Shown: one piece after another, positions 1 through 32,000 of the stretch
Layout: each line of letters starts with the position of its first letter
How positions within the stretch are numbered: position 1 is the first letter of the stretch
The notes under the pieces: generated by a model
Told to the model about the DNA's origin: nothing
Seen by the model: the letters and a program-made list of their open reading frames with translations, nothing else
Databases searched by the model: none
Assembly: GCA_964640155.1 (NCBI GenBank)
Contig: CAZXEQ010000001.1
Coordinates: forward strand, 111,256-143,255
Direction of reading: 5' to 3'
DNA from: an uncultured bacterium
GTDB taxonomy: Bacteria > Auribacterota > JACPWU01
DNA: 32,000 bases
Translations under genes and position numbers: made by a program

Positions 1-2
1 AC

Positions 3-149
3 AATGACGATGATGGTTCTGGATCTGGCAGTGGATCAGGCTCTGATGATGACGACGATGGTTCTGGATCCGGCAGTGGATCAGGCTCTGATGATGACGA
101 TGATGGTTCTGGATCCGGCAGTGGATCAGGCTCTGACGACGACGATGAT
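3..149 (+). repeat. Tandem 45-bp coding repeat (about 3.3 units), each unit encoding DDDDDGSGSGSGSGS
   Basis: Unit boundaries read directly at nt 45, 90 and 135 (gatgatgacgacgat ggttctggatccggcagtggatcaggctct), with only synonymous or near-synonymous differences between units. The array runs into the left window edge and may continue upstream. Confidence 0.85.
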
Positions 150-962
150 TTCTGGAACGAAGATGAATGGGATGATTACTATGATGGCGGTGGTCACGGA
201 AATGACGATCACTATCGCAGTCATAATAATAGAGGACATGGCAACAACACTGATCATGATGATGAAGACAATCCAGGCAATGGTGGTGGAAGCCACGGGC
301 ATGATCATGATGGTGATACCGATTCATCACATGATGGATATGATGATGATGAAAATGGAGGCGGTTCTGGATCAAGCTCTGGATCTGGTAGTAGTTATGA
401 TGACGACGACTCAGAAGATGGGAGTTACAGTAGTGGAGCGGGCTCCAGCAATTCCGGTGGAACTGATGACGAAGATGATTGGTGGGAACAATACTGGCAA
501 AATGGAAATGATGATGACGAAGTAGGCGGAGGAAATGGTAGTCAATGCGCCTATAACGAGAATGGTACATTCGAAGACGATGGTGAAGGTGAAAGTGAAG
601 GAACTCAAAGCAGCGGGAGTAGTGGTAGTACGGGTACAGATACTGACAGTGATGATTGGTGGGATGACTATTATGCTAGCCAATCCGGAAGCAGCGGAAG
701 CGACGGATCCAGCTCTAGCGGCTCTACCAGTAGTGATTCTACTGAGAATTCAGGTACTGATGATGGCGGTGGAACCTATGGTGGAGGAAGCAGTTCAGGC
801 TCTAGTGGCGGCTATGAAGATGACGATTATTATGAAGAATATTATGATGACTATTATACACAAGATGTGAATGCACCTGAAACCGGCAGTGAAAGCTCCG
901 GTGATACAGCTGATGCTTCAGGCTCGACGAGCAACGAAGGTAGTAGCGGAAGTGGATGTTAA
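3..962 (+). CDS. 3' portion of a gene for a hyper-acidic Asp/Gly/Ser-rich low-complexity protein (5' end lies left of the window)
   Basis: The frame with codons starting at nt 3 has no stop from the window edge to TAA at 960-962. It also has no ATG, which is why the ORF track lacks it. Translation reads NDDDGSGSGSGSGS-DDDDDGSGSGSGSGS-DDDDDGSGSGSGSGS-DDDDDFWNEDEWDDYY...DDEDDWWEQYW...DSDDWWDDYY...YEDDDYYEEYYDDYY...GSSGSGC*. The track ORFs 4..525, 535..870, 126..308(-), 411..683(-) and 802..990(-) are off-frame or antisense shadows of this repeat-rich frame. Hairpin terminators follow the stop. Confidence 0.6.
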   Translation, partial: NDDDGSGSGSGSGSDDDDDGSGSGSGSGSDDDDDGSGSGSGSGSDDDDDFWNEDEWDDYYDGGGHGNDDHYRSHNNRGHGNNTDHDDEDNPGNGGGSHGHDHDGDTDSSHDGYDDDENGGGSGSSSGSGSSYDDDDSEDGSYSSGAGSSNSGGTDDEDDWWEQYWQNGNDDDEVGGGNGSQCAYNENGTFEDDGEGESEGTQSSGSSGSTGTDTDSDDWWDDYYASQSGSSGSDGSSSSGSTSSDSTENSGTDDGGGTYGGGSSSGSSGGYEDDDYYEEYYDDYYTQDVNAPETGSESSGDTADASGSTSNEGSSGSGC

Positions 963-980
963 GAATAAGTTCTGTTAAAT

Positions 981-999
981 GACAGGTCAACGACCTGTC
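981..999 (+). other. Perfect 8-bp hairpin GACAGGTC-aac-GACCTGTC just after the stop of the acidic-protein gene
   Basis: The inverted repeat was read directly. No U-tract follows it on either strand, so it is not by itself a canonical intrinsic terminator. Confidence 0.4.
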
Positions 1000-1001
1000 A
1001 C

Positions 1002-1057
1002 AAAAAGGCGTCCTTGGGAAATGTGCCCCCCCTCATTTTCTAGGACGCTCTTTTTTT
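1002..1057. terminator. Candidate bidirectional intrinsic terminator between the convergent acidic-protein gene (+) and lptE-like gene (-)
   Basis: The outer stem pairs GCGTCCT (1008-1014) with AGGACGC (1042-1048). An inner helix pairs GAAATG with CATTT. The structure is flanked by AAAAA on the left and TCTTTTTTT on the right, so a U-run follows the hairpin on both strands. Confidence 0.5.
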
Positions 1058-1080
1058 AAGAAGAATATGTATTGTATAAG

Positions 1081-1200
1081 GCTGCTCAAAAAGAGGCGTT
1101 TTCAAGGCGTGTTCGAGCGAAGGCGGAGATGTACATTTTCTGGTACATCGCACAACGCAAGCGAAGAACGTAACGCAGAAAACGACCTTTTTCAGCAGTC
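1081..1200. other. ~120-nt long imperfect palindrome (rod-like hairpin) in the 3' region of the lptE-like gene
   Basis: The outer arms CTGCTCAAAAAG (1082-1093) and CTTTTTCAGCAG (1187-1198) are complementary with one mismatch. Further pairings are CGTTTTC/GAAAACG, GCGT/ACGC and TTCG/CGAA, with an apical perfect stem GATGTAC (1128-1134) / GTACATC (1143-1149). The track ORF 1067..1324 that overlaps it looks spurious. Confidence 0.4.
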
Positions 1201-1205
1201 GAAGC

Positions 1206-1739
1206 CTACCAAGCTTCTACAACTGCTTCTACAACATTGCGTGAAAGATCCTCTTCCAAAGTCGGAAGCTGGCTTCTTTCTTGACTGGTCAAAGCACCCA
1301 AAGCAGTTCGTTCAGTCTCTCTAAAGCTTCCACCCACAAAATAGGTTGTTTCACCTTCAACTTTACGAGTCGACCAAATAGGTTGATTCGTTTTAACATC
1401 AATTAAAGTAAGACGAACGATCAAGCGCAAGCGATATTCGGTTACTTCTCTAAAATCTTGCCCCGTAAATCGCAAAGGCTCTCTTCGATATTCAAGAATT
1501 TCACCTTCTAATCGGATATCGGCCTCTTCATCTTCAACAACCGTAACACTTCCATCAATTTGGAATTGATTGATTATTTCATTCGTAATGCTCATTTCTA
1601 CACCAGGTTCTGGAGTAAGATTCTTAAACGTGGGGATAGAAATTGTTTTAATATTTGAAGGTAAAGTAGAACCCATTTTGTATCCACATCCATTCAAAAA
1701 AATCAATCCAAGCAGAAAAAAACTAAAATACTTTTTCAT
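1206..1739 (-). CDS. lptE: LptE-like outer-membrane lipoprotein (LPS-assembly lipoprotein family)
   Basis: The N-terminus MKKYFSFFLLGLIFLNGCGYKMGS has a signal peptide plus lipobox (LNGC). The following CGY-x-x-G and ...IKTISIPTFKN segments are typical of LptE/RlpB. The protein is 177 aa. AAGGAG lies 6 nt upstream of the ATG, and the start overlaps the upstream bamD-like stop (ATGA). Confidence 0.55.
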   Translation of the reverse strand: MKKYFSFFLLGLIFLNGCGYKMGSTLPSNIKTISIPTFKNLTPEPGVEMSITNEIINQFQIDGSVTVVEDEEADIRLEGEILEYRREPLRFTGQDFREVTEYRLRLIVRLTLIDVKTNQPIWSTRKVEGETTYFVGGSFRETERTALGALTSQERSQLPTLEEDLSRNVVEAVVEAW

Positions 1740-2731
1740 TGTGCTCCTTTAACAGGTTGAACTTTCTTATCTTTATCTAGTGCATTCATTTTGGTTCTAG
1801 AGATTCTGGCTTGCTCGCTATCAGGGAAAAGTTCAATGACTTGAGCATAATAGACTTTGGCTGAAACAATATCCCCCACCTTATGATAATAAGCTGCAGA
1901 CTCAAAAATGCCTTGAGCTTTTCTTGCATTAAGCTCTTTGATTTTTTCCTTCACTTCTGCAAAGCGTTTACTTTCTGGATATTCTCTAACAAATTCATTA
2001 AAAGTCTCTAAAGCCTTTTCTGTTGCAGCTTGATCATAAGCAGCACTTTTAGATTGTTTGTAGAAACAAAATCCTATTCTATATTTTGCTTCATCACGAA
2101 CAGCACTTTTAGGATATTCCTTCAAAAGCTTCTTATAGGCTTCTACAGCTTCCGGAAATTTATCCATTTTTTGATTGGCAATTCCTAGTCTCAACTGGGC
2201 CTGATCTGCTAAATCACCAAAGGGAAAGTTTTCAATTACTTTCTGAAAAATTTCCACAGCAATGTTCATCGAAGGGAAAAGTGCTAGTTTGATAAATTTC
2301 ATTTTGCGTTTCTTTCCAGACAAAAATAGATTTCCAATTCGATACTCCTCATTCACTACTTTTTGAATGTCAGGATAAGACGGGTATTTTTCTACCAACA
2401 TTTGATAAGCTTGAAAAGCTTCGTAATAATAATTGGCCTTCTTATAGTTTTCCGCAGATCGAACAAGGGCTTGAGCAGCAAGAGGACTGGTGGGATAAGC
2501 TTTGACGAGTTTCTTAAATTCTTTGGCTGCCCTATCCCATTTTCTTTTCTTTTCAAAACCTTCCGCATGTTGAAACTGACCTTTTGCCGAACCTTTTACC
2601 TCAAATTTTGGATTATACCAGCGGCCTGTCTTAGGCTCCCAGATCCAGACAGCTTCAGAAGGAATAGAACTCAAGCCAAACGATAAGGCAAGAAATGATA
2701 AAACTAAATAATTTTTTACTTTACGATTCAT
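1736..2731 (-). CDS. bamD: BamD/YfiO-like TPR outer-membrane assembly factor
   Basis: The 331-aa protein has an N-terminal signal-like segment (LVLSFLALSFGLSSIPSEA). It carries repeated TPR-like ...YP.S... units (KAYPTSPLAAQA, EKYPSYPD, KEYPKSAVRDEA, REYPESKRFAE). Its C-terminal segment AAYYHKVGDIVSAKVYYAQVIELFPDS matches the BamD pattern. No lipobox cysteine is present. Confidence 0.6.
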   Translation of the reverse strand: MNRKVKNYLVLSFLALSFGLSSIPSEAVWIWEPKTGRWYNPKFEVKGSAKGQFQHAEGFEKKRKWDRAAKEFKKLVKAYPTSPLAAQALVRSAENYKKANYYYEAFQAYQMLVEKYPSYPDIQKVVNEEYRIGNLFLSGKKRKMKFIKLALFPSMNIAVEIFQKVIENFPFGDLADQAQLRLGIANQKMDKFPEAVEAYKKLLKEYPKSAVRDEAKYRIGFCFYKQSKSAAYDQAATEKALETFNEFVREYPESKRFAEVKEKIKELNARKAQGIFESAAYYHKVGDIVSAKVYYAQVIELFPDSEQARISRTKMNALDKDKKVQPVKGAQ

Positions 2732-2756
2732 ATACTCTCACTTGGATTAGTTCAAA

Positions 2757-2785
2757 ATTCTAGGGAAAGGAAGAGAAACTGTCAA
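2757..2785 (-). promoter_or_regulatory. Sigma70-like promoter candidate for the bamD-lptE pair
   Basis: On the minus strand: TTGACA (2780-2785), a 17-nt spacer, then TAGAAT (2757-2762), about 25 nt upstream of the bamD-like ATG at 2731. Confidence 0.4.
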
Positions 2786-2844
2786 GGAATACAAAAACCG
2801 TCATGCGTTGTGCGTAATGCGTAATGCATTTAACGAAAGACGCT

Positions 2845-3837
2845 TTACGGTTCACGCAAAACCGTCTTTAATTTTTTCGTCAAGGCAGGAACAACCTCAA
2901 AAAGATCTCCAATGATGGCATAGTCTGCTATTTGAAGAATAGGAGCTGTAGCATCCTTGTTGATCACGATAATCTTATCCGATTGGCGCATACCGAAAAG
3001 ATGTTGAATGGCCCCTGAAATGCCGCAAGCGATATAAATCTTAGGCTTCACTGTTTTTCCCGTTTGACCTACCTGATGAGGATAAGAAATCCAGCCCAAA
3101 TCTACCGCCACTCGACTGGCTCCAACAGCTCCTCCAACAACATCTGCAAGATCTTGAAGAATTTTGAAATTTTCTGGGCCCTTCATTCCACGTCCACCTG
3201 AAACAATAATATCGGCCTCTGTAACATCTTTCTCTTTGGAAGCATCTTGTGTAAATTGAAGAACACGCACACGATCTTGAGTCTTCCAATTTTCTGAAAA
3301 AGGAATTTCTTGAAGCTTTCCCTGCCGGGCAGCATCTGCTGCCAAAGGTTTCGCCGAATGAGGCTTCAAAGAAACCAAATGAGATTGTCCATTATTAAAA
3401 ACAACTTCCGTAATTTGCCTCCCACCAAAGCAAGGGCGAAACATTTTAAGCTTTCCATCTTGAACTTCTACTTGTCCTATAGCAGAAGAAAATCCACATT
3501 TCCACTTCACCATCAAACGGGCCGCGATAGATCGAGCAATTGTAGACGTTCCAGAAAAGAGATAAGCAGGTTCTAAAGGTTTGAGCGTTTGATCACAAAC
3601 TTGCGCCAAGATTTCATTTGAAAGCTGGTTAAAAGAATCTTTACCCCAATAAACTTCATCTGCTCCCTGAGCAATTAAAGACTGAGCTGTCTCTTGCTTA
3701 GCAATTCCAAAAATAAGAGTAATCACTTTAAGCTTCATCGCATCAGCAACTTTTCTTGCTGCAGCAATAAGCTCAAATGAAATGGCTTTTACTTCACCAT
3801 TAATGGATTCAGCAAGTACAGCAATACAAGAAGACAT
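2845..3837 (-). CDS. etfA: Electron transfer flavoprotein, alpha subunit
   Basis: The 330-aa protein has a C-terminal FAD-binding region ...VSGGRGMKGPENF...GASRVAVDLGW...QVGQTGKTVKPKIYIACGISGAIQH..G...IIVINKD..API..ADY.IIGDLFEVVPAL, which is characteristic of EtfA. Confidence 0.9.
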   Translation of the reverse strand: MSSCIAVLAESINGEVKAISFELIAAARKVADAMKLKVITLIFGIAKQETAQSLIAQGADEVYWGKDSFNQLSNEILAQVCDQTLKPLEPAYLFSGTSTIARSIAARLMVKWKCGFSSAIGQVEVQDGKLKMFRPCFGGRQITEVVFNNGQSHLVSLKPHSAKPLAADAARQGKLQEIPFSENWKTQDRVRVLQFTQDASKEKDVTEADIIVSGGRGMKGPENFKILQDLADVVGGAVGASRVAVDLGWISYPHQVGQTGKTVKPKIYIACGISGAIQHLFGMRQSDKIIVINKDATAPILQIADYAIIGDLFEVVPALTKKLKTVLREP

Positions 3838-3927
3838 AAATTCCTTAAAAATTGTGGCTTGTGTATAGTGAATTGTAGATTGTTATTTATTTTTCTATCC
3901 ACAATATCCAATCCACCATACCCTGTT

Positions 3928-4710
3928 TTATATCATTTTTTTCTCCAACAACTCTTTTACCAACTGATCAACCGCCTCTTCAGCTGTTCCTGAAAAGATT
4001 TTTACTCCTGATTTTTTAGGAGGTTCTTGCGCACTAGCAACTTTTGTTTTAGCGCCTGCCAGACCTACTTGTCCAAAATCCAACCCTAAATCTTTCAGCG
4101 TCCATACAGGGATTTGAGCACTTTTAGCAGCCATTTTACCCTTTAAAGAAGGGAGTCTTGGCTCATTAATCTCCTTTACAACACTCAAAACCGCAGGCAA
4201 ACGTACTTCTACCTCATAAGCTCCCCCCACTCCCATCTGCTCCACGCGAAGATGCCCATCTTTTAAATCAATTATTTTGCGCACATCCATAACGAAAGGC
4301 AAATTTAAAGCTTCTGCAATCGCAGCAGGAATAATTCCATTTTCTCCATCACTGGACTGTTTCCCCGCCAAAATTAAATCAAAGGGTCCACACTTCTCAA
4401 TCCCTTTTGATAATACTAATGCAGTTGCAAGCAAATCTGATCCTATAAGAGCTGAATCGCTGATTAAAACACCTTTATCTACTCCCACAGAAATGGCAAA
4501 TCGCAAAAGATCTATCGCCTTTTCTTTCCCCATAGAAAGAGCAAGTGTCTCGGCAGAAAATTTTTCTTTCAAACGAACAGACTCTTCAATGACATATTCA
4601 TCGGAAGGATTACAGATCAGGTCTAGGCCCTCACGAACGATCAGGAAGTCAGATCCAAATCGCTGATCTTTGGTGTCGGGAACTTGTTTAATAAGAGAGA
4701 TGATTTTCAT
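3928..4710 (-). CDS. etfB: Electron transfer flavoprotein, beta subunit
   Basis: The 260-aa protein begins MKIISLIKQVPDT...NPSDEYVIEESVRLKE and contains ...DLILAGKQSSDGENG...AEALNLPFV, the typical EtfB architecture. It lies directly between the acyl-CoA dehydrogenase gene and etfA. Confidence 0.9.
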   Translation of the reverse strand: MKIISLIKQVPDTKDQRFGSDFLIVREGLDLICNPSDEYVIEESVRLKEKFSAETLALSMGKEKAIDLLRFAISVGVDKGVLISDSALIGSDLLATALVLSKGIEKCGPFDLILAGKQSSDGENGIIPAAIAEALNLPFVMDVRKIIDLKDGHLRVEQMGVGGAYEVEVRLPAVLSVVKEINEPRLPSLKGKMAAKSAQIPVWTLKDLGLDFGQVGLAGAKTKVASAQEPPKKSGVKIFSGTAEEAVDQLVKELLEKKMI

Positions 4711-4743
4711 ATGATTAGCAGATTGGGCTTTTTCATCGGACTT

Positions 4744-5895
4744 TTAATATTCCTTCAAAAGACTAGCTGCGATCATATTACGTTGAATCTGATTCGTCCC
4801 CTCATAAATCTGAGTAATTTTGGCATCGCGCATCATTTTTTCGACGGGGTAATCTTTCATATAGCCATACCCACCTAAAATCTGAACAGCATCGGTGGTC
4901 ACTTTCATGGCCATATCTGAAGCAAAAAGTTTAGACATAGCCGCTTCTTTGGTAAAACGCTTGTCCCCCGCTTTTTCAATGGCCTTGGCAACACAGTAAG
5001 TTAATGCACGCGCAGCTTCAATCTGAGTCGCCATATCCGCTAAGAGGATCTGAATAGCTTGAAATGATGAAATAGGTTTGTCAAATTGCTTACGATCTTT
5101 GGAGTAAGCTGCAGCAATGTCTAAAGCCCCTTGAGCAATACCTAAAGCCTGAGCAGCAACCCCTGGCCGACCATGATCAAAGTTCTTGAGTGCAATGATA
5201 AAACCCTGTCCTTCTTTGCCAAGCAAATTTTCTTTTGGAACTTTACAGTCTTCAAAAATAAGGGTTCGTGTCGCTGATGAGCGAATGCCCATCTTATCTT
5301 CTTTTTTACCAAAACTAAAACCTTCAAAACCTTTTTCAATAATGAAAGCCGAACTTCCTCGCGCTCCTTTGCTAGGATCTGTCGCTGCAATAAGCGTATA
5401 AGTATCCGCTTCTCCTCCATTGGTCACCCATTGTTTGGAACCATTGATGATGTAATAATCCCCTTTTTTCTCAGCTCGAGTGGTAATAAATCCAATATCA
5501 CTTCCTGAACTGGGTTCTGTAATGGAAAACGCAGCGACTTTTTTGCCAGAGGCAACATCGGGGAGATATTTTTTCTTCTGTTCTTCTGTTCCAAACGTAA
5601 TAATGGGATAGGTTCCTAATGCAGAAGCTGCCACACTCAAAGCGATACCCCCACAGGCTCGGCTTAATTCCTCAACCACCAAAACGAGTTCTAAAAGTCC
5701 AAAGCCCAAACCTCCATACTTTTCTGGAATATAAACAGCCGTGAGTCCGGTTTCACCAAAAATCTTTACAAGTTCCCAGGCAAATTCATTTTCGCGATCA
5801 TACTTTTCTCTGACAGGAACAATTTTTTCTTTAGCAACTTGACGGGCGAGAGCTTGAATTTCTTTCTGTTCATCGGTGAGGAAATATTCGAGCAT
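4744..5895 (-). CDS. Acyl-CoA dehydrogenase (short/medium-chain, butyryl-CoA dehydrogenase-like)
   Basis: The 383-aa protein shows ACAD hallmarks: ...FSITEPSSGSD..., ...YIINGSKQWVTNGG..., ...QILGGYGYMKDYPVEKMMRDAKITQIYEGTNQIQR. It is the first gene of an acd-etfB-etfA operon. Confidence 0.9.
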   Translation of the reverse strand: MLEYFLTDEQKEIQALARQVAKEKIVPVREKYDRENEFAWELVKIFGETGLTAVYIPEKYGGLGFGLLELVLVVEELSRACGGIALSVAASALGTYPIITFGTEEQKKKYLPDVASGKKVAAFSITEPSSGSDIGFITTRAEKKGDYYIINGSKQWVTNGGEADTYTLIAATDPSKGARGSSAFIIEKGFEGFSFGKKEDKMGIRSSATRTLIFEDCKVPKENLLGKEGQGFIIALKNFDHGRPGVAAQALGIAQGALDIAAAYSKDRKQFDKPISSFQAIQILLADMATQIEAARALTYCVAKAIEKAGDKRFTKEAAMSKLFASDMAMKVTTDAVQILGGYGYMKDYPVEKMMRDAKITQIYEGTNQIQRNMIAASLLKEY

Positions 5896-5945
5896 TGCGG
5901 GCCTTTCGTTGAATGTGTGGAATATTCTTTCCTTCTTCTAAGAAA

Positions 5946-5973
5946 ATTTTATCAGGCTGATAGAAAGTTTCAA
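5946..5973 (-). promoter_or_regulatory. Promoter candidate for acd-etfBA with an overlapping palindrome TATCAGnCTGATA
   Basis: On the minus strand: TTGAAA (5968-5973), a 16-nt spacer, then TAAAAT (5946-5951), about 50 nt upstream of the ATG at 5895. The 13-nt palindrome tatcaggctgata (5950-5962) spans the spacer and -10 element. Confidence 0.3.
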
Positions 5974-6035
5974 GAAGATTCGTCAATCAGAGGACGTTTA
6001 TAAACACAAAACCCATGCAAATCTACCAACTGTTC

Positions 6036-6347
6036 CTACGCACGAACTAAACCTAAAGCTTTAATTGAAGATATACGATTTAATTCTTTCCTTAAATGCT
6101 TACTTTCTTCTTCCAAATCATAATCGTCTTGCAATCCCAACCAAAACTGAGGAGTACTCCCAAAAAATCTAGAAAATCTCAATGCAACGGGCACGGTGAC
6201 TCTTCTTTTTCCCTTAATAATTTCGGAAATTGCCGTTTGTGGAATATGCGTTTCCTTAGCCAACCGATAGGCTGTAATCTTCATGGGAATTAAGAATTCT
6301 TCTTTTAAAATTTCCCCAGGATGTATATTTTTTAATCTGTTTATCAT
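6036..6347 (-). CDS. higA: HigA-family antitoxin (XRE-type HTH)
   Basis: The 103-aa sequence IHPGEILKEEFL.P..IT.Y.LAK...IP...ISEII.GKR..T...ALR.S.FFG.....WL.LQ..YDL is the classic HigA/VapI signature. GAGGTGA lies upstream of the ATG, 11 nt after the higB stop codon. Confidence 0.85.
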   Translation of the reverse strand: MINRLKNIHPGEILKEEFLIPMKITAYRLAKETHIPQTAISEIIKGKRRVTVPVALRFSRFFGSTPQFWLGLQDDYDLEEESKHLRKELNRISSIKALGLVRA

Positions 6348-6358
6348 AAATCACCTCT

Positions 6359-6753
6359 CTAGTGATAATCTGCAATTTCGACGTTGTATGCATCTCCATC
6401 AATCCATTTACAAGTCAGTTCATTTATTTCTACTTATAAATTCTGACAGTACTAAGGATAAGGGAGCTCAAAACCCTATCACCAGAGCAATGATCTATGT
6501 AAGTTTTGCAGATCTCCTTAGTAAAGCAAACTCTCCATTGATCATTGATCCTAATACTACAACCTCCTTCTCTATCTCCCTTTAATTTTTCCAACCTATT
6601 AGAGGGTGGAATCATTAAATCGGAAAGAACCATAGCATTATTGAGCATTCTAAGCTTTCTTCGAGAAACATTTTGAATGTCCGAAGGTAATTTGCGAGAT
6701 TTTATCCCTTCCCATATCTTCTTCGTCTCTACATCACCAAAGCCTTTGATCAT
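6359..6753 (-). pseudogene. higB: HigB-family (RelE/ParE superfamily) toxin gene interrupted by a 110-nt insertion
   Basis: Codons 1-78 (6753 down to 6520) read MIKGFGDVETKKIWEG...LKGDREGGCSIRINDQWRVCFT, as in HigB. The canonical C-terminus KWIDGDAYNVEIADYH* is encoded at 6409 down to 6359, in a different frame. Removing 6410-6519 restores a 94-codon in-frame HigB. As it stands, the frame reads through into the insertion and stops at 6430. Confidence 0.7.
6410..6519 (-). other. 110-nt insertion splitting higB (origin unknown)
   Basis: The boundaries are inferred from where HigB-like coding sense is lost and regained. TAA is present at both junctions (acTAAggag... / ...ttgTAAatgg). No convincing terminal inverted repeats were found. 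There is an internal hairpin GATAGGG-ttttgagct-CCCTTATC. Confidence 0.55.
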
Positions 6754-6758
6754 ATATA

Positions 6759-6787
6759 ATACTAACTTATTTCATTACTATTGTCAA
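6759..6787 (-). promoter_or_regulatory. Promoter candidate for higBA (near-leaderless)
   Basis: On the minus strand: TTGACA (6782-6787), a 17-nt spacer, then TAGTAT (6759-6764), only 5 nt before the higB ATG (6751-6753). Confidence 0.35.
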
Positions 6788-6830
6788 ACGATATCATTTA
6801 GACACAGGAGGATAACGAAGTTAAATTCTA

Positions 6831-9800
6831 TTAAGCAGATATTTCAACGAACGATCTTCCAGTGGTTATTTCTTTCCGGTGAGGTCGTGGCATAGGATCT
6901 TTTTCATGCACTACTACAATGTAAATTGTTTCTTCTCCACTCATCTTTTGTCTTTGCATAGAAAAATTCTCAATCCGCATAGATTCATGCCCAGTTAAAG
7001 ATTCCCCTTCTAGCAAAGCACTTAGAACAATTCTTAAATCCATGGGACCTTTTGAGAAATCAATGTAAATTCTCTGTGTTAATCCTGCACGCTTGCCCAT
7101 CATTTGACTTAAAAGTTGCTGCAAAGCGGATGACAAGGGAATACTTTTGGGCTCTCGGCCTACTCCTTGATTAATTCTTACTTCTGCCATTGAAAGATCA
7201 AGTTCTAGGCCTTCAGAATCTTTATTCAAATATTTCTGAATTTGATCAACTAATTGGGCTACACGATTCTCTTTTTTTCTCTTTTGAATTTGAGCTGCAG
7301 AAGAAGCAACCGTTCTCTGTTCGTCCGCTGGAAGTCTCTTAGATAACTCCTCCACTGCTGCTTCAAGCAAAGCTCCACGTAAAAAACCTAGAGGGATATC
7401 TCCTGCTTTTATGATATCTCCCCCAATGTCATCCATTTTTTGAGCAGAAACAATAATGGCTTTGGCTAATTCTTGAGGAGGAATTTTTTGGAGCAGGAGT
7501 TCAATCTCTGCCTTTGCAATAGCTTTTTTCAATTGATCTAAATCAGCTTGAGAAATTTGGGCATCTTGAATTACTTGCTCACTTGTTCTGGAATCTTTTC
7601 CTTTGTTATTCGCGACAACACCCCCGCTGTCATCCCCGAGTGTTCCTATCGGGGATCCATTTTTTTCCCTATATTCCCTTCTATTCATTTCAATTTTAAT
7701 TAAAGTAGTCAGAGCAGCATGATTATTTTTTAGAAGGAACAGAAAAAGATCCTTTCCTATGTAAAGAGTAGATCTTTCTTCCCTGGCTCTTTTAGCAGCA
7801 TCGCCGCCCATTCCAAAGTGAGCATAGCTTGTGCCTTTTTCATTTCTTGCTACATAAGTCCGGCCAGAAAAAAGCACAAGGCGTGTAGATTTGAAAAGAT
7901 TTTGTATGTCAGGAGATAAAGTAGAAACATATTGAGCTAATTTATCACCAAAACCAATTTTCTGATTATCCTGAGCCGCATTTTCAACCACAAAACTCAT
8001 GGCTTGATCTGTTACTTGCGTTTTAGTCGTGGCCTCAATTCCAGCTTCTCCTAAATCTCTTTTCACATCCTGCCCAACTTCTGCATTCTCAATCCCTTGC
8101 GTATGACTCACCTCAAAATCAGGGGCAAAACCTAAATTACCTGAAGGGGTTGAAGAAGACTGAGGTATAGGAGGAGTTGCTACGTTGGGACTCTTCTCTC
8201 TAACAAAAGCTTGGGCCGTACCAGTGGCTTTTAGATTGCGAGATTTTAAAATACCACTAGAACCTCCTTTGACTATAAGTTTAATAAAACCATTCAAAAT
8301 TTCATATTTACCTTCTGCCTGTAATCTTTCCTCCACCTTTTTCAAAGTCTCCATTGGACTCACCAAAAATCCTACCATATTCAAAAGCATACGCTGACGA
8401 GGAGAAAGTTGAGCTTCAGTGGCCTTCGCCTCTGCTTCATGCACCCATCCTCCATTGGCTTTAACATAAGCTAAGACTTCAGGAGAATCCCATCTCAGAA
8501 CGTTATCTTTAAATCCACTAACATTTACTGTTAAATTTTTAGGATTTGGATGTTGTCTAAAAAATTCAAAAATAGTAGCTAGATCTTGTACTTGTGTATC
8601 GCGCAAATCTAATTTAGTTAAATTTAAACCATTTAATGCACGAATGTCTTTGTCTTTTACAGGTTGCATCCAAAAGATTAATTCCTGTAGATTTGTTAGA
8701 CTTTTTAATTTATGAATATTTTTTATCTCTTTAGCGAATCTTAAATCTAAAGAGAAAAACCCTTCTTTTATTTTGAATGCAATTTTAATTTGAACTTCAT
8801 CCAACTTTAAATCTTCTCTCAAAAACTTTAAAATCAATTGCTTTTGTCTTTCCTGTTCAGCATCAGGAATGGGTGAAGATTGTGAAGTTACCTTTGCTTG
8901 AACATCTTCTGCATTTTTTCGGACAATATAAGCTTTCACTTCAGGAGAATCATAGTTATACATATGCTCATCTGTGCTCATCCTTCCTTCATTTCTCAGA
9001 GTAACTCTTAAATTTTCAGGATGAGGATGCCGTGTAAAAAGTTCACCAAGACCAGGCATATAATCATTAAAGCTAAGTTCTGTTTCAAATACCCTAAATA
9101 CAGAGGAAATAATTAATTCAGATAAGTTTTCTAACCCATAGAGAGGCGATAAGTCATGAACCAAAGTGTTCAACACTAATTTTTTTAAATTCGTCAACCC
9201 ACTCAATTTGCGAATGTCTTGCACTTGCGTCCGACTAAGATCTAATTCAAGAAATCCATCGTCTCTTACTGCAAATCGTCGATTTATTTCGTCTGAATCC
9301 ATACCAAGATCGTTTAAAAAGTTCAGAATCACTTCCCTTTGCCGCTTACCCTCAGCATCAGATATGGCAGCGATCCCAGCAGTCCCTGTTTTTACCGCAG
9401 CTTCTTCTGCATTCTTTCGAGCGATATATTCCTGCACATCCTTGTCATCAATTTTGTATTCTCTTAATTCTTTTGGAAGAACTCTTGTATTTACTTTAAA
9501 ATTTCTGCCATCGGGATGTTGTCGAAATAATTCGAAAATTTCGTCCTCTGAAGAAGTAAGTCTCATAATTACTACTTCCGTCAAATTTAAACCTCTTAAT
9601 GCAGAAAGATCACCAATATTATTGAATACTACTTTCTTTAATCGAGTCATCCTTTTTAAAAGAGAAATATTTGGATGATCAGTCGCCAAAGAATCAATAT
9701 CTTGCCCTTCAAATTTAGGAGGACGTGCTTTATAAATGAAACTCAATTCTAAGAAATCATTTTCTTTTACCTCCAAAGCCTGGCTTATTTGGTACTCAGT

Positions 9801-12800
9801 TAAACCATATCCTCTCAAATATTCTTCAATTTCTCTTTTTTGCTCTTCAAGAGACAATTCAGGCTCAGAGTTTTCTAAAATACCCACTATAGAAGGTAAG
9901 GCTCTTAATACTGCATCTCGATTTTTGCGAGCCTTATAATCCTTCACTTTCTCAGAATTCTTGTTAAGAACTTCTTCTCCAAATTTTACTTCCAAATCAG
10001 GGTTTGGATGAGTAAGAATAAGCTCAAAAATCTGATCCCGAAATTGTTCTTGATCTCCTTCACTAAATAAACTAAATAAATCAGTTACGCGAATACTTAG
10101 CTGTTTTAAACTTCTTAATTTACTGATCTCCTTCAGAGCGATAGGTGTAGTATCAAAACCGAATTCTTCTAAGTGGGCTAAATCTTTTAAATCATCCAAG
10201 TCTCTAACTTCGTGACAATGTGCTAAATACAATCTCTTTAAATTTTTTAAGTTTCTTATCCCACTCAAATCTTTTAAATCACGCAAACCAAGAATCAATT
10301 CTTCCACTTGTCCTGCATTTTCTAAAAATCCGAGATTTTCAAACTCAAAATCTTGGACTATCATTTTTTTTAACTGCGTTAATCTATGTAATAGATCATT
10401 AAACTCTCTAAGTGCATCCTCAGAAAATGCTTTTCCAACTAAATTTAATTCTAAAACTCCACCATCTAAAATATTAATACTGCTTTCAGACAGTTTCCAC
10501 TTTTCTAAAAATGCTTCAACCAACTTCTTTTGTTCTTCTGCCTCAAACTTCTCACCTGCTTCAATTATACGTAATATTTCAGGATTTTCGGCATCATATG
10601 ATCTTGTACCATCTTGATTCACCACACTAAGATTCCTACGATTAGAATGAGCGTGGAAAAGACCTTGTATGAATATATTCTCTATTTCTTCATGTATTCC
10701 TACTCCTGTTAAATCTAGAGATACCAATTTTTTTAAACTAAGAAAAAGTTCATGCTCTTTTATTGTAATCTTAAATTTTGAACCATTAAGGTCCAAACTT
10801 TCTAAATCCATTCCTTCAATGGGAGATAGATCTTTAATATTTAAAGTTTCTACCAATCTTAATTGCTTAATCCTTTTTCTTCCTCTTAAGAATTCTATAT
10901 CTTTAAGATTTAAACGGTTCAGGTTTACTTCTAAGAAGGCATCATACGATCTAGTTACAACTGCAAATTCTGCAGCATCCTTGCTAATTCCTCTTCCCAT
11001 AAGATCATTTATAATTTGCAGCCTTTCTTCTTCGACTTGCTGTCGATCGGCTGAAACTACTACTCCAGCAGCAGATGTTTGTAACATTTTTACATCGTAT
11101 AATTTTCCTTCTTTGTTAATCACCCGAAGATTTTGGCGATTGGGATGTCGCCAAAAGATTTGAAAGATAGTCCTATCATCAACAGCTAATCCTTTTAAAT
11201 TGAGTTCTCTTAGATTAACTAAACTTATCAAAACATCTATTTCAGGTTCTCCTATAACTACAATCGATCCTTCAAGATGTAACTCTTCTAAATGAGGAAT
11301 ACCTTCTAAAACTGAAATATCTGACACTTTTGTGCCATTTAAATTAAGGACTTTTAGCAAGGTCATTCCTCTCAAACGAGAAATGTCTGCAACACGGGGA
11401 AGATCACTAAGATTCAACGCAAGAAAACCATCCGGAGTTAATGTTAGACGATCTGAAATTTCCCAGTCATTCAATTGGTACTTTTCTTTTAAAAATTCTC
11501 TAATCTCTGCTTTTTGAGTCTCCCGGCGTTCTTCAAAATAAGTTCGACCTTCTGGTTCCCAACGATATTCTTTTTTTATCCTAGCATCGTCTTTCTTTTC
11601 ATTATCATTTTCAAAAAGTTGTATTGTTAAATTTTCTCGATTAGGATGGTGGATGAAGTATTCTAAAACCTTCTCCTCTGTTATATCTGAAGCCCATAAA
11701 GCCAAAACCTTTAACTTTGTCAATCTATTCAATCGAAGCTGTTCGGGAACTAAAGCTAAAATAGTGATTTCTTCTAACTGGGTTAATTCACCTAAACCAG
11801 AAAGGGGGATTTCATTTGCACCAGCTAAAAATATTTTCTTTAAGTAAGGCAATTCTTTCAATACTGCTATATCCGTATCAGAATGTCCCAATCCAAAAAG
11901 AATTTCACAAACACGTGTCATTCCTTTTAAGAAAGAAACATCTTCAGGATATGAACCTTCAAGATCTACAATAAGGAAATTACCCTCTTTAATAGTCACT
12001 TTCTTTTCAGCTGTTTCTCTAGGGATTGTCCTTGCAACTAAAGCATCGATGATTAATTTTCTTTGTCTTTCTACTTCAAAAGACTCGAATACCCTTATAT
12101 CTGCTAGTGATTTTTCAGGATCAAATCTTGCAATATCTTCCGTAGAAGCTCCGACAGCCTTTTTGGGAGTCATTCCCCAAGTCTCAACCTCTACTTTTCT
12201 TCCCTCGCCTTTACCTTTTAAAATATAAATACTTCCCGAAATATTCGAAGTTATAATGCGTTCCCCATCTGAAGACCATACAACACTTCCTTCACTACTT
12301 CTGACCGATTCATCCGATTTTAAATAAAGCACCCAGTCATCTCCCCCTCTTTTCCCCCAAATTTGTAATCTGCTTCCATCTGCCACAGATACTATTCGCT
12401 TACTATCTGGAGACCATGCAATACCAGTGACTCTACCCTTATGTTGTTTTGGTTCTGAACTGATCCATTGATTTTTTTCATCTTTCTTCCAAACACGCAA
12501 TGTCTTATCCGATGATGCGGACACAATTTGAGTTCCATCCGGAGACCATGACACACTGGTTATAGGACCCGTATGGCCCTTTAACACATCCCCACTTATC
12601 CATTTTCCTTCACTATCTTTCTTCCAAATATTCAATGTTCCATCAGCTGATCCTGATATAATTTGTGTTCCATCAGGTGACCACGCAACACCTTGTCCAT
12701 CCATTCTAATGGAACTCTTTCTTAAAAACTCTGGACCACCCCATTTTCCTGCACTATTTTTCTGCCAGATCCGCAATGCACCATCACCCCATCCCGATAC

Positions 12801-15800
12801 AAATTGCGTTCCATCAGGTGACCACGCAACATCACTTACTTTACTCACACGCTCCAGAAATTGTTCCGAACTATCCCATTTACCTTCTGCATTTTTCTCC
12901 CAAATACGAAATTTCCCGTCAAGCGATACGGACACAATTCGATTTCCATCAGGTGACCATGACACACTATAAACCGTGTTTTTATGACCCTCTAGGTTTG
13001 AAACGATCCATTCCTCATCTTTCTTCTCCAATAAACGTAACGGCCCTTCAAATAATCCTGCTACTACCTGTGTTCCATCGGGTGAACACGCCAGACAATG
13101 TACCGAACCACTGCGTCTACTAGAAACAGGAAGCTTTTCAGAATCTCGAAGTATTATTTTTTCTAATTCATAAGCATCAAACATAGTGACGGTTTTTGTG
13201 ATGGGGCCAAAGACCAAATTGCTTTCTGATTCAATGGATCCCCGATTACTACTCTCGGGGATGACAGGGTTTCCTGCTTCCTGCTTCGTACTTCCTGTTT
13301 CGATTTTTCCAATTGCATCCAAACAAACTTTTCCTAGAGCAATGGTAGCAGCAAGGCGCTGAACATCATTTCCAATTTCCAACATTTTCTCAAGTTCAGA
13401 TACATCCATTTTATCATTTTTCACTCGTTCTGCATAAATAGGGCCAGAAACAATTGCTGCCCCTAAACGCGCTAATGGACTCCCTTGTGTTATCACTTCT
13501 GGCGATGCATCCATAGCGTATCCTATCGCTCTTGTTATAGCGTACTGAACCATTTCATTTGTATCTTTTGCTATGTCTGAAAGAGGTATCTTCTTATTTT
13601 TTTCATGCATTTTTGCATAAACAGATTCAAATGTATCTACAGCAGCTGAAGCCACATTAGGATCTTTATCTTTCAGCATATTTTGAATTAAAGAAAGATC
13701 CACATCTTTTCCATCCTCTAACATTTTGACATAAACCAAACCTAAAGCAATCACAGCAGCCATTCGAATAGCAGCATTCTCATCTTGTAAACCTTTTTCA
13801 AGATTAGTAATCGACAGACCTTTTTCAACCTGTTTAGCATAAACACGTCCCATGATTTCTGCTATATGGTCAAGATGAGGTTCGCTTGAAGTTGTTAATC
13901 TTATTCCCCAATTTGTTATGTTGTTTGAGTTTTTCTCTATTCCCATCTCTACATATTGTATTCCCAAAGCAATCGCGGCAGCTCGGGACCCTGCAGGCTT
14001 TTCATCCACTTTTGCTTCTAGTTCCTGCTGTGAGAATTTCTTTGCATAAATGAGACCCAAAGCATCTTCAGCCTTTCGTTTAATCAATTCGTCTTTTTCA
14101 TTTTTTATACTGTCTTCCAATAACGCTATCCAACGTTTTACATTTTCTCGAGATTTGTCATCATCTGTTTGAGATGTTACAGGTTCTGCTTTTTTGGGGG
14201 TCTCTTTTGCCTCGGTTTTTTCAGCTTCTGGAGCCACAAGTAAAGCATGCAAAAATTCTGCTTCAACACAGGCCTGAACTTCATCTAATGTGGTAACGAT
14301 ATAGCTCCCTCGGGAACGAGTGGCTAGGTCCTGACGGATGAGAGCCGGATCACAATTAGAAGGGGCTTTTAATGCCGCTCTTAAGGTAGTGGGGTGATTA
14401 ATACCTTTTTGACGAACATTGTTTCCTGTATAAACAGTAACTGTAAAACCCTGACTAAAAAGATAAATAAAAGCAGCTTCACTCAGAGGATTCAAAGATT
14501 CAGGACCAAGTCCTTCTTTTGGAATAATTAAAATAATTTCTTTGGGAGTTTCTTCTTCGGTTACACCACTTTTTACAAAGAAACGATTGGGATCCCCATC
14601 CACTAACCCTTGCACATTTAAAGCACTTCCATCAGGGCCATAAACTTTAGATCCAAACTCAAGTTTATTTTGAAAGAAGGGCTTCAATAATTTTCGAAGG
14701 GCATTGGAACGCTCTTGAAATGTTGGGAAGAGAACCTCCAAAGGATCAGTTGTGCCTTCTGGTATTTTTCTTTCATGCTGTAATGACGCTTTTACAGCTT
14801 CATCAATAGAATTATATTCTGTATAAGTGGGAAGCCCATCTTCAATTTTCTGTTGATCGCGAATAATCTTAGGTTCATATTTACTCTCTTTCGCATGTGT
14901 ATTTATGAATGAAGAACTAAATAAGGATGGAAATAAAATAAAAAGAATCATATTAAAAATTAATACAATCCCATAGCAAAGCATAATACTTACGACAGAA
15001 GCTTTCCCAGAAATTGCAAGATAGAGAAAATCAATAGTAGTAGCAAGCTCAACCACTGTTAATAGAGGACGAAGAGATTTGATCCACTGAGGAATATCAA
15101 TTTCTTTTTCAGTCTTTGCTTGATCTATCACTCGATAACGGATTCTCAGCAAGACTTTTGCAAGCGTCTTTTCAATACCCGAAAAGATAGTATGATCAAC
15201 TTTTTTCAAAATCTTCCAAAGTGTTTTCAAACAAAAGAGGATTGCACGAACTGGAGTCATAATCATGTAATGAAGAATTGCATCTCGCATTATTTTAATT
15301 TTTGAAATTTTCACCATGACAATATTGGCTGCAAGACGATTAACTTGTGTCACCTTTTGAGGTGCTTCTTTGGATACCGAAAGAGCGCCAACCAAGTCAA
15401 GGGCAGCAAGTCTTTGATTTGCGACTTCTACTTTTGTAGCAGAAAGCTCATCACCGGATGTTTCTTCTTCACTCTCTTCTAATTTTTCTTCTTTCTCACC
15501 CTCAACAAGCTTTTCATAATCTAATATCATCTCTGGATGTTTGCTGAGCTCTCGCAGCATCTTGAAATATTGAAATTCAACTTCTTCTTGGTCCAAAGTA
15601 AGAGGGATCATTCCCCATTCACTTTCAAGAGACGTATCCTGGGCACGAATAGCAGGATCAACACCAATAATTGTTCGAGCTACATCCAAATACTTTAATG
15701 CTAATTTAAATGGGTTGGGCTTGTATTTACCTTGATGGACTTCCCAGACTTTATCTAAGGCTTCAATGACTTGCTTACTCATCAAACCACGTGCATAAGT

Positions 15801-18800
15801 GGATAAGGCATATAAAAACACGCTAGAAAATTTCATTTTAATTAACTTTTCAAAATTGGCTTGCTGAACCGCTTCTACAAAAGCAATTTCTTGATTATCC
15901 GACAAATCTACCTTTGGGAAATGATGTCGAAGCGCATTTTCCATGCGATGGTCTTCTAGCCACATATAAAGATTGAACCAACTTTTCCGAGGCCACAATT
16001 GTTCAGGGAAAATAATGAGATGTGTAAAAAGGCCGTGGCTGGCTTCATGGTCGAGTACCTTTGGATTTTCCCCAATCGGATTTTCCGTACTGAGAGCAAT
16101 CACATGTTTTTTGGCATCATAATAGCCACCATTTTTCGTGACGGCATCCCAAGCCAATCTTACTTTTCGGCCATTGACTGGAATAATCATTTGAGCATTT
16201 TTTTCAAGGACAATTGCATTATCTACTTGAGTTGATTCCTGATATTTTTCTGCTTTTTCATAATCAAAAGTTTTTCCATCCGCTTCTAAAATTTTGAAAT
16301 AAACTGGGCCGTAGATCTTTGAGAAGATTTGAGAGAAAAGGTCTTCAAGAAGTAACTCCCCTTGATCCCCTTTTAACATAAGAGGGGAAACAGACTCTCC
16401 CCTTACGTTAAGGGGAGCTGGAGGGGTTACTGCTGCCGCTTCTCCTCTCACTAAAAGCTCTCCTGCCCTGATAAGTTCACGAATGGTCGGTCTTTCAGAA
16501 GGATTCTCAATGGTATCTCTTAAGTAGCAATGCCACCCGACCAAACGCTTCAGTAAATCTGGAGAAATTCTTCCCCCTAACGATTCACGCAAAATTTCTT
16601 CCAGTTCTATTTGAGGGTAATCACTGATGCGATGATAAATCAAACGATTCTGCAAAGCCGTAGAAAGTCGCTCACGTCCACCAAAATCTATCGAATTAAT
16701 AGTTCCAATCAGAGCAAAACCTTCAGCCGCTTCTCCTGTTAAAGAGGCATTGAGTTTCCCCTCTAAAATAGCCGAAGGAATTTGATTCATTTCACTTAAA
16801 ATAACAATGGAACCCTCTCGTCTAGCACGCTCAATCACACGCGCCATATCTTCATAATTTAAAGAAGCTGTAATGTGATAAAATTTCTTTGGATTCTTTC
16901 CTATTTCTTCTGGTTCATCGAGACGACCTTTTTGATACCCTTCTTTCTCAAGCAAATGGGCTGCAACCAAATCTTTTCCACGTCCTGAAGGTCCCTCAAA
17001 GAGAAGACCACGTTTACCTTGAGGAAAAGTCTTTTCCTCAAGCGCATCAGCCAAACGGCGATCTCTCATTAATAAAAACTGTTTCACTGTGTCTTGAAAA
17101 TCTAAGACGGACTGGGTATAAACAATAGGGGGTTGGCCTTCTGCACGATGAACTTCTCGGGCTCCTGTTTTAACTGATTTTTCTTTTAAAATACGTACCC
17201 CATATTTTTTAGCAATAATATGTTGAAGAGATACTCTTTCTTCAACTGTGAATAGACCTCGCATCACTTCCCATGCAATTTCAACCACTTGTTCAGTGCC
17301 TGTTGCAGGAAGTGAACGTACTCGGTATGAAATTTCTTGAATATCTCTTAAAGAAAAACTTCTTCCCTCTCCCATTTTCTTAAAAGCGAGAAAAAGATCA
17401 TAAATGATAGAAGCGTATTGGGCTTGCTCGGGTAAAAGATAATTCTTAATCTGTTTCTCATAAAAAGCTTGATCAAATTCTGAGAAATTAACTGTAGGGA
17501 CATAGCGTAATAAAAGATTTTGGAAGCGTCTGCCCGTCATTTTTTCCTGATTACCTGTAAAAATAATTTTATGACGATCTGTCAAAAAATGCTGACGTCC
17601 ATTAATCCAAACATAAGGTTTTGCTTCAAAAATACCTCCTAAAAAGGACCAAAAATCAGGATGGGAAAGATTGGCTTCATCAATCGTGAGAAGCCCTCCT
17701 TCGGTGTCAAGTGCCCATTGAGCAATAGTTTGAGTAATATAGGCAACTCTTTTCTGCTCAGCATTAAACTGACGTGCAACTAAAACATCACTTTCAGAAA
17801 TATCGGCACCGACCGATACAGGTCCATAATTTTTTAACTTTAATTTTTGAGCAAGTTCCTGGCTTAAATGACTTTTCCCGACCCCTGGCGGACCTCTTAA
17901 GAAAACAGCTGGATAAATTCCTAAAAGCTGAATACACTTTTCTTCACGGGCTTGAAGAATATCTTCTTGGTCATCCCCAAGTGCCACTGTCGTGATCGGG
18001 GATTCAGAACCGATCGGAATCTCCTTAATTCCGTACTTTGCCTTGTAATATTCAGCTCTCTCATGATCTCCTCGCATAGTTGCATCTCTAATTTGAGCAG
18101 TGCGAATTTGATTTAATGCTGGTTCATATTCTTCCTGTCTACCCACAAAAAAGCTTGGTATTGTTTGTCTTGCCAAAAGTTTATCACTCATTGTGTCCAT
18201 CAACTGCCAATAGCGGTCACGTAATGTCATTGGATAAACAATTTCATTTGTAATTGTTTTCAGACGCCTTCCATCAATCGTATCAGCACGCCCATCTTCC
18301 ATGGGGAAAGCTAATCTCATTTTAACGCGCATATATGCCGCCAATTCTGGAAAATCTTCATAGCGAGAAATAATCATTGCTTCAATCGCTTCTCTCCAAC
18401 CCTGGGGACCTAGACGACCTGTTGCTTGCCGATAGCGACATAATTGACGCAGTTGTGCTAATACGTAATTTACATGCTCAGGGTAAAGTCGTGCCAACTC
18501 CTCTGCCTCTCCCAACACAGGAAAAATATATCGGCCCCCATATCTTTCTAAAACATCTTTTGAGATAGAAGGCGAACCTGCTGCATTTCCAAATACAACC
18601 ATCAGCTTTTCTAATTTCGAATAATCCTCATCACTCATCACTCCAGTTTCACCTGGTTGATTAAATTCCTTCTGAACAATCGATTTAATTTCATCCTTGT
18701 CAGGAGAAAGAAATGCTTTATTTTTAATATGACTAAATTTTGATAAAGAACCGACTAAAATGAGTCGCCCAGAAAGTTCATTTAGATTCACTCTCTTACC

Positions 18801-21800
18801 ATTTTCTATCAAGTAAGGGGTCGTCGGCGACAAAACTGTTTCAAGCTGTCGTGCTAACTCTAGATTGCGCTCCAAACCTTCTAAAATAACTGTCTTCCCT
18901 GCTCTTAAATTCTCAAGAACTTGTTTCGTTTTACTTTGAAAGTGCTGCCCCAATTCAATTTCAATAGAAGAAGTGATATCAGAAAGGTCTGTCGCCGACG
19001 TTACTGGATAAACAATCGCTTCAGGATAAGTTTGCACCAATTTATTTAAAACAAAAGCACGATCAAATCCATTAACAACAAAGGCTTTCGCATCGTTTAC
19101 TTCTTCCAATTTCTTTTTTTCTGGATAGCTCGACCTAGATTTACTCCAATCGATATTTGCAAATTTATGGTATACGTTTGGAATTGAAACACCTGGTCCC
19201 AACCGAATTTGAATTGGCCGTTTCGAATGCATGATTCGATGCCAAACCCAATCTGAAACATGGCTTGTCACCCATAAACAAATAGGATCTTCCCCCTCAT
19301 CCAAAATCCCTTTTTCTTGAACAATTTGCCCTATTTCAGAATTAATTTTGGTTCTTGAAAATAAAGCATCCTGCGTTACCGAATTTATACTCCAAACAGA
19401 TATGTTTTCAGGTATGTCATCATCAAATTTAATTTCTTTTCCTGAAACTCCTTTTTCATAAGAGCCCGAACGCTCAAAAAAACTAAAATGAGAAGGTATT
19501 TGATAAAAAGTTCCATTGAACTTAATTCCACCATCTTGAATAATTTGACGAAGTTTACGAACAAAATCTTCAGAATGTGGCATGCCTTTTAAAATCAAAG
19601 GTTTTCCAGTTTCAATGGCTTGAATCAATTTACCTTTATGAACTTCAAGAAGACCCTTCTCATTTAGACGAAAAGACCCTATTAAAGCTTCTTCAAAAAA
19701 TCGAGATTCATAAAGCTCCACTTCAATGCCATCCAGATCTTCGGGTGCTTTGTCAATACGAAGAACTTCTTCATATTCCCAATTCAAATCCACTTGATTA
19801 CGAAAACGTGAATAAATAGAAACATCAAACATTCTCATTTGTGAATTGGGCATGGCCCCTATAATACGCAAATTTGCAGGAACCTCTATTCTTCCCCATC
19901 GAGTTGTCAAATACCCCTGTGCATCAAAAAGAGAATTTAGTTGCAAAGCTGCCTGAGGTTGAGCATCTTGATAATCAATAAAAATAATTCCTTCCGAACG
20001 AATGGCATCAATTAAGGGGCCTTCAAGCGTTCCATAAGATCCATCTTCTCTTACAACAATGGATGTAAGGAGATTATTAAATTCTTCTAAATCTCTTAAA
20101 TTGATGCGAACATACTTTTTACCTGTTTTTATAGCATACGCTCTTAATCGCTGATCAACCGCATCAGCAGCATTTGAATCTTTCACAAAGGCAAGCGTAT
20201 TTTTTTCTTGTAAAAGAGCTTCCACTTCATCAGGAATATAGGCCTCATATTTCTGAGCCAAAACAGGATTAACTTTCCTAAACGCTTCAAGCAATAGACT
20301 TAACTCTTTATCGGTTGCGCCCACTTCTTGAGCTACTTGCTTGTTTGTCCTCAAGTCTAGTTTTTCTCTTCTCTGTTTTAACCGATTCATCTCAATACGA
20401 ATCAAAACATTTAATGCCTTGGGATTCTCTCTCGCCAAAGTTTCAAACAACTTTTTGTCTATATAAAGCGTATGAGTTCGACCACTTACAGCTTCTCCCT
20501 GTGCAAATTGAACATTTGACATGGTGACAAGACCTGTATTTTTAAATTCTTCCCGAAGAGATTCATCCAAAGTCTTAAAATCATCACCATTAATATAATC
20601 GGCAAGAGGTTGAACACCCATTTCACACAATTTTGAAACAGTGAGTAATTGTGTTGAAGGATTTGAAAGCGCTGGAACTTCTCTTTGAGAGTAAATCTTA
20701 GCTAAAGCCGGATCAATTTCTGCAATAGCATCTAATAATAAATCTAATTCTTCATCAGTCACTTTAGCATCTCTTGCCGCTTGAACACTTGTTCTTTCAT
20801 CTTGTCCATTTTTTCTACGATGAATCAATCGATTCATTTCTATTCGAATCAAAATACTTAAAGCCTTTTGATTTTTTTTAGCCAAATGATCAAAAAGTTT
20901 TCTTCCCATATAAAGAGATTCTATCTTCTCTTCACCCGCTTCCTTACCTCCTTTGCCAAAGTGAGCATAACTGGTTCCCCTGTGATCTCTAGCATTAAAC
21001 AATGCTCCTGCCAAAAGAACTAGTCGGACTCCTTTAAAAGCTTCTTTTATTTCATCATCTAAAGCTTCAAACTCTGCACTCGCCAAATAATTCGTCACCG
21101 TTTGGCTTAAGTTATTTCCATCATCACCAAAAGTTTGCAGAGACGCTGCATCACTCACAATAAAACTTACTGTACCTTGATTCATTTGTGCTTGTCGAGT
21201 GGGTTTAATTCCCAATCTTTTTAATTTGGCTGCCAGAGGAAATCCAACTGTAGTATTTGTAATTCCTCCGACACTAGCCACATGTCCAGAAGCATCAACA
21301 GAAAAACTTCCATATTTTTCTGCCTTTTCAATAAATCTTTGCCCCTCTTCAGAACTCATCTCAGGTGGAGCAGGAGCCTGTGGAGCTCGAAATACCCGTA
21401 CTGTCTGTTCATCATAATCTCCTTGTAAATAAGAAATTAGACGGCCACTTGGTAAGAGCATATGAGAATATTGCAGCCGTTCTCCACTGGGCATCTGATT
21501 AAGCCCTAATGGATTAATTGATTTAAGATGTTTCCCAGAAAAACTATAAAAGGCTTCAGAACCGGTAACACGCAGTGCCCCGTTCATATCTCCCATCAAT
21601 ACCAAAGTTTTTCTAGAATCTTGAGAAATCCGTCGTGCGACCTGATAATCAGGAGCCGGATGATTTTCTGGGACTTCATTCTCAGCAAAATCCCCTATAC
21701 GATCGTAATAGTTCGCACGTGATGGTGGCCAACGCATGAGAATAATGTCTGCAGTGTCAGCTTCTTGACCTGCTTCTTTTCCATCCTTAATATCTGAGGC

Positions 21801-24800
21801 CTCTACTCGAATACCATAGGGTTCTAACAATTGATTCAAACCTCGTGCATGAGCCCCATTGCCAGCTCCGACTTCTTTAATGATAGGATCCTTTCCATAA
21901 CGCTGCCTATATTCGAGTACCAGCTTTAGAATATAATTTGCGGTAGCCTTCAAAGACTCCTGACTATCTAAAGCATAAATTCTCTCTCCTATTCCAGTTT
22001 TACCTAAGAACTCATCTAAAGCCTCCCCGGGAATATCCATTAAAAACAAATGGTTAGATAACGTACGAAGCTCCCACAACGTGGGATAACGACCGAGTTC
22101 TCCTCTCAAAAACTTATTGAGAATCAAAACAGGATTAGTCTCACGGGAAAATCGCCTCAATTCAGGACCAAAAGAAAGGTTATCAAGCAAAGCATTTCCC
22201 ACTGCCTCAGCTGAAGACTGACTTAGATTTGACTGATATTTTCGAAAGAGTGGCAAGCTTTCGCGCAATCGTGGCGAAATTCCCAGAAGAGGATTATTTT
22301 CTTGGTCAAATAAAATCTCAGCATAAACTACAACCCTAAATACCTCCTCCAAGACTGTCTTATTTGCTTCCTCATCAAATCGTATTTTTTCCCAAAGCAA
22401 ATCCCGTAATTTCAGAGTTTCTTCTCTTAGTTCGGGATTACGTAATGCCGCACGAAATTGTGCCACTGAGAATTCTTCTCCCTTTTGGATACGTTCCAGA
22501 AAATCTTCTGCGGTCCTAGGAAGATTGCTTCTCCAATCTAATATTTCTCTCTGAGCATTCACTGGGTCTGTTCCAAGAGAGATAAGTTTCAGATACTCCC
22601 ACGCATCATCAGGATTACCTGTTTCAAGCGATATTGCTTCTGCAACTCCTGCAACATAAGCACCCAATAAATAGCTCCACTCAGGTTCAGGATACAAATG
22701 TCTATAAATCCGTTGTAGAAACGTCCCCCTTCTAATATATTCAGGGATGGAATAGAAAAGATCTCGCCTATGCTTACCTTTTACGCCTGCTTTTTCTGCA
22801 AGCATTTCCCATAGTTTTTCAGGATTATTCCGATTCTCTTTAAAAAGCCTCATTCCTTCATTAACCTGTATATACTCACTTCCAAGAGTCCTAACTTCTC
22901 TTAAAACAGAAATTGCTGTAGCGCCTGGAATATCCATCATATCGCCATCAGCTGAAATAACATGAACCATTTCATGTAATGCTGTTTGATAAAATTGTTT
23001 AGGGCCCGCTGTTGGAAAAATCCATAATCCTGGAACGGCTTCATTTACAAAACCAAACTCTCCAGTCCAAGCACGCCTTAAAGTCATAAGGATGGGAATA
23101 CCAATTTTAAAATGAAAGATGGTAAAAAATATTCCTAAAATAGGATTCAGAAAAAATACGGGGACAATAAAGCTCGCTAAAAGGACGAAAGAAAAAACAT
23201 CCTTCCACCAACCATAACTTTTATACCCCGTTTTAATTCCGGCAAGGATGAACCTGAGTGGTGTATAAATATTAAATCTGGAGATAAGGTTTTTTTCACG
23301 TTCTTTGCGTACATTTTCTGGACGATTTCGATAGATCAAACTTGCAAGAAATTTTGCATGTTCCTCAACTATTCTCTGCTGAGTAGGGGTAACTTGACCA
23401 GATGGAATATCCACCAACCACTTTTTAAAAAAAGTACTAATTAATGAGCTTTCTTCTCCAGAATTGGATGAAATTCTTGTTTTCTTCCCTAATACAATCT
23501 CATCTGTAAAACCATTATTTGCTTCTTCCCCAAAAATCTCGTCTTGCAATCCGTAAAGCAATTCACGCCCTGTACGGTTTTTGTCTGTTCTAGCCGCATT
23601 GTAGCGGATCAATGCAAATTCTGTTTCGTTGTGACGATCTTTGGGAAGTTGGGATTGGATGTATCGGATGAGTTTTTCAGGGTCTGTATATCGATTAATA
23701 TCAGGTAAATTTCTAATATCTTTCCCCACACCTCTTAAGTAAGTATGCGCGTTAACACCAGGAGGAAGTTCTTCAGGATGTAAATGATAATATCCTTCTC
23801 CTAGTTCATGAAAAAATGCGATGGGATTATCTAAAAGAGATTCTTTTAAATAAAGAACTTCACCACCCGAAAATCCATCCACATCAGAATCATCCGAAAG
23901 AACTTTTACAGGTTTACCAAGAACACTTTGTATATGAGCCTCAAAACCTGACGACAATGTACCAGAAACGAGGCCCAATTGCTCAAATGTTAATGGCTGC
24001 TCATCATCTAGCACCGTTGCACGAGGTTCTCTGTCATCTTCAGTGTAAAGAGGTCCTTCAGTAGATTTAAAAGTAACAATACCATCCTTCCCTGTTGCCG
24101 TAATCGCACCTGTCGCCACCCGCCTTCCTCCGGGATGAGAAGCTGGATCCAAATATAATTTTCCAATGAGTCCCCCTCTTTCTCCTTCATTAGAAGGATT
24201 CTGCCCTTTTGGAAGGGGATTTTGACCAATTTGATTTATCTCATCTGGAGGTATTTCAATATCTAACAAATCCAACTTAAAATTATAATTTTTGGACTCA
24301 TCTCGGAATAAGTTTTTAGTCCAATTATTCTCTTCTGCCTCCAATAATTTTTTTTCAACCCATTTTTTGAAGACCGGTAAAAATTCCATCAAATTCACAA
24401 CAACAGTCATCATAAACACAAAAATTCTTCCGAAAAAATAATTTTTTAGCATCCATTTCCCAATCCAAGCATACCTTACAGCAAGTTTTAGAGCTAAAAC
24501 TTGTAAGAGGGACATTTCTCGAATTAAATTTAATTCTTTTAAATCTAATTCTTTTATTTCAAAAAAATTATTATTCTCTCCCTCTCCTTGAAAATATTTA
24601 TTCCAATCATAGCTTTTTCTTCTCATTTCCCTTTCAGGAGCTATAAGTCTATTTATATCTGTAGACGAAAGAGAATTTAAAAGACCATCAAGAGTAACAA
24701 CATCTAAAACTTCTGCAGGACCTGGTATTTCTTCAGTTCCAAATCTCTTTGACCAATTTATAACAAACTCTTGACTGCTCTCAGGGATATCCACTCGTCG

Positions 24801-27800
24801 TGCAATGGCTAATCCAGCAAGAAGATATTTATGAAATTCTTCTGGAAAATATCCGCAAGCAACTTCATCTGTTGCTCCTACCCTCACTAAATCGAACGCC
24901 AGTCGGACCGTCAAATGACTAGACTCCGTTAAGTGCTCTATCAATTTTTCATCCCAACCTGCATGAGCACTATGAAGTTCATGAACCACACCTAATCCCA
25001 TCTTATAAAATTGATACGCCATGACATCATTTTTACGTTTGCGTTCCTCCACAGATAAACCCGCTGATTCATTTTCAATAACCAAAAATCTTTTTAAAGC
25101 TAATGCTTTCCCCACTAAATCTTGCCCATACACTACATCTACATAATGAAGAATTTGTTTCATCGAAGGTTTATCGCCTGCCAAAACTGGAATTCCTAAA
25201 GAAGCCAAAGGCATGCGATCAAATTCTGTAGAAGCACTTTCAAGCAAAGCAAAAGTAGGCCATAAATTTTCCTGAAGTCGATGAACATCTAACCGTCCAT
25301 CAACATTCAACAGCCCACTGATAATCTTAACTTCAATGGTTGGGTAACGAGAAGATAAGTTGATCATAACATCATGCCCACGTGCGTCTTCAGCTGTTTG
25401 GACCATTCCTTCATGAGCAGGCCTTACAAATCCTCCTCGAGGGGCTCGATAGCCATATCCCATCAAAGCCCTCCACATGGCTTCAAAAACTTTAACCACA
25501 CGTGCAAACCTTTTTTTATCAAATTTTCTGTCATCAAATTTATCACCCAGCTCTGTAAGAGATTTCCGTCCCACATGCATATGCACACTATGAAGTCCTC
25601 CAGGCAATATCTCTTGCAACTCTGTTAATCCTTGTTTGAGCCCGGCCCAATCCCTATTCGTATTCTCATGATATTCTCCTGCTGGATTCGCTGATTTTAT
25701 TTCGATCACATTCGCTGAATTTTCTACTAATCTCCATCCAGAAGGTAATACAGATTGAACTCTTTCTAAAACACGAGCCCTTGCCTTTTCCCATTTTCCT
25801 GCTGGAAGTTTTTTGTTTTCCTCCCATAAAAATAATTCATCTGGGGTCAGAGCAAGAGAAGTAAGATCATCATCTGTAATTTGATCCGTAACTAAAAATT
25901 CTAGTTCTAAAGAAAAGGTGGTGTCACTTGCAAAGGGAAGTCGACCTTGAACATTAAACTCCGCTACTCTAAGAGCTTCAAAAAGTTCTTCACGTTCAGC
26001 TTCAGATAGAGTCGAAACATTTTCTAGTAGTTTTCGGACTCTTTCACGTAACGCTGGCGGGCTACGCCCTCGAAGAACCTCTCTAAGAACATAATCTGGA
26101 ATTTTTGCTTGTTGTTCATATAATCCCAAACCTGCGAAAGCCAATCTTAAATCTTGACCTCCAAAATCTTGATGCAATCTATCACCCATCAATAATGAAG
26201 AATAAAAATCCGACGCCGGGCGTAAAACATCTAGGGGGATCTGCAGGGTTGTTTGTGTTACGGGTCTAGTGCGTTCACATTCTCTTAACTGAGTACTAAA
26301 CGCATTATTAGCTTCTTCCCCAAAAAAATCATCCTGTAAACCATGGAGCAATGCTCGACCTATCCGATTTTTTTTCGCATTCAGTCTTATAAGGGCAAAC
26401 TCGGCAAGATTAATTCTTTCTTCTCGACCTTCTGCTCTAAATGTTCTCTCAACTAAATCAATAAATCCAATTGCATTCCCACTTTCAAGTAGAGTAGCTC
26501 CTTCATCTGTTGAAGCAATCTCTCTTACATCTTTTCCAACACCTCTTAAGTGAGTATGTGCATTTAATGCCATTGTTTGTGAATCGTCTCGACCCGGGAG
26601 TTGATCAGGATGCTGTACAAAATATCCCTCACCCCATTCATGAAGGAGAGCCATTGGATTTTTAATTAAGGATTCTTTTAAATACAGAACATTTCCATCT
26701 GAAAAGCCATCCACATCAGAATCTTCTGAAAGAACTTTGATGGATTGACCCAGCATACTTCGTAAAGTTTCAAAACCTGGTGTCAATGTTCTGGATACGA
26801 CTCCTGAGTTGTCATCCTCGAATGTATCTATCGGGGATCCATCGATTTCCGGAATGACATCTAAAAATGTCAATAGCTGCTCATCACGCAATACTTTTGC
26901 CTGAGCTGGTTCTTTCTTTTTATTATAAAGAGGTCTTTTAGTTTCCCCATCACTGGTCGTAAAGCTCACAAATCCATTCACATCTTCCGTTGCCGTAATG
27001 GGCCCTATTGCCACTTGCTTACCATCTTTATCCAAAAATAATTTTCCAATAAGACCTACAAAGCTGGCTTCCTCTAAAGGCTGAGAAACACCTGAAGATG
27101 TTGATATCAGATTTTGAGATTGCTTCATATATTCTCTGATCGGAATCATTCCTTGCCCCGTTTTCACAAAAATAAAATCAGGGGGGATATCTCTAATAGG
27201 GAGAGGAAAACCATCCGTTCCAAATTCCTCTTCAAGATTGACTTCAAGCTCTCCTAAACTTTCTGGAGAAATATTCTCTTTAGCCCAACTTTTGGGAATA
27301 CGCAGCACTAAAATAATAGGAATACGACTCGATTGAGCATTAACCTCAGTAACCTTATCATGAGGACCATTTTTAACAACATGATCATGAGCCAATTGTG
27401 GATCTGGCGTTCCATAAATAGCCATAATTGGATTCCCAGGTTCGTAAAAAGCTGTCATTCCTTCATGTGCAATAGCTTCCATGTTCTCTGGCACTGTACC
27501 ATGATAAACAACATAATTATTTACGTAATCTTCTTGCGGATTTTGCTCTCGCAAAGCTGCAGACCTGACACGACCTTGAGCTCTTATAATCAATTTTTCT
27601 GCTTTATGAATGGATTCTATTTCCGATGGGAATTCTTTTCTCATGACTTCAATAAATGCCTGGCATCTCTCGATACATCCCTGATATTGACCTCCCTTAA
27701 ATAATGCGTTAGCTCCATCCATTATTTGAAGTAACTGTCTTAATCTCTCTTGAATTCTTGCATTTTCAGATGCAGCAGCTCTTTGTCGCTGAGCTTCTCT

Positions 27801-30800
27801 TTCAGTAGCCGTTGCTTTCATTTGAATTCCTAACGAATTATTCTTTTCTTCTCCAAAGATACGATCCTGCAATCCATAAAGCAAGGCTTGCCCCGTTCGA
27901 CCTCGTAACGCATTCCATTGAATTAATGCAAGTTCTGCTTCATTATGACGATTTGACGGAAGTTGTGACTTAATGTATCGGATAAGATCTTCAGCTCTAA
28001 TATATTGATCCATAGGAATAGGAAGTAGTGATAAAATATATTCCAGGTAAGATTTAACTCTCGTATATTGATCTATATTCGGCAGATTTCTTACATCTTT
28101 TCCCACCCCTCTTAAATAAGTATGAGCTGTCACACCTTCGGGAAGTTCTTTGGGGTGTAAATAAAAATATCCTTCGCATACTTCATGAAACAACGCTATA
28201 GGATTCTCTAAAAGTTCTCTCCTTAAATAAAGAACCTTGCCATCCGAAAATCCTTTTACAGCTGAATGCTCTGGGAGAATTTTTACTTGGTTACTCGAAA
28301 GAAAATTACGAAAGTAAATTCTTAACGGAGAGCCTTCTTGAATTTCTCGATCAAAATTTGCTCGAGTTTGTGGATCTAATCCTCTAAGCCATTCATCAAA
28401 TGAAAAAGTTTTTGTTCCTTCTTCTAATCGAAGGTCTCTTGTTTTTTCAGCTTTTGCATAAAGAGGCTTTCCATTCGTCGTCGTAAAACTGACCACCCCA
28501 TTTGATTCTGTGGCTATAACATCTCCCGTTACCACCTCTTGAAAATCCGGATCCAAATACAATTTTCCGGTGAGACCGCCTGTAGATGGTCTAAGAGGTT
28601 TTAATCCTGATACTTTCGAGTTCAAAAGCTCAACCAGTTTATTATAATATTCTAAAACAGCTTGAGCTGTACGACCATGGCGCTGGATAGACTCCTTCAT
28701 CAAAAGAATAAACGGATCAAAATCATCTCGATTATCATGCAAAAGTCGATCCTCTTCATATTTAATCGCGTACTCCCATGACTCGAATGACTCTGCTGTT
28801 GAAATAGCATCTTCTATTTCACCCTCTTCTATAAATGCTCTTAGTTCATTAAAAAATGTTTTGATCTCTGATTCGTTTAGAACTTGACAGGATTGAATTT
28901 GCTTTTCTGCAAAAACTCTCTTCCTTTCTAAAACATCTTTTTCACTAGGAGTTTTCGAAAAATCAATTCCATTGGCCTTGTCTAAAACAAATCCTGCCAA
29001 ATTTTCACCCAAATCACATTGTCGTCTGACTTGGCTTGAAAACAAGTTAAACACTCGTGAAAATTCTCCATCCAAATCTAAAAAACACTTCCTCCATAAT
29101 TCAGTATCTGTCATAAACTCATCTAGATTCATTCTAGACACCCCACCCCACAAAGGACGATCAGAAATAGAATTAGCCTTATCTAACGCTTCTCGAAAAA
29201 GAGGGTTTATACTTGTAATAGTTGGATTTTTTCCTCCATTACGCTTTGGCGTCAAACTAAAAGGATCTTCTGATAAAAAATAATAATTATCATGAAAAAA
29301 CATTTTTCCTGCTGCAATTGCTTGACATAAAGAAACATCTCCTGTTACCAAATTGGGAAATCCCCGTAAACCCTTATCAAAATCTAACCTACCCGTATAT
29401 AATAGAAGAGAAATAAAAAGTTCAGGATCCAGAAAATCCAAGGTAATGACTCTAATCTTTTTATCTCTAATACGAATTTCTTCATAACCCAAAGCATCCT
29501 TTTCGAGTTTTTCTTCAACCATAACCCCTGGCATTCTAAATACTGTCACTCCTTCTTCAGGGAAAGATCTAGGATCTTTTTCCATCGCTTCCTTTAAGGA
29601 GTCCATATAACGCTCAAAAGCTTCCGGCCTTTGATAATAAGCGAAGCCCCATGCGCTTTGAGTCGTACTGTTTAAGCTGCTACTCATTTCTGATAATACA
29701 GCTTTATCTGTTTTATTTTTCGAATCTACTATCTGCCTCAAAACTTCTACACGTGACTGAATAATTTCTTCTTTTTTTGTTTCTTGAATTACGTCATTTC
29801 GCCTTACAATCTCTGGATCAATCAAAACACTTCCTTTTTGAAATTTTGCAGGGACTTCGCCTTTATTTCTGGAGACTGCAAAACCTGTTGGAATCATATA
29901 AAAATCGGCATCGGAAAAAGGATCTCGATCTTCATAAAAATCATTGGTTCTAGCTCCCAAAACAGGAATGATCACTTTTATTCTAGAACCATCTTCATGA
30001 TAGCGAGTATGAGTTATTTCATGCCTTAAACCTCCTTTAACGAACTCCAGATTGTCTAGTCCAAAAAAGAATGAAACATCTGCCTTTTCAATATCATCAG
30101 TTTCTGAATAAATCAGATTCACATTTGGAAGAGTTCGTAACAAAACAACGGCTCTTCTAAAAAAATCAAGATCTGGATCAGGTTGGCGGCTATCGATTAA
30201 AACATTCTTACGTAAAATGACATTGAATTTCTTATCCTGAAATCCTTCTTGATTCATTAAACTTTTAACAAAGGTGTATAATCCTCCAATATTTCCAAAT
30301 CCTCCTCCTTTATTCCATAAATACACATTGATTACTTGAAAATCTTTTTCAGTTCCTGCTTTTACATTTTCTTGATTTGGAGTTTGAGATTTCAACTCAC
30401 GAACCAACTCTTGAAATTTAGATCTTTCTTGTACGTAGGCGTATAAAAAATGAGAAAAATTATTATTTCCAAATACCGTCTCAACTATTTGAATCGCATG
30501 TCGAGATCGATCTGTCCAGTCGCCAGATAAATGAGCCAGTAAACTTGAGAAAAGATAATATTGAACTTTCAAGACAGGGGAATTCGAATTTTTTTCATTA
30601 AAAAAAATGAATAAATTTTGAGGCAGATCATACGCTGCACCTAAAAAATAATCATTTTCATGCCATACTTTAGCCTCACACTTTGTAAATTTTGCTTTGC
30701 ATCGAATAGAATCACAAATATCTTCAATGGCCTCCGAAAATGCTTTTTGATCTGCATCACTTAACAAAGTCATTCTTTCCTTAAAAAGGAGATAAAATTG

Positions 30801-32000
30801 TGAAGTCTCTTTATCCATATTTTTAACATTGTGATCTTCCAACGTTCTCCTTTGAATATCTTGGACAGCTAATTCGTTTCCATTTTGACCACAAAAAGCC
30901 AATACATCAGTCGACTTAGCAGTTAAATTTAACTTTCCAAAAAAAACTTCAAACATAGCAATAAGTCCGGGATACTCAGATTGATAATTCTTTTGCAGAA
31001 AATCTACGGTTATTTCTGCTTGTGTCTGATCACTAGGATTAAGTTCAGCAAGCTTTCCACTGATTTCTTCAGGATAAAACTCTGCAATAATTTTAAGAAT
31101 ATTTGCAATTTGTTCTGAATTGAGTGTATCTAAAAAAGCTTTGTCTTTACCCTCTCTCATCAATTTATTTAAAAGTTCGTTAAACTTTTGCCTTCTTACT
31201 TCTGAAGATCCAAGCATTTCTTCCCACAACCTTCGTTCATGCTCATCAAAAGTACCTTTGGCCACACGCTCGAGCATTGCTCCAAAAGAAGGCAAAGCCA
31301 AAGTCCAATATCCGTCTTTCTGAACTCTAGAGGCCAAACGCTTTTCAGAAAATTCATTTTCATCAAATGAGATATTCTCATCCATCATTAATTTTTCATA
31401 AAGAACATCTGAACCTAGTTCTGTAACTTTGGGGGTCAAAGTAATATATGAAATTCCCTTTTCTTCTAAGAGCTTTTGTATACCTTCGGTGTGAAAACCT
31501 CCAGTAATTAAAACAGGGGTTTGGGGATGATGGATGGTGCCATCCACTGCCTTTAACGCATTTTCCGTCATTACTTTGTCTCGCTCTAGAGCGTATTGAT
31601 AAAAGTGCTGGGAAGATTGAATTAAATGATGAAGCGACTCTATGTTTGGGATTGCTTCGTCAGCCGTTGCAATCGGCTTCCTCGCAATGACATGCGCATT
31701 AGAGATCTTGTCATTGCGAACGACTGAAAGGAGTGAAGCAATCTCTGTAAGTTTTTTTTGAAATTTATCAAAATCCAACTTCTTTATTCTCTCCAAATCT
31801 TTTCTGGGCAATTTTAACTGAATGAAGTCATTTACGAGTTCCCATTCTTGTTTTAACTTCCATTCATCTTGTAAATTTTCTTTTTGAACCATCCTTTCAA
31901 TCATGTTTTTTAAATCGCTTAAACAAGTTTCGATTAACTTTTCCAAATCCATTTTTTCTTGTTTTTCAAGAAATGAGAAATATTCCTCAAGAAGTGGAAA
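6831..32000 (-). CDS. Giant multidomain protein, at least 8,373 aa; the reading frame is still open at the right window edge, so the true start is probably outside the window
   Basis: A single stop-free frame runs from the TAA at 6831-6833 up to nt 32000 in an AT-rich sequence. The first in-window ATG is at 31950-31952, but the 16 codons upstream of it (FPLLEEYFSFLEKQEK) contain no stop. The translation contains many recognisable motifs, listed as sub-features below. Confidence 0.93.
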   Translation of the reverse strand, partial: FPLLEEYFSFLEKQEKMDLEKLIETCLSDLKNMIERMVQKENLQDEWKLKQEWELVNDFIQLKLPRKDLERIKKLDFDKFQKKLTEIASLLSVVRNDKISNAHVIARKPIATADEAIPNIESLHHLIQSSQHFYQYALERDKVMTENALKAVDGTIHHPQTPVLITGGFHTEGIQKLLEEKGISYITLTPKVTELGSDVLYEKLMMDENISFDENEFSEKRLASRVQKDGYWTLALPSFGAMLERVAKGTFDEHERRLWEEMLGSSEVRRQKFNELLNKLMREGKDKAFLDTLNSEQIANILKIIAEFYPEEISGKLAELNPSDQTQAEITVDFLQKNYQSEYPGLIAMFEVFFGKLNLTAKSTDVLAFCGQNGNELAVQDIQRRTLEDHNVKNMDKETSQFYLLFKERMTLLSDADQKAFSEAIEDICDSIRCKAKFTKCEAKVWHENDYFLGAAYDLPQNLFIFFNEKNSNSPVLKVQYYLFSSLLAHLSGDWTDRSRHAIQIVETVFGNNNFSHFLYAYVQERSKFQELVRELKSQTPNQENVKAGTEKDFQVINVYLWNKGGGFGNIGGLYTFVKSLMNQEGFQDKKFNVILRKNVLIDSRQPDPDLDFFRRAVVLLRTLPNVNLIYSETDDIEKADVSFFFGLDNLEFVKGGLRHEITHTRYHEDGSRIKVIIPVLGARTNDFYEDRDPFSDADFYMIPTGFAVSRNKGEVPAKFQKGSVLIDPEIVRRNDVIQETKKEEIIQSRVEVLRQIVDSKNKTDKAVLSEMSSSLNSTTQSAWGFAYYQRPEAFERYMDSLKEAMEKDPRSFPEEGVTVFRMPGVMVEEKLEKDALGYEEIRIRDKKIRVITLDFLDPELFISLLLYTGRLDFDKGLRGFPNLVTGDVSLCQAIAAGKMFFHDNYYFLSEDPFSLTPKRNGGKNPTITSINPLFREALDKANSISDRPLWGGVSRMNLDEFMTDTELWRKCFLDLDGEFSRVFNLFSSQVRRQCDLGENLAGFVLDKANGIDFSKTPSEKDVLERKRVFAEKQIQSCQVLNESEIKTFFNELRAFIEEGEIEDAISTAESFESWEYAIKYEEDRLLHDNRDDFDPFILLMKESIQRHGRTAQAVLEYYNKLVELLNSKVSGLKPLRPSTGGLTGKLYLDPDFQEVVTGDVIATESNGVVSFTTTNGKPLYAKAEKTRDLRLEEGTKTFSFDEWLRGLDPQTRANFDREIQEGSPLRIYFRNFLSSNQVKILPEHSAVKGFSDGKVLYLRRELLENPIALFHEVCEGYFYLHPKELPEGVTAHTYLRGVGKDVRNLPNIDQYTRVKSYLEYILSLLPIPMDQYIRAEDLIRYIKSQLPSNRHNEAELALIQWNALRGRTGQALLYGLQDRIFGEEKNNSLGIQMKATATEREAQRQRAAASENARIQERLRQLLQIMDGANALFKGGQYQGCIERCQAFIEVMRKEFPSEIESIHKAEKLIIRAQGRVRSAALREQNPQEDYVNNYVVYHGTVPENMEAIAHEGMTAFYEPGNPIMAIYGTPDPQLAHDHVVKNGPHDKVTEVNAQSSRIPIILVLRIPKSWAKENISPESLGELEVNLEEEFGTDGFPLPIRDIPPDFIFVKTGQGMIPIREYMKQSQNLISTSSGVSQPLEEASFVGLIGKLFLDKDGKQVAIGPITATEDVNGFVSFTTSDGETKRPLYNKKKEPAQAKVLRDEQLLTFLDVIPEIDGSPIDTFEDDNSGVVSRTLTPGFETLRSMLGQSIKVLSEDSDVDGFSDGNVLYLKESLIKNPMALLHEWGEGYFVQHPDQLPGRDDSQTMALNAHTHLRGVGKDVREIASTDEGATLLESGNAIGFIDLVERTFRAEGREERINLAEFALIRLNAKKNRIGRALLHGLQDDFFGEEANNAFSTQLRECERTRPVTQTTLQIPLDVLRPASDFYSSLLMGDRLHQDFGGQDLRLAFAGLGLYEQQAKIPDYVLREVLRGRSPPALRERVRKLLENVSTLSEAEREELFEALRVAEFNVQGRLPFASDTTFSLELEFLVTDQITDDDLTSLALTPDELFLWEENKKLPAGKWEKARARVLERVQSVLPSGWRLVENSANVIEIKSANPAGEYHENTNRDWAGLKQGLTELQEILPGGLHSVHMHVGRKSLTELGDKFDDRKFDKKRFARVVKVFEAMWRALMGYGYRAPRGGFVRPAHEGMVQTAEDARGHDVMINLSSRYPTIEVKIISGLLNVDGRLDVHRLQENLWPTFALLESASTEFDRMPLASLGIPVLAGDKPSMKQILHYVDVVYGQDLVGKALALKRFLVIENESAGLSVEERKRKNDVMAYQFYKMGLGVVHELHSAHAGWDEKLIEHLTESSHLTVRLAFDLVRVGATDEVACGYFPEEFHKYLLAGLAIARRVDIPESSQEFVINWSKRFGTEEIPGPAEVLDVVTLDGLLNSLSSTDINRLIAPEREMRRKSYDWNKYFQGEGENNNFFEIKELDLKELNLIREMSLLQVLALKLAVRYAWIGKWMLKNYFFGRIFVFMMTVVVNLMEFLPVFKKWVEKKLLEAEENNWTKNLFRDESKNYNFKLDLLDIEIPPDEINQIGQNPLPKGQNPSNEGERGGLIGKLYLDPASHPGGRRVATGAITATGKDGIVTFKSTEGPLYTEDDREPRATVLDDEQPLTFEQLGLVSGTLSSGFEAHIQSVLGKPVKVLSDDSDVDGFSGGEVLYLKESLLDNPIAFFHELGEGYYHLHPEELPPGVNAHTYLRGVGKDIRNLPDINRYTDPEKLIRYIQSQLPKDRHNETEFALIRYNAARTDKNRTGRELLYGLQDEIFGEEANNGFTDEIVLGKKTRISSNSGEESSLISTFFKKWLVDIPSGQVTPTQQRIVEEHAKFLASLIYRNRPENVRKEREKNLISRFNIYTPLRFILAGIKTGYKSYGWWKDVFSFVLLASFIVPVFFLNPILGIFFTIFHFKIGIPILMTLRRAWTGEFGFVNEAVPGLWIFPTAGPKQFYQTALHEMVHVISADGDMMDIPGATAISVLREVRTLGSEYIQVNEGMRLFKENRNNPEKLWEMLAEKAGVKGKHRRDLFYSIPEYIRRGTFLQRIYRHLYPEPEWSYLLGAYVAGVAEAISLETGNPDDAWEYLKLISLGTDPVNAQREILDWRSNLPRTAEDFLERIQKGEEFSVAQFRAALRNPELREETLKLRDLLWEKIRFDEEANKTVLEEVFRVVVYAEILFDQENNPLLGISPRLRESLPLFRKYQSNLSQSSAEAVGNALLDNLSFGPELRRFSRETNPVLILNKFLRGELGRYPTLWELRTLSNHLFLMDIPGEALDEFLGKTGIGERIYALDSQESLKATANYILKLVLEYRQRYGKDPIIKEVGAGNGAHARGLNQLLEPYGIRVEASDIKDGKEAGQEADTADIILMRWPPSRANYYDRIGDFAENEVPENHPAPDYQVARRISQDSRKTLVLMGDMNGALRVTGSEAFYSFSGKHLKSINPLGLNQMPSGERLQYSHMLLPSGRLISYLQGDYDEQTVRVFRAPQAPAPPEMSSEEGQRFIEKAEKYGSFSVDASGHVASVGGITNTTVGFPLAAKLKRLGIKPTRQAQMNQGTVSFIVSDAASLQTFGDDGNNLSQTVTNYLASAEFEALDDEIKEAFKGVRLVLLAGALFNARDHRGTSYAHFGKGGKEAGEEKIESLYMGRKLFDHLAKKNQKALSILIRIEMNRLIHRRKNGQDERTSVQAARDAKVTDEELDLLLDAIAEIDPALAKIYSQREVPALSNPSTQLLTVSKLCEMGVQPLADYINGDDFKTLDESLREEFKNTGLVTMSNVQFAQGEAVSGRTHTLYIDKKLFETLARENPKALNVLIRIEMNRLKQRREKLDLRTNKQVAQEVGATDKELSLLLEAFRKVNPVLAQKYEAYIPDEVEALLQEKNTLAFVKDSNAADAVDQRLRAYAIKTGKKYVRINLRDLEEFNNLLTSIVVREDGSYGTLEGPLIDAIRSEGIIFIDYQDAQPQAALQLNSLFDAQGYLTTRWGRIEVPANLRIIGAMPNSQMRMFDVSIYSRFRNQVDLNWEYEEVLRIDKAPEDLDGIEVELYESRFFEEALIGSFRLNEKGLLEVHKGKLIQAIETGKPLILKGMPHSEDFVRKLRQIIQDGGIKFNGTFYQIPSHFSFFERSGSYEKGVSGKEIKFDDDIPENISVWSINSVTQDALFSRTKINSEIGQIVQEKGILDEGEDPICLWVTSHVSDWVWHRIMHSKRPIQIRLGPGVSIPNVYHKFANIDWSKSRSSYPEKKKLEEVNDAKAFVVNGFDRAFVLNKLVQTYPEAIVYPVTSATDLSDITSSIEIELGQHFQSKTKQVLENLRAGKTVILEGLERNLELARQLETVLSPTTPYLIENGKRVNLNELSGRLILVGSLSKFSHIKNKAFLSPDKDEIKSIVQKEFNQPGETGVMSDEDYSKLEKLMVVFGNAAGSPSISKDVLERYGGRYIFPVLGEAEELARLYPEHVNYVLAQLRQLCRYRQATGRLGPQGWREAIEAMIISRYEDFPELAAYMRVKMRLAFPMEDGRADTIDGRRLKTITNEIVYPMTLRDRYWQLMDTMSDKLLARQTIPSFFVGRQEEYEPALNQIRTAQIRDATMRGDHERAEYYKAKYGIKEIPIGSESPITTVALGDDQEDILQAREEKCIQLLGIYPAVFLRGPPGVGKSHLSQELAQKLKLKNYGPVSVGADISESDVLVARQFNAEQKRVAYITQTIAQWALDTEGGLLTIDEANLSHPDFWSFLGGIFEAKPYVWINGRQHFLTDRHKIIFTGNQEKMTGRRFQNLLLRYVPTVNFSEFDQAFYEKQIKNYLLPEQAQYASIIYDLFLAFKKMGEGRSFSLRDIQEISYRVRSLPATGTEQVVEIAWEVMRGLFTVEERVSLQHIIAKKYGVRILKEKSVKTGAREVHRAEGQPPIVYTQSVLDFQDTVKQFLLMRDRRLADALEEKTFPQGKRGLLFEGPSGRGKDLVAAHLLEKEGYQKGRLDEPEEIGKNPKKFYHITASLNYEDMARVIERARREGSIVILSEMNQIPSAILEGKLNASLTGEAAEGFALIGTINSIDFGGRERLSTALQNRLIYHRISDYPQIELEEILRESLGGRISPDLLKRLVGWHCYLRDTIENPSERPTIRELIRAGELLVRGEAAAVTPPAPLNVRGESVSPLMLKGDQGELLLEDLFSQIFSKIYGPVYFKILEADGKTFDYEKAEKYQESTQVDNAIVLEKNAQMIIPVNGRKVRLAWDAVTKNGGYYDAKKHVIALSTENPIGENPKVLDHEASHGLFTHLIIFPEQLWPRKSWFNLYMWLEDHRMENALRHHFPKVDLSDNQEIAFVEAVQQANFEKLIKMKFSSVFLYALSTYARGLMSKQVIEALDKVWEVHQGKYKPNPFKLALKYLDVARTIIGVDPAIRAQDTSLESEWGMIPLTLDQEEVEFQYFKMLRELSKHPEMILDYEKLVEGEKEEKLEESEEETSGDELSATKVEVANQRLAALDLVGALSVSKEAPQKVTQVNRLAANIVMVKISKIKIMRDAILHYMIMTPVRAILFCLKTLWKILKKVDHTIFSGIEKTLAKVLLRIRYRVIDQAKTEKEIDIPQWIKSLRPLLTVVELATTIDFLYLAISGKASVVSIMLCYGIVLIFNMILFILFPSLFSSSFINTHAKESKYEPKIIRDQQKIEDGLPTYTEYNSIDEAVKASLQHERKIPEGTTDPLEVLFPTFQERSNALRKLLKPFFQNKLEFGSKVYGPDGSALNVQGLVDGDPNRFFVKSGVTEEETPKEIILIIPKEGLGPESLNPLSEAAFIYLFSQGFTVTVYTGNNVRQKGINHPTTLRAALKAPSNCDPALIRQDLATRSRGSYIVTTLDEVQACVEAEFLHALLVAPEAEKTEAKETPKKAEPVTSQTDDDKSRENVKRWIALLEDSIKNEKDELIKRKAEDALGLIYAKKFSQQELEAKVDEKPAGSRAAAIALGIQYVEMGIEKNSNNITNWGIRLTTSSEPHLDHIAEIMGRVYAKQVEKGLSITNLEKGLQDENAAIRMAAVIALGLVYVKMLEDGKDVDLSLIQNMLKDKDPNVASAAVDTFESVYAKMHEKNKKIPLSDIAKDTNEMVQYAITRAIGYAMDASPEVITQGSPLARLGAAIVSGPIYAERVKNDKMDVSELEKMLEIGNDVQRLAATIALGKVCLDAIGKIETGSTKQEAGNPVIPESSNRGSIESESNLVFGPITKTVTMFDAYELEKIILRDSEKLPVSSRRSGSVHCLACSPDGTQVVAGLFEGPLRLLEKKDEEWIVSNLEGHKNTVYSVSWSPDGNRIVSVSLDGKFRIWEKNAEGKWDSSEQFLERVSKVSDVAWSPDGTQFVSGWGDGALRIWQKNSAGKWGGPEFLRKSSIRMDGQGVAWSPDGTQIISGSADGTLNIWKKDSEGKWISGDVLKGHTGPITSVSWSPDGTQIVSASSDKTLRVWKKDEKNQWISSEPKQHKGRVTGIAWSPDSKRIVSVADGSRLQIWGKRGGDDWVLYLKSDESVRSSEGSVVWSSDGERIITSNISGSIYILKGKGEGRKVEVETWGMTPKKAVGASTEDIARFDPEKSLADIRVFESFEVERQRKLIIDALVARTIPRETAEKKVTIKEGNFLIVDLEGSYPEDVSFLKGMTRVCEILFGLGHSDTDIAVLKELPYLKKIFLAGANEIPLSGLGELTQLEEITILALVPEQLRLNRLTKLKVLALWASDITEEKVLEYFIHHPNRENLTIQLFENDNEKKDDARIKKEYRWEPEGRTYFEERRETQKAEIREFLKEKYQLNDWEISDRLTLTPDGFLALNLSDLPRVADISRLRGMTLLKVLNLNGTKVSDISVLEGIPHLEELHLEGSIVVIGEPEIDVLISLVNLRELNLKGLAVDDRTIFQIFWRHPNRQNLRVINKEGKLYDVKMLQTSAAGVVVSADRQQVEEERLQIINDLMGRGISKDAAEFAVVTRSYDAFLEVNLNRLNLKDIEFLRGRKRIKQLRLVETLNIKDLSPIEGMDLESLDLNGSKFKITIKEHELFLSLKKLVSLDLTGVGIHEEIENIFIQGLFHAHSNRRNLSVVNQDGTRSYDAENPEILRIIEAGEKFEAEEQKKLVEAFLEKWKLSESSINILDGGVLELNLVGKAFSEDALREFNDLLHRLTQLKKMIVQDFEFENLGFLENAGQVEELILGLRDLKDLSGIRNLKNLKRLYLAHCHEVRDLDDLKDLAHLEEFGFDTTPIALKEISKLRSLKQLSIRVTDLFSLFSEGDQEQFRDQIFELILTHPNPDLEVKFGEEVLNKNSEKVKDYKARKNRDAVLRALPSIVGILENSEPELSLEEQKREIEEYLRGYGLTEYQISQALEVKENDFLELSFIYKARPPKFEGQDIDSLATDHPNISLLKRMTRLKKVVFNNIGDLSALRGLNLTEVVIMRLTSSEDEIFELFRQHPDGRNFKVNTRVLPKELREYKIDDKDVQEYIARKNAEEAAVKTGTAGIAAISDAEGKRQREVILNFLNDLGMDSDEINRRFAVRDDGFLELDLSRTQVQDIRKLSGLTNLKKLVLNTLVHDLSPLYGLENLSELIISSVFRVFETELSFNDYMPGLGELFTRHPHPENLRVTLRNEGRMSTDEHMYNYDSPEVKAYIVRKNAEDVQAKVTSQSSPIPDAEQERQKQLILKFLREDLKLDEVQIKIAFKIKEGFFSLDLRFAKEIKNIHKLKSLTNLQELIFWMQPVKDKDIRALNGLNLTKLDLRDTQVQDLATIFEFFRQHPNPKNLTVNVSGFKDNVLRWDSPEVLAYVKANGGWVHEAEAKATEAQLSPRQRMLLNMVGFLVSPMETLKKVEERLQAEGKYEILNGFIKLIVKGGSSGILKSRNLKATGTAQAFVREKSPNVATPPIPQSSSTPSGNLGFAPDFEVSHTQGIENAEVGQDVKRDLGEAGIEATTKTQVTDQAMSFVVENAAQDNQKIGFGDKLAQYVSTLSPDIQNLFKSTRLVLFSGRTYVARNEKGTSYAHFGMGGDAAKRAREERSTLYIGKDLFLFLLKNNHAALTTLIKIEMNRREYREKNGSPIGTLGDDSGGVVANNKGKDSRTSEQVIQDAQISQADLDQLKKAIAKAEIELLLQKIPPQELAKAIIVSAQKMDDIGGDIIKAGDIPLGFLRGALLEAAVEELSKRLPADEQRTVASSAAQIQKRKKENRVAQLVDQIQKYLNKDSEGLELDLSMAEVRINQGVGREPKSIPLSSALQQLLSQMMGKRAGLTQRIYIDFSKGPMDLRIVLSALLEGESLTGHESMRIENFSMQRQKMSGEETIYIVVVHEKDPMPRPHRKEITTGRSFVEISA
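7660..7965 (-). repeat. Giant protein: unknown module S, copy C, near the C-terminus
   Basis: KLAQYVSTLSPDIQNLFKSTRLVLFSGRTYVARNEKGTSYAHFGMGGDAAKRAREERSTLYIGKDLFLFLLKNNHAALTTLIKIEMNRREYREKNG. Confidence 0.7.
8410..12090 (-). repeat. Giant protein: seven tandem composite units (~160-215 aa each), each made of a helical head, 3-5 leucine-rich repeats and a conserved cap F..HPN..NL.V
   Basis: The cap motifs are EYFIHHPNRENLTI (~11650), FWRHPNRQNLRV (~11140), FHAHSNRRNLSV (~10645), ILTHPNPDLEV (~10000), FRQHPDGRNFKV (~9512), FTRHPHPENLRV (~9022) and FRQHPNPKNLTV (~8547). LRRs look like LSGLTNLKKLVLNTLVHDLSPLYGLENLSELII. Heads look like EEQKKLVEAFLEKWKLSE...GVLELNL. Confidence 0.8.
12215..13120 (-). 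other. Giant protein: seven-bladed WD40 beta-propeller
   Basis: There are seven units of the form ...V.SV.WSPDG..IVS.S.D.TLRIW.K: CLACSPDGTQVV, SVSWSPDGNRIV, DVAWSPDGTQFV, GVAWSPDGTQII, SVSWSPDGTQIV, GIAWSPDSKRIV and VVWSSDGERII. Confidence 0.9.
13325..14085 (-). other. Giant protein: HEAT-like (PBS-lyase type) repeats
   Basis: A ...AA.ALG..Y.. unit recurs: AEDALGLIYAK, SRAAAIALGIQYVE, AAIRMAAVIALGLVYVK, DPNVASAAVDTFESVYAK, ARLGAAIVSGPIYAE and VQRLAATIALGKV. Confidence 0.6.
14925..15060 (-). other. Giant protein: hydrophobic TM segment(s)
   Basis: The sequence is LLTVVELATTIDFLYLAISGKASVVSIMLCYGIVLIFNMILFILFPSLF. At least one long uncharged stretch is compatible with a membrane helix. Confidence 0.55.
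15900..16200 (-). other. Giant protein: second HExxH motif (HEASH at 16035-16049), possibly a DUF2201_N-like metallopeptidase region downstream of the AAA+ array
   Basis: The sequence is KKHVIALSTENPIGENPKVLDHEASHGLFTH. HExxH followed by a further His is seen directly; the family assignment is inference. Confidence 0.4.
16440..20210 (-). other. Giant protein: concatenated AAA+ (AAA_5 / MoxR-midasin-dynein-like) array with two canonical P-loops and about four degenerate upstream units
   Basis: The first canonical unit has Walker A GPPGVGKS (17871-17894) and Walker B LLTIDEAN (17670-17693). The second has Walker A GPSGRGKD (16971-16994) and Walker B-like IVILSEMN (16785-16808). Upstream AAA_5-like units lack P-loops, for example GPLIDAIRSEGIIFIDYQDAQPQAALQLNSLFD...IEVPANLRIIGAMP, KLIQAIETGKPLILKG and LENLRAGKTVILEGLERN. 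Confidence 0.7.
20360..20605 (-). repeat. Giant protein: unknown module S, copy B (degenerate)
   Basis: DDFKTLDESLREEFKNTGLVTMSNVQFAQGEAVSGRTHTLYIDKKLFETLARENPKALNVLIRIEMNRLKQRREK; this copy lacks the GTSYAHFG box. Confidence 0.65.
20800..21175 (-). repeat. Giant protein: unknown module S, copy A (GTSYAHFG...IEMNR)
   Basis: TVSFIVSDAASLQTF...EFEALDDEIKEAFKGVRLVLLAGALFNARDHRGTSYAHFGKGGKEAGEEKIESLYMGRKLFDHLAKKNQKALSILIRIEMNRLIHRRKNG. Confidence 0.7.
21540..21950 (-). other. Giant protein: class I SAM-dependent methyltransferase-like region
   Basis: Motif I IIKEVGAGNGAHA lies at 21846-21875. An acidic residue follows at the end of the next strand (IRVEASD), and then ADIILMRWPP (~21722-21748). 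Confidence 0.45.
22962..23230 (-). other. Giant protein: two predicted TM helices followed by an HExxH zinc-metallopeptidase motif (HEMVH at 22962-22976)
   Basis: The sequence WWKDVFSFVLLASFIVPVFFLNPILGIFFTIFHFKIGIPILMTL is followed about 45 aa later by QTALHEMVHVISADGD. Confidence 0.45.
23514..24173 (-). repeat. Giant protein: unknown module R, copy 3 (220 aa)
   Basis: GLIGKLYLDP...IVTFKSTEGPLY...DGFSGGEVLYLKESLLDNPIAFFHELGEGYYHLHPEELPPGVNAHTYLRGVGKDIRNLPDI...FALIRYNAARTDKNRTGRELLYGLQDEIFGEEANN. Confidence 0.8.
25230..25930 (-). other. Giant protein: glutamine-synthetase-fold amidoligase-like signature (Amidoligase_2 / carboxylate-amine ligase type)
   Basis: The ordered motifs are TFSLELEF (25896-25919), NVIEIKSANP, GGLHSVHMHVG (SVHMHVG at 25569-25589), YRAPRGGFVRP and YPTIEVKIISG (~25321-25346). 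This mirrors the E.E ... E..SP ... HvHvG ... R ... E.R/K strand pattern of that fold. Confidence 0.45.
26304..27056 (-). repeat. Giant protein: unknown module R, copy 2 (251 aa)
   Basis: GLIGKLFLDK...FVSFTTSDGETKRPLY...DGFSDGNVLYLKESLIKNPMALLHEWGEGYFVQHPDQLPG...NAHTHLRGVGKDVREI...FALIRLNAKKNRIGRALLHGLQDDFFGEEANN. Confidence 0.8.
27150..27515 (-). other. Giant protein: H-Y-E type (diphtheria toxin / exotoxin A-like) ADP-ribosyltransferase signature
   Basis: The motif YVVYHGTVPENMEAIAHEGM places the candidate His codon at 27501-27503. AIYGTPDPQLAHDH follows with its Tyr 29 residues after that His (compare ExoA GFYIAGDPALAYGY, Tyr at +30). SLGELEVNLEEE follows later (compare ExoA GGRLETILG, which carries the catalytic Glu). 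Confidence 0.4.
27837..28580 (-). repeat. Giant protein: unknown module R, copy 1 (248 aa)
   Basis: GLTGKLYLDP...VVSFTTTNGKPLY...KGFSDGKVLYLRRELLENPIALFHEVCEGYFYLHPKELPEGVTAHTYLRGVGKDVRNLPNI...LALIQWNA...GQALLYGLQDRIFGEEKNN. Confidence 0.8.
29270..30350 (-). other. Giant protein: EarP-like (GT-B, arginine rhamnosyltransferase family) signature, approximate bounds
   Basis: The N-terminal VINVYLWNKGGGFGNIGGLYTFVKSL resembles EarP DIFC.V.DN.GDIGV.WRLA..L, with N in place of D in GDIG. The mid motif AWGFAYYQRPEAF resembles ISLFAYENPAL. The C-terminal PNLVTGDVSLCQAIAAGKMFFHDNYY resembles N.VRGEDSFVRAQWAG.P..WHIY. The ~360-aa span fits EarP length. All comparisons are from memory. Confidence 0.35.
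31440..32000 (-). other. Giant protein: C-terminal half of a TraB/GumN/Tiki-like domain (second GxxH motif)
   Basis: The segment ALERDKVMTENALKAV...TPVLITGGFHTEGIQKLLEEKGISYITL matches the family pattern eRN..m...i...vGagHL.G..G....L...Gy.v. The N-terminal half of such a domain, with the first GxxH motif, is not in the window. Confidence 0.4.

Follow-up and report, generated by a model that had tools for sequence, protein, structure and literature searches.

The minus strand of the 32,000-nucleotide stretch of DNA analysed here (the window) carries a single genuine gene of more than 25 kb, whose modular product has about 8,700 residues; the host is an uncultured, Auribacterota-like bacterium of the PVC group. 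The ORF spans 6831..32000. It is free of stops from 6834 to 32000, which amounts to 8,389 sense codons, and ends with a stop codon at 6831-6833. The frame is still open at the window end, and the 5' end of the gene lies outside. The 8,373 codons of the original prediction are correct as a count from the first in-window ATG (31952), but this ATG is not the true start, because the frame continues off the end of the window. With the upstream codons estimated from a close relative (L003, see below), the full length comes to about 8,719 residues. Residues are numbered within the ORF, residue i corresponding to window position 32000-3(i-1), and all features of the protein lie on the minus strand. 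For over half of its length the protein cannot be assigned to any domain.

Evidence for a single gene

The five alternative frames of the same stretch contain 382-791 stops each per ~8,389 codons. At this base composition about 7% of random codons are stops, and arithmetic on the base counts puts the chance of 8,389 stop-free codons at ~10^-275. Codon frequencies correlate between the ORF and the five housekeeping genes that flank it (r = 0.887; RSCU r = 0.873). When the ORF is divided into 1,000-codon windows, the codon-usage correlation is 0.75-0.90 in frame and 0.20-0.46 out of frame in every window. Both the uninterrupted frame of more than 25 kb and its compositional likeness to the flanking housekeeping genes, as originally proposed, are borne out, and the likeness is even over the full length.

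A second, independent assembly carries the same gene. Contig 72096 (29.6 kb), from the Logan assembly of run SRR8893623, has 100% identity with window positions 151-16753 (16,603 bases compared), and the gene appears there as a 7,645-residue product that is ended by the contig edge. The ORF has no internal DNA repeats above 75% identity over 235 bp, which removes repeat collapse as a concern. Homologue matches are scattered along the whole ORF, always in one reading frame, and a search among relatives returned homologous giant ORFs with a comparable fused architecture. That assembly or sequencing errors have fused several genes, or that the open frame is non-coding, is extremely improbable: the sequence is of metagenomic origin and is known from a single sample, but the identity of the second assembly across 16.6 kb, the absence of near-identical internal repeats, the uniform in-frame codon usage through all 25 kb, the single frame shared by the homologous domains from end to end and the same type of fusion in relatives all stand against it.

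Directly 3' of the giant ORF, on the same strand, lies a toxin-antitoxin pair, consisting of a HigB-like toxin (6430-6753, minus strand; HigB-like_toxin E = 5e-17) and an HTH antitoxin, HigA (6036-6347, minus strand; HTH_3 E = 4e-8). The original statement that no mobility genes lie beside the ORF in the window holds, though this pair adjoins the 3' end.

A leader domain shared by a broad family

Residues 1-215 (31356..32000) form the C-terminal half of a leader domain, recognised by phmmer alignment with its relatives. They align with residues ~330-550 in more than 40 homologues, and the domain occupies this position in most of the large homologues (1.7-7.7 kaa). Both C-terminal leader motifs, FYxYALERD and VLITGGFHTEG, are found within residues 130-200 (family form FYxxAxxRD ... 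VLITGGFHTxG ... ISY..P). The relative L003 is 89.5% identical to the window end at the nucleotide level and 80% at the amino acid level, and it extends 330 codons further upstream to MFLNDQGSQTFRRGLSICLIVAFFFTGLFPGDFSASA. Its N-terminal part has a signal-peptide-like start followed by the motifs of the first leader half, IQDxHxxxEAQ, LEGAxG and GAEY. By analogy with this relative, the signal peptide and the first ~330 residues of the giant protein probably lie upstream of the window. Neither the window nor the relative's upstream region gave a match in Rfam and tRNA scans.

An unbiased metagenome scan for the leader domain yielded 294 relatives. The domain is N-terminal in all 80 loci that were read, in ORFs of 421 to >3,909 residues, and an N-terminal hydrophobic stretch is present in 69 of 73 metagenome relatives. 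Overall, the leader domain heads proteins of ~500 to >7,700 residues with very diverse cargo, among them named Omnitrophota giants; P0042 and P0051, two homologues with R1, carry the name Candidatus Omnitrophota. Cargo varies among the 80 loci (R1 in 2/80, the GS-like and ART-like domains each in 0/80), and other relatives carry AA_kinase, PFK and PGM domains. At some metagenome loci the leader domain is a separate gene of ~510 residues with large ORFs 10-50 bp behind it. Judged by these alignments, the giant protein belongs to a broad family that combines a Sec-type signal peptide, a conserved leader of ~520 residues and interchangeable cargo, and many large or giant Omnitrophota proteins share the leader-domain head.

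By eye, the leader motifs resemble the Tiki/TraB/ChaN pattern of paired GxxH-type motifs with a conserved E/R. Faint matches to ChaN/Tiki (PF04187) occur in 3 of 11 members, the best with E = 0.015, and a PDB profile search with the leader domain returned no match. A relationship to ChaN/Tiki was accordingly left as unsupported.

Domains along the giant protein

Pfam searches over all tiles of the protein found only AAA_5, HEAT, WD40 and LRR, and a comparison of residues 1-4500 with PDB sequences gave nothing. The stretch that follows the leader (residues 216-1114, 28659..31355) has no recognised domain: Pfam and PDB searches are empty, and homologues cover only residues ~216-357. It includes an HExxH motif at residue 660 as well as the part that had been called glycosyltransferase-like, a reading for which no profile or structure search gave any support.

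A domain named R1 occurs three times, at residues 1115-1416 (27753..28658), 1621-1921 (26238..27140) and 2585-2850 (23451..24248), as seen from internal repeat comparison. The first copy shows the motifs GLxGK, HExxE, HTxLRGxGKDxR, ExxLIxxN and GLQD, and its AlphaFold model has a pLDDT of 85.3. In the R1 alignment H158, E159 and H179 are invariant, the first two being H1272 and E1273 of the ORF, and a few homologues have H in place of E at position 162. The model places three strands ahead of the HExx[E/H] helix, a strand-strand-strand-helix order with a zincin-like layout. R1 has no Pfam match, no PDB sequence match and no Foldseek match in PDB or BFVD; it is a new, triplicated, enzyme-like domain with an HExx[E/H] motif. 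A Fic-like reading of its HTxLRGxGKDxR motif (compared with HxFx(D/E)GNGRxxR) was set aside, as no search produced a Fic match.

Between R1 copies 1 and 2 lies a Tpt1/ADP-ribosyltransferase-like domain (residues 1455-1640, 27081..27638) with the invariant motifs YHGT, GxxAFxE and GPHD. YHGT is invariant in this ART-like family, the NAD-site motif of the ART superfamily being H-G-[ST]. The family profile matches structures of Tpt1/KptA RNA 2'-phosphotransferases with E = 0.0017-0.04, over only ~29 residues around YHGT, and the homologue P0031 has a faint PTS_2-RNA match. The ADP-ribosyltransferase assignment made from the sequence is thus weakly supported.

The amidoligase assignment fared better, and is supported at the level of the fold. 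Residues 1966-2410 (24771..26105), with the motifs TFSLELEF, SVHMHVG, FEAMWRAL and PTIE, give an AlphaFold model with a pLDDT of 89.8 and a pTM of 0.88. Among the matches listed by Foldseek against the PDB, nearly all are GS/GmaS, with E = 3e-4 to 1e-2 and probabilities mostly of 0.9-1.0, but TM-scores of only 0.26-0.33. The model therefore suggests a GS-type fold of distant similarity, as in a carboxylate-amine ligase. An ExE strand and an HxH motif resemble the ATP-site signature of GS. The domain is like GS/GmaS in its fold; it differs from GS/GmaS, GCS2/YbdK and Amidoligase_2 in the TM-score of ~0.3 and in forming a family of its own, made up of stand-alone proteins of 500-650 aa and modules in other giants. 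Neither the domain nor its stand-alone homologues have a Pfam match (Gln-synt_C, GCS2, Amidoligase_2), and a PDB profile search returned only spurious matches.

For residues 2315-3600 no homologue was found among word-sharing candidates. Within this region, residues 3009-3460 (21621..22976) begin with a second HExxH motif (ALHEMVHV, residue 3009) and include a methyltransferase-like VGAGNG stretch; they have no Pfam or PDB match even at E <= 10, and the methyltransferase assignment is without profile support. The third HExxH motif (VLDHEASHGLF, residue 5318, 16035..16049) likewise lacks profile support. The HExxH-type heads proposed originally are supported at the level of the motif, with three occurrences against 0.23 expected, and have no profile match.

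A second module, R2, is also triplicated. Copies 1 and 2 (residues 3574-3778 and 3797-3976; 20073..21281), have the motifs TSYAHFGxGG and LIRIEMNRL, and identity between copies is 36-38%. Copy 3 (residues 7964-8182) is followed by an unassigned C-terminal tail (residues 8183-8389), the two covering 6834..8111. R2 has no Pfam match.

The AAA+ array (residues 3931-5200, 16401..20210) was delineated from Pfam AAA_5, Walker motifs, hhalign and a collinear homologue. Two AAA_5 modules have intact Walker A and B motifs, at residues 4690-4850 (GPPGVGKS; IDEAN) and 4990-5140 (GPSGRGKD; second P-loop at residue 5003), and the AAA_5 match at residues 4699-4820 has E = 1e-20. Four degenerate modules had been picked out by eye; one of them, at residues ~4000-4055, is in register and weakly significant (hhalign P = 0.0066), and the other three are not significant. 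The proposed motor-like array holds with two intact modules and one degenerate module, as against the six of a midasin- or dynein-like ring. The nearest relative of the array is P0136, a collinear, uncharacterised LRR protein of 2,191 residues with 27% identity.

The C-terminal repeat platform is as had been foreseen. HEAT repeats (residues ~5958-6225, 13326..14129; HEAT E = 1.4e-9, HEAT_2 E = 3.5e-8) are followed by a WD40 beta-propeller (residues ~6262-6601, 12198..13214; WD40 E = 6.5e-40, five stretches), and both are also seen as internal repeats. About seven LRR modules of ~170 residues occupy residues ~6620-7870 (8391..12143; LRR_4 E = 1e-10 to 1e-15). Each consists of a helical start, LRRs and an 'F..HPN..NL.V' end, with 21-34% identity between modules, and they are internalin-like in the NCBIfam scan. 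NCBIfam and PADLOC scans of the giant protein found nothing beyond P-loop and LRR/WD matches.

The several hydrophobic segments that had been noted were recovered, with Kyte-Doolittle scores of up to 2.71; by hydropathy alone there are four to six. They comprise a predicted transmembrane helix at residues ~2524-2545 (24366..24431; 19-residue window, score 2.14), a predicted transmembrane hairpin at residues ~2936-2976 (23073..23195; scores 2.29 and 1.97) and a hydrophobic cluster at residues ~5560-5700 (14901..15323), with one strong and two weaker candidate helices and its peak at residues 5672-5690. As basic residues flank the hairpin on both sides, the positive-inside rule would put the AAA+ array in the cytoplasm. 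Published work on such giants calls topology predictions unreliable.

Relation to known giants and a possible mode of action

The original prediction found no described family for this combination. This is right as regards MARTX, RTX, Rhs, large clostridial toxins and midasin, none of whose Pfam domains were found, but it overlooks the giant mosaics of Omnitrophota and PVC bacteria, which have the leader and R1 in common with the protein studied here (10.1101/2023.11.21.568195; 10.64898/2026.06.07.730766; PMC12057145). The gene is not without precedent: it represents a new version, for the most part uncharacterised, of the giant mosaics reported from the related phylum Omnitrophota. In those giants enzymes are combined with HEAT/WD/TPR scaffolds and AAA_5, and a signal peptide or transmembrane helices are present in 94% (10.1101/2023.11.21.568195; 10.64898/2026.06.07.730766). 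The Archaeovorin type, from an Omnitrophota genome, has a gene of >90,000 bp (>30,000 aa) with a consistent set of glycosyl transferase, methyltransferase, glycosyl hydrolase, peptidase and NUDIX domains, SecA_DEAD being common, and numerous interspersed transmembrane helices (West-Roberts et al. 2023, 10.1101/2023.11.21.568195).

The protein described here resembles the Omnitrophota giants (West-Roberts et al. 2023; Nielsen & Lui 2026) in its very long ORF, which mixes enzyme-like domains, predicted hydrophobic helices, HEAT/WD scaffolds and AAA_5, in a probable signal peptide with an N-terminal region without recognised domain behind it, in a large Pfam-dark fraction, in internal repeats that have diverged in DNA, and in direct homology, as proteins named Candidatus Omnitrophota contain the leader and R1. 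It differs in its size of ~8.7 kaa, under the 10-30 kaa thresholds of those studies, in its Auribacterota-like host (the closest genome record is Candidatus Auribacterota) and in having no SecA_DEAD, C39, S8, dockerin, NUDIX, GT or MTase Pfam domains. Its cargo (three R1, Tpt1-like, GS-like, three R2, the AAA array and seven LRR modules) is undescribed there. Auribacterota and neighbouring PVC lineages also have proteins of >5,000 aa with CASH beta-helix, RHS, TSP3 and lyase domains and no transmembrane helices (PMC12057145). These share the phylum-level neighbourhood, a secretory signal peptide, which is probable here, and proposed roles in cell-cell interaction or predation, whereas CASH, RHS, TSP3 and lyase domains are absent here.

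In common with midasin, dynein and MoxR-type ATPases, AAA_5 modules are concatenated in one chain and some nucleotide sites are degenerate, but the modules that could be recognised number two intact and one degenerate, and there is no MIDAS/VWA domain. Rhs, MARTX and large clostridial toxins likewise have an N-terminal part for trafficking that is conserved, enzymatic cargo that varies across relatives, an ART-like head and possible internal processing domains; here, in contrast, the cargo is spread along the chain and not placed at the C-terminal tip. RHS/YD repeats have no Pfam match in the giant protein, C80 cysteine protease, RtxA repeats and GT44 have none at E <= 0.01, or at E <= 10 over tiles of residues 1-5100, and no immunity gene adjoins the ORF in the window.

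We consider it possible, with a chance a little short of even, that this leader-domain family gene encodes an exported N-terminal enzyme array joined to an AAA+ core in the cytoplasm and a scaffold tail of repeats. The signal peptide would export the N-terminal third, consisting of the leader, the stretch of residues 216-1114 and the Tpt1/ART-like and GS-like heads with the R1 domains between them. The helix at residue ~2524 and the hairpin at residues ~2936-2976 would anchor the chain in the inner membrane, leaving the third R1 copy, the HExxH stretches, the R2 modules and the AAA+ array with its two intact ATP sites in a cytoplasmic middle part. ATP hydrolysis by the array could drive unfolding, extrusion or remodelling, and the HEAT/WD40/LRR tail would serve as a binding platform. 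Because their folds normally need ATP or NAD+, the exported heads would probably act on or inside another cell, to attach to it or attack it, a role that has been proposed for the giants of Omnitrophota. Against this, such folds outside the cytoplasm are paradoxical unless they are delivered into a target cell, and R1 copies lie both before and after the predicted crossing of the membrane, an odd arrangement if they have a single function. No delivery apparatus or dedicated secretion system is seen in the window. A free-living, fermentative way of life has been inferred for Auribacterota (PMC9324843), which counts against a predator role.

The R1 or HExxH sites may also cut the chain into pieces, which is a guess, because R1 has no detectable relative of known function. 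Taken further, the product would be a polyprotein whose peptidase-like domains release independent enzymes and scaffolds, the giant size being a matter of packaging. The bracketing of the enzyme heads by three R1 copies, the zincin-like layout of R1 with HExxE (HExxH in some homologues), the three further HExxH motifs and the separate leader genes, which indicate that the pieces can work unlinked, all speak for it. R1 has no significant peptidase similarity in Pfam, PDB sequences or Foldseek searches of PDB and BFVD, however, and there are no known cleavage sites, so that we regard this reading as unlikely. It is compatible with the exported-heads explanation and not exclusive of it.

It is quite unlikely that the protein is a cytoplasmic, NTPase-centred conflict or defence protein of the STAND/NLR-like or MoxR-like type, and equally so that HEAT/WD40/LRR would sense an invader, AAA+ would act as the switch and the ART-like, ligase and HExxH heads would be the effectors. 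The order of heads, P-loop NTPase and long repeats does resemble that of defence NTPases, ART-like domains are frequent as toxins, the HigB/HigA pair is adjacent, and in a 600-residue tile nSTAND3 reaches 29.3 bits, above its cut-off of 27.2. That match, however, is partial (positions 9-71 of 155) and confined to the P-loop, with AAA_5 scoring far higher and NACHT reaching E = 0.017. PADLOC finds no significant defence family (best E = 0.003, P-loop only), the relatives bear metabolic-type domains instead, and the family signal peptide, the leader and the internal hydrophobic segments favour a membrane or exported protein.

Returning to the exported-heads reading, a wider version of it is a long shot. 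The leader-domain family would then be a widespread, unrecognised group of self-contained 'one-polypeptide' effector machines in Omnitrophota, Auribacterota and relatives, with a Sec-exported Tiki/ChaN-like head, interchangeable enzyme cassettes freed by R1 and extrusion to neighbouring cells powered by the cytoplasmic AAA+ array of the chain itself, similar to polymorphic toxins but without a known secretion system.

How the giant mosaic genes of uncultured PVC bacteria work is a recognised puzzle, and the ~26-kb gene described here is small enough for cloning in pieces. Its analysis defines new domain families (R1, R2, the GS-fold ligase and the Tpt1-like domain), with confident structure models for two of them. 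The leader domain links stand-alone secreted proteins of ~510 residues with cargo-laden giants and offers a practical marker by which members of the family can be found and classified. The known paradox of ATP- and NAD-type enzyme folds behind a signal peptide is sharpened. If the combination of exported heads and a cytoplasmic motor is true, it would represent a new bacterial way to present or deliver enzymes.

The giant reading frame and its surroundings

The minus strand contains no stop codon between positions 32000 and 6834, a run of 8,389 codons that ends with a stop at 6831–6833 and is open at the window edge on its 5′ side. Over this stretch, each of the other five frames contains 382–791 stops. 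Given the base composition, roughly 7% of random codons would be stops, and arithmetic puts the probability of a stop-free run of this length at around 10^-275. Codon usage reveals that the giant ORF is coding from end to end, with correlations per 1,000-codon window of 0.75–0.90 in frame and 0.20–0.46 out of frame. Compared with the five flanking housekeeping genes, the correlation is 0.887 for codon frequencies and 0.873 for RSCU. Both the single uninterrupted ORF of more than 25 kb and its housekeeping-like codon usage, as first noted from the sequence, are thus confirmed.

Two further observations bear on misassembly and collapsed repeats. The Logan assembly of run SRR8893623 contains the same locus, with 100% identity to the window across the 16,603 bases compared, and its annotation gives a 7,645-residue product that is cut at the contig end. 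The closest DNA repeats within the giant ORF share only 75% identity over 235 bp, which removes the concern about collapsed or chimeric repeats. The giant ORF is almost certainly a real single gene, and it is very improbable that it is an artefact.

The sole match in the species-representative genome collection is the contig L003, which is 2,070 bp long and part of a Candidatus Auribacterota MAG; this phylum is included in the PVC group. It shares 80% protein identity and 89.5% DNA identity with the first 90 residues of the window frame. The L003 frame extends 330 codons farther upstream, up to MFLNDQGSQTFRRGLSICLIVAFFFTGLFPGDFSASA, which reads as a classical signal peptide, and therefore the ATG at 31952 is not the true start. 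The originally noted size of at least 8,373 codons holds, and the full-length protein would comprise about 8,719 residues. The roughly 800 bp 5′ of the homologous giant gene (L003 1–802) contain no ORF of at least 60 codons and no Rfam match, and appear to be an unusually long non-coding leader.

Downstream, and likewise on the minus strand, are ordinary housekeeping genes for LptE, BamD/YfiO, ETF alpha, ETF beta, and acyl-CoA dehydrogenase (1206–5895), which indicate a diderm host. A HigB-like toxin gene (6430–6753, minus strand) starts 77 bp past the giant-ORF stop, beside an HTH antitoxin gene (6036–6347, minus strand). A sigma-70-like site is situated near this pair (6787–6759); the number of such sites does not exceed the shuffled expectation. 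On the plus strand, a 319-codon stop-free frame (3–959), open at the window start and called by Logan as a 269-residue gene, has no Pfam match, even at E ≤ 10.

Domains and repeats of the giant protein

Residues are counted from the window edge, with residue i at window position 32000−3(i−1), and all features below are on the minus strand. Standard domain libraries identify an AAA_5 domain (aa 4699–4820, E = 1e-20), HEAT repeats (aa ~6064–6144, E = 1e-9), a WD40 propeller (aa ~6262–6600, E = 6.5e-40), and LRR_4 at several sites within aa 6880–7620, in agreement with the proposed HEAT/WD40/LRR platform. Self-comparison shows about seven LRR-containing modules of ~170 residues. The expected hydrophobic segments were found by hydropathy at aa ~2524–2545, as a hairpin with basic residues at both ends at aa ~2936–2976, and as a cluster with an uncertain number of helices at aa ~5560–5700. 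For aa 1–4,600, there was no match in Pfam (E < 0.01), NCBIfam, PADLOC, or PDB sequences.

In the multi-AAA+ array, Walker A and B are intact in two modules (GPPGVGKS at aa 4703 and GPSGRGKD at aa 5003), and a degenerate upstream module keeps register between Walker B and sensor 1 (P = 0.0066), but the alignments of three more candidates are not significant. Midasin, with which the array was also compared, has six such modules in one ring. The sole detectable relative of the AAA region (aa 3931–5250) is P0136, a 2,191-residue LRR protein (L084 6001–12576) without the leader domain, which has a collinear array with 27% and 20% identity. The P0136 genome is Gram-negative and of a different, unrelated lineage, with genes for succinate dehydrogenase, citrate synthase, 2-oxoglutarate dehydrogenase, and an OmpA-like protein.

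Among the predicted enzymatic heads, the glycosyltransferase-like and methyltransferase-like ones found no support in any search. The HExxH-type heads hold at the motif level only, with three occurrences against 0.23 expected. An exhaustive HMMER search with aa 1115–2314 yielded 128 relatives, which fall into three domain families: a GS-like ligase, a Tpt1/ART-like domain, and R1.

Outside the giant ORF, the GS-like domain (aa 1966–2410) is found both in stand-alone proteins of 500–650 residues and within further proteins of great length. By Foldseek, its confident AlphaFold model (pLDDT 89.8, pTM 0.88) matches PDB structures nearly all of which are glutamine synthetases or gamma-glutamylmethylamide synthetases, with probabilities mostly of 0.9–1.0, E values from 3e-4 upwards, and TM-scores of only ~0.3. 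The conserved positions ExE, HxH, E..R, and E fit a GS-type active site. On the basis of the modeled fold and these positions, the domain appears to be a distant GS-fold carboxylate-amine ligase. The predicted amidoligase-like head is thus retained at the level of the fold, although Pfam and PDB profile searches place it in no curated family.

The Tpt1/ART-like domain (aa 1455–1640) has invariant YHGT, GxxAFxE, and GPHD motifs. Tpt1/KptA RNA 2′-phosphotransferases are members of the ADP-ribosyltransferase superfamily, and the profile of the domain weakly matches several of them (E = 0.0017–0.04 over ~29 residues); one homologue has a faint PTS_2-RNA match. The suggested ADP-ribosyltransferase-like head is plausible at this level of similarity but unproven.

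R1 is a module of ~300 residues present in three copies that are 36–58% identical, at aa 1115–1416, 1621–1921, and 2585–2850 (window positions 27753–28658, 26238–27140, and 23451–24248). Its invariant positions are G31, G136, H158, E159, H179, R183, G184, G186, G262, D265, and N273, and its motif is HExxE, with HExxH in a few homologues. In the confident R1 model (pLDDT 85.3, pTM 0.80), three strands precede the HExxE helix, an order similar to that of zincins. Foldseek gave no match in PDB or BFVD, and Pfam and PDB profile searches were empty. R1 is an enzyme-like domain. The invariant H-T-x-L-R-G-x-G-K-D-x-R is spaced as in the Fic motif HxFx(D/E)GNGRxxR, which may be coincidence; neither the Pfam and PDB profile searches nor Foldseek revealed any Fic similarity.

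R2 (~200 residues) is also present in three copies, two ahead of the AAA+ array (aa 3574–3778 and 3797–3976; window positions 20073–21281) and one close to the C terminus (aa 7964–8182; 7455–8111). It contains the motifs TSYAHFGxGG, LYxGxxLF, and LIRIEMNRL, and no homologue of known function was found. There is a loose resemblance between the LY..L...N..AL..LI.IE stretch of R2 and the part of R1 that surrounds HExxE.

The leader-domain family

Most long proteins that carry R1 or the ligase domain align to aa 1–215 of the giant ORF as well, at their own residues ~330–550. Two of the homologues with R1 come under the name Candidatus Omnitrophota. The aligned N termini share a conserved leader domain of ~520 residues after a signal-peptide-like start, with the motifs IQDxHxxxEAQ, LEGAxG, GAEY, FYxxAxxRD, and VLITGGFHT. 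Faint matches to PF04187 (ChaN/Tiki superfamily) occur in 3 of 11 members (best E = 0.015), and a PDB profile search gave no match. The giant protein probably belongs to this family. In L085, a phage-integrase gene fragment at the contig start (1–378) lies just upstream of the large gene for P0002, a leader-domain homologue named Chlamydiota MAG.

The leader domain was used for an unbiased scan of JGI metagenomes, which gave 294 relatives; loci were fetched for 80. The domain is N-terminal in all 80, in ORFs of 421 to >3,909 residues, and near the start 69 of 73 relatives contain a hydrophobic stretch. The cargo is highly variable: R1 is present in two of the 80 loci, the ligase and Tpt1-like domains are absent from all of them, and other members carry AA_kinase, PFK, PGM, or Pfam-dark sequence.

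In 44 loci, at least 9 kb of downstream sequence is present; 10 of these encode stand-alone leader proteins of ~505–545 residues, and nine are open at the locus end. Stand-alone leader genes (~510 aa) are followed after 10–50 bp by an ORF of 1,000–1,900 residues in 10 of 16 loci, and ORFs of 2,800–3,200 residues often lie ahead of them; loci with such a pairing include L025, L040, L042, L048, L057, L062, L064, L066, and L080. One large ORF behind a stand-alone leader gene contains, by eye, PPDK_N-like sequence. At these loci very large genes cluster together, as though the giant architecture had been divided over neighbouring genes.

Possible topology, precedents, and significance

Because the signal peptide is conserved, the N terminus would be exported. 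By the positive-inside rule, the basic residues at both ends of the aa 2936–2976 hairpin suggest a cytoplasmic position for the segment behind it, which contains the ATP-dependent AAA+ array. The helix at aa ~2524 would then divide an exported N-terminal third, consisting of the leader domain, the Tpt1-like and GS-like heads, and two R1 copies, from a cytoplasmic middle, and the HEAT/WD40/LRR tail may serve as a binding platform. We tentatively propose that the giant protein is a multi-enzyme chain that is anchored in the membrane, is exported in part, and keeps its AAA+ core in the cytoplasm; its site of action may be the cell envelope or other cells. Difficulties for this topology are that folds of the ATP/NAD type are placed outside the cytoplasm, a paradox shared by the Omnitrophota giants, and that R1 copies lie on both sides of the membrane. 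A self-processing polyprotein is rather unlikely, and is compatible with the membrane-anchored multi-enzyme reading. Still less likely is a cytoplasmic defence-type NTPase protein. When tested for MARTX, large clostridial toxin, Rhs, and STAND membership, the giant ORF fell into none of these groups.

The claim that the combination matches no described family stands for MARTX, large clostridial toxins, and Rhs, but homologous modules are common to the giant ORF and the Omnitrophota giants. The latter are mosaic genes with enzyme domains, transmembrane helices, HEAT/WD/TPR scaffolds, and AAA_5 in very long ORFs, and have a signal peptide, an N-terminal region without recognisable domain, and much dark sequence (10.1101/2023.11.21.568195; 10.64898/2026.06.07.730766). 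In contrast, the present giant ORF is shorter, comes from another phylum, and lacks their signature Pfam domains, and its cargo set is not described among them. Proteins of >5,000 residues have been recorded, in a patchy pattern, in Auribacterota and neighbouring lineages, and differ from the giant ORF in being built of CASH, RHS, and TSP3 (PMC12057145).

The finding is genuine and merits attention, but has precedent. It delineates a new leader-domain family with exchangeable cargo and several new domain families, two of them with confident models, in a giant ORF of a size that is tractable for experiments.

What the first reader, a model, noticed from the sequence alone, without database searches (positions are those of the whole stretch)
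14260..20210. Midasin/dynein-like concatenated AAA+ array followed by HExxH, TM helices and a possible MIDAS-less VWA-like region
About 1,230 aa consist of successive AAA_5-like units. Only the last two retain intact P-loops (GPPGVGKS with LLTIDEAN; GPSGRGKD with IVILSEMN). The upstream units keep the G.L..A...G..I.L strand/helix pattern but lack Walker A. Single-chain multi-AAA rings are the hallmark of dynein and midasin and are rare in bacteria. Downstream come HEASH, hydrophobic helices, and a segment (EIILIIPKEGLG...FTVTVYTGNNV) that loosely recalls a VWA beta-strand order without DxSxS. AAA followed by metallopeptidase-like and VWA-like regions echoes MoxR-VWA systems and midasin, here fused into one chain as a possible built-in mechanochemical unit.
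Basis: partly seen in the sequence, partly recalled or inferred. Interest (0 to 1): 0.66.

Follow-up and report, generated by a model that had tools for sequence, protein, structure and literature searches.

The report
Bacterial five-module AAA motor with protease-like domain
Inside an 8,719-residue protein of an uncultured Auribacterota-type bacterium lies a conserved ~2,000-residue cassette of five fused dynein/midasin-type ATPase modules (only the last two can bind ATP) joined to an undescribed zinc-protease-like domain; fused AAA arrays of this kind are so far described only for eukaryotic motors.

Summary
The finding is residues ~3915-5898 of one giant minus-strand ORF (8,373 aa in the window, 8,719 aa in full). 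Profile-profile comparison shows five AAA_5-derived modules: A-C have no P-loop, D has canonical Walker A/B, and E has a deviant GKD / S-E pair. The only strong sequence relative with a solved structure is midasin (E 2e-28). A confident AlphaFold model (pLDDT 83, pTM 0.78) matches dynein motor domains only among the top 50 hits (E 1e-24 to 1e-20). Arginine fingers are kept only in E (100%) and A (96%), as expected if E serves D's site and the ring closes E to A.

After the array comes an orphan module with invariant HExxH...ED.R and a zincin-like order of secondary-structure elements. The fold match is not significant. The "VWA-like" segment is a small, unclassified alpha/beta module: no MIDAS motif, no VWA hit. 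The TM helices are lineage-specific.

The array is a family of at least 155 clusters across Auribacterota, Omnitrophota, Elusimicrobiota and Planctomycetota. Of the best 152, 45 carry this HExxH module and 77 a transglutaminase-like domain; one has both. I read it as an ATP-driven remodelling or processing unit. Ring closure and peptidase activity are inferred, not shown.

The parts
6831..32000 (-). Giant ORF that contains the finding. 8,373 aa from the first in-window ATG. The real start is 346 codons upstream, outside the window, giving 8,719 aa with an N-terminal signal/anchor.
   Evidence: open frame 8,724 aa; N-terminus MFLNDQGSQTFRRILSICLIVAFFFTGLF...
19773..20204 (-). AAA unit A (res ~3917-4060). 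AAA_5 core without a P-loop (beta1 LAFVKD, then SNAADAV). Walker B remnant IIFIDY. Arg-finger-position R4049 is conserved in 96%.
   Evidence: R4049 and R5103 both align to AAA_5 profile position 138.
19308..19757 (-). AAA unit B (res ~4066-4215). Degenerate: no Walker A/B, and the finger position is not conserved (R 23%).
19098..19283 (-). Small beta-alpha-beta-alpha insert (res ~4224-4285) with near-invariant W4237 (DWVWHRIMHS). Not AAA-like by profile.
18708..19085 (-). AAA unit C (res ~4290-4415). Degenerate: Gly replaces the Walker B acids (TVILEG).
18033..18698 (-). All-helical region X (res ~4419-4640, about 14 helices) between units C and D. Conserved P4491, Y4531, W4582. Possible linker or lid-like element.
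17028..17990 (-). AAA unit D plus lid (res ~4655-4975). Canonical site: GPPGVGKS (G4687, G4690, G4692, K4693 96-100% conserved), Walker B D4758-E4759 (100%), sensor-1 N4801 (100%), R4808 (99%), lid R4869 (100%). Its own finger position is not conserved (R 11%).
16443..17027 (-). AAA unit E plus lid (res ~4976-5170). Deviant site: GPSGRGK-D and Walker B S-E (E5054 99%), N5086 (99%), R5093 (95%), Arg finger R5103 (100%). This is the unit most similar to midasin AAA3.
15483..16346 (-). Orphan HExxH module (res ~5203-5490). H5302, E5303, H5306, E5333, D5334 and R5336 are invariant in 21 homologues. Element order is backing helix, 3-stranded sheet, HExxH helix, then a helix carrying E-D.
14883..15455 (-). 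Variable coiled-coil / hydrophobic region (res ~5500-5690) with two TM-like helices at 5630-5674. Low model confidence. Not conserved in homologues.
14208..14720 (-). Conserved C-terminal alpha/beta module of the cassette (res ~5745-5915; KEIIL...GF.VTVYT). Unclassified and not VWA. It co-occurs with the HExxH module in 41 of 45 homologues.

Best explanation
Residues ~3917-5915 are one conserved cassette. It is a single-chain, asymmetric AAA+ machine of the MoxR/dynein/midasin clade, coupled in cis to a zincin-like HExxH module.

Five AAA_5-derived large domains (A, B, C, then a helical region, then D and E) pack into a dynein/midasin-like arc or ring. Only D (canonical) and E (deviant GK-D / S-E) bind nucleotide. 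E's arginine finger completes D's site, and A's retained finger completes E's site if the ring closes E to A. A-C act as inert ring scaffold, as AAA5/6 do in dynein and four of the six units do in RNF213.

ATP turnover at the D/E pair would open and close or twist the ring. That motion would be passed to the attached HExxH module and to the HEAT/WD40/LRR platform downstream. The likely job is to remodel a bound protein segment or feed it to the peptidase. The substrate would be a captured partner or the giant protein itself.

The topology reading is: signal/anchor, then 1 TM, then 2 TM before the cassette and 2 TM after it. On that reading the cassette is cytoplasmic.

Shown: the modules, their motifs and conservation, the midasin sequence kinship, the dynein-like predicted fold, and the association with a peptidase-type domain. 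Inferred: ring closure, which sites hydrolyse ATP, peptidase activity, and the substrate.
For: Five AAA-derived units by profile-profile comparison and Pfam.

Motif conservation over 152 family representatives:
- D has Walker A/B at 96-100%.
- E has K4993 at 99% and E5054 at 99%.
- The finger position is conserved in E (100%) and A (96%), but not in B (23%), C (none) or D (11%). That is the pattern expected if fingers are kept only next to live sites in a closed ring.

A 24-sequence profile hits midasin alone among PDB sequences (2e-28 and 4e-23; the next best is 2e-5).

The AlphaFold2 model of 3926-5125 has pLDDT 83 and pTM 0.78. The top 50 Foldseek PDB hits are all dynein motor domains, at E 1.8e-24 to 4.5e-20, with 1,000-1,470 aligned columns and TMq 0.33-0.40. 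DSSP shows the clade's helix-2-insert and pre-sensor-1 hairpins in A-D.

The HExxH...ED.R motif is invariant in 21 homologues. The best, though weak, fold neighbours are minimal zincins: abylysin (probability 0.85), selecase and IrrE.

Among 152 relatives, 45 carry this HExxH module and 77 a transglutaminase-like domain, with only 1 carrying both. The array is therefore habitually paired with one peptidase-type domain.

Precedents: RNF213 has six AAA units in one chain, with two of them active according to that paper's motif analysis (PMC7311170). MoxR-vWA-TGL operons have been proposed as degradation systems (PMC3495828).
Against: Only five AAA units are detectable, so a canonical six-position ring is not demonstrated. 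TM-scores to dynein are moderate (about 0.4).

Units A-C lack helical lids, unlike dynein and midasin modules.

No significant fold or sequence match supports the zincin assignment (best Foldseek E 0.7-0.9; PDB profile E 0.67; no Pfam family).

D's lid arginine R4869 is 100% conserved although it does not fit the simple 'conserved only beside live sites' logic.

The hydrophobic segments were found by hydropathy only, so the topology is a guess.

No experimental data exist for any member.
Confidence: 0.55

Rival explanations
1. Not a self-contained ring. Only the D-E pair is the working ATPase, and it assembles between chains (for example three chains giving a six-site ring, as first supposed for RNF213). 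A-C would be decayed duplicates serving as an adaptor or regulatory arm.
For: Only two live sites and only five units. A-C lack lids, and a 220-residue helical region separates them from D. MoxR-type ATPases normally work as homo-hexamers (PMC6987120).
Against: All full-length family members examined in the domain table keep A-C together with D-E. A's finger arginine is 96% conserved, which has no obvious use outside a ring contact with a live site. pTM 0.78 for the 1,200-residue chain points to a single compact body. Alignments to dynein run over 1,000 or more columns.
Confidence: 0.2
2. A nucleotide-gated switch or scaffold rather than a motor-protease. ATP binding, with little hydrolysis, would set a conformational threshold that exposes or hides the LRR/WD40 platform, as proposed for MoxR in conflict systems. 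HExxH would be a structural metal site.
For: E has a deviant Mg-ligand arrangement. RNF213's two-site ring is read as a slow switch (PMC7311170). MoxR-vWA pairs are proposed as threshold switches (PMC7159879). No significant protease fold hit was found.
Against: D keeps every catalytic residue, including the Walker B Glu and sensor 1, at about 100%. The HExxH glutamate and the downstream E/D are invariant. The mutually exclusive pairing with HExxH or transglutaminase-like domains argues for catalysis.
Confidence: 0.17
3. A true bacterial midasin orthologue whose C-terminal segment is a MIDAS-less VWA domain that docks on the ring.
For: Midasin is the best solved-structure relative by sequence. 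The order AAA array, then HExxH, then an alpha/beta module echoes the AAA - HELGH - DFSGS(VWA) order of another giant protein in the same genome.
Against: There are five units, not six. There is no D/E-rich linker. The C-terminal module has no MIDAS motif and no VWA match in Pfam, PDB or Foldseek. Comparison with the in-genome VWA gives hhalign 0.2%, and comparison of the two HExxH regions gives 1%.
Confidence: 0.05

Closest known systems
Midasin (Rea1/Mdn1/MDN1), eukaryotic pre-60S remodelling AAA+
   Same: Several AAA_5 modules lie in one chain. It is the only strong sequence match among solved structures (6or5 at 2e-28, Rea1 at 4e-23). Unit E aligns to AAA3, including the ELNL.P..LE.LN motif.
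   Different: Five units instead of six, of which only two have P-loops. Units A-C have no lids. There is no long linker, no D/E-rich region and no MIDAS domain. An HExxH module follows instead. The host is bacterial and the protein is membrane-anchored.
Cytoplasmic dynein motor domain
   Same: It is the best structural neighbour of the predicted fold: all top 50 Foldseek hits, E down to 1.8e-24, 1,000-1,470 aligned columns. The ring is asymmetric, with dead modules. A helical region precedes the main ATPase module.
   Different: No stalk or microtubule-binding domain and no buttress. TM-score is only about 0.4. The order of live and dead modules differs.
RNF213/mysterin dynein-like core
   Same: A giant multidomain protein with a single-chain AAA ring. 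Its ATPase-motif analysis singles out two neighbouring units, AAA3 and AAA4. The ring is coupled to an enzymatic module and is read as a conformational switch (PMC7311170).
   Different: It is eukaryotic, has six units, is coupled to an E3 ligase rather than an HExxH module, and no sequence kinship was shown here.
MoxR-VWA systems (RavA-ViaA, CbbQ-CbbO, NorQ-NorD) and the proposed MoxR-vWA-transglutaminase (YebA-type) degradation operons
   Same: Same AAA+ clade (AAA_5, helix-2 insert). Distant relatives of the array are fused to transglutaminase-like domains, echoing the proposed MoxR plus TGL peptidase partnership (PMC3495828).
   Different: MoxR proteins are single-module homo-hexamers with a separate VWA partner. 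Here the modules are fused, three are dead, and no VWA was found in cis or next door.
FtsH (AAA + M41 HExxH protease), as a functional analogue
   Same: The order is an AAA module, then an HExxH zinc-peptidase-type domain, in one membrane-anchored chain.
   Different: FtsH is a classical-clade AAA homo-hexamer with an M41 domain. No sequence or fold relation was found here.

Membership tests
AAA+ clade 7 / Pfam AAA_5 (MoxR-dynein-midasin) | Match to the AAA_5 profile above the curated cut-off (22 bits) | tested here: met
   Unit D scores 44.5-50.5 bits. E scores 21.4 and A 19.7 bits when scanned alone, both just under the cut-off. The summed score is 78 bits over 4 stretches.
AAA+ clade 7 / Pfam AAA_5 (MoxR-dynein-midasin) | Walker A GxxGxGK[ST] and Walker B hhhhDE | tested here: met
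   D has GPPGVGKS and TIDEAN, 96-100% conserved. E is deviant, with GK-D and S-E. A-C have neither.
AAA+ clade 7 / Pfam AAA_5 (MoxR-dynein-midasin) | Helix-2 insert and pre-sensor-1 beta-hairpin | tested here: inconclusive
   The DSSP order of the AlphaFold model shows two beta-hairpins at the expected places in A, B, C and D. I read this from the secondary-structure string, not from a superposition.
AAA+ clade 7 / Pfam AAA_5 (MoxR-dynein-midasin) | Sensor-1 Asn and a trans-acting Arg finger | tested here: met
   N4801 100%, N5086 99%, R5103 100% and R4049 96%. R4049 and R5103 both align to AAA_5 profile position 138.
Midasin (Rea1/MDN1) | Six AAA modules in one chain forming the ring | tested here: not met
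   Five AAA-derived units were found by hhalign. Region X, the small insert and the lids show no AAA similarity.
Midasin (Rea1/MDN1) | C-terminal MIDAS/VWA domain (DxSxS) after a linker and a D/E-rich region | tested here: not met
   There is no DxSxS motif and no VWA hit. Comparison with the in-genome MIDAS VWA gives hhalign 0.2%.
Midasin (Rea1/MDN1) | Specific sequence similarity of the AAA modules | tested here: met
   The profile scores 2e-28 and 4e-23 against midasins, and 2e-5 or worse against everything else in the PDB. blastp of unit E against a midasin-like protein gives 33% identity, E 2e-11.
Dynein heavy-chain motor | Six-module AAA ring with linker, coiled-coil stalk/MTBD and buttress | tested here: not met
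   The fold neighbourhood is strong. However, there are only five units, and no stalk-like coiled coil sits inside the array.
MoxR-VWA chaperone pair | VWA-domain partner, fused or encoded next door | tested here: not met
   No VWA was found in the cassette or in neighbouring genes of the window or of L001/L002.
Zincin / gluzincin metallopeptidases | HExxH on a helix plus a third acidic ligand on a following helix | tested here: met
   H5302-E-x-x-H5306 and E5333/D5334 (27-28 residues later) are invariant in 20-21 homologues. Both lie on predicted helices (model 2 H194-206 and H220-241, preceded by a 3-stranded sheet).
Zincin / gluzincin metallopeptidases | Significant fold or profile match to a known zincin family | tested here: inconclusive
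   Foldseek gives abylysin at probability 0.85 but E 0.93, selecase at probability 0.5-0.57, and IrrE at E 2. The PDB profile search gives IrrE at E 0.67. No Pfam family matches.
VWA domain | A ~180-200-residue six-stranded Rossmann-like fold with MIDAS (DxSxS...T...D) | tested here: not met
   The confident part of the model is about 100 residues with 4 strands (model 2 residues 702-809). No conserved Asp or Ser follows strand 1. There are no VWA matches.

The most novel reading that the evidence does not exclude
Fused multi-module AAA_5 rings with only a few live sites are not a eukaryotic invention. This bacterial family pairs a five-module array with a peptidase. Together with the six-module/MIDAS giants found in the same genome, it would represent the prokaryotic stock, or a sister lineage, from which the midasin/dynein/RNF213-type single-chain motors arose. 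The literature I could search places that fusion early in eukaryotic evolution (PMC3495828).
Probability: 0.12. Interest if true: 0.85.

Novelty: new variant of a known kind. Interest (0 to 1): 0.62.

Why it matters
Single-chain AAA+ rings (dynein, midasin, RNF213) are textbook eukaryotic machines. The searchable literature derives them from single-module bacterial MoxR by a fusion placed early in eukaryotic evolution (PMC3495828, PMC3791482).

Here a conserved fused array with the same live/dead asymmetry is spread over several bacterial phyla. It scores better against midasin than against any MoxR-type protein with a solved structure. That gives a tractable prokaryotic model for how asymmetric rings work, and it bears on where they came from.

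It also gives a first mechanistic handle on the giant proteins of Omnitrophota/Auribacterota-type bacteria. In those proteins AAA_5 has so far only been listed as a frequent domain (10.1101/2023.11.21.568195). The cassette, its HExxH module and its C-terminal module have no Pfam family. Databases label such proteins only 'AAA family ATPase'.

Tried and rejected
- **Single-sequence searches.** phmmer of the array against PDB sequences gave nothing useful. Pfam and NCBIfam on the first 4,684 residues gave nothing.
- **VWA hypothesis.** Rejected. There is no motif. Pfam on 21 members gave nothing. The PDB profile search gave only a spurious 50-residue match to designer PPR repeats, inflated by identical repeats and at odds with the predicted beta-strands. 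Foldseek gave nothing. hhalign against the in-genome MIDAS VWA gave 0.2%.
- **Two HExxH modules compared.** Homology between this HExxH module and the HELGH module of the second giant protein was not detected (1%).
- **Stand-alone homologues.** None were found for the HExxH or C-terminal modules (the search is word-index limited).
- **A sixth AAA unit.** I looked in region X, in the small insert and upstream. None was found.
- **Walker A/B Asp-Ser swap in unit E as covariation evidence.** The raw table is striking (86 D+S against 32 S+D). On a tree, however, it reduces to about 2 coupled switches, with no statistical power.
- **Collinearity of units with midasin AAA1-6.** The matches are too weak to order.
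- **Names for relatives.** None exist; all come from metagenomes.
- **Ring closure.** It could not be measured because the prediction tool returns no coordinates.

Full report
**1. What is at the coordinates**

The span 14260-20210 is not a gene of its own. It lies inside a single minus-strand ORF, 6831..31952 (8,373 aa from the first in-window ATG), and the frame stays open to the window's end. In the genome the open frame is 8,724 codons. The first ATG is 346 codons upstream of the window, so the protein has 8,719 residues. It begins with a signal-peptide-like or anchor segment, MFLNDQGSQTFRRILSICLIVAFFFTGLF. The genome is 2.44 Mb and 97% complete. The closest relative of the cassette, at 77% identity, is in a MAG labelled Candidatus Auribacterota.

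**2. The AAA array**

Pfam sees only AAA_5: clearly at 4683-4804, and weakly at 3944-4050 and 4984-5103. An exhaustive HMMER search with residues 3904-5103 found 1,195 representative clusters at E<=1e-3 and 155 at E<=1e-30. About 50 of the listed hits cover the whole 1,200 residues.

I built sub-profiles for each putative unit from these homologues. The degenerate upstream units are homologous to the bona fide unit D and to each other: A-D 94% (E 3e-8), C-D 97.5% (3e-11), B-C 98% (2e-11), A-C 95%, B-D 75% and D-E 98.6% (1e-14). The helical region 4411-4679, the small insert 4226-4318 and the lids show no AAA similarity.

So there are five AAA-derived units, not six: A (~3917-4060), B (~4066-4215), C (~4290-4415), D (~4655-4825 plus lid) and E (~4982-5108 plus lid).

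**3. Which sites are alive**

I measured conservation over 152 family representatives.

| Unit | Nucleotide-site motifs | Arg-finger position |
|---|---|---|
| A | no P-loop | R4049, 96% |
| B | no P-loop | R in 23% |
| C | no P-loop | none conserved |
| D | GxxGxGK[ST] 96-100%; Walker B D4758-E4759 100%; sensor-1 N4801 100% | R in 11% |
| E | K4993 99%; Walker B Glu E5054 99%; sensor-1 N5086 99% | R5103, 100% |

The finger position is the 'RF' arginine, AAA_5 profile position 138, equivalent to RavA R170 (PMC6987120). It is conserved in exactly two units, E and A.

In AAA+ rings the finger of the adjacent unit completes a nucleotide site (PMC7311170). In dynein it is the following module that does so; that point rests on my own knowledge. 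The pattern here is what one expects if E serves D's site and A serves E's site, that is, if the chain closes on itself from E to A. This is an inference, not a measurement.

Unit E has an unusual arrangement. The residue after the Walker A lysine is Asp (72%) and the Walker B Asp position is Ser (64%). In the raw counts the two states pair up almost exclusively: D+S in 86, S+D in 32. On a tree this reduces to about two coupled switches, too few to test.

**4. Kinship**

A 24-sequence profile of the array, built from window and locus translations (A2), was searched against all PDB sequences. It hits midasins alone with significance: S. pombe Mdn1 at 2e-28 and Rea1 at 4e-23. Everything else is 2e-5 or worse and limited to the P-loop. 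Unit E aligns to Mdn1 AAA3 (897-1051) and unit A to AAA5 just after its P-loop.

AlphaFold2 on the same alignment gave a confident model, with mean pLDDT 83.1 and pTM 0.78. Its 50 best Foldseek matches in the PDB are all dynein motor domains: E 1.8e-24 to 4.5e-20, 1,000-1,470 aligned columns, TM-score 0.33-0.40 on the query.

The secondary-structure order shows the two beta-hairpin inserts typical of this clade in A-D. A-C have no helical lids. A ~220-residue all-helical region sits before D. D and E have lids. Coordinates are not exposed, so I could not test ring closure or count ring positions. The moderate TM-scores fit an arc of several modules with dynein-like curvature, and no more than that.

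**5. Downstream of the array**

A second alignment and model cover 5104-5930 (A3; pLDDT 70, with good confidence for 5203-5490 and ~5803-5903). H5302, E5303, H5306, E5333, D5334 and R5336 are invariant in 20-21 homologues. The predicted element order is a backing helix, a three-stranded sheet, the HExxH helix, and then a helix carrying E-D. That is the zincin/gluzincin layout.

The support from fold and sequence searches is weak:
- No Foldseek hit is significant. The nearest are minimal zincins: abylysin (probability 0.85, E 0.93), selecase and IrrE.
- The PDB profile search gives only IrrE, at E 0.67.
- No Pfam family matches in any of 21 members.
- No stand-alone homologues were found.

The next ~190 residues are variable. 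This protein has two TM-like helices there (5630-5674), but most homologues have none.

The last conserved piece (5745-5915, KEIIL...GF.VTVYT) is a small alpha/beta module. It has no conserved acidic or serine motif after its first strand. It has no VWA match in Pfam, PDB sequences or Foldseek, and no stand-alone homologues. Its one PDB 'hit' is to designer PPR repeats. I judge that spurious, because it is a single 50-residue stretch against targets made of identical repeats.

The same genome holds a second giant ORF (6,914 aa) with several AAA_5 hits, HELGH and a true MIDAS motif, DFSGS. Neither my HExxH module nor my C-terminal module is detectably related to that protein's HExxH/VWA arm (hhalign 1% and 0.2%). 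The VWA reading is therefore not supported.

**6. Family and context**

The whole ~1,900-position cassette recurs in about 40 representative clusters. A scan of species genomes and metagenome contigs returned 25 loci. Where a record title names the source, the labels are Auribacterota, Omnitrophota, Elusimicrobiota, Planctomycetes, FCPU426 and Marinamargulisbacteria. Within the window's own phylum it is rare, in 3 of 61 genomes. Neighbouring genes are unrelated between loci, so the cassette works within its own chain.

The most informative pattern concerns the partner domain. Of the 152 best relatives of the array, 45 carry this HExxH module and 77 carry a transglutaminase-like (thiol-peptidase-fold) domain. 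Only one has both. The C-terminal module goes with HExxH in 41 of 45. So the five-module array is habitually paired with one or the other peptidase-type domain. This echoes the MoxR-vWA-transglutaminase degradation systems proposed from operons (PMC3495828) and, by analogy, FtsH.

**7. Mechanism proposed**

I propose a cytoplasmic, single-chain, asymmetric AAA+ ring or arc with two adjacent live sites (D and E) and three dead scaffold modules. This is the logic of dynein and especially of RNF213. RNF213 has six AAA units in one chain, its motif analysis singles out AAA3 and AAA4, and the ring is read as a conformational switch (PMC7311170).

ATP turnover would drive opening and closing or twisting. 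That motion would act on the attached zincin-like module and on the HEAT/WD40/LRR platform that follows (WD40 and LRR from Pfam, HEAT read by eye). The result would be remodelling or cleavage of a bound protein, possibly the giant chain itself.

- Shown: the modules, motifs, conservation, midasin and dynein kinship, and peptidase-domain association.
- Inferred: closure, hydrolysis at E, peptidase activity, the substrate and the topology.

Overall confidence is 0.55. Taken separately, I put the array and its ATPase nature at about 0.9, ring-like packing at about 0.6, and peptidase coupling at about 0.45.

**8. Comparison and novelty**

It works like midasin, dynein and RNF213, but it is not a member of any of them. 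It has five units, not six, and it lacks a MIDAS domain, a stalk or an E3 module. It is a member of the AAA_5/clade-7 superfamily.

I found no description of this cassette in the searchable literature. Searches for giant-gene papers, midasin-like bacteria and tandem AAA+ proteins turned up nothing relevant. West-Roberts et al. only list AAA_5 among frequent domains of Omnitrophota giant proteins. Zhang et al. place the fusion of MoxR into six tandem AAA+ domains early in eukaryotic evolution.

Earlier AI notes of this scan describe what appears to be the same cassette in other genomes, in proteins of 7,555 and 4,522 residues. Those lengths match my hits P0049 and P0018. The notes also describe a separate six-module/MIDAS family. 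They agree with my results but are not independent evidence.

I rate it a new variant of a known kind, with interest 0.62.

Noticed in passing
window 16971-16973 (res 4994) and 16794-16796 (res 5053): In unit E the Walker A Ser/Thr is Asp and the Walker B Asp is Ser. Across 152 relatives the two states pair almost exclusively: D+S in 86, S+D in 32, S+S in 5. This suggests a swapped Mg-ligand pair. On a tree it amounts to only about 2 coupled switches, so it is suggestive and not tested.
   Followed up: yes
L030:1-1146 (G000:C1:143100-144245), upstream of window nt 32000: The giant ORF starts 346 codons outside the window, giving 8,719 aa in full. Its N-terminus looks like a signal peptide or signal anchor (RR, then a hydrophobic run, then SSALA). 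Most homologues also begin with one hydrophobic segment.
   Followed up: partly
G000:C3:96507-117248 (L031/L032): The same 2.4-Mb genome has a second giant ORF (6,914 aa). It has several AAA_5 hits, HELGH at residue 6302 and a true MIDAS motif, DFSGS, at 6598. It belongs to a different multi-AAA family and is not detectably related to this cassette's HExxH or C-terminal modules.
   Followed up: partly
P0053, P0060, P0068, P0100 and 73 more relatives: Metagenomic proteins of roughly 2,000-2,500 residues carry the same five-module AAA array fused to a transglutaminase-like core (PF01841). The domain lies after the array in 46, before it in 30 and inside it in 1. All are unnamed.
   Followed up: partly
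window 19098-19283 (res 4224-4285): A small insert with near-invariant Trp (DWVWHRIMHS, W4237 at 96%) sits between AAA units B and C. Its role is unknown.
   Followed up: no
window 14208-14720 (res 5745-5915): A 50-residue stretch of the C-terminal module (LF..GF.VTVYT...) resembles the designer-PPR consensus (E 3e-10 against targets made of identical repeats), while the model predicts beta-strands there. Probably a chance motif match.
   Followed up: partly
window 22962-22976 (res 2993-2997) and 23079-23186 (res 2923-2958): A second HExxH (HEMVH) lies directly after a pair of TM-like helices, far upstream of the cassette. It looks like a membrane-proximal zincin motif.
   Followed up: no
window 3-962, + strand: A partial ORF is made almost wholly of Asp/Gly/Ser runs (DDDDDGSGSGSGSGS...). 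GC is 0.47 and GC skew +0.31, unlike the rest of the window.
   Followed up: no
window 6036-6753, - strand: A HigA-like antitoxin ORF and a HigB-like ORF lie just downstream of the giant gene. A BrnA antitoxin gene sits next to the homologous giant gene in L002/L003.
   Followed up: no

Follow-up and report, generated by a model that had tools for sequence, protein, structure and literature searches.

What is the domain that one giant minus-strand ORF carries three times within this stretch of 32,000 nucleotides (the window), and would it act as an enzyme or as an adaptor for the segments that follow each copy? The ORF (6831-31952) comprised 8,373 aa when counted from its first ATG at position 31952, and it carried all three copies, designated M1, M2 and M3. 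The 16 codons from this ATG up to window position 32000 were free of stops, leaving the frame open at the edge, and these in-frame codons (FPLLEEYFSFLEKQEK) aligned to an fP.L..Y..Y motif conserved in the homologues. Thus, the giant gene was truncated at its 5′ side by the window, and its true length exceeds 8,373 aa. Besides recognised AAA_5, HEAT, WD40 and LRR domains, the ORF held hydrophobic segments and, as BLASTP of protein tiles revealed, two triplicated modules. It was flanked by genes for HigBA (a pair located downstream), acyl-CoA dehydrogenase, EtfAB, and BamD-like and LptE-like proteins, and the genomes closest to the window were one Auribacterota MAG and one PVC-group MAG.

Table 1. 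Position of the modules, their motifs and the intervening segments (heads) in the window.
Feature	Coordinates	Strand	Residues (aa)	Remarks
Giant ORF	6831..32000	-		frame open to window edge, 5′ end missing
M1	27837..28580	-	1125-1372	hmmsearch domain E 9e-118 (A1 profile), 5.5e-75 (family profile)
M1 boundary motif GLTGKLY	28557..28577	-		N-terminal; preceded by Pro/Ser/Gly-rich linker
M1 HEVCE motif	28173..28187	-	1256-1260	candidate metal/catalytic site on long helix
M1 AHTYLRGVGKD box	28095..28127	-	1276-1286	His is candidate third ligand
Head H1	27057..27836	-	1373-1632	M1-M2 interval; YHGT motif
M2	26304..27056	-	1633-1883	boxes, BLASTP, MAFFT, hmmsearch
M2 boundary motif GLIGKLF	27036..27056	-		N-terminal; matches family-wide boundary motif
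M2 HEWGE motif	26628..26642	-	1771-1775	
M2 AHTHLRGVGKD box	26529..26561	-	1798-1808	
Head H2	24174..26303	-	1884-2593	M2-M3 interval; no family match
M3	23514..24173	-	2594-2813	modelled copy; boxes, BLASTP, MAFFT, hmmsearch
M3 boundary motif GLIGKLY	24153..24173	-		N-terminal; matches family-wide boundary motif
M3 HELGE motif	23796..23810	-	2715-2719	HELAH in orthologue
M3 AHTYLRGVGKD box	23718..23750	-	2735-2745	
Head H3, examined part	20853..23513	-	2814-3700	hydrophobic 2923-2956; HEMVH at 2993

It had been claimed in a preliminary description of this DNA that three paralogous modules share the same ordered boxes, and this was confirmed: all the boxes listed there were found, and a regex search of the whole protein returned GL[TI]GKL[YF]LD, HE..EGY, AHT[YH]LRGVGKD and GLQD..FGEE.NN exactly three times each. 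Tile-versus-tile BLASTP between the modules gave E values of 1e-30 to 1e-50, their global pairwise identity was 42.7% (M1/M2), 55.6% (M1/M3) and 55.2% (M2/M3), and around 80 columns were invariant in their MAFFT alignment. M1, M2 and M3 are true paralogues: chance cannot explain a similarity of this degree, and their divergence is too great for an assembly artefact or a recent duplication. That the similarity was due to chance, low complexity or faulty assembly is exceedingly improbable; this reading was ruled out by the E values, by about 100 independent homologues from many samples, and by the confident AF2 fold presented below, and it is further opposed by an orthologue with 61-76% identity in a separate assembly. 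The boxes had also been described as invariant, which held only among the three window copies; over 91 copies of the family, conservation extended neither to the V[ST]F[TK][TS] strand nor to the FGEExNN tail.

These copies were gathered by an exhaustive HMMER scan of 1.84 billion representative proteins, which recovered 103 relatives at E<=1e-3 and 64 at E<=1e-10, with a median length of ~2,090 aa (most of them 1,000-7,800 aa) and one to three modules per protein, 27 of them bearing two or three. All relatives with a source name came from MAGs labelled Omnitrophota, Auribacterota, PVC-group or Elusimicrobiota, mostly Omnitrophota, and none was found in phage and plasmid collections. Many presented N-terminal signal peptides. 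The modules were flanked by G/S/P/E-rich linkers, and the boundary motif [GND][GS]?LIGK[LV][FY] was found family-wide immediately after such low-complexity linkers. Searches of Pfam, NCBIfam, PADLOC and PDB-sequence profiles with the whole module and with its core alone yielded nothing or chance matches, none of 56 family members matched Pfam at E<=10, and PHROGs gave weak matches only. The earlier statement that the module fits no named family was therefore borne out by the profile-building and protein search it had proposed, in which ~100 relatives and no confident match to a known family were obtained. Each module is one copy of a previously undescribed, lineage-restricted domain family of ~220 aa, found in Omnitrophota, Auribacterota and other PVC-group MAGs within multidomain proteins of very large size that are secreted or membrane-associated.

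The window protein itself is an Omnitrophota-type giant multi-enzyme protein by architecture, not as a sequence family. It shares with the "Archaeovorin"-type proteins (bioRxiv 10.1101/2023.11.21.568195; 10.64898/2026.06.07.730766) the lineage, a very long reading frame in which unrelated domains follow one another, internal hydrophobic segments, large Pfam-dark stretches and domains repeated in one polypeptide, although it measures 8.4 kaa against the 10-30 kaa or more of the proteins in those papers. A text search of both papers for zincin/HExxH, novel domains and cleavage found no mention of the module. The processing proteases that they proposed are C39 and S8 domains, neither of which was found in the window protein.

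Conservation over the 91 copies, which came from ~100 proteins and were ~30% identical, was concentrated in HExx[E/H], HTxxRGxG[KE]DxR, ExxLIxYN and GxQD (~90-100%). The individual values were H 96%, E 97%, E 91%, H 98%, T 90%, R 97% and G 100%, followed by G 99%, R 91%, E 98%, N 96%, Q 87% and D 88%, and the invariant positions were almost all polar. The suggestion that the conserved His and Glu mark a site gained support, since these residues look functional: they were conserved at ~91-98%, and one lineage lost H119, E120, H140, T141 and R144 jointly while keeping the rest. A few copies with degenerate motifs persist. The first motif had been reported as not a standard HExxH, which is accurate for the window copies, all of them reading HExxE and so departing from the zincin signature, but not for the family: HExxE was present in 83 of 91 copies and a genuine HExxH in six, and the Auribacterota orthologue of M3 (75% identity) reads HELAHGY, a Glu-to-His exchange that took a two-nucleotide change from GAA to CAT. 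The recurrence of this exchange at one position points to the second Glu behaving like a metal ligand. The invariant His (98%) lay 10-25 residues after HExx[E/H] (mode 16), where the following helix begins in the model, and the candidate metal ligands are H122, E126 and H143 in M3 numbering.

The AlphaFold2 model of M3 (m6b7365e0fcb8), built with 56 homologues, reached a pLDDT of 92.8 and a pTM of 0.87. It comprised an N-terminal beta lobe (~residues 1-60), a linker and a core (~residues 72-220), in which a helix (75-84) was followed by short strands at 88-92, 100-102 and 107-110, the long helix bearing HExxE (117-131), a helix starting at the invariant His (142-147), and a helical bundle completing the core. 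As modelled, the module is an autonomous, confidently foldable unit bounded by flexible linkers, and the predicted order of secondary structures in its core is zincin-like. Foldseek with this model, a check also called for in the preliminary description, found no PDB match below E = 1 and no BFVD match below E = 0.2, with TM-scores of at most 0.24. The sub-significant matches included an SprT-like phage protein (prob 0.41), a phage "proteolytic enzyme" and ZMPSTE24, and several of those in BFVD were large phage polyvalent-type proteins. In addition, phrog_87, annotated as "metallo-protease", was the only PHROG family matched by more than one member (3 of 56); these matches were marginal (E 0.0095-0.098), motif-driven and limited to HExxH variants, and they aligned on the strand and the HExxH helix.

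The likeness to minimal zincins and gluzincins (ImmA/IrrE M78, SprT/Wss1-type, minigluzincins, M48) lies in the predicted features of the module. In these enzymes, as in the modelled module, a short beta-sheet precedes an H-E-x-G-[H/E] helix, a ligand-capable residue (the candidate His in the module) starts the next helix 10-25 residues downstream, and a helical lower lobe follows; some members of the module family share the genuine HExxH, and the weak matches to phrog_87, SprT-like proteins and ZMPSTE24 fall on the sheet-helix region. Unlike minimal zincins, the module showed no significant profile or fold match and had Glu at the second ligand position in 91% of copies, and no counterpart of HTxxRGxG[KE]DxR, ExxLIxYN, GxQD or the LIGKL[FY] beta lobe was identified in them. 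Minimal zincins do not typically have so many further invariant Arg, Lys, Asp, Asn and Gln positions, which count against a zincin reading, and so does the finding that neither sequence nor structure searches linked the module to zincins or to another known family with statistical significance.

The best explanation, which we advance tentatively as plausible but far from assured, is that the module is a metal-dependent hydrolase of zincin descent, probably a peptidase, with a possible role in processing the giant polyprotein. Its core would descend from the scaffold of zincin (HExxH) metallopeptidases; the metal would be bound by the first His, by the residue four positions further on (Glu or His) and by the invariant His of HTxxRG ~16 residues downstream, and the Glu adjoining the first His would serve as the general base. 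With such ligands and base, the domain would be catalytically active as a hydrolase that depends on metal, and peptides would be its most likely substrates. The signals for a peptidase are weak, though concordant. An enzyme other than a peptidase appears rather unlikely; this would be a metal-dependent hydrolase or transferase whose substrate is not a protein (for example a nucleotide, a phospho-compound, or the glycan or peptidoglycan of a prey cell envelope) and which serves as a common catalytic unit beside varied accessory domains. Such an enzyme would account for the polar residues that are invariant well beyond the His/Glu triad (R147, K151, D152, R154, E185, N192, Q210 and D211 in M3 numbering). 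These could indicate a different substrate, for instance a glycan or a small molecule with phosphate or carboxylate groups. Protease families gave no significant match, including the curated peptidase profiles in the Pfam, NCBIfam and PDB searches, many relatives are secreted, and published work has linked Omnitrophota giant proteins to cell-wall degradation, all of which would suit such an enzyme; but zincins are classically built with a short sheet ahead of an H-E-x-G-[E/H] helix, the recurrent weak matches were only to metalloproteases, and no carbohydrate- or nucleotide-binding family was detected for the module.

Two of the functional labels previously given to the window heads could not be confirmed: H1, called ART-like, had only sub-threshold Tpt1/KptA matches (E 0.07 and 0.035) and none in the PDB and the protein collection, and H2, called amidoligase-like, matched neither an amidoligase nor any other family in profile searches. 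For H3, described as TM+HExxH, the hydrophobic segments and the HEMVH motif were verified, and nothing beyond those. The proposed pairing with variable heads was supported by the overall architecture, in which 120 downstream segments fell into 64 clusters, mostly singletons, but not by the largest class of relatives, 34 proteins in which a single copy precedes one conserved C-terminal domain of ~240 aa. Elsewhere, the module was in some proteins the first domain, preceded by a short leader or a signal peptide, and in the giants it lay between heads. The Auribacterota orthologue kept H1 at 68% identity, lacked H2 and most of H3, and carried an M2/M3 chimeric module, which indicated that modules recombine and that heads are gained or lost.

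From the different segment that follows each copy, the preliminary description had suggested a reiterated adaptor or delivery module. Spelled out, this would be a non-catalytic adaptor, docking or delivery unit, whose conserved His and Glu would either hold a metal in a structural role or make up a surface for interaction, and which would present, anchor or target the adjacent head, for instance to a secretion or sorting machine. The module indeed lies almost always upstream of another segment (penultimate in the 34 proteins), the heads vary, the modules act as recombination joints for head gain and loss, and degenerate-motif copies persist. Against this, ~14 nearly invariant polar or charged positions would be unusual for a passive adaptor among copies so divergent, the repeated E-to-H exchange suggests a metal ligand and not a docking surface, and no partner or secretion-system gene was visible beside the giant ORF in the window. 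We regard the adaptor as distinctly unlikely, an enzyme being the better match for polar residues that are invariant.

If the module is a peptidase, its place between unrelated heads raises the possibility that it cleaves the giant precursor at the linkers that flank it or close to them. The cut might fall just before the L-I-G-K-L-[FY] strand that opens every module, which would release module-plus-head units. The full form of this proposal, an autoprocessing metalloprotease cassette with a His-Glu-His (HExxE...H) site that cuts unit boundaries, with the giants as polyproteins and the copies as joints for head-swapping recombination, is considered unlikely. Cleavage between heads is also at odds with the 34 relatives in which a single copy stands before one conserved C-terminal domain.

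In MARTX toxins, effector domains are freed by a single internal Cys protease activated by inositol hexakisphosphate, and these toxins may serve as a working analogy: a giant multi-head polypeptide in which linkers separate effector-like domains and an internal domain does the processing. Unlike MARTX, the module lacks a conserved Cys/His dyad, is repeated, and belongs to another taxon. A MARTX-type cysteine protease domain was rejected, as the module has no invariant Cys and no Pfam match; the Cys of RGCGKD is Val or Ala in many copies, including those of the window. Zincin-like peptidase domains (MPTase-PolyVal, DUF4157) were reportedly described in polyvalent proteins of phages and conjugative elements and in polymorphic toxins by Iyer, Aravind and colleagues. 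Such domains are small, embedded in very large multi-effector polypeptides, and proposed to release their neighbours. The concept of a small metallopeptidase-like domain in a huge polypeptide is shared with the module, which differs in having no Pfam match to DUF4157 or MPTase-PolyVal and no phage or plasmid relatives, and in being reiterated within one protein, whereas those domains occur once. A releasing peptidase of this kind was likewise discarded, with no profile match, no mobile-element relatives and no immunity-like gene evident in the window.

Among predicted proteins, the giants of Omnitrophota and their relatives rank with the largest, and much of their length has no match to known domains; whether such proteins are cleaved, and where, was posed as an explicit open question (bioRxiv 10.1101/2023.11.21.568195). 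What is new here is a recurrent, confidently folding, enzyme-looking domain between the flexible linkers of such proteins, now defined by a family profile, candidate catalytic residues and the candidate boundary motif LIGKL[FY], with which the question of a single chain versus pieces becomes testable. The module could thus bear on whether giant proteins get cut into pieces, and, if the HExxE...H site binds metal, it would represent a new ligand arrangement on a zincin-like scaffold. Whatever the function of the module, the M2/M3 chimera is direct evidence that repeated modules drive a cassette-like remodelling of giant proteins.

The boxes GL[TI]GKL[YF]LD, HE..EGY, AHT[YH]LRGVGKD and GLQD..FGEE.NN were each found exactly three times in the giant protein, at the places expected for three copies (M1, M2 and M3) of a module of ~220 aa, named here the HExxE module. 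All-against-all BLASTP of 200-aa tiles related these copies at E values of 1e-30 to 1e-50, and their MAFFT alignment contained ~80 invariant columns, with pairwise identities of 42.7%, 55.6% and 55.2%. These results confirmed the triplicated module with shared, ordered boxes claimed in the preliminary description, and, judged by their sequences, M1, M2 and M3 are old paralogues and not an artefact.

Features of the giant gene and its surroundings (the codon of residue i of the giant protein ends at window position 31952-3(i-1))
Feature	Window position	Residues of the giant protein	Strand	Remark
Giant ORF	6831-31952		minus	8,373 aa, counted from the first ATG
N-terminal conserved domain (FYEYSFKRD...TGGFHTEN...SYVSI.P)	31353-32000	1-200, plus 16 upstream codons	minus	
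M1		1125-1372	minus	
M2		1633-1883	minus	
M3		2594-2813	minus	
GTSYAHFG module (GTSYAHFG ... LY.G..LF..L..N..AL..LI.IEMNR), first copy	20643-21335	3540-3770		
GTSYAHFG module, second copy	20238-20642	3771-3905		
GTSYAHFG module, third copy	7413-8165	7930-8180		
AAA_5 ATPase domain		about 4683-4804	minus	E 1e-18
HigB-like toxin and HTH antitoxin genes	6036-6753		minus	directly downstream of the giant gene

The HExxE module is a new, lineage-restricted domain family. When the three-copy profile was run exhaustively with HMMER against 1.84 billion cluster representatives, 103 proteins were retrieved at E<=1e-3, of which 64 also passed E<=1e-10 and 16 passed E<=1e-30; a word-indexed search of the same protein collection returned nothing, which reflects the limit of the word index and not the absence of the family. 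These relatives presented a median length of ~2,090 aa and a maximum of 7,815 aa, and 27 of them carried two or three copies. Those with a named source were all derived from MAGs, the majority from Candidatus Omnitrophota and the others from Candidatus Auribacterota, from sources named 'PVC group bacterium' and from two short contigs that bear the label Elusimicrobiota. Scanning species-representative genomes with the profile A1 revealed two loci, the closest relatives, one of them, 73% identical to M3, in an Auribacterota MAG and the other in a PVC-group MAG, while metagenome contigs, as well as phage and plasmid collections searched by tblastn, gave no matches. The earlier statement that the module fits no named family was borne out, since the modules matched nothing in Pfam at E<=1, in NCBIfam or in PADLOC, and profiles of 3, 56 and 47 sequences found nothing usable among PDB sequences. 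Moreover, none of the Pfam families was hit at E<=10 by two or more sequences of the 56-member alignment A2. A core-only profile brought up COP9 subunit 3 and a putative hydrolase among PDB sequences at E ~1, both of which were dismissed as chance.

When 91 domain copies were aligned to the profile, the N-terminal 70 positions were found to be variable except for the opening motif [GND][GS]?LIGK[LV][FY], which comes right after linkers rich in G, S, P and E. In the core, the conserved positions are, in order, G(88%)[F], Y(84%)[LIV], L and P.A, ahead of the motif H(96%) E(97%) x x E(91%). About 16 residues past HExxE lies H(98%) T(90%) x x R(97%) G(100%) x G(99%) [KE] D x R(91%), and then E(98%) x x L I x Y N(96%) and G x Q(87%) D(88%), the FGEExNN tail being confined to one subfamily. 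A true HExxH, with His as the third motif residue, was observed in 6 of the 91 copies. In the lineage of the relatives P0054 and P0091, H119, E120, H140, T141 and R144 were all replaced together and the other invariant residues were kept, a pattern that would be expected from the inactivation of one functional site. At the level of sequence, the conservation of the module looks enzyme-like; the adaptor role suggested in the preliminary description, taken as non-catalytic, is a rival reading.

Structure prediction indicated that the HExxE module is an autonomously folding domain. AF2 modelling of M3 with 56 homologues reached a pLDDT of 92.8 and a pTM of 0.87 (with the three paralogues alone the pLDDT was 55, and that model was discarded). 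The model comprises an N-lobe with strands 24-29, 32-37 and 52-60, and a core in which helix 75-84 is followed by strands 88-92, 100-102 and 107-110, by helix 117-131, which bears H122, E123 and E126, and by helix 142-147, which begins at H143-T144 and ends at R147-G148; E185, N192, Q210 and D211 are placed on further helices. This order of a backing helix, a small sheet, a motif helix and a helical lobe with a further ligand-capable residue resembles that of minimal zincins. In PHROGs, phrog_87, annotated as 'metallo-protease', was the sole family to attract several of the 56 sequences (three, with a best E value of 0.0095). The matching sequences were HExxH variants, and the matches spanned the strand and the motif helix (profile positions 35-96 of 227); they appear marginal and motif-driven and are no proof of homology. 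They agree, nevertheless, with the weak fold matches and with the interchange of E and H in the motif.

The best reading of the module is an embedded zincin-like hydrolase, although membership of such a family was tested and not established. The chances that the module descends from zincins and has a His/Glu/His metal site are about even, and an active hydrolase, probably a peptidase, is a somewhat more tentative proposal. That the giant precursor processes itself at the module boundaries is speculative and rather unlikely. A hydrolase acting on another substrate and the non-catalytic adaptor are the rivals of the best reading. Further HExxH motifs were noticed in the giant protein at aa 644 (HEITH), aa 2993 (HEMVH; 22962-22976) and aa 5302 (HEASH), none with a Pfam match, and the last of them (...HVIALSTENPIGENPKVLDHEASHGLF) lies in a strand-plus-helix context typical of zincins.

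The adaptor proposal also held that each module is paired with a variable head, and this was supported by the clustering of 120 module-downstream segments into 64 BLAST clusters, mostly singletons. However, one exceptional cluster of 34 proteins, designated type B (P0009, P0022, P0036, P0038 and P0067 among them), displayed a single module and, directly after it, a conserved C-terminal domain with no Pfam match, which occupies the last ~240 residues and ends in ...W..I.dW..aq.evlrSL. Many of these Omnitrophota proteins open with a typical signal peptide, and the C-terminal domain, which is absent from the window protein, may serve sorting or anchoring. On testing, the heads and the module had no counterpart in this domain or elsewhere in the masked giant. 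In other relatives the module was the first domain past the leader, or lay 26-90 residues from the C-terminus. In the giant protein, the segment after M1 (H1) gave only sub-threshold matches to Tpt1/KptA (E of 0.07 in Pfam and 0.035 in NCBIfam), with nothing usable from PDB phmmer, PADLOC, PHROGs or the protein collection, and that after M2 (H2) matched nothing in Pfam, NCBIfam, PDB phmmer, PADLOC or PHROGs. The segment after M3 (H3) carries hydrophobic segments at aa 2923-2956 and the HEMVH motif, and had no family match; for the heads, PADLOC and PHROGs likewise yielded nothing of use. Altogether, the module recurs among giant and secreted proteins, where its neighbours vary, and the preliminary description stands for the triplication and only in part for its interpretation.

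The copies of the module recombine with each other, as revealed by the orthologue on the Auribacterota MAG contig L002 (JAYRIK010000065.1). This protein is colinear with aa 1125-1889 of the giant protein (68% identity) and then passes straight to aa 3909-4814 (61% identity); it bears two modules against three in the window. The first is 76% identical to M1. The second is a chimera: over its first ~35 residues it shares 80% identity with M2 and 56% with M3, whereas beyond them the identity is 72-84% with M3 and 28-65% with M2. It reads HELAHGY where M3 reads HELGEGY (CAT versus GAA), resulting in a true HExxH. The ~960 aa absent from L002 correspond to the greater part of M2, to H2 and to the beginning of M3, and the simplest reading of the sequences is that recombination between two modules generated the chimera, with these residues lost there or gained in the window lineage. 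A second difference, of ~1,075 aa, comprises H3 and two copies of the other repeat. This is the GTSYAHFG module, also triplicated in the giant protein (pairwise E ~1e-6 to 1e-29) and with no match in Pfam; its derivation as a degenerate HExxE module was rejected, as hhalign gave a probability of 0.2%, and the two are unrelated.

HEAT repeats, a WD40 propeller, LRRs and a few hydrophobic segments were also found in the giant protein. Since the 16 codons between its first ATG and window position 32000 contain no stop and align to a motif conserved in homologues, the gene is cut at the window edge. The domain at aa 1-200 is shared by 42 of the 103 module-bearing relatives, in which it consistently occupies approximately residues 345-545 and is preceded by a signal peptide and by a region with the pattern IHIQDAHCNY...GAE; therefore, ~330 N-terminal residues are predicted to be missing from the window protein. 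The motifs of this domain presumably resemble those of the ChaN/Tiki/TraB superfamily, a lead only, for which Pfam gave no match. Downstream of the giant gene lie genes for HigB/HigA, an acyl-CoA dehydrogenase, EtfB/EtfA, a BamD-like TPR protein and an LptE-like lipoprotein, the HigB-like toxin ORF starting 78 bp from the giant stop. A homologue of 4,227 aa (P0013) carries the NCBI name RelE/ParE-family toxin, and this naming suggests that an association, or a fusion, is recurrent. The flanking genes were also found on a Logan assembly contig of SRR8893623, and tRNA and Rfam searches of the window gave no matches. At window positions 4-156, a 45-bp tandem repeat (3.4 copies, 93% match) encodes in one frame a DDGSGSGSGSGSDD-type low-complexity peptide, and the first ~900 bases are GC-rich, with strong GC skew (47% GC versus ~38% elsewhere in the window).

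Two preprints on Omnitrophota giant proteins (bioRxiv 10.1101/2023.11.21.568195 and 10.64898/2026.06.07.730766) consider that C39 and S8 domains might cleave these proteins and state that the cleavage points are unknown; no mention of the HExxE module was found by term searches of both, or in the architecture section of the latter. The module offers a specific starting point from which the organisation, processing and remodelling of giant PVC-group proteins can be tested.
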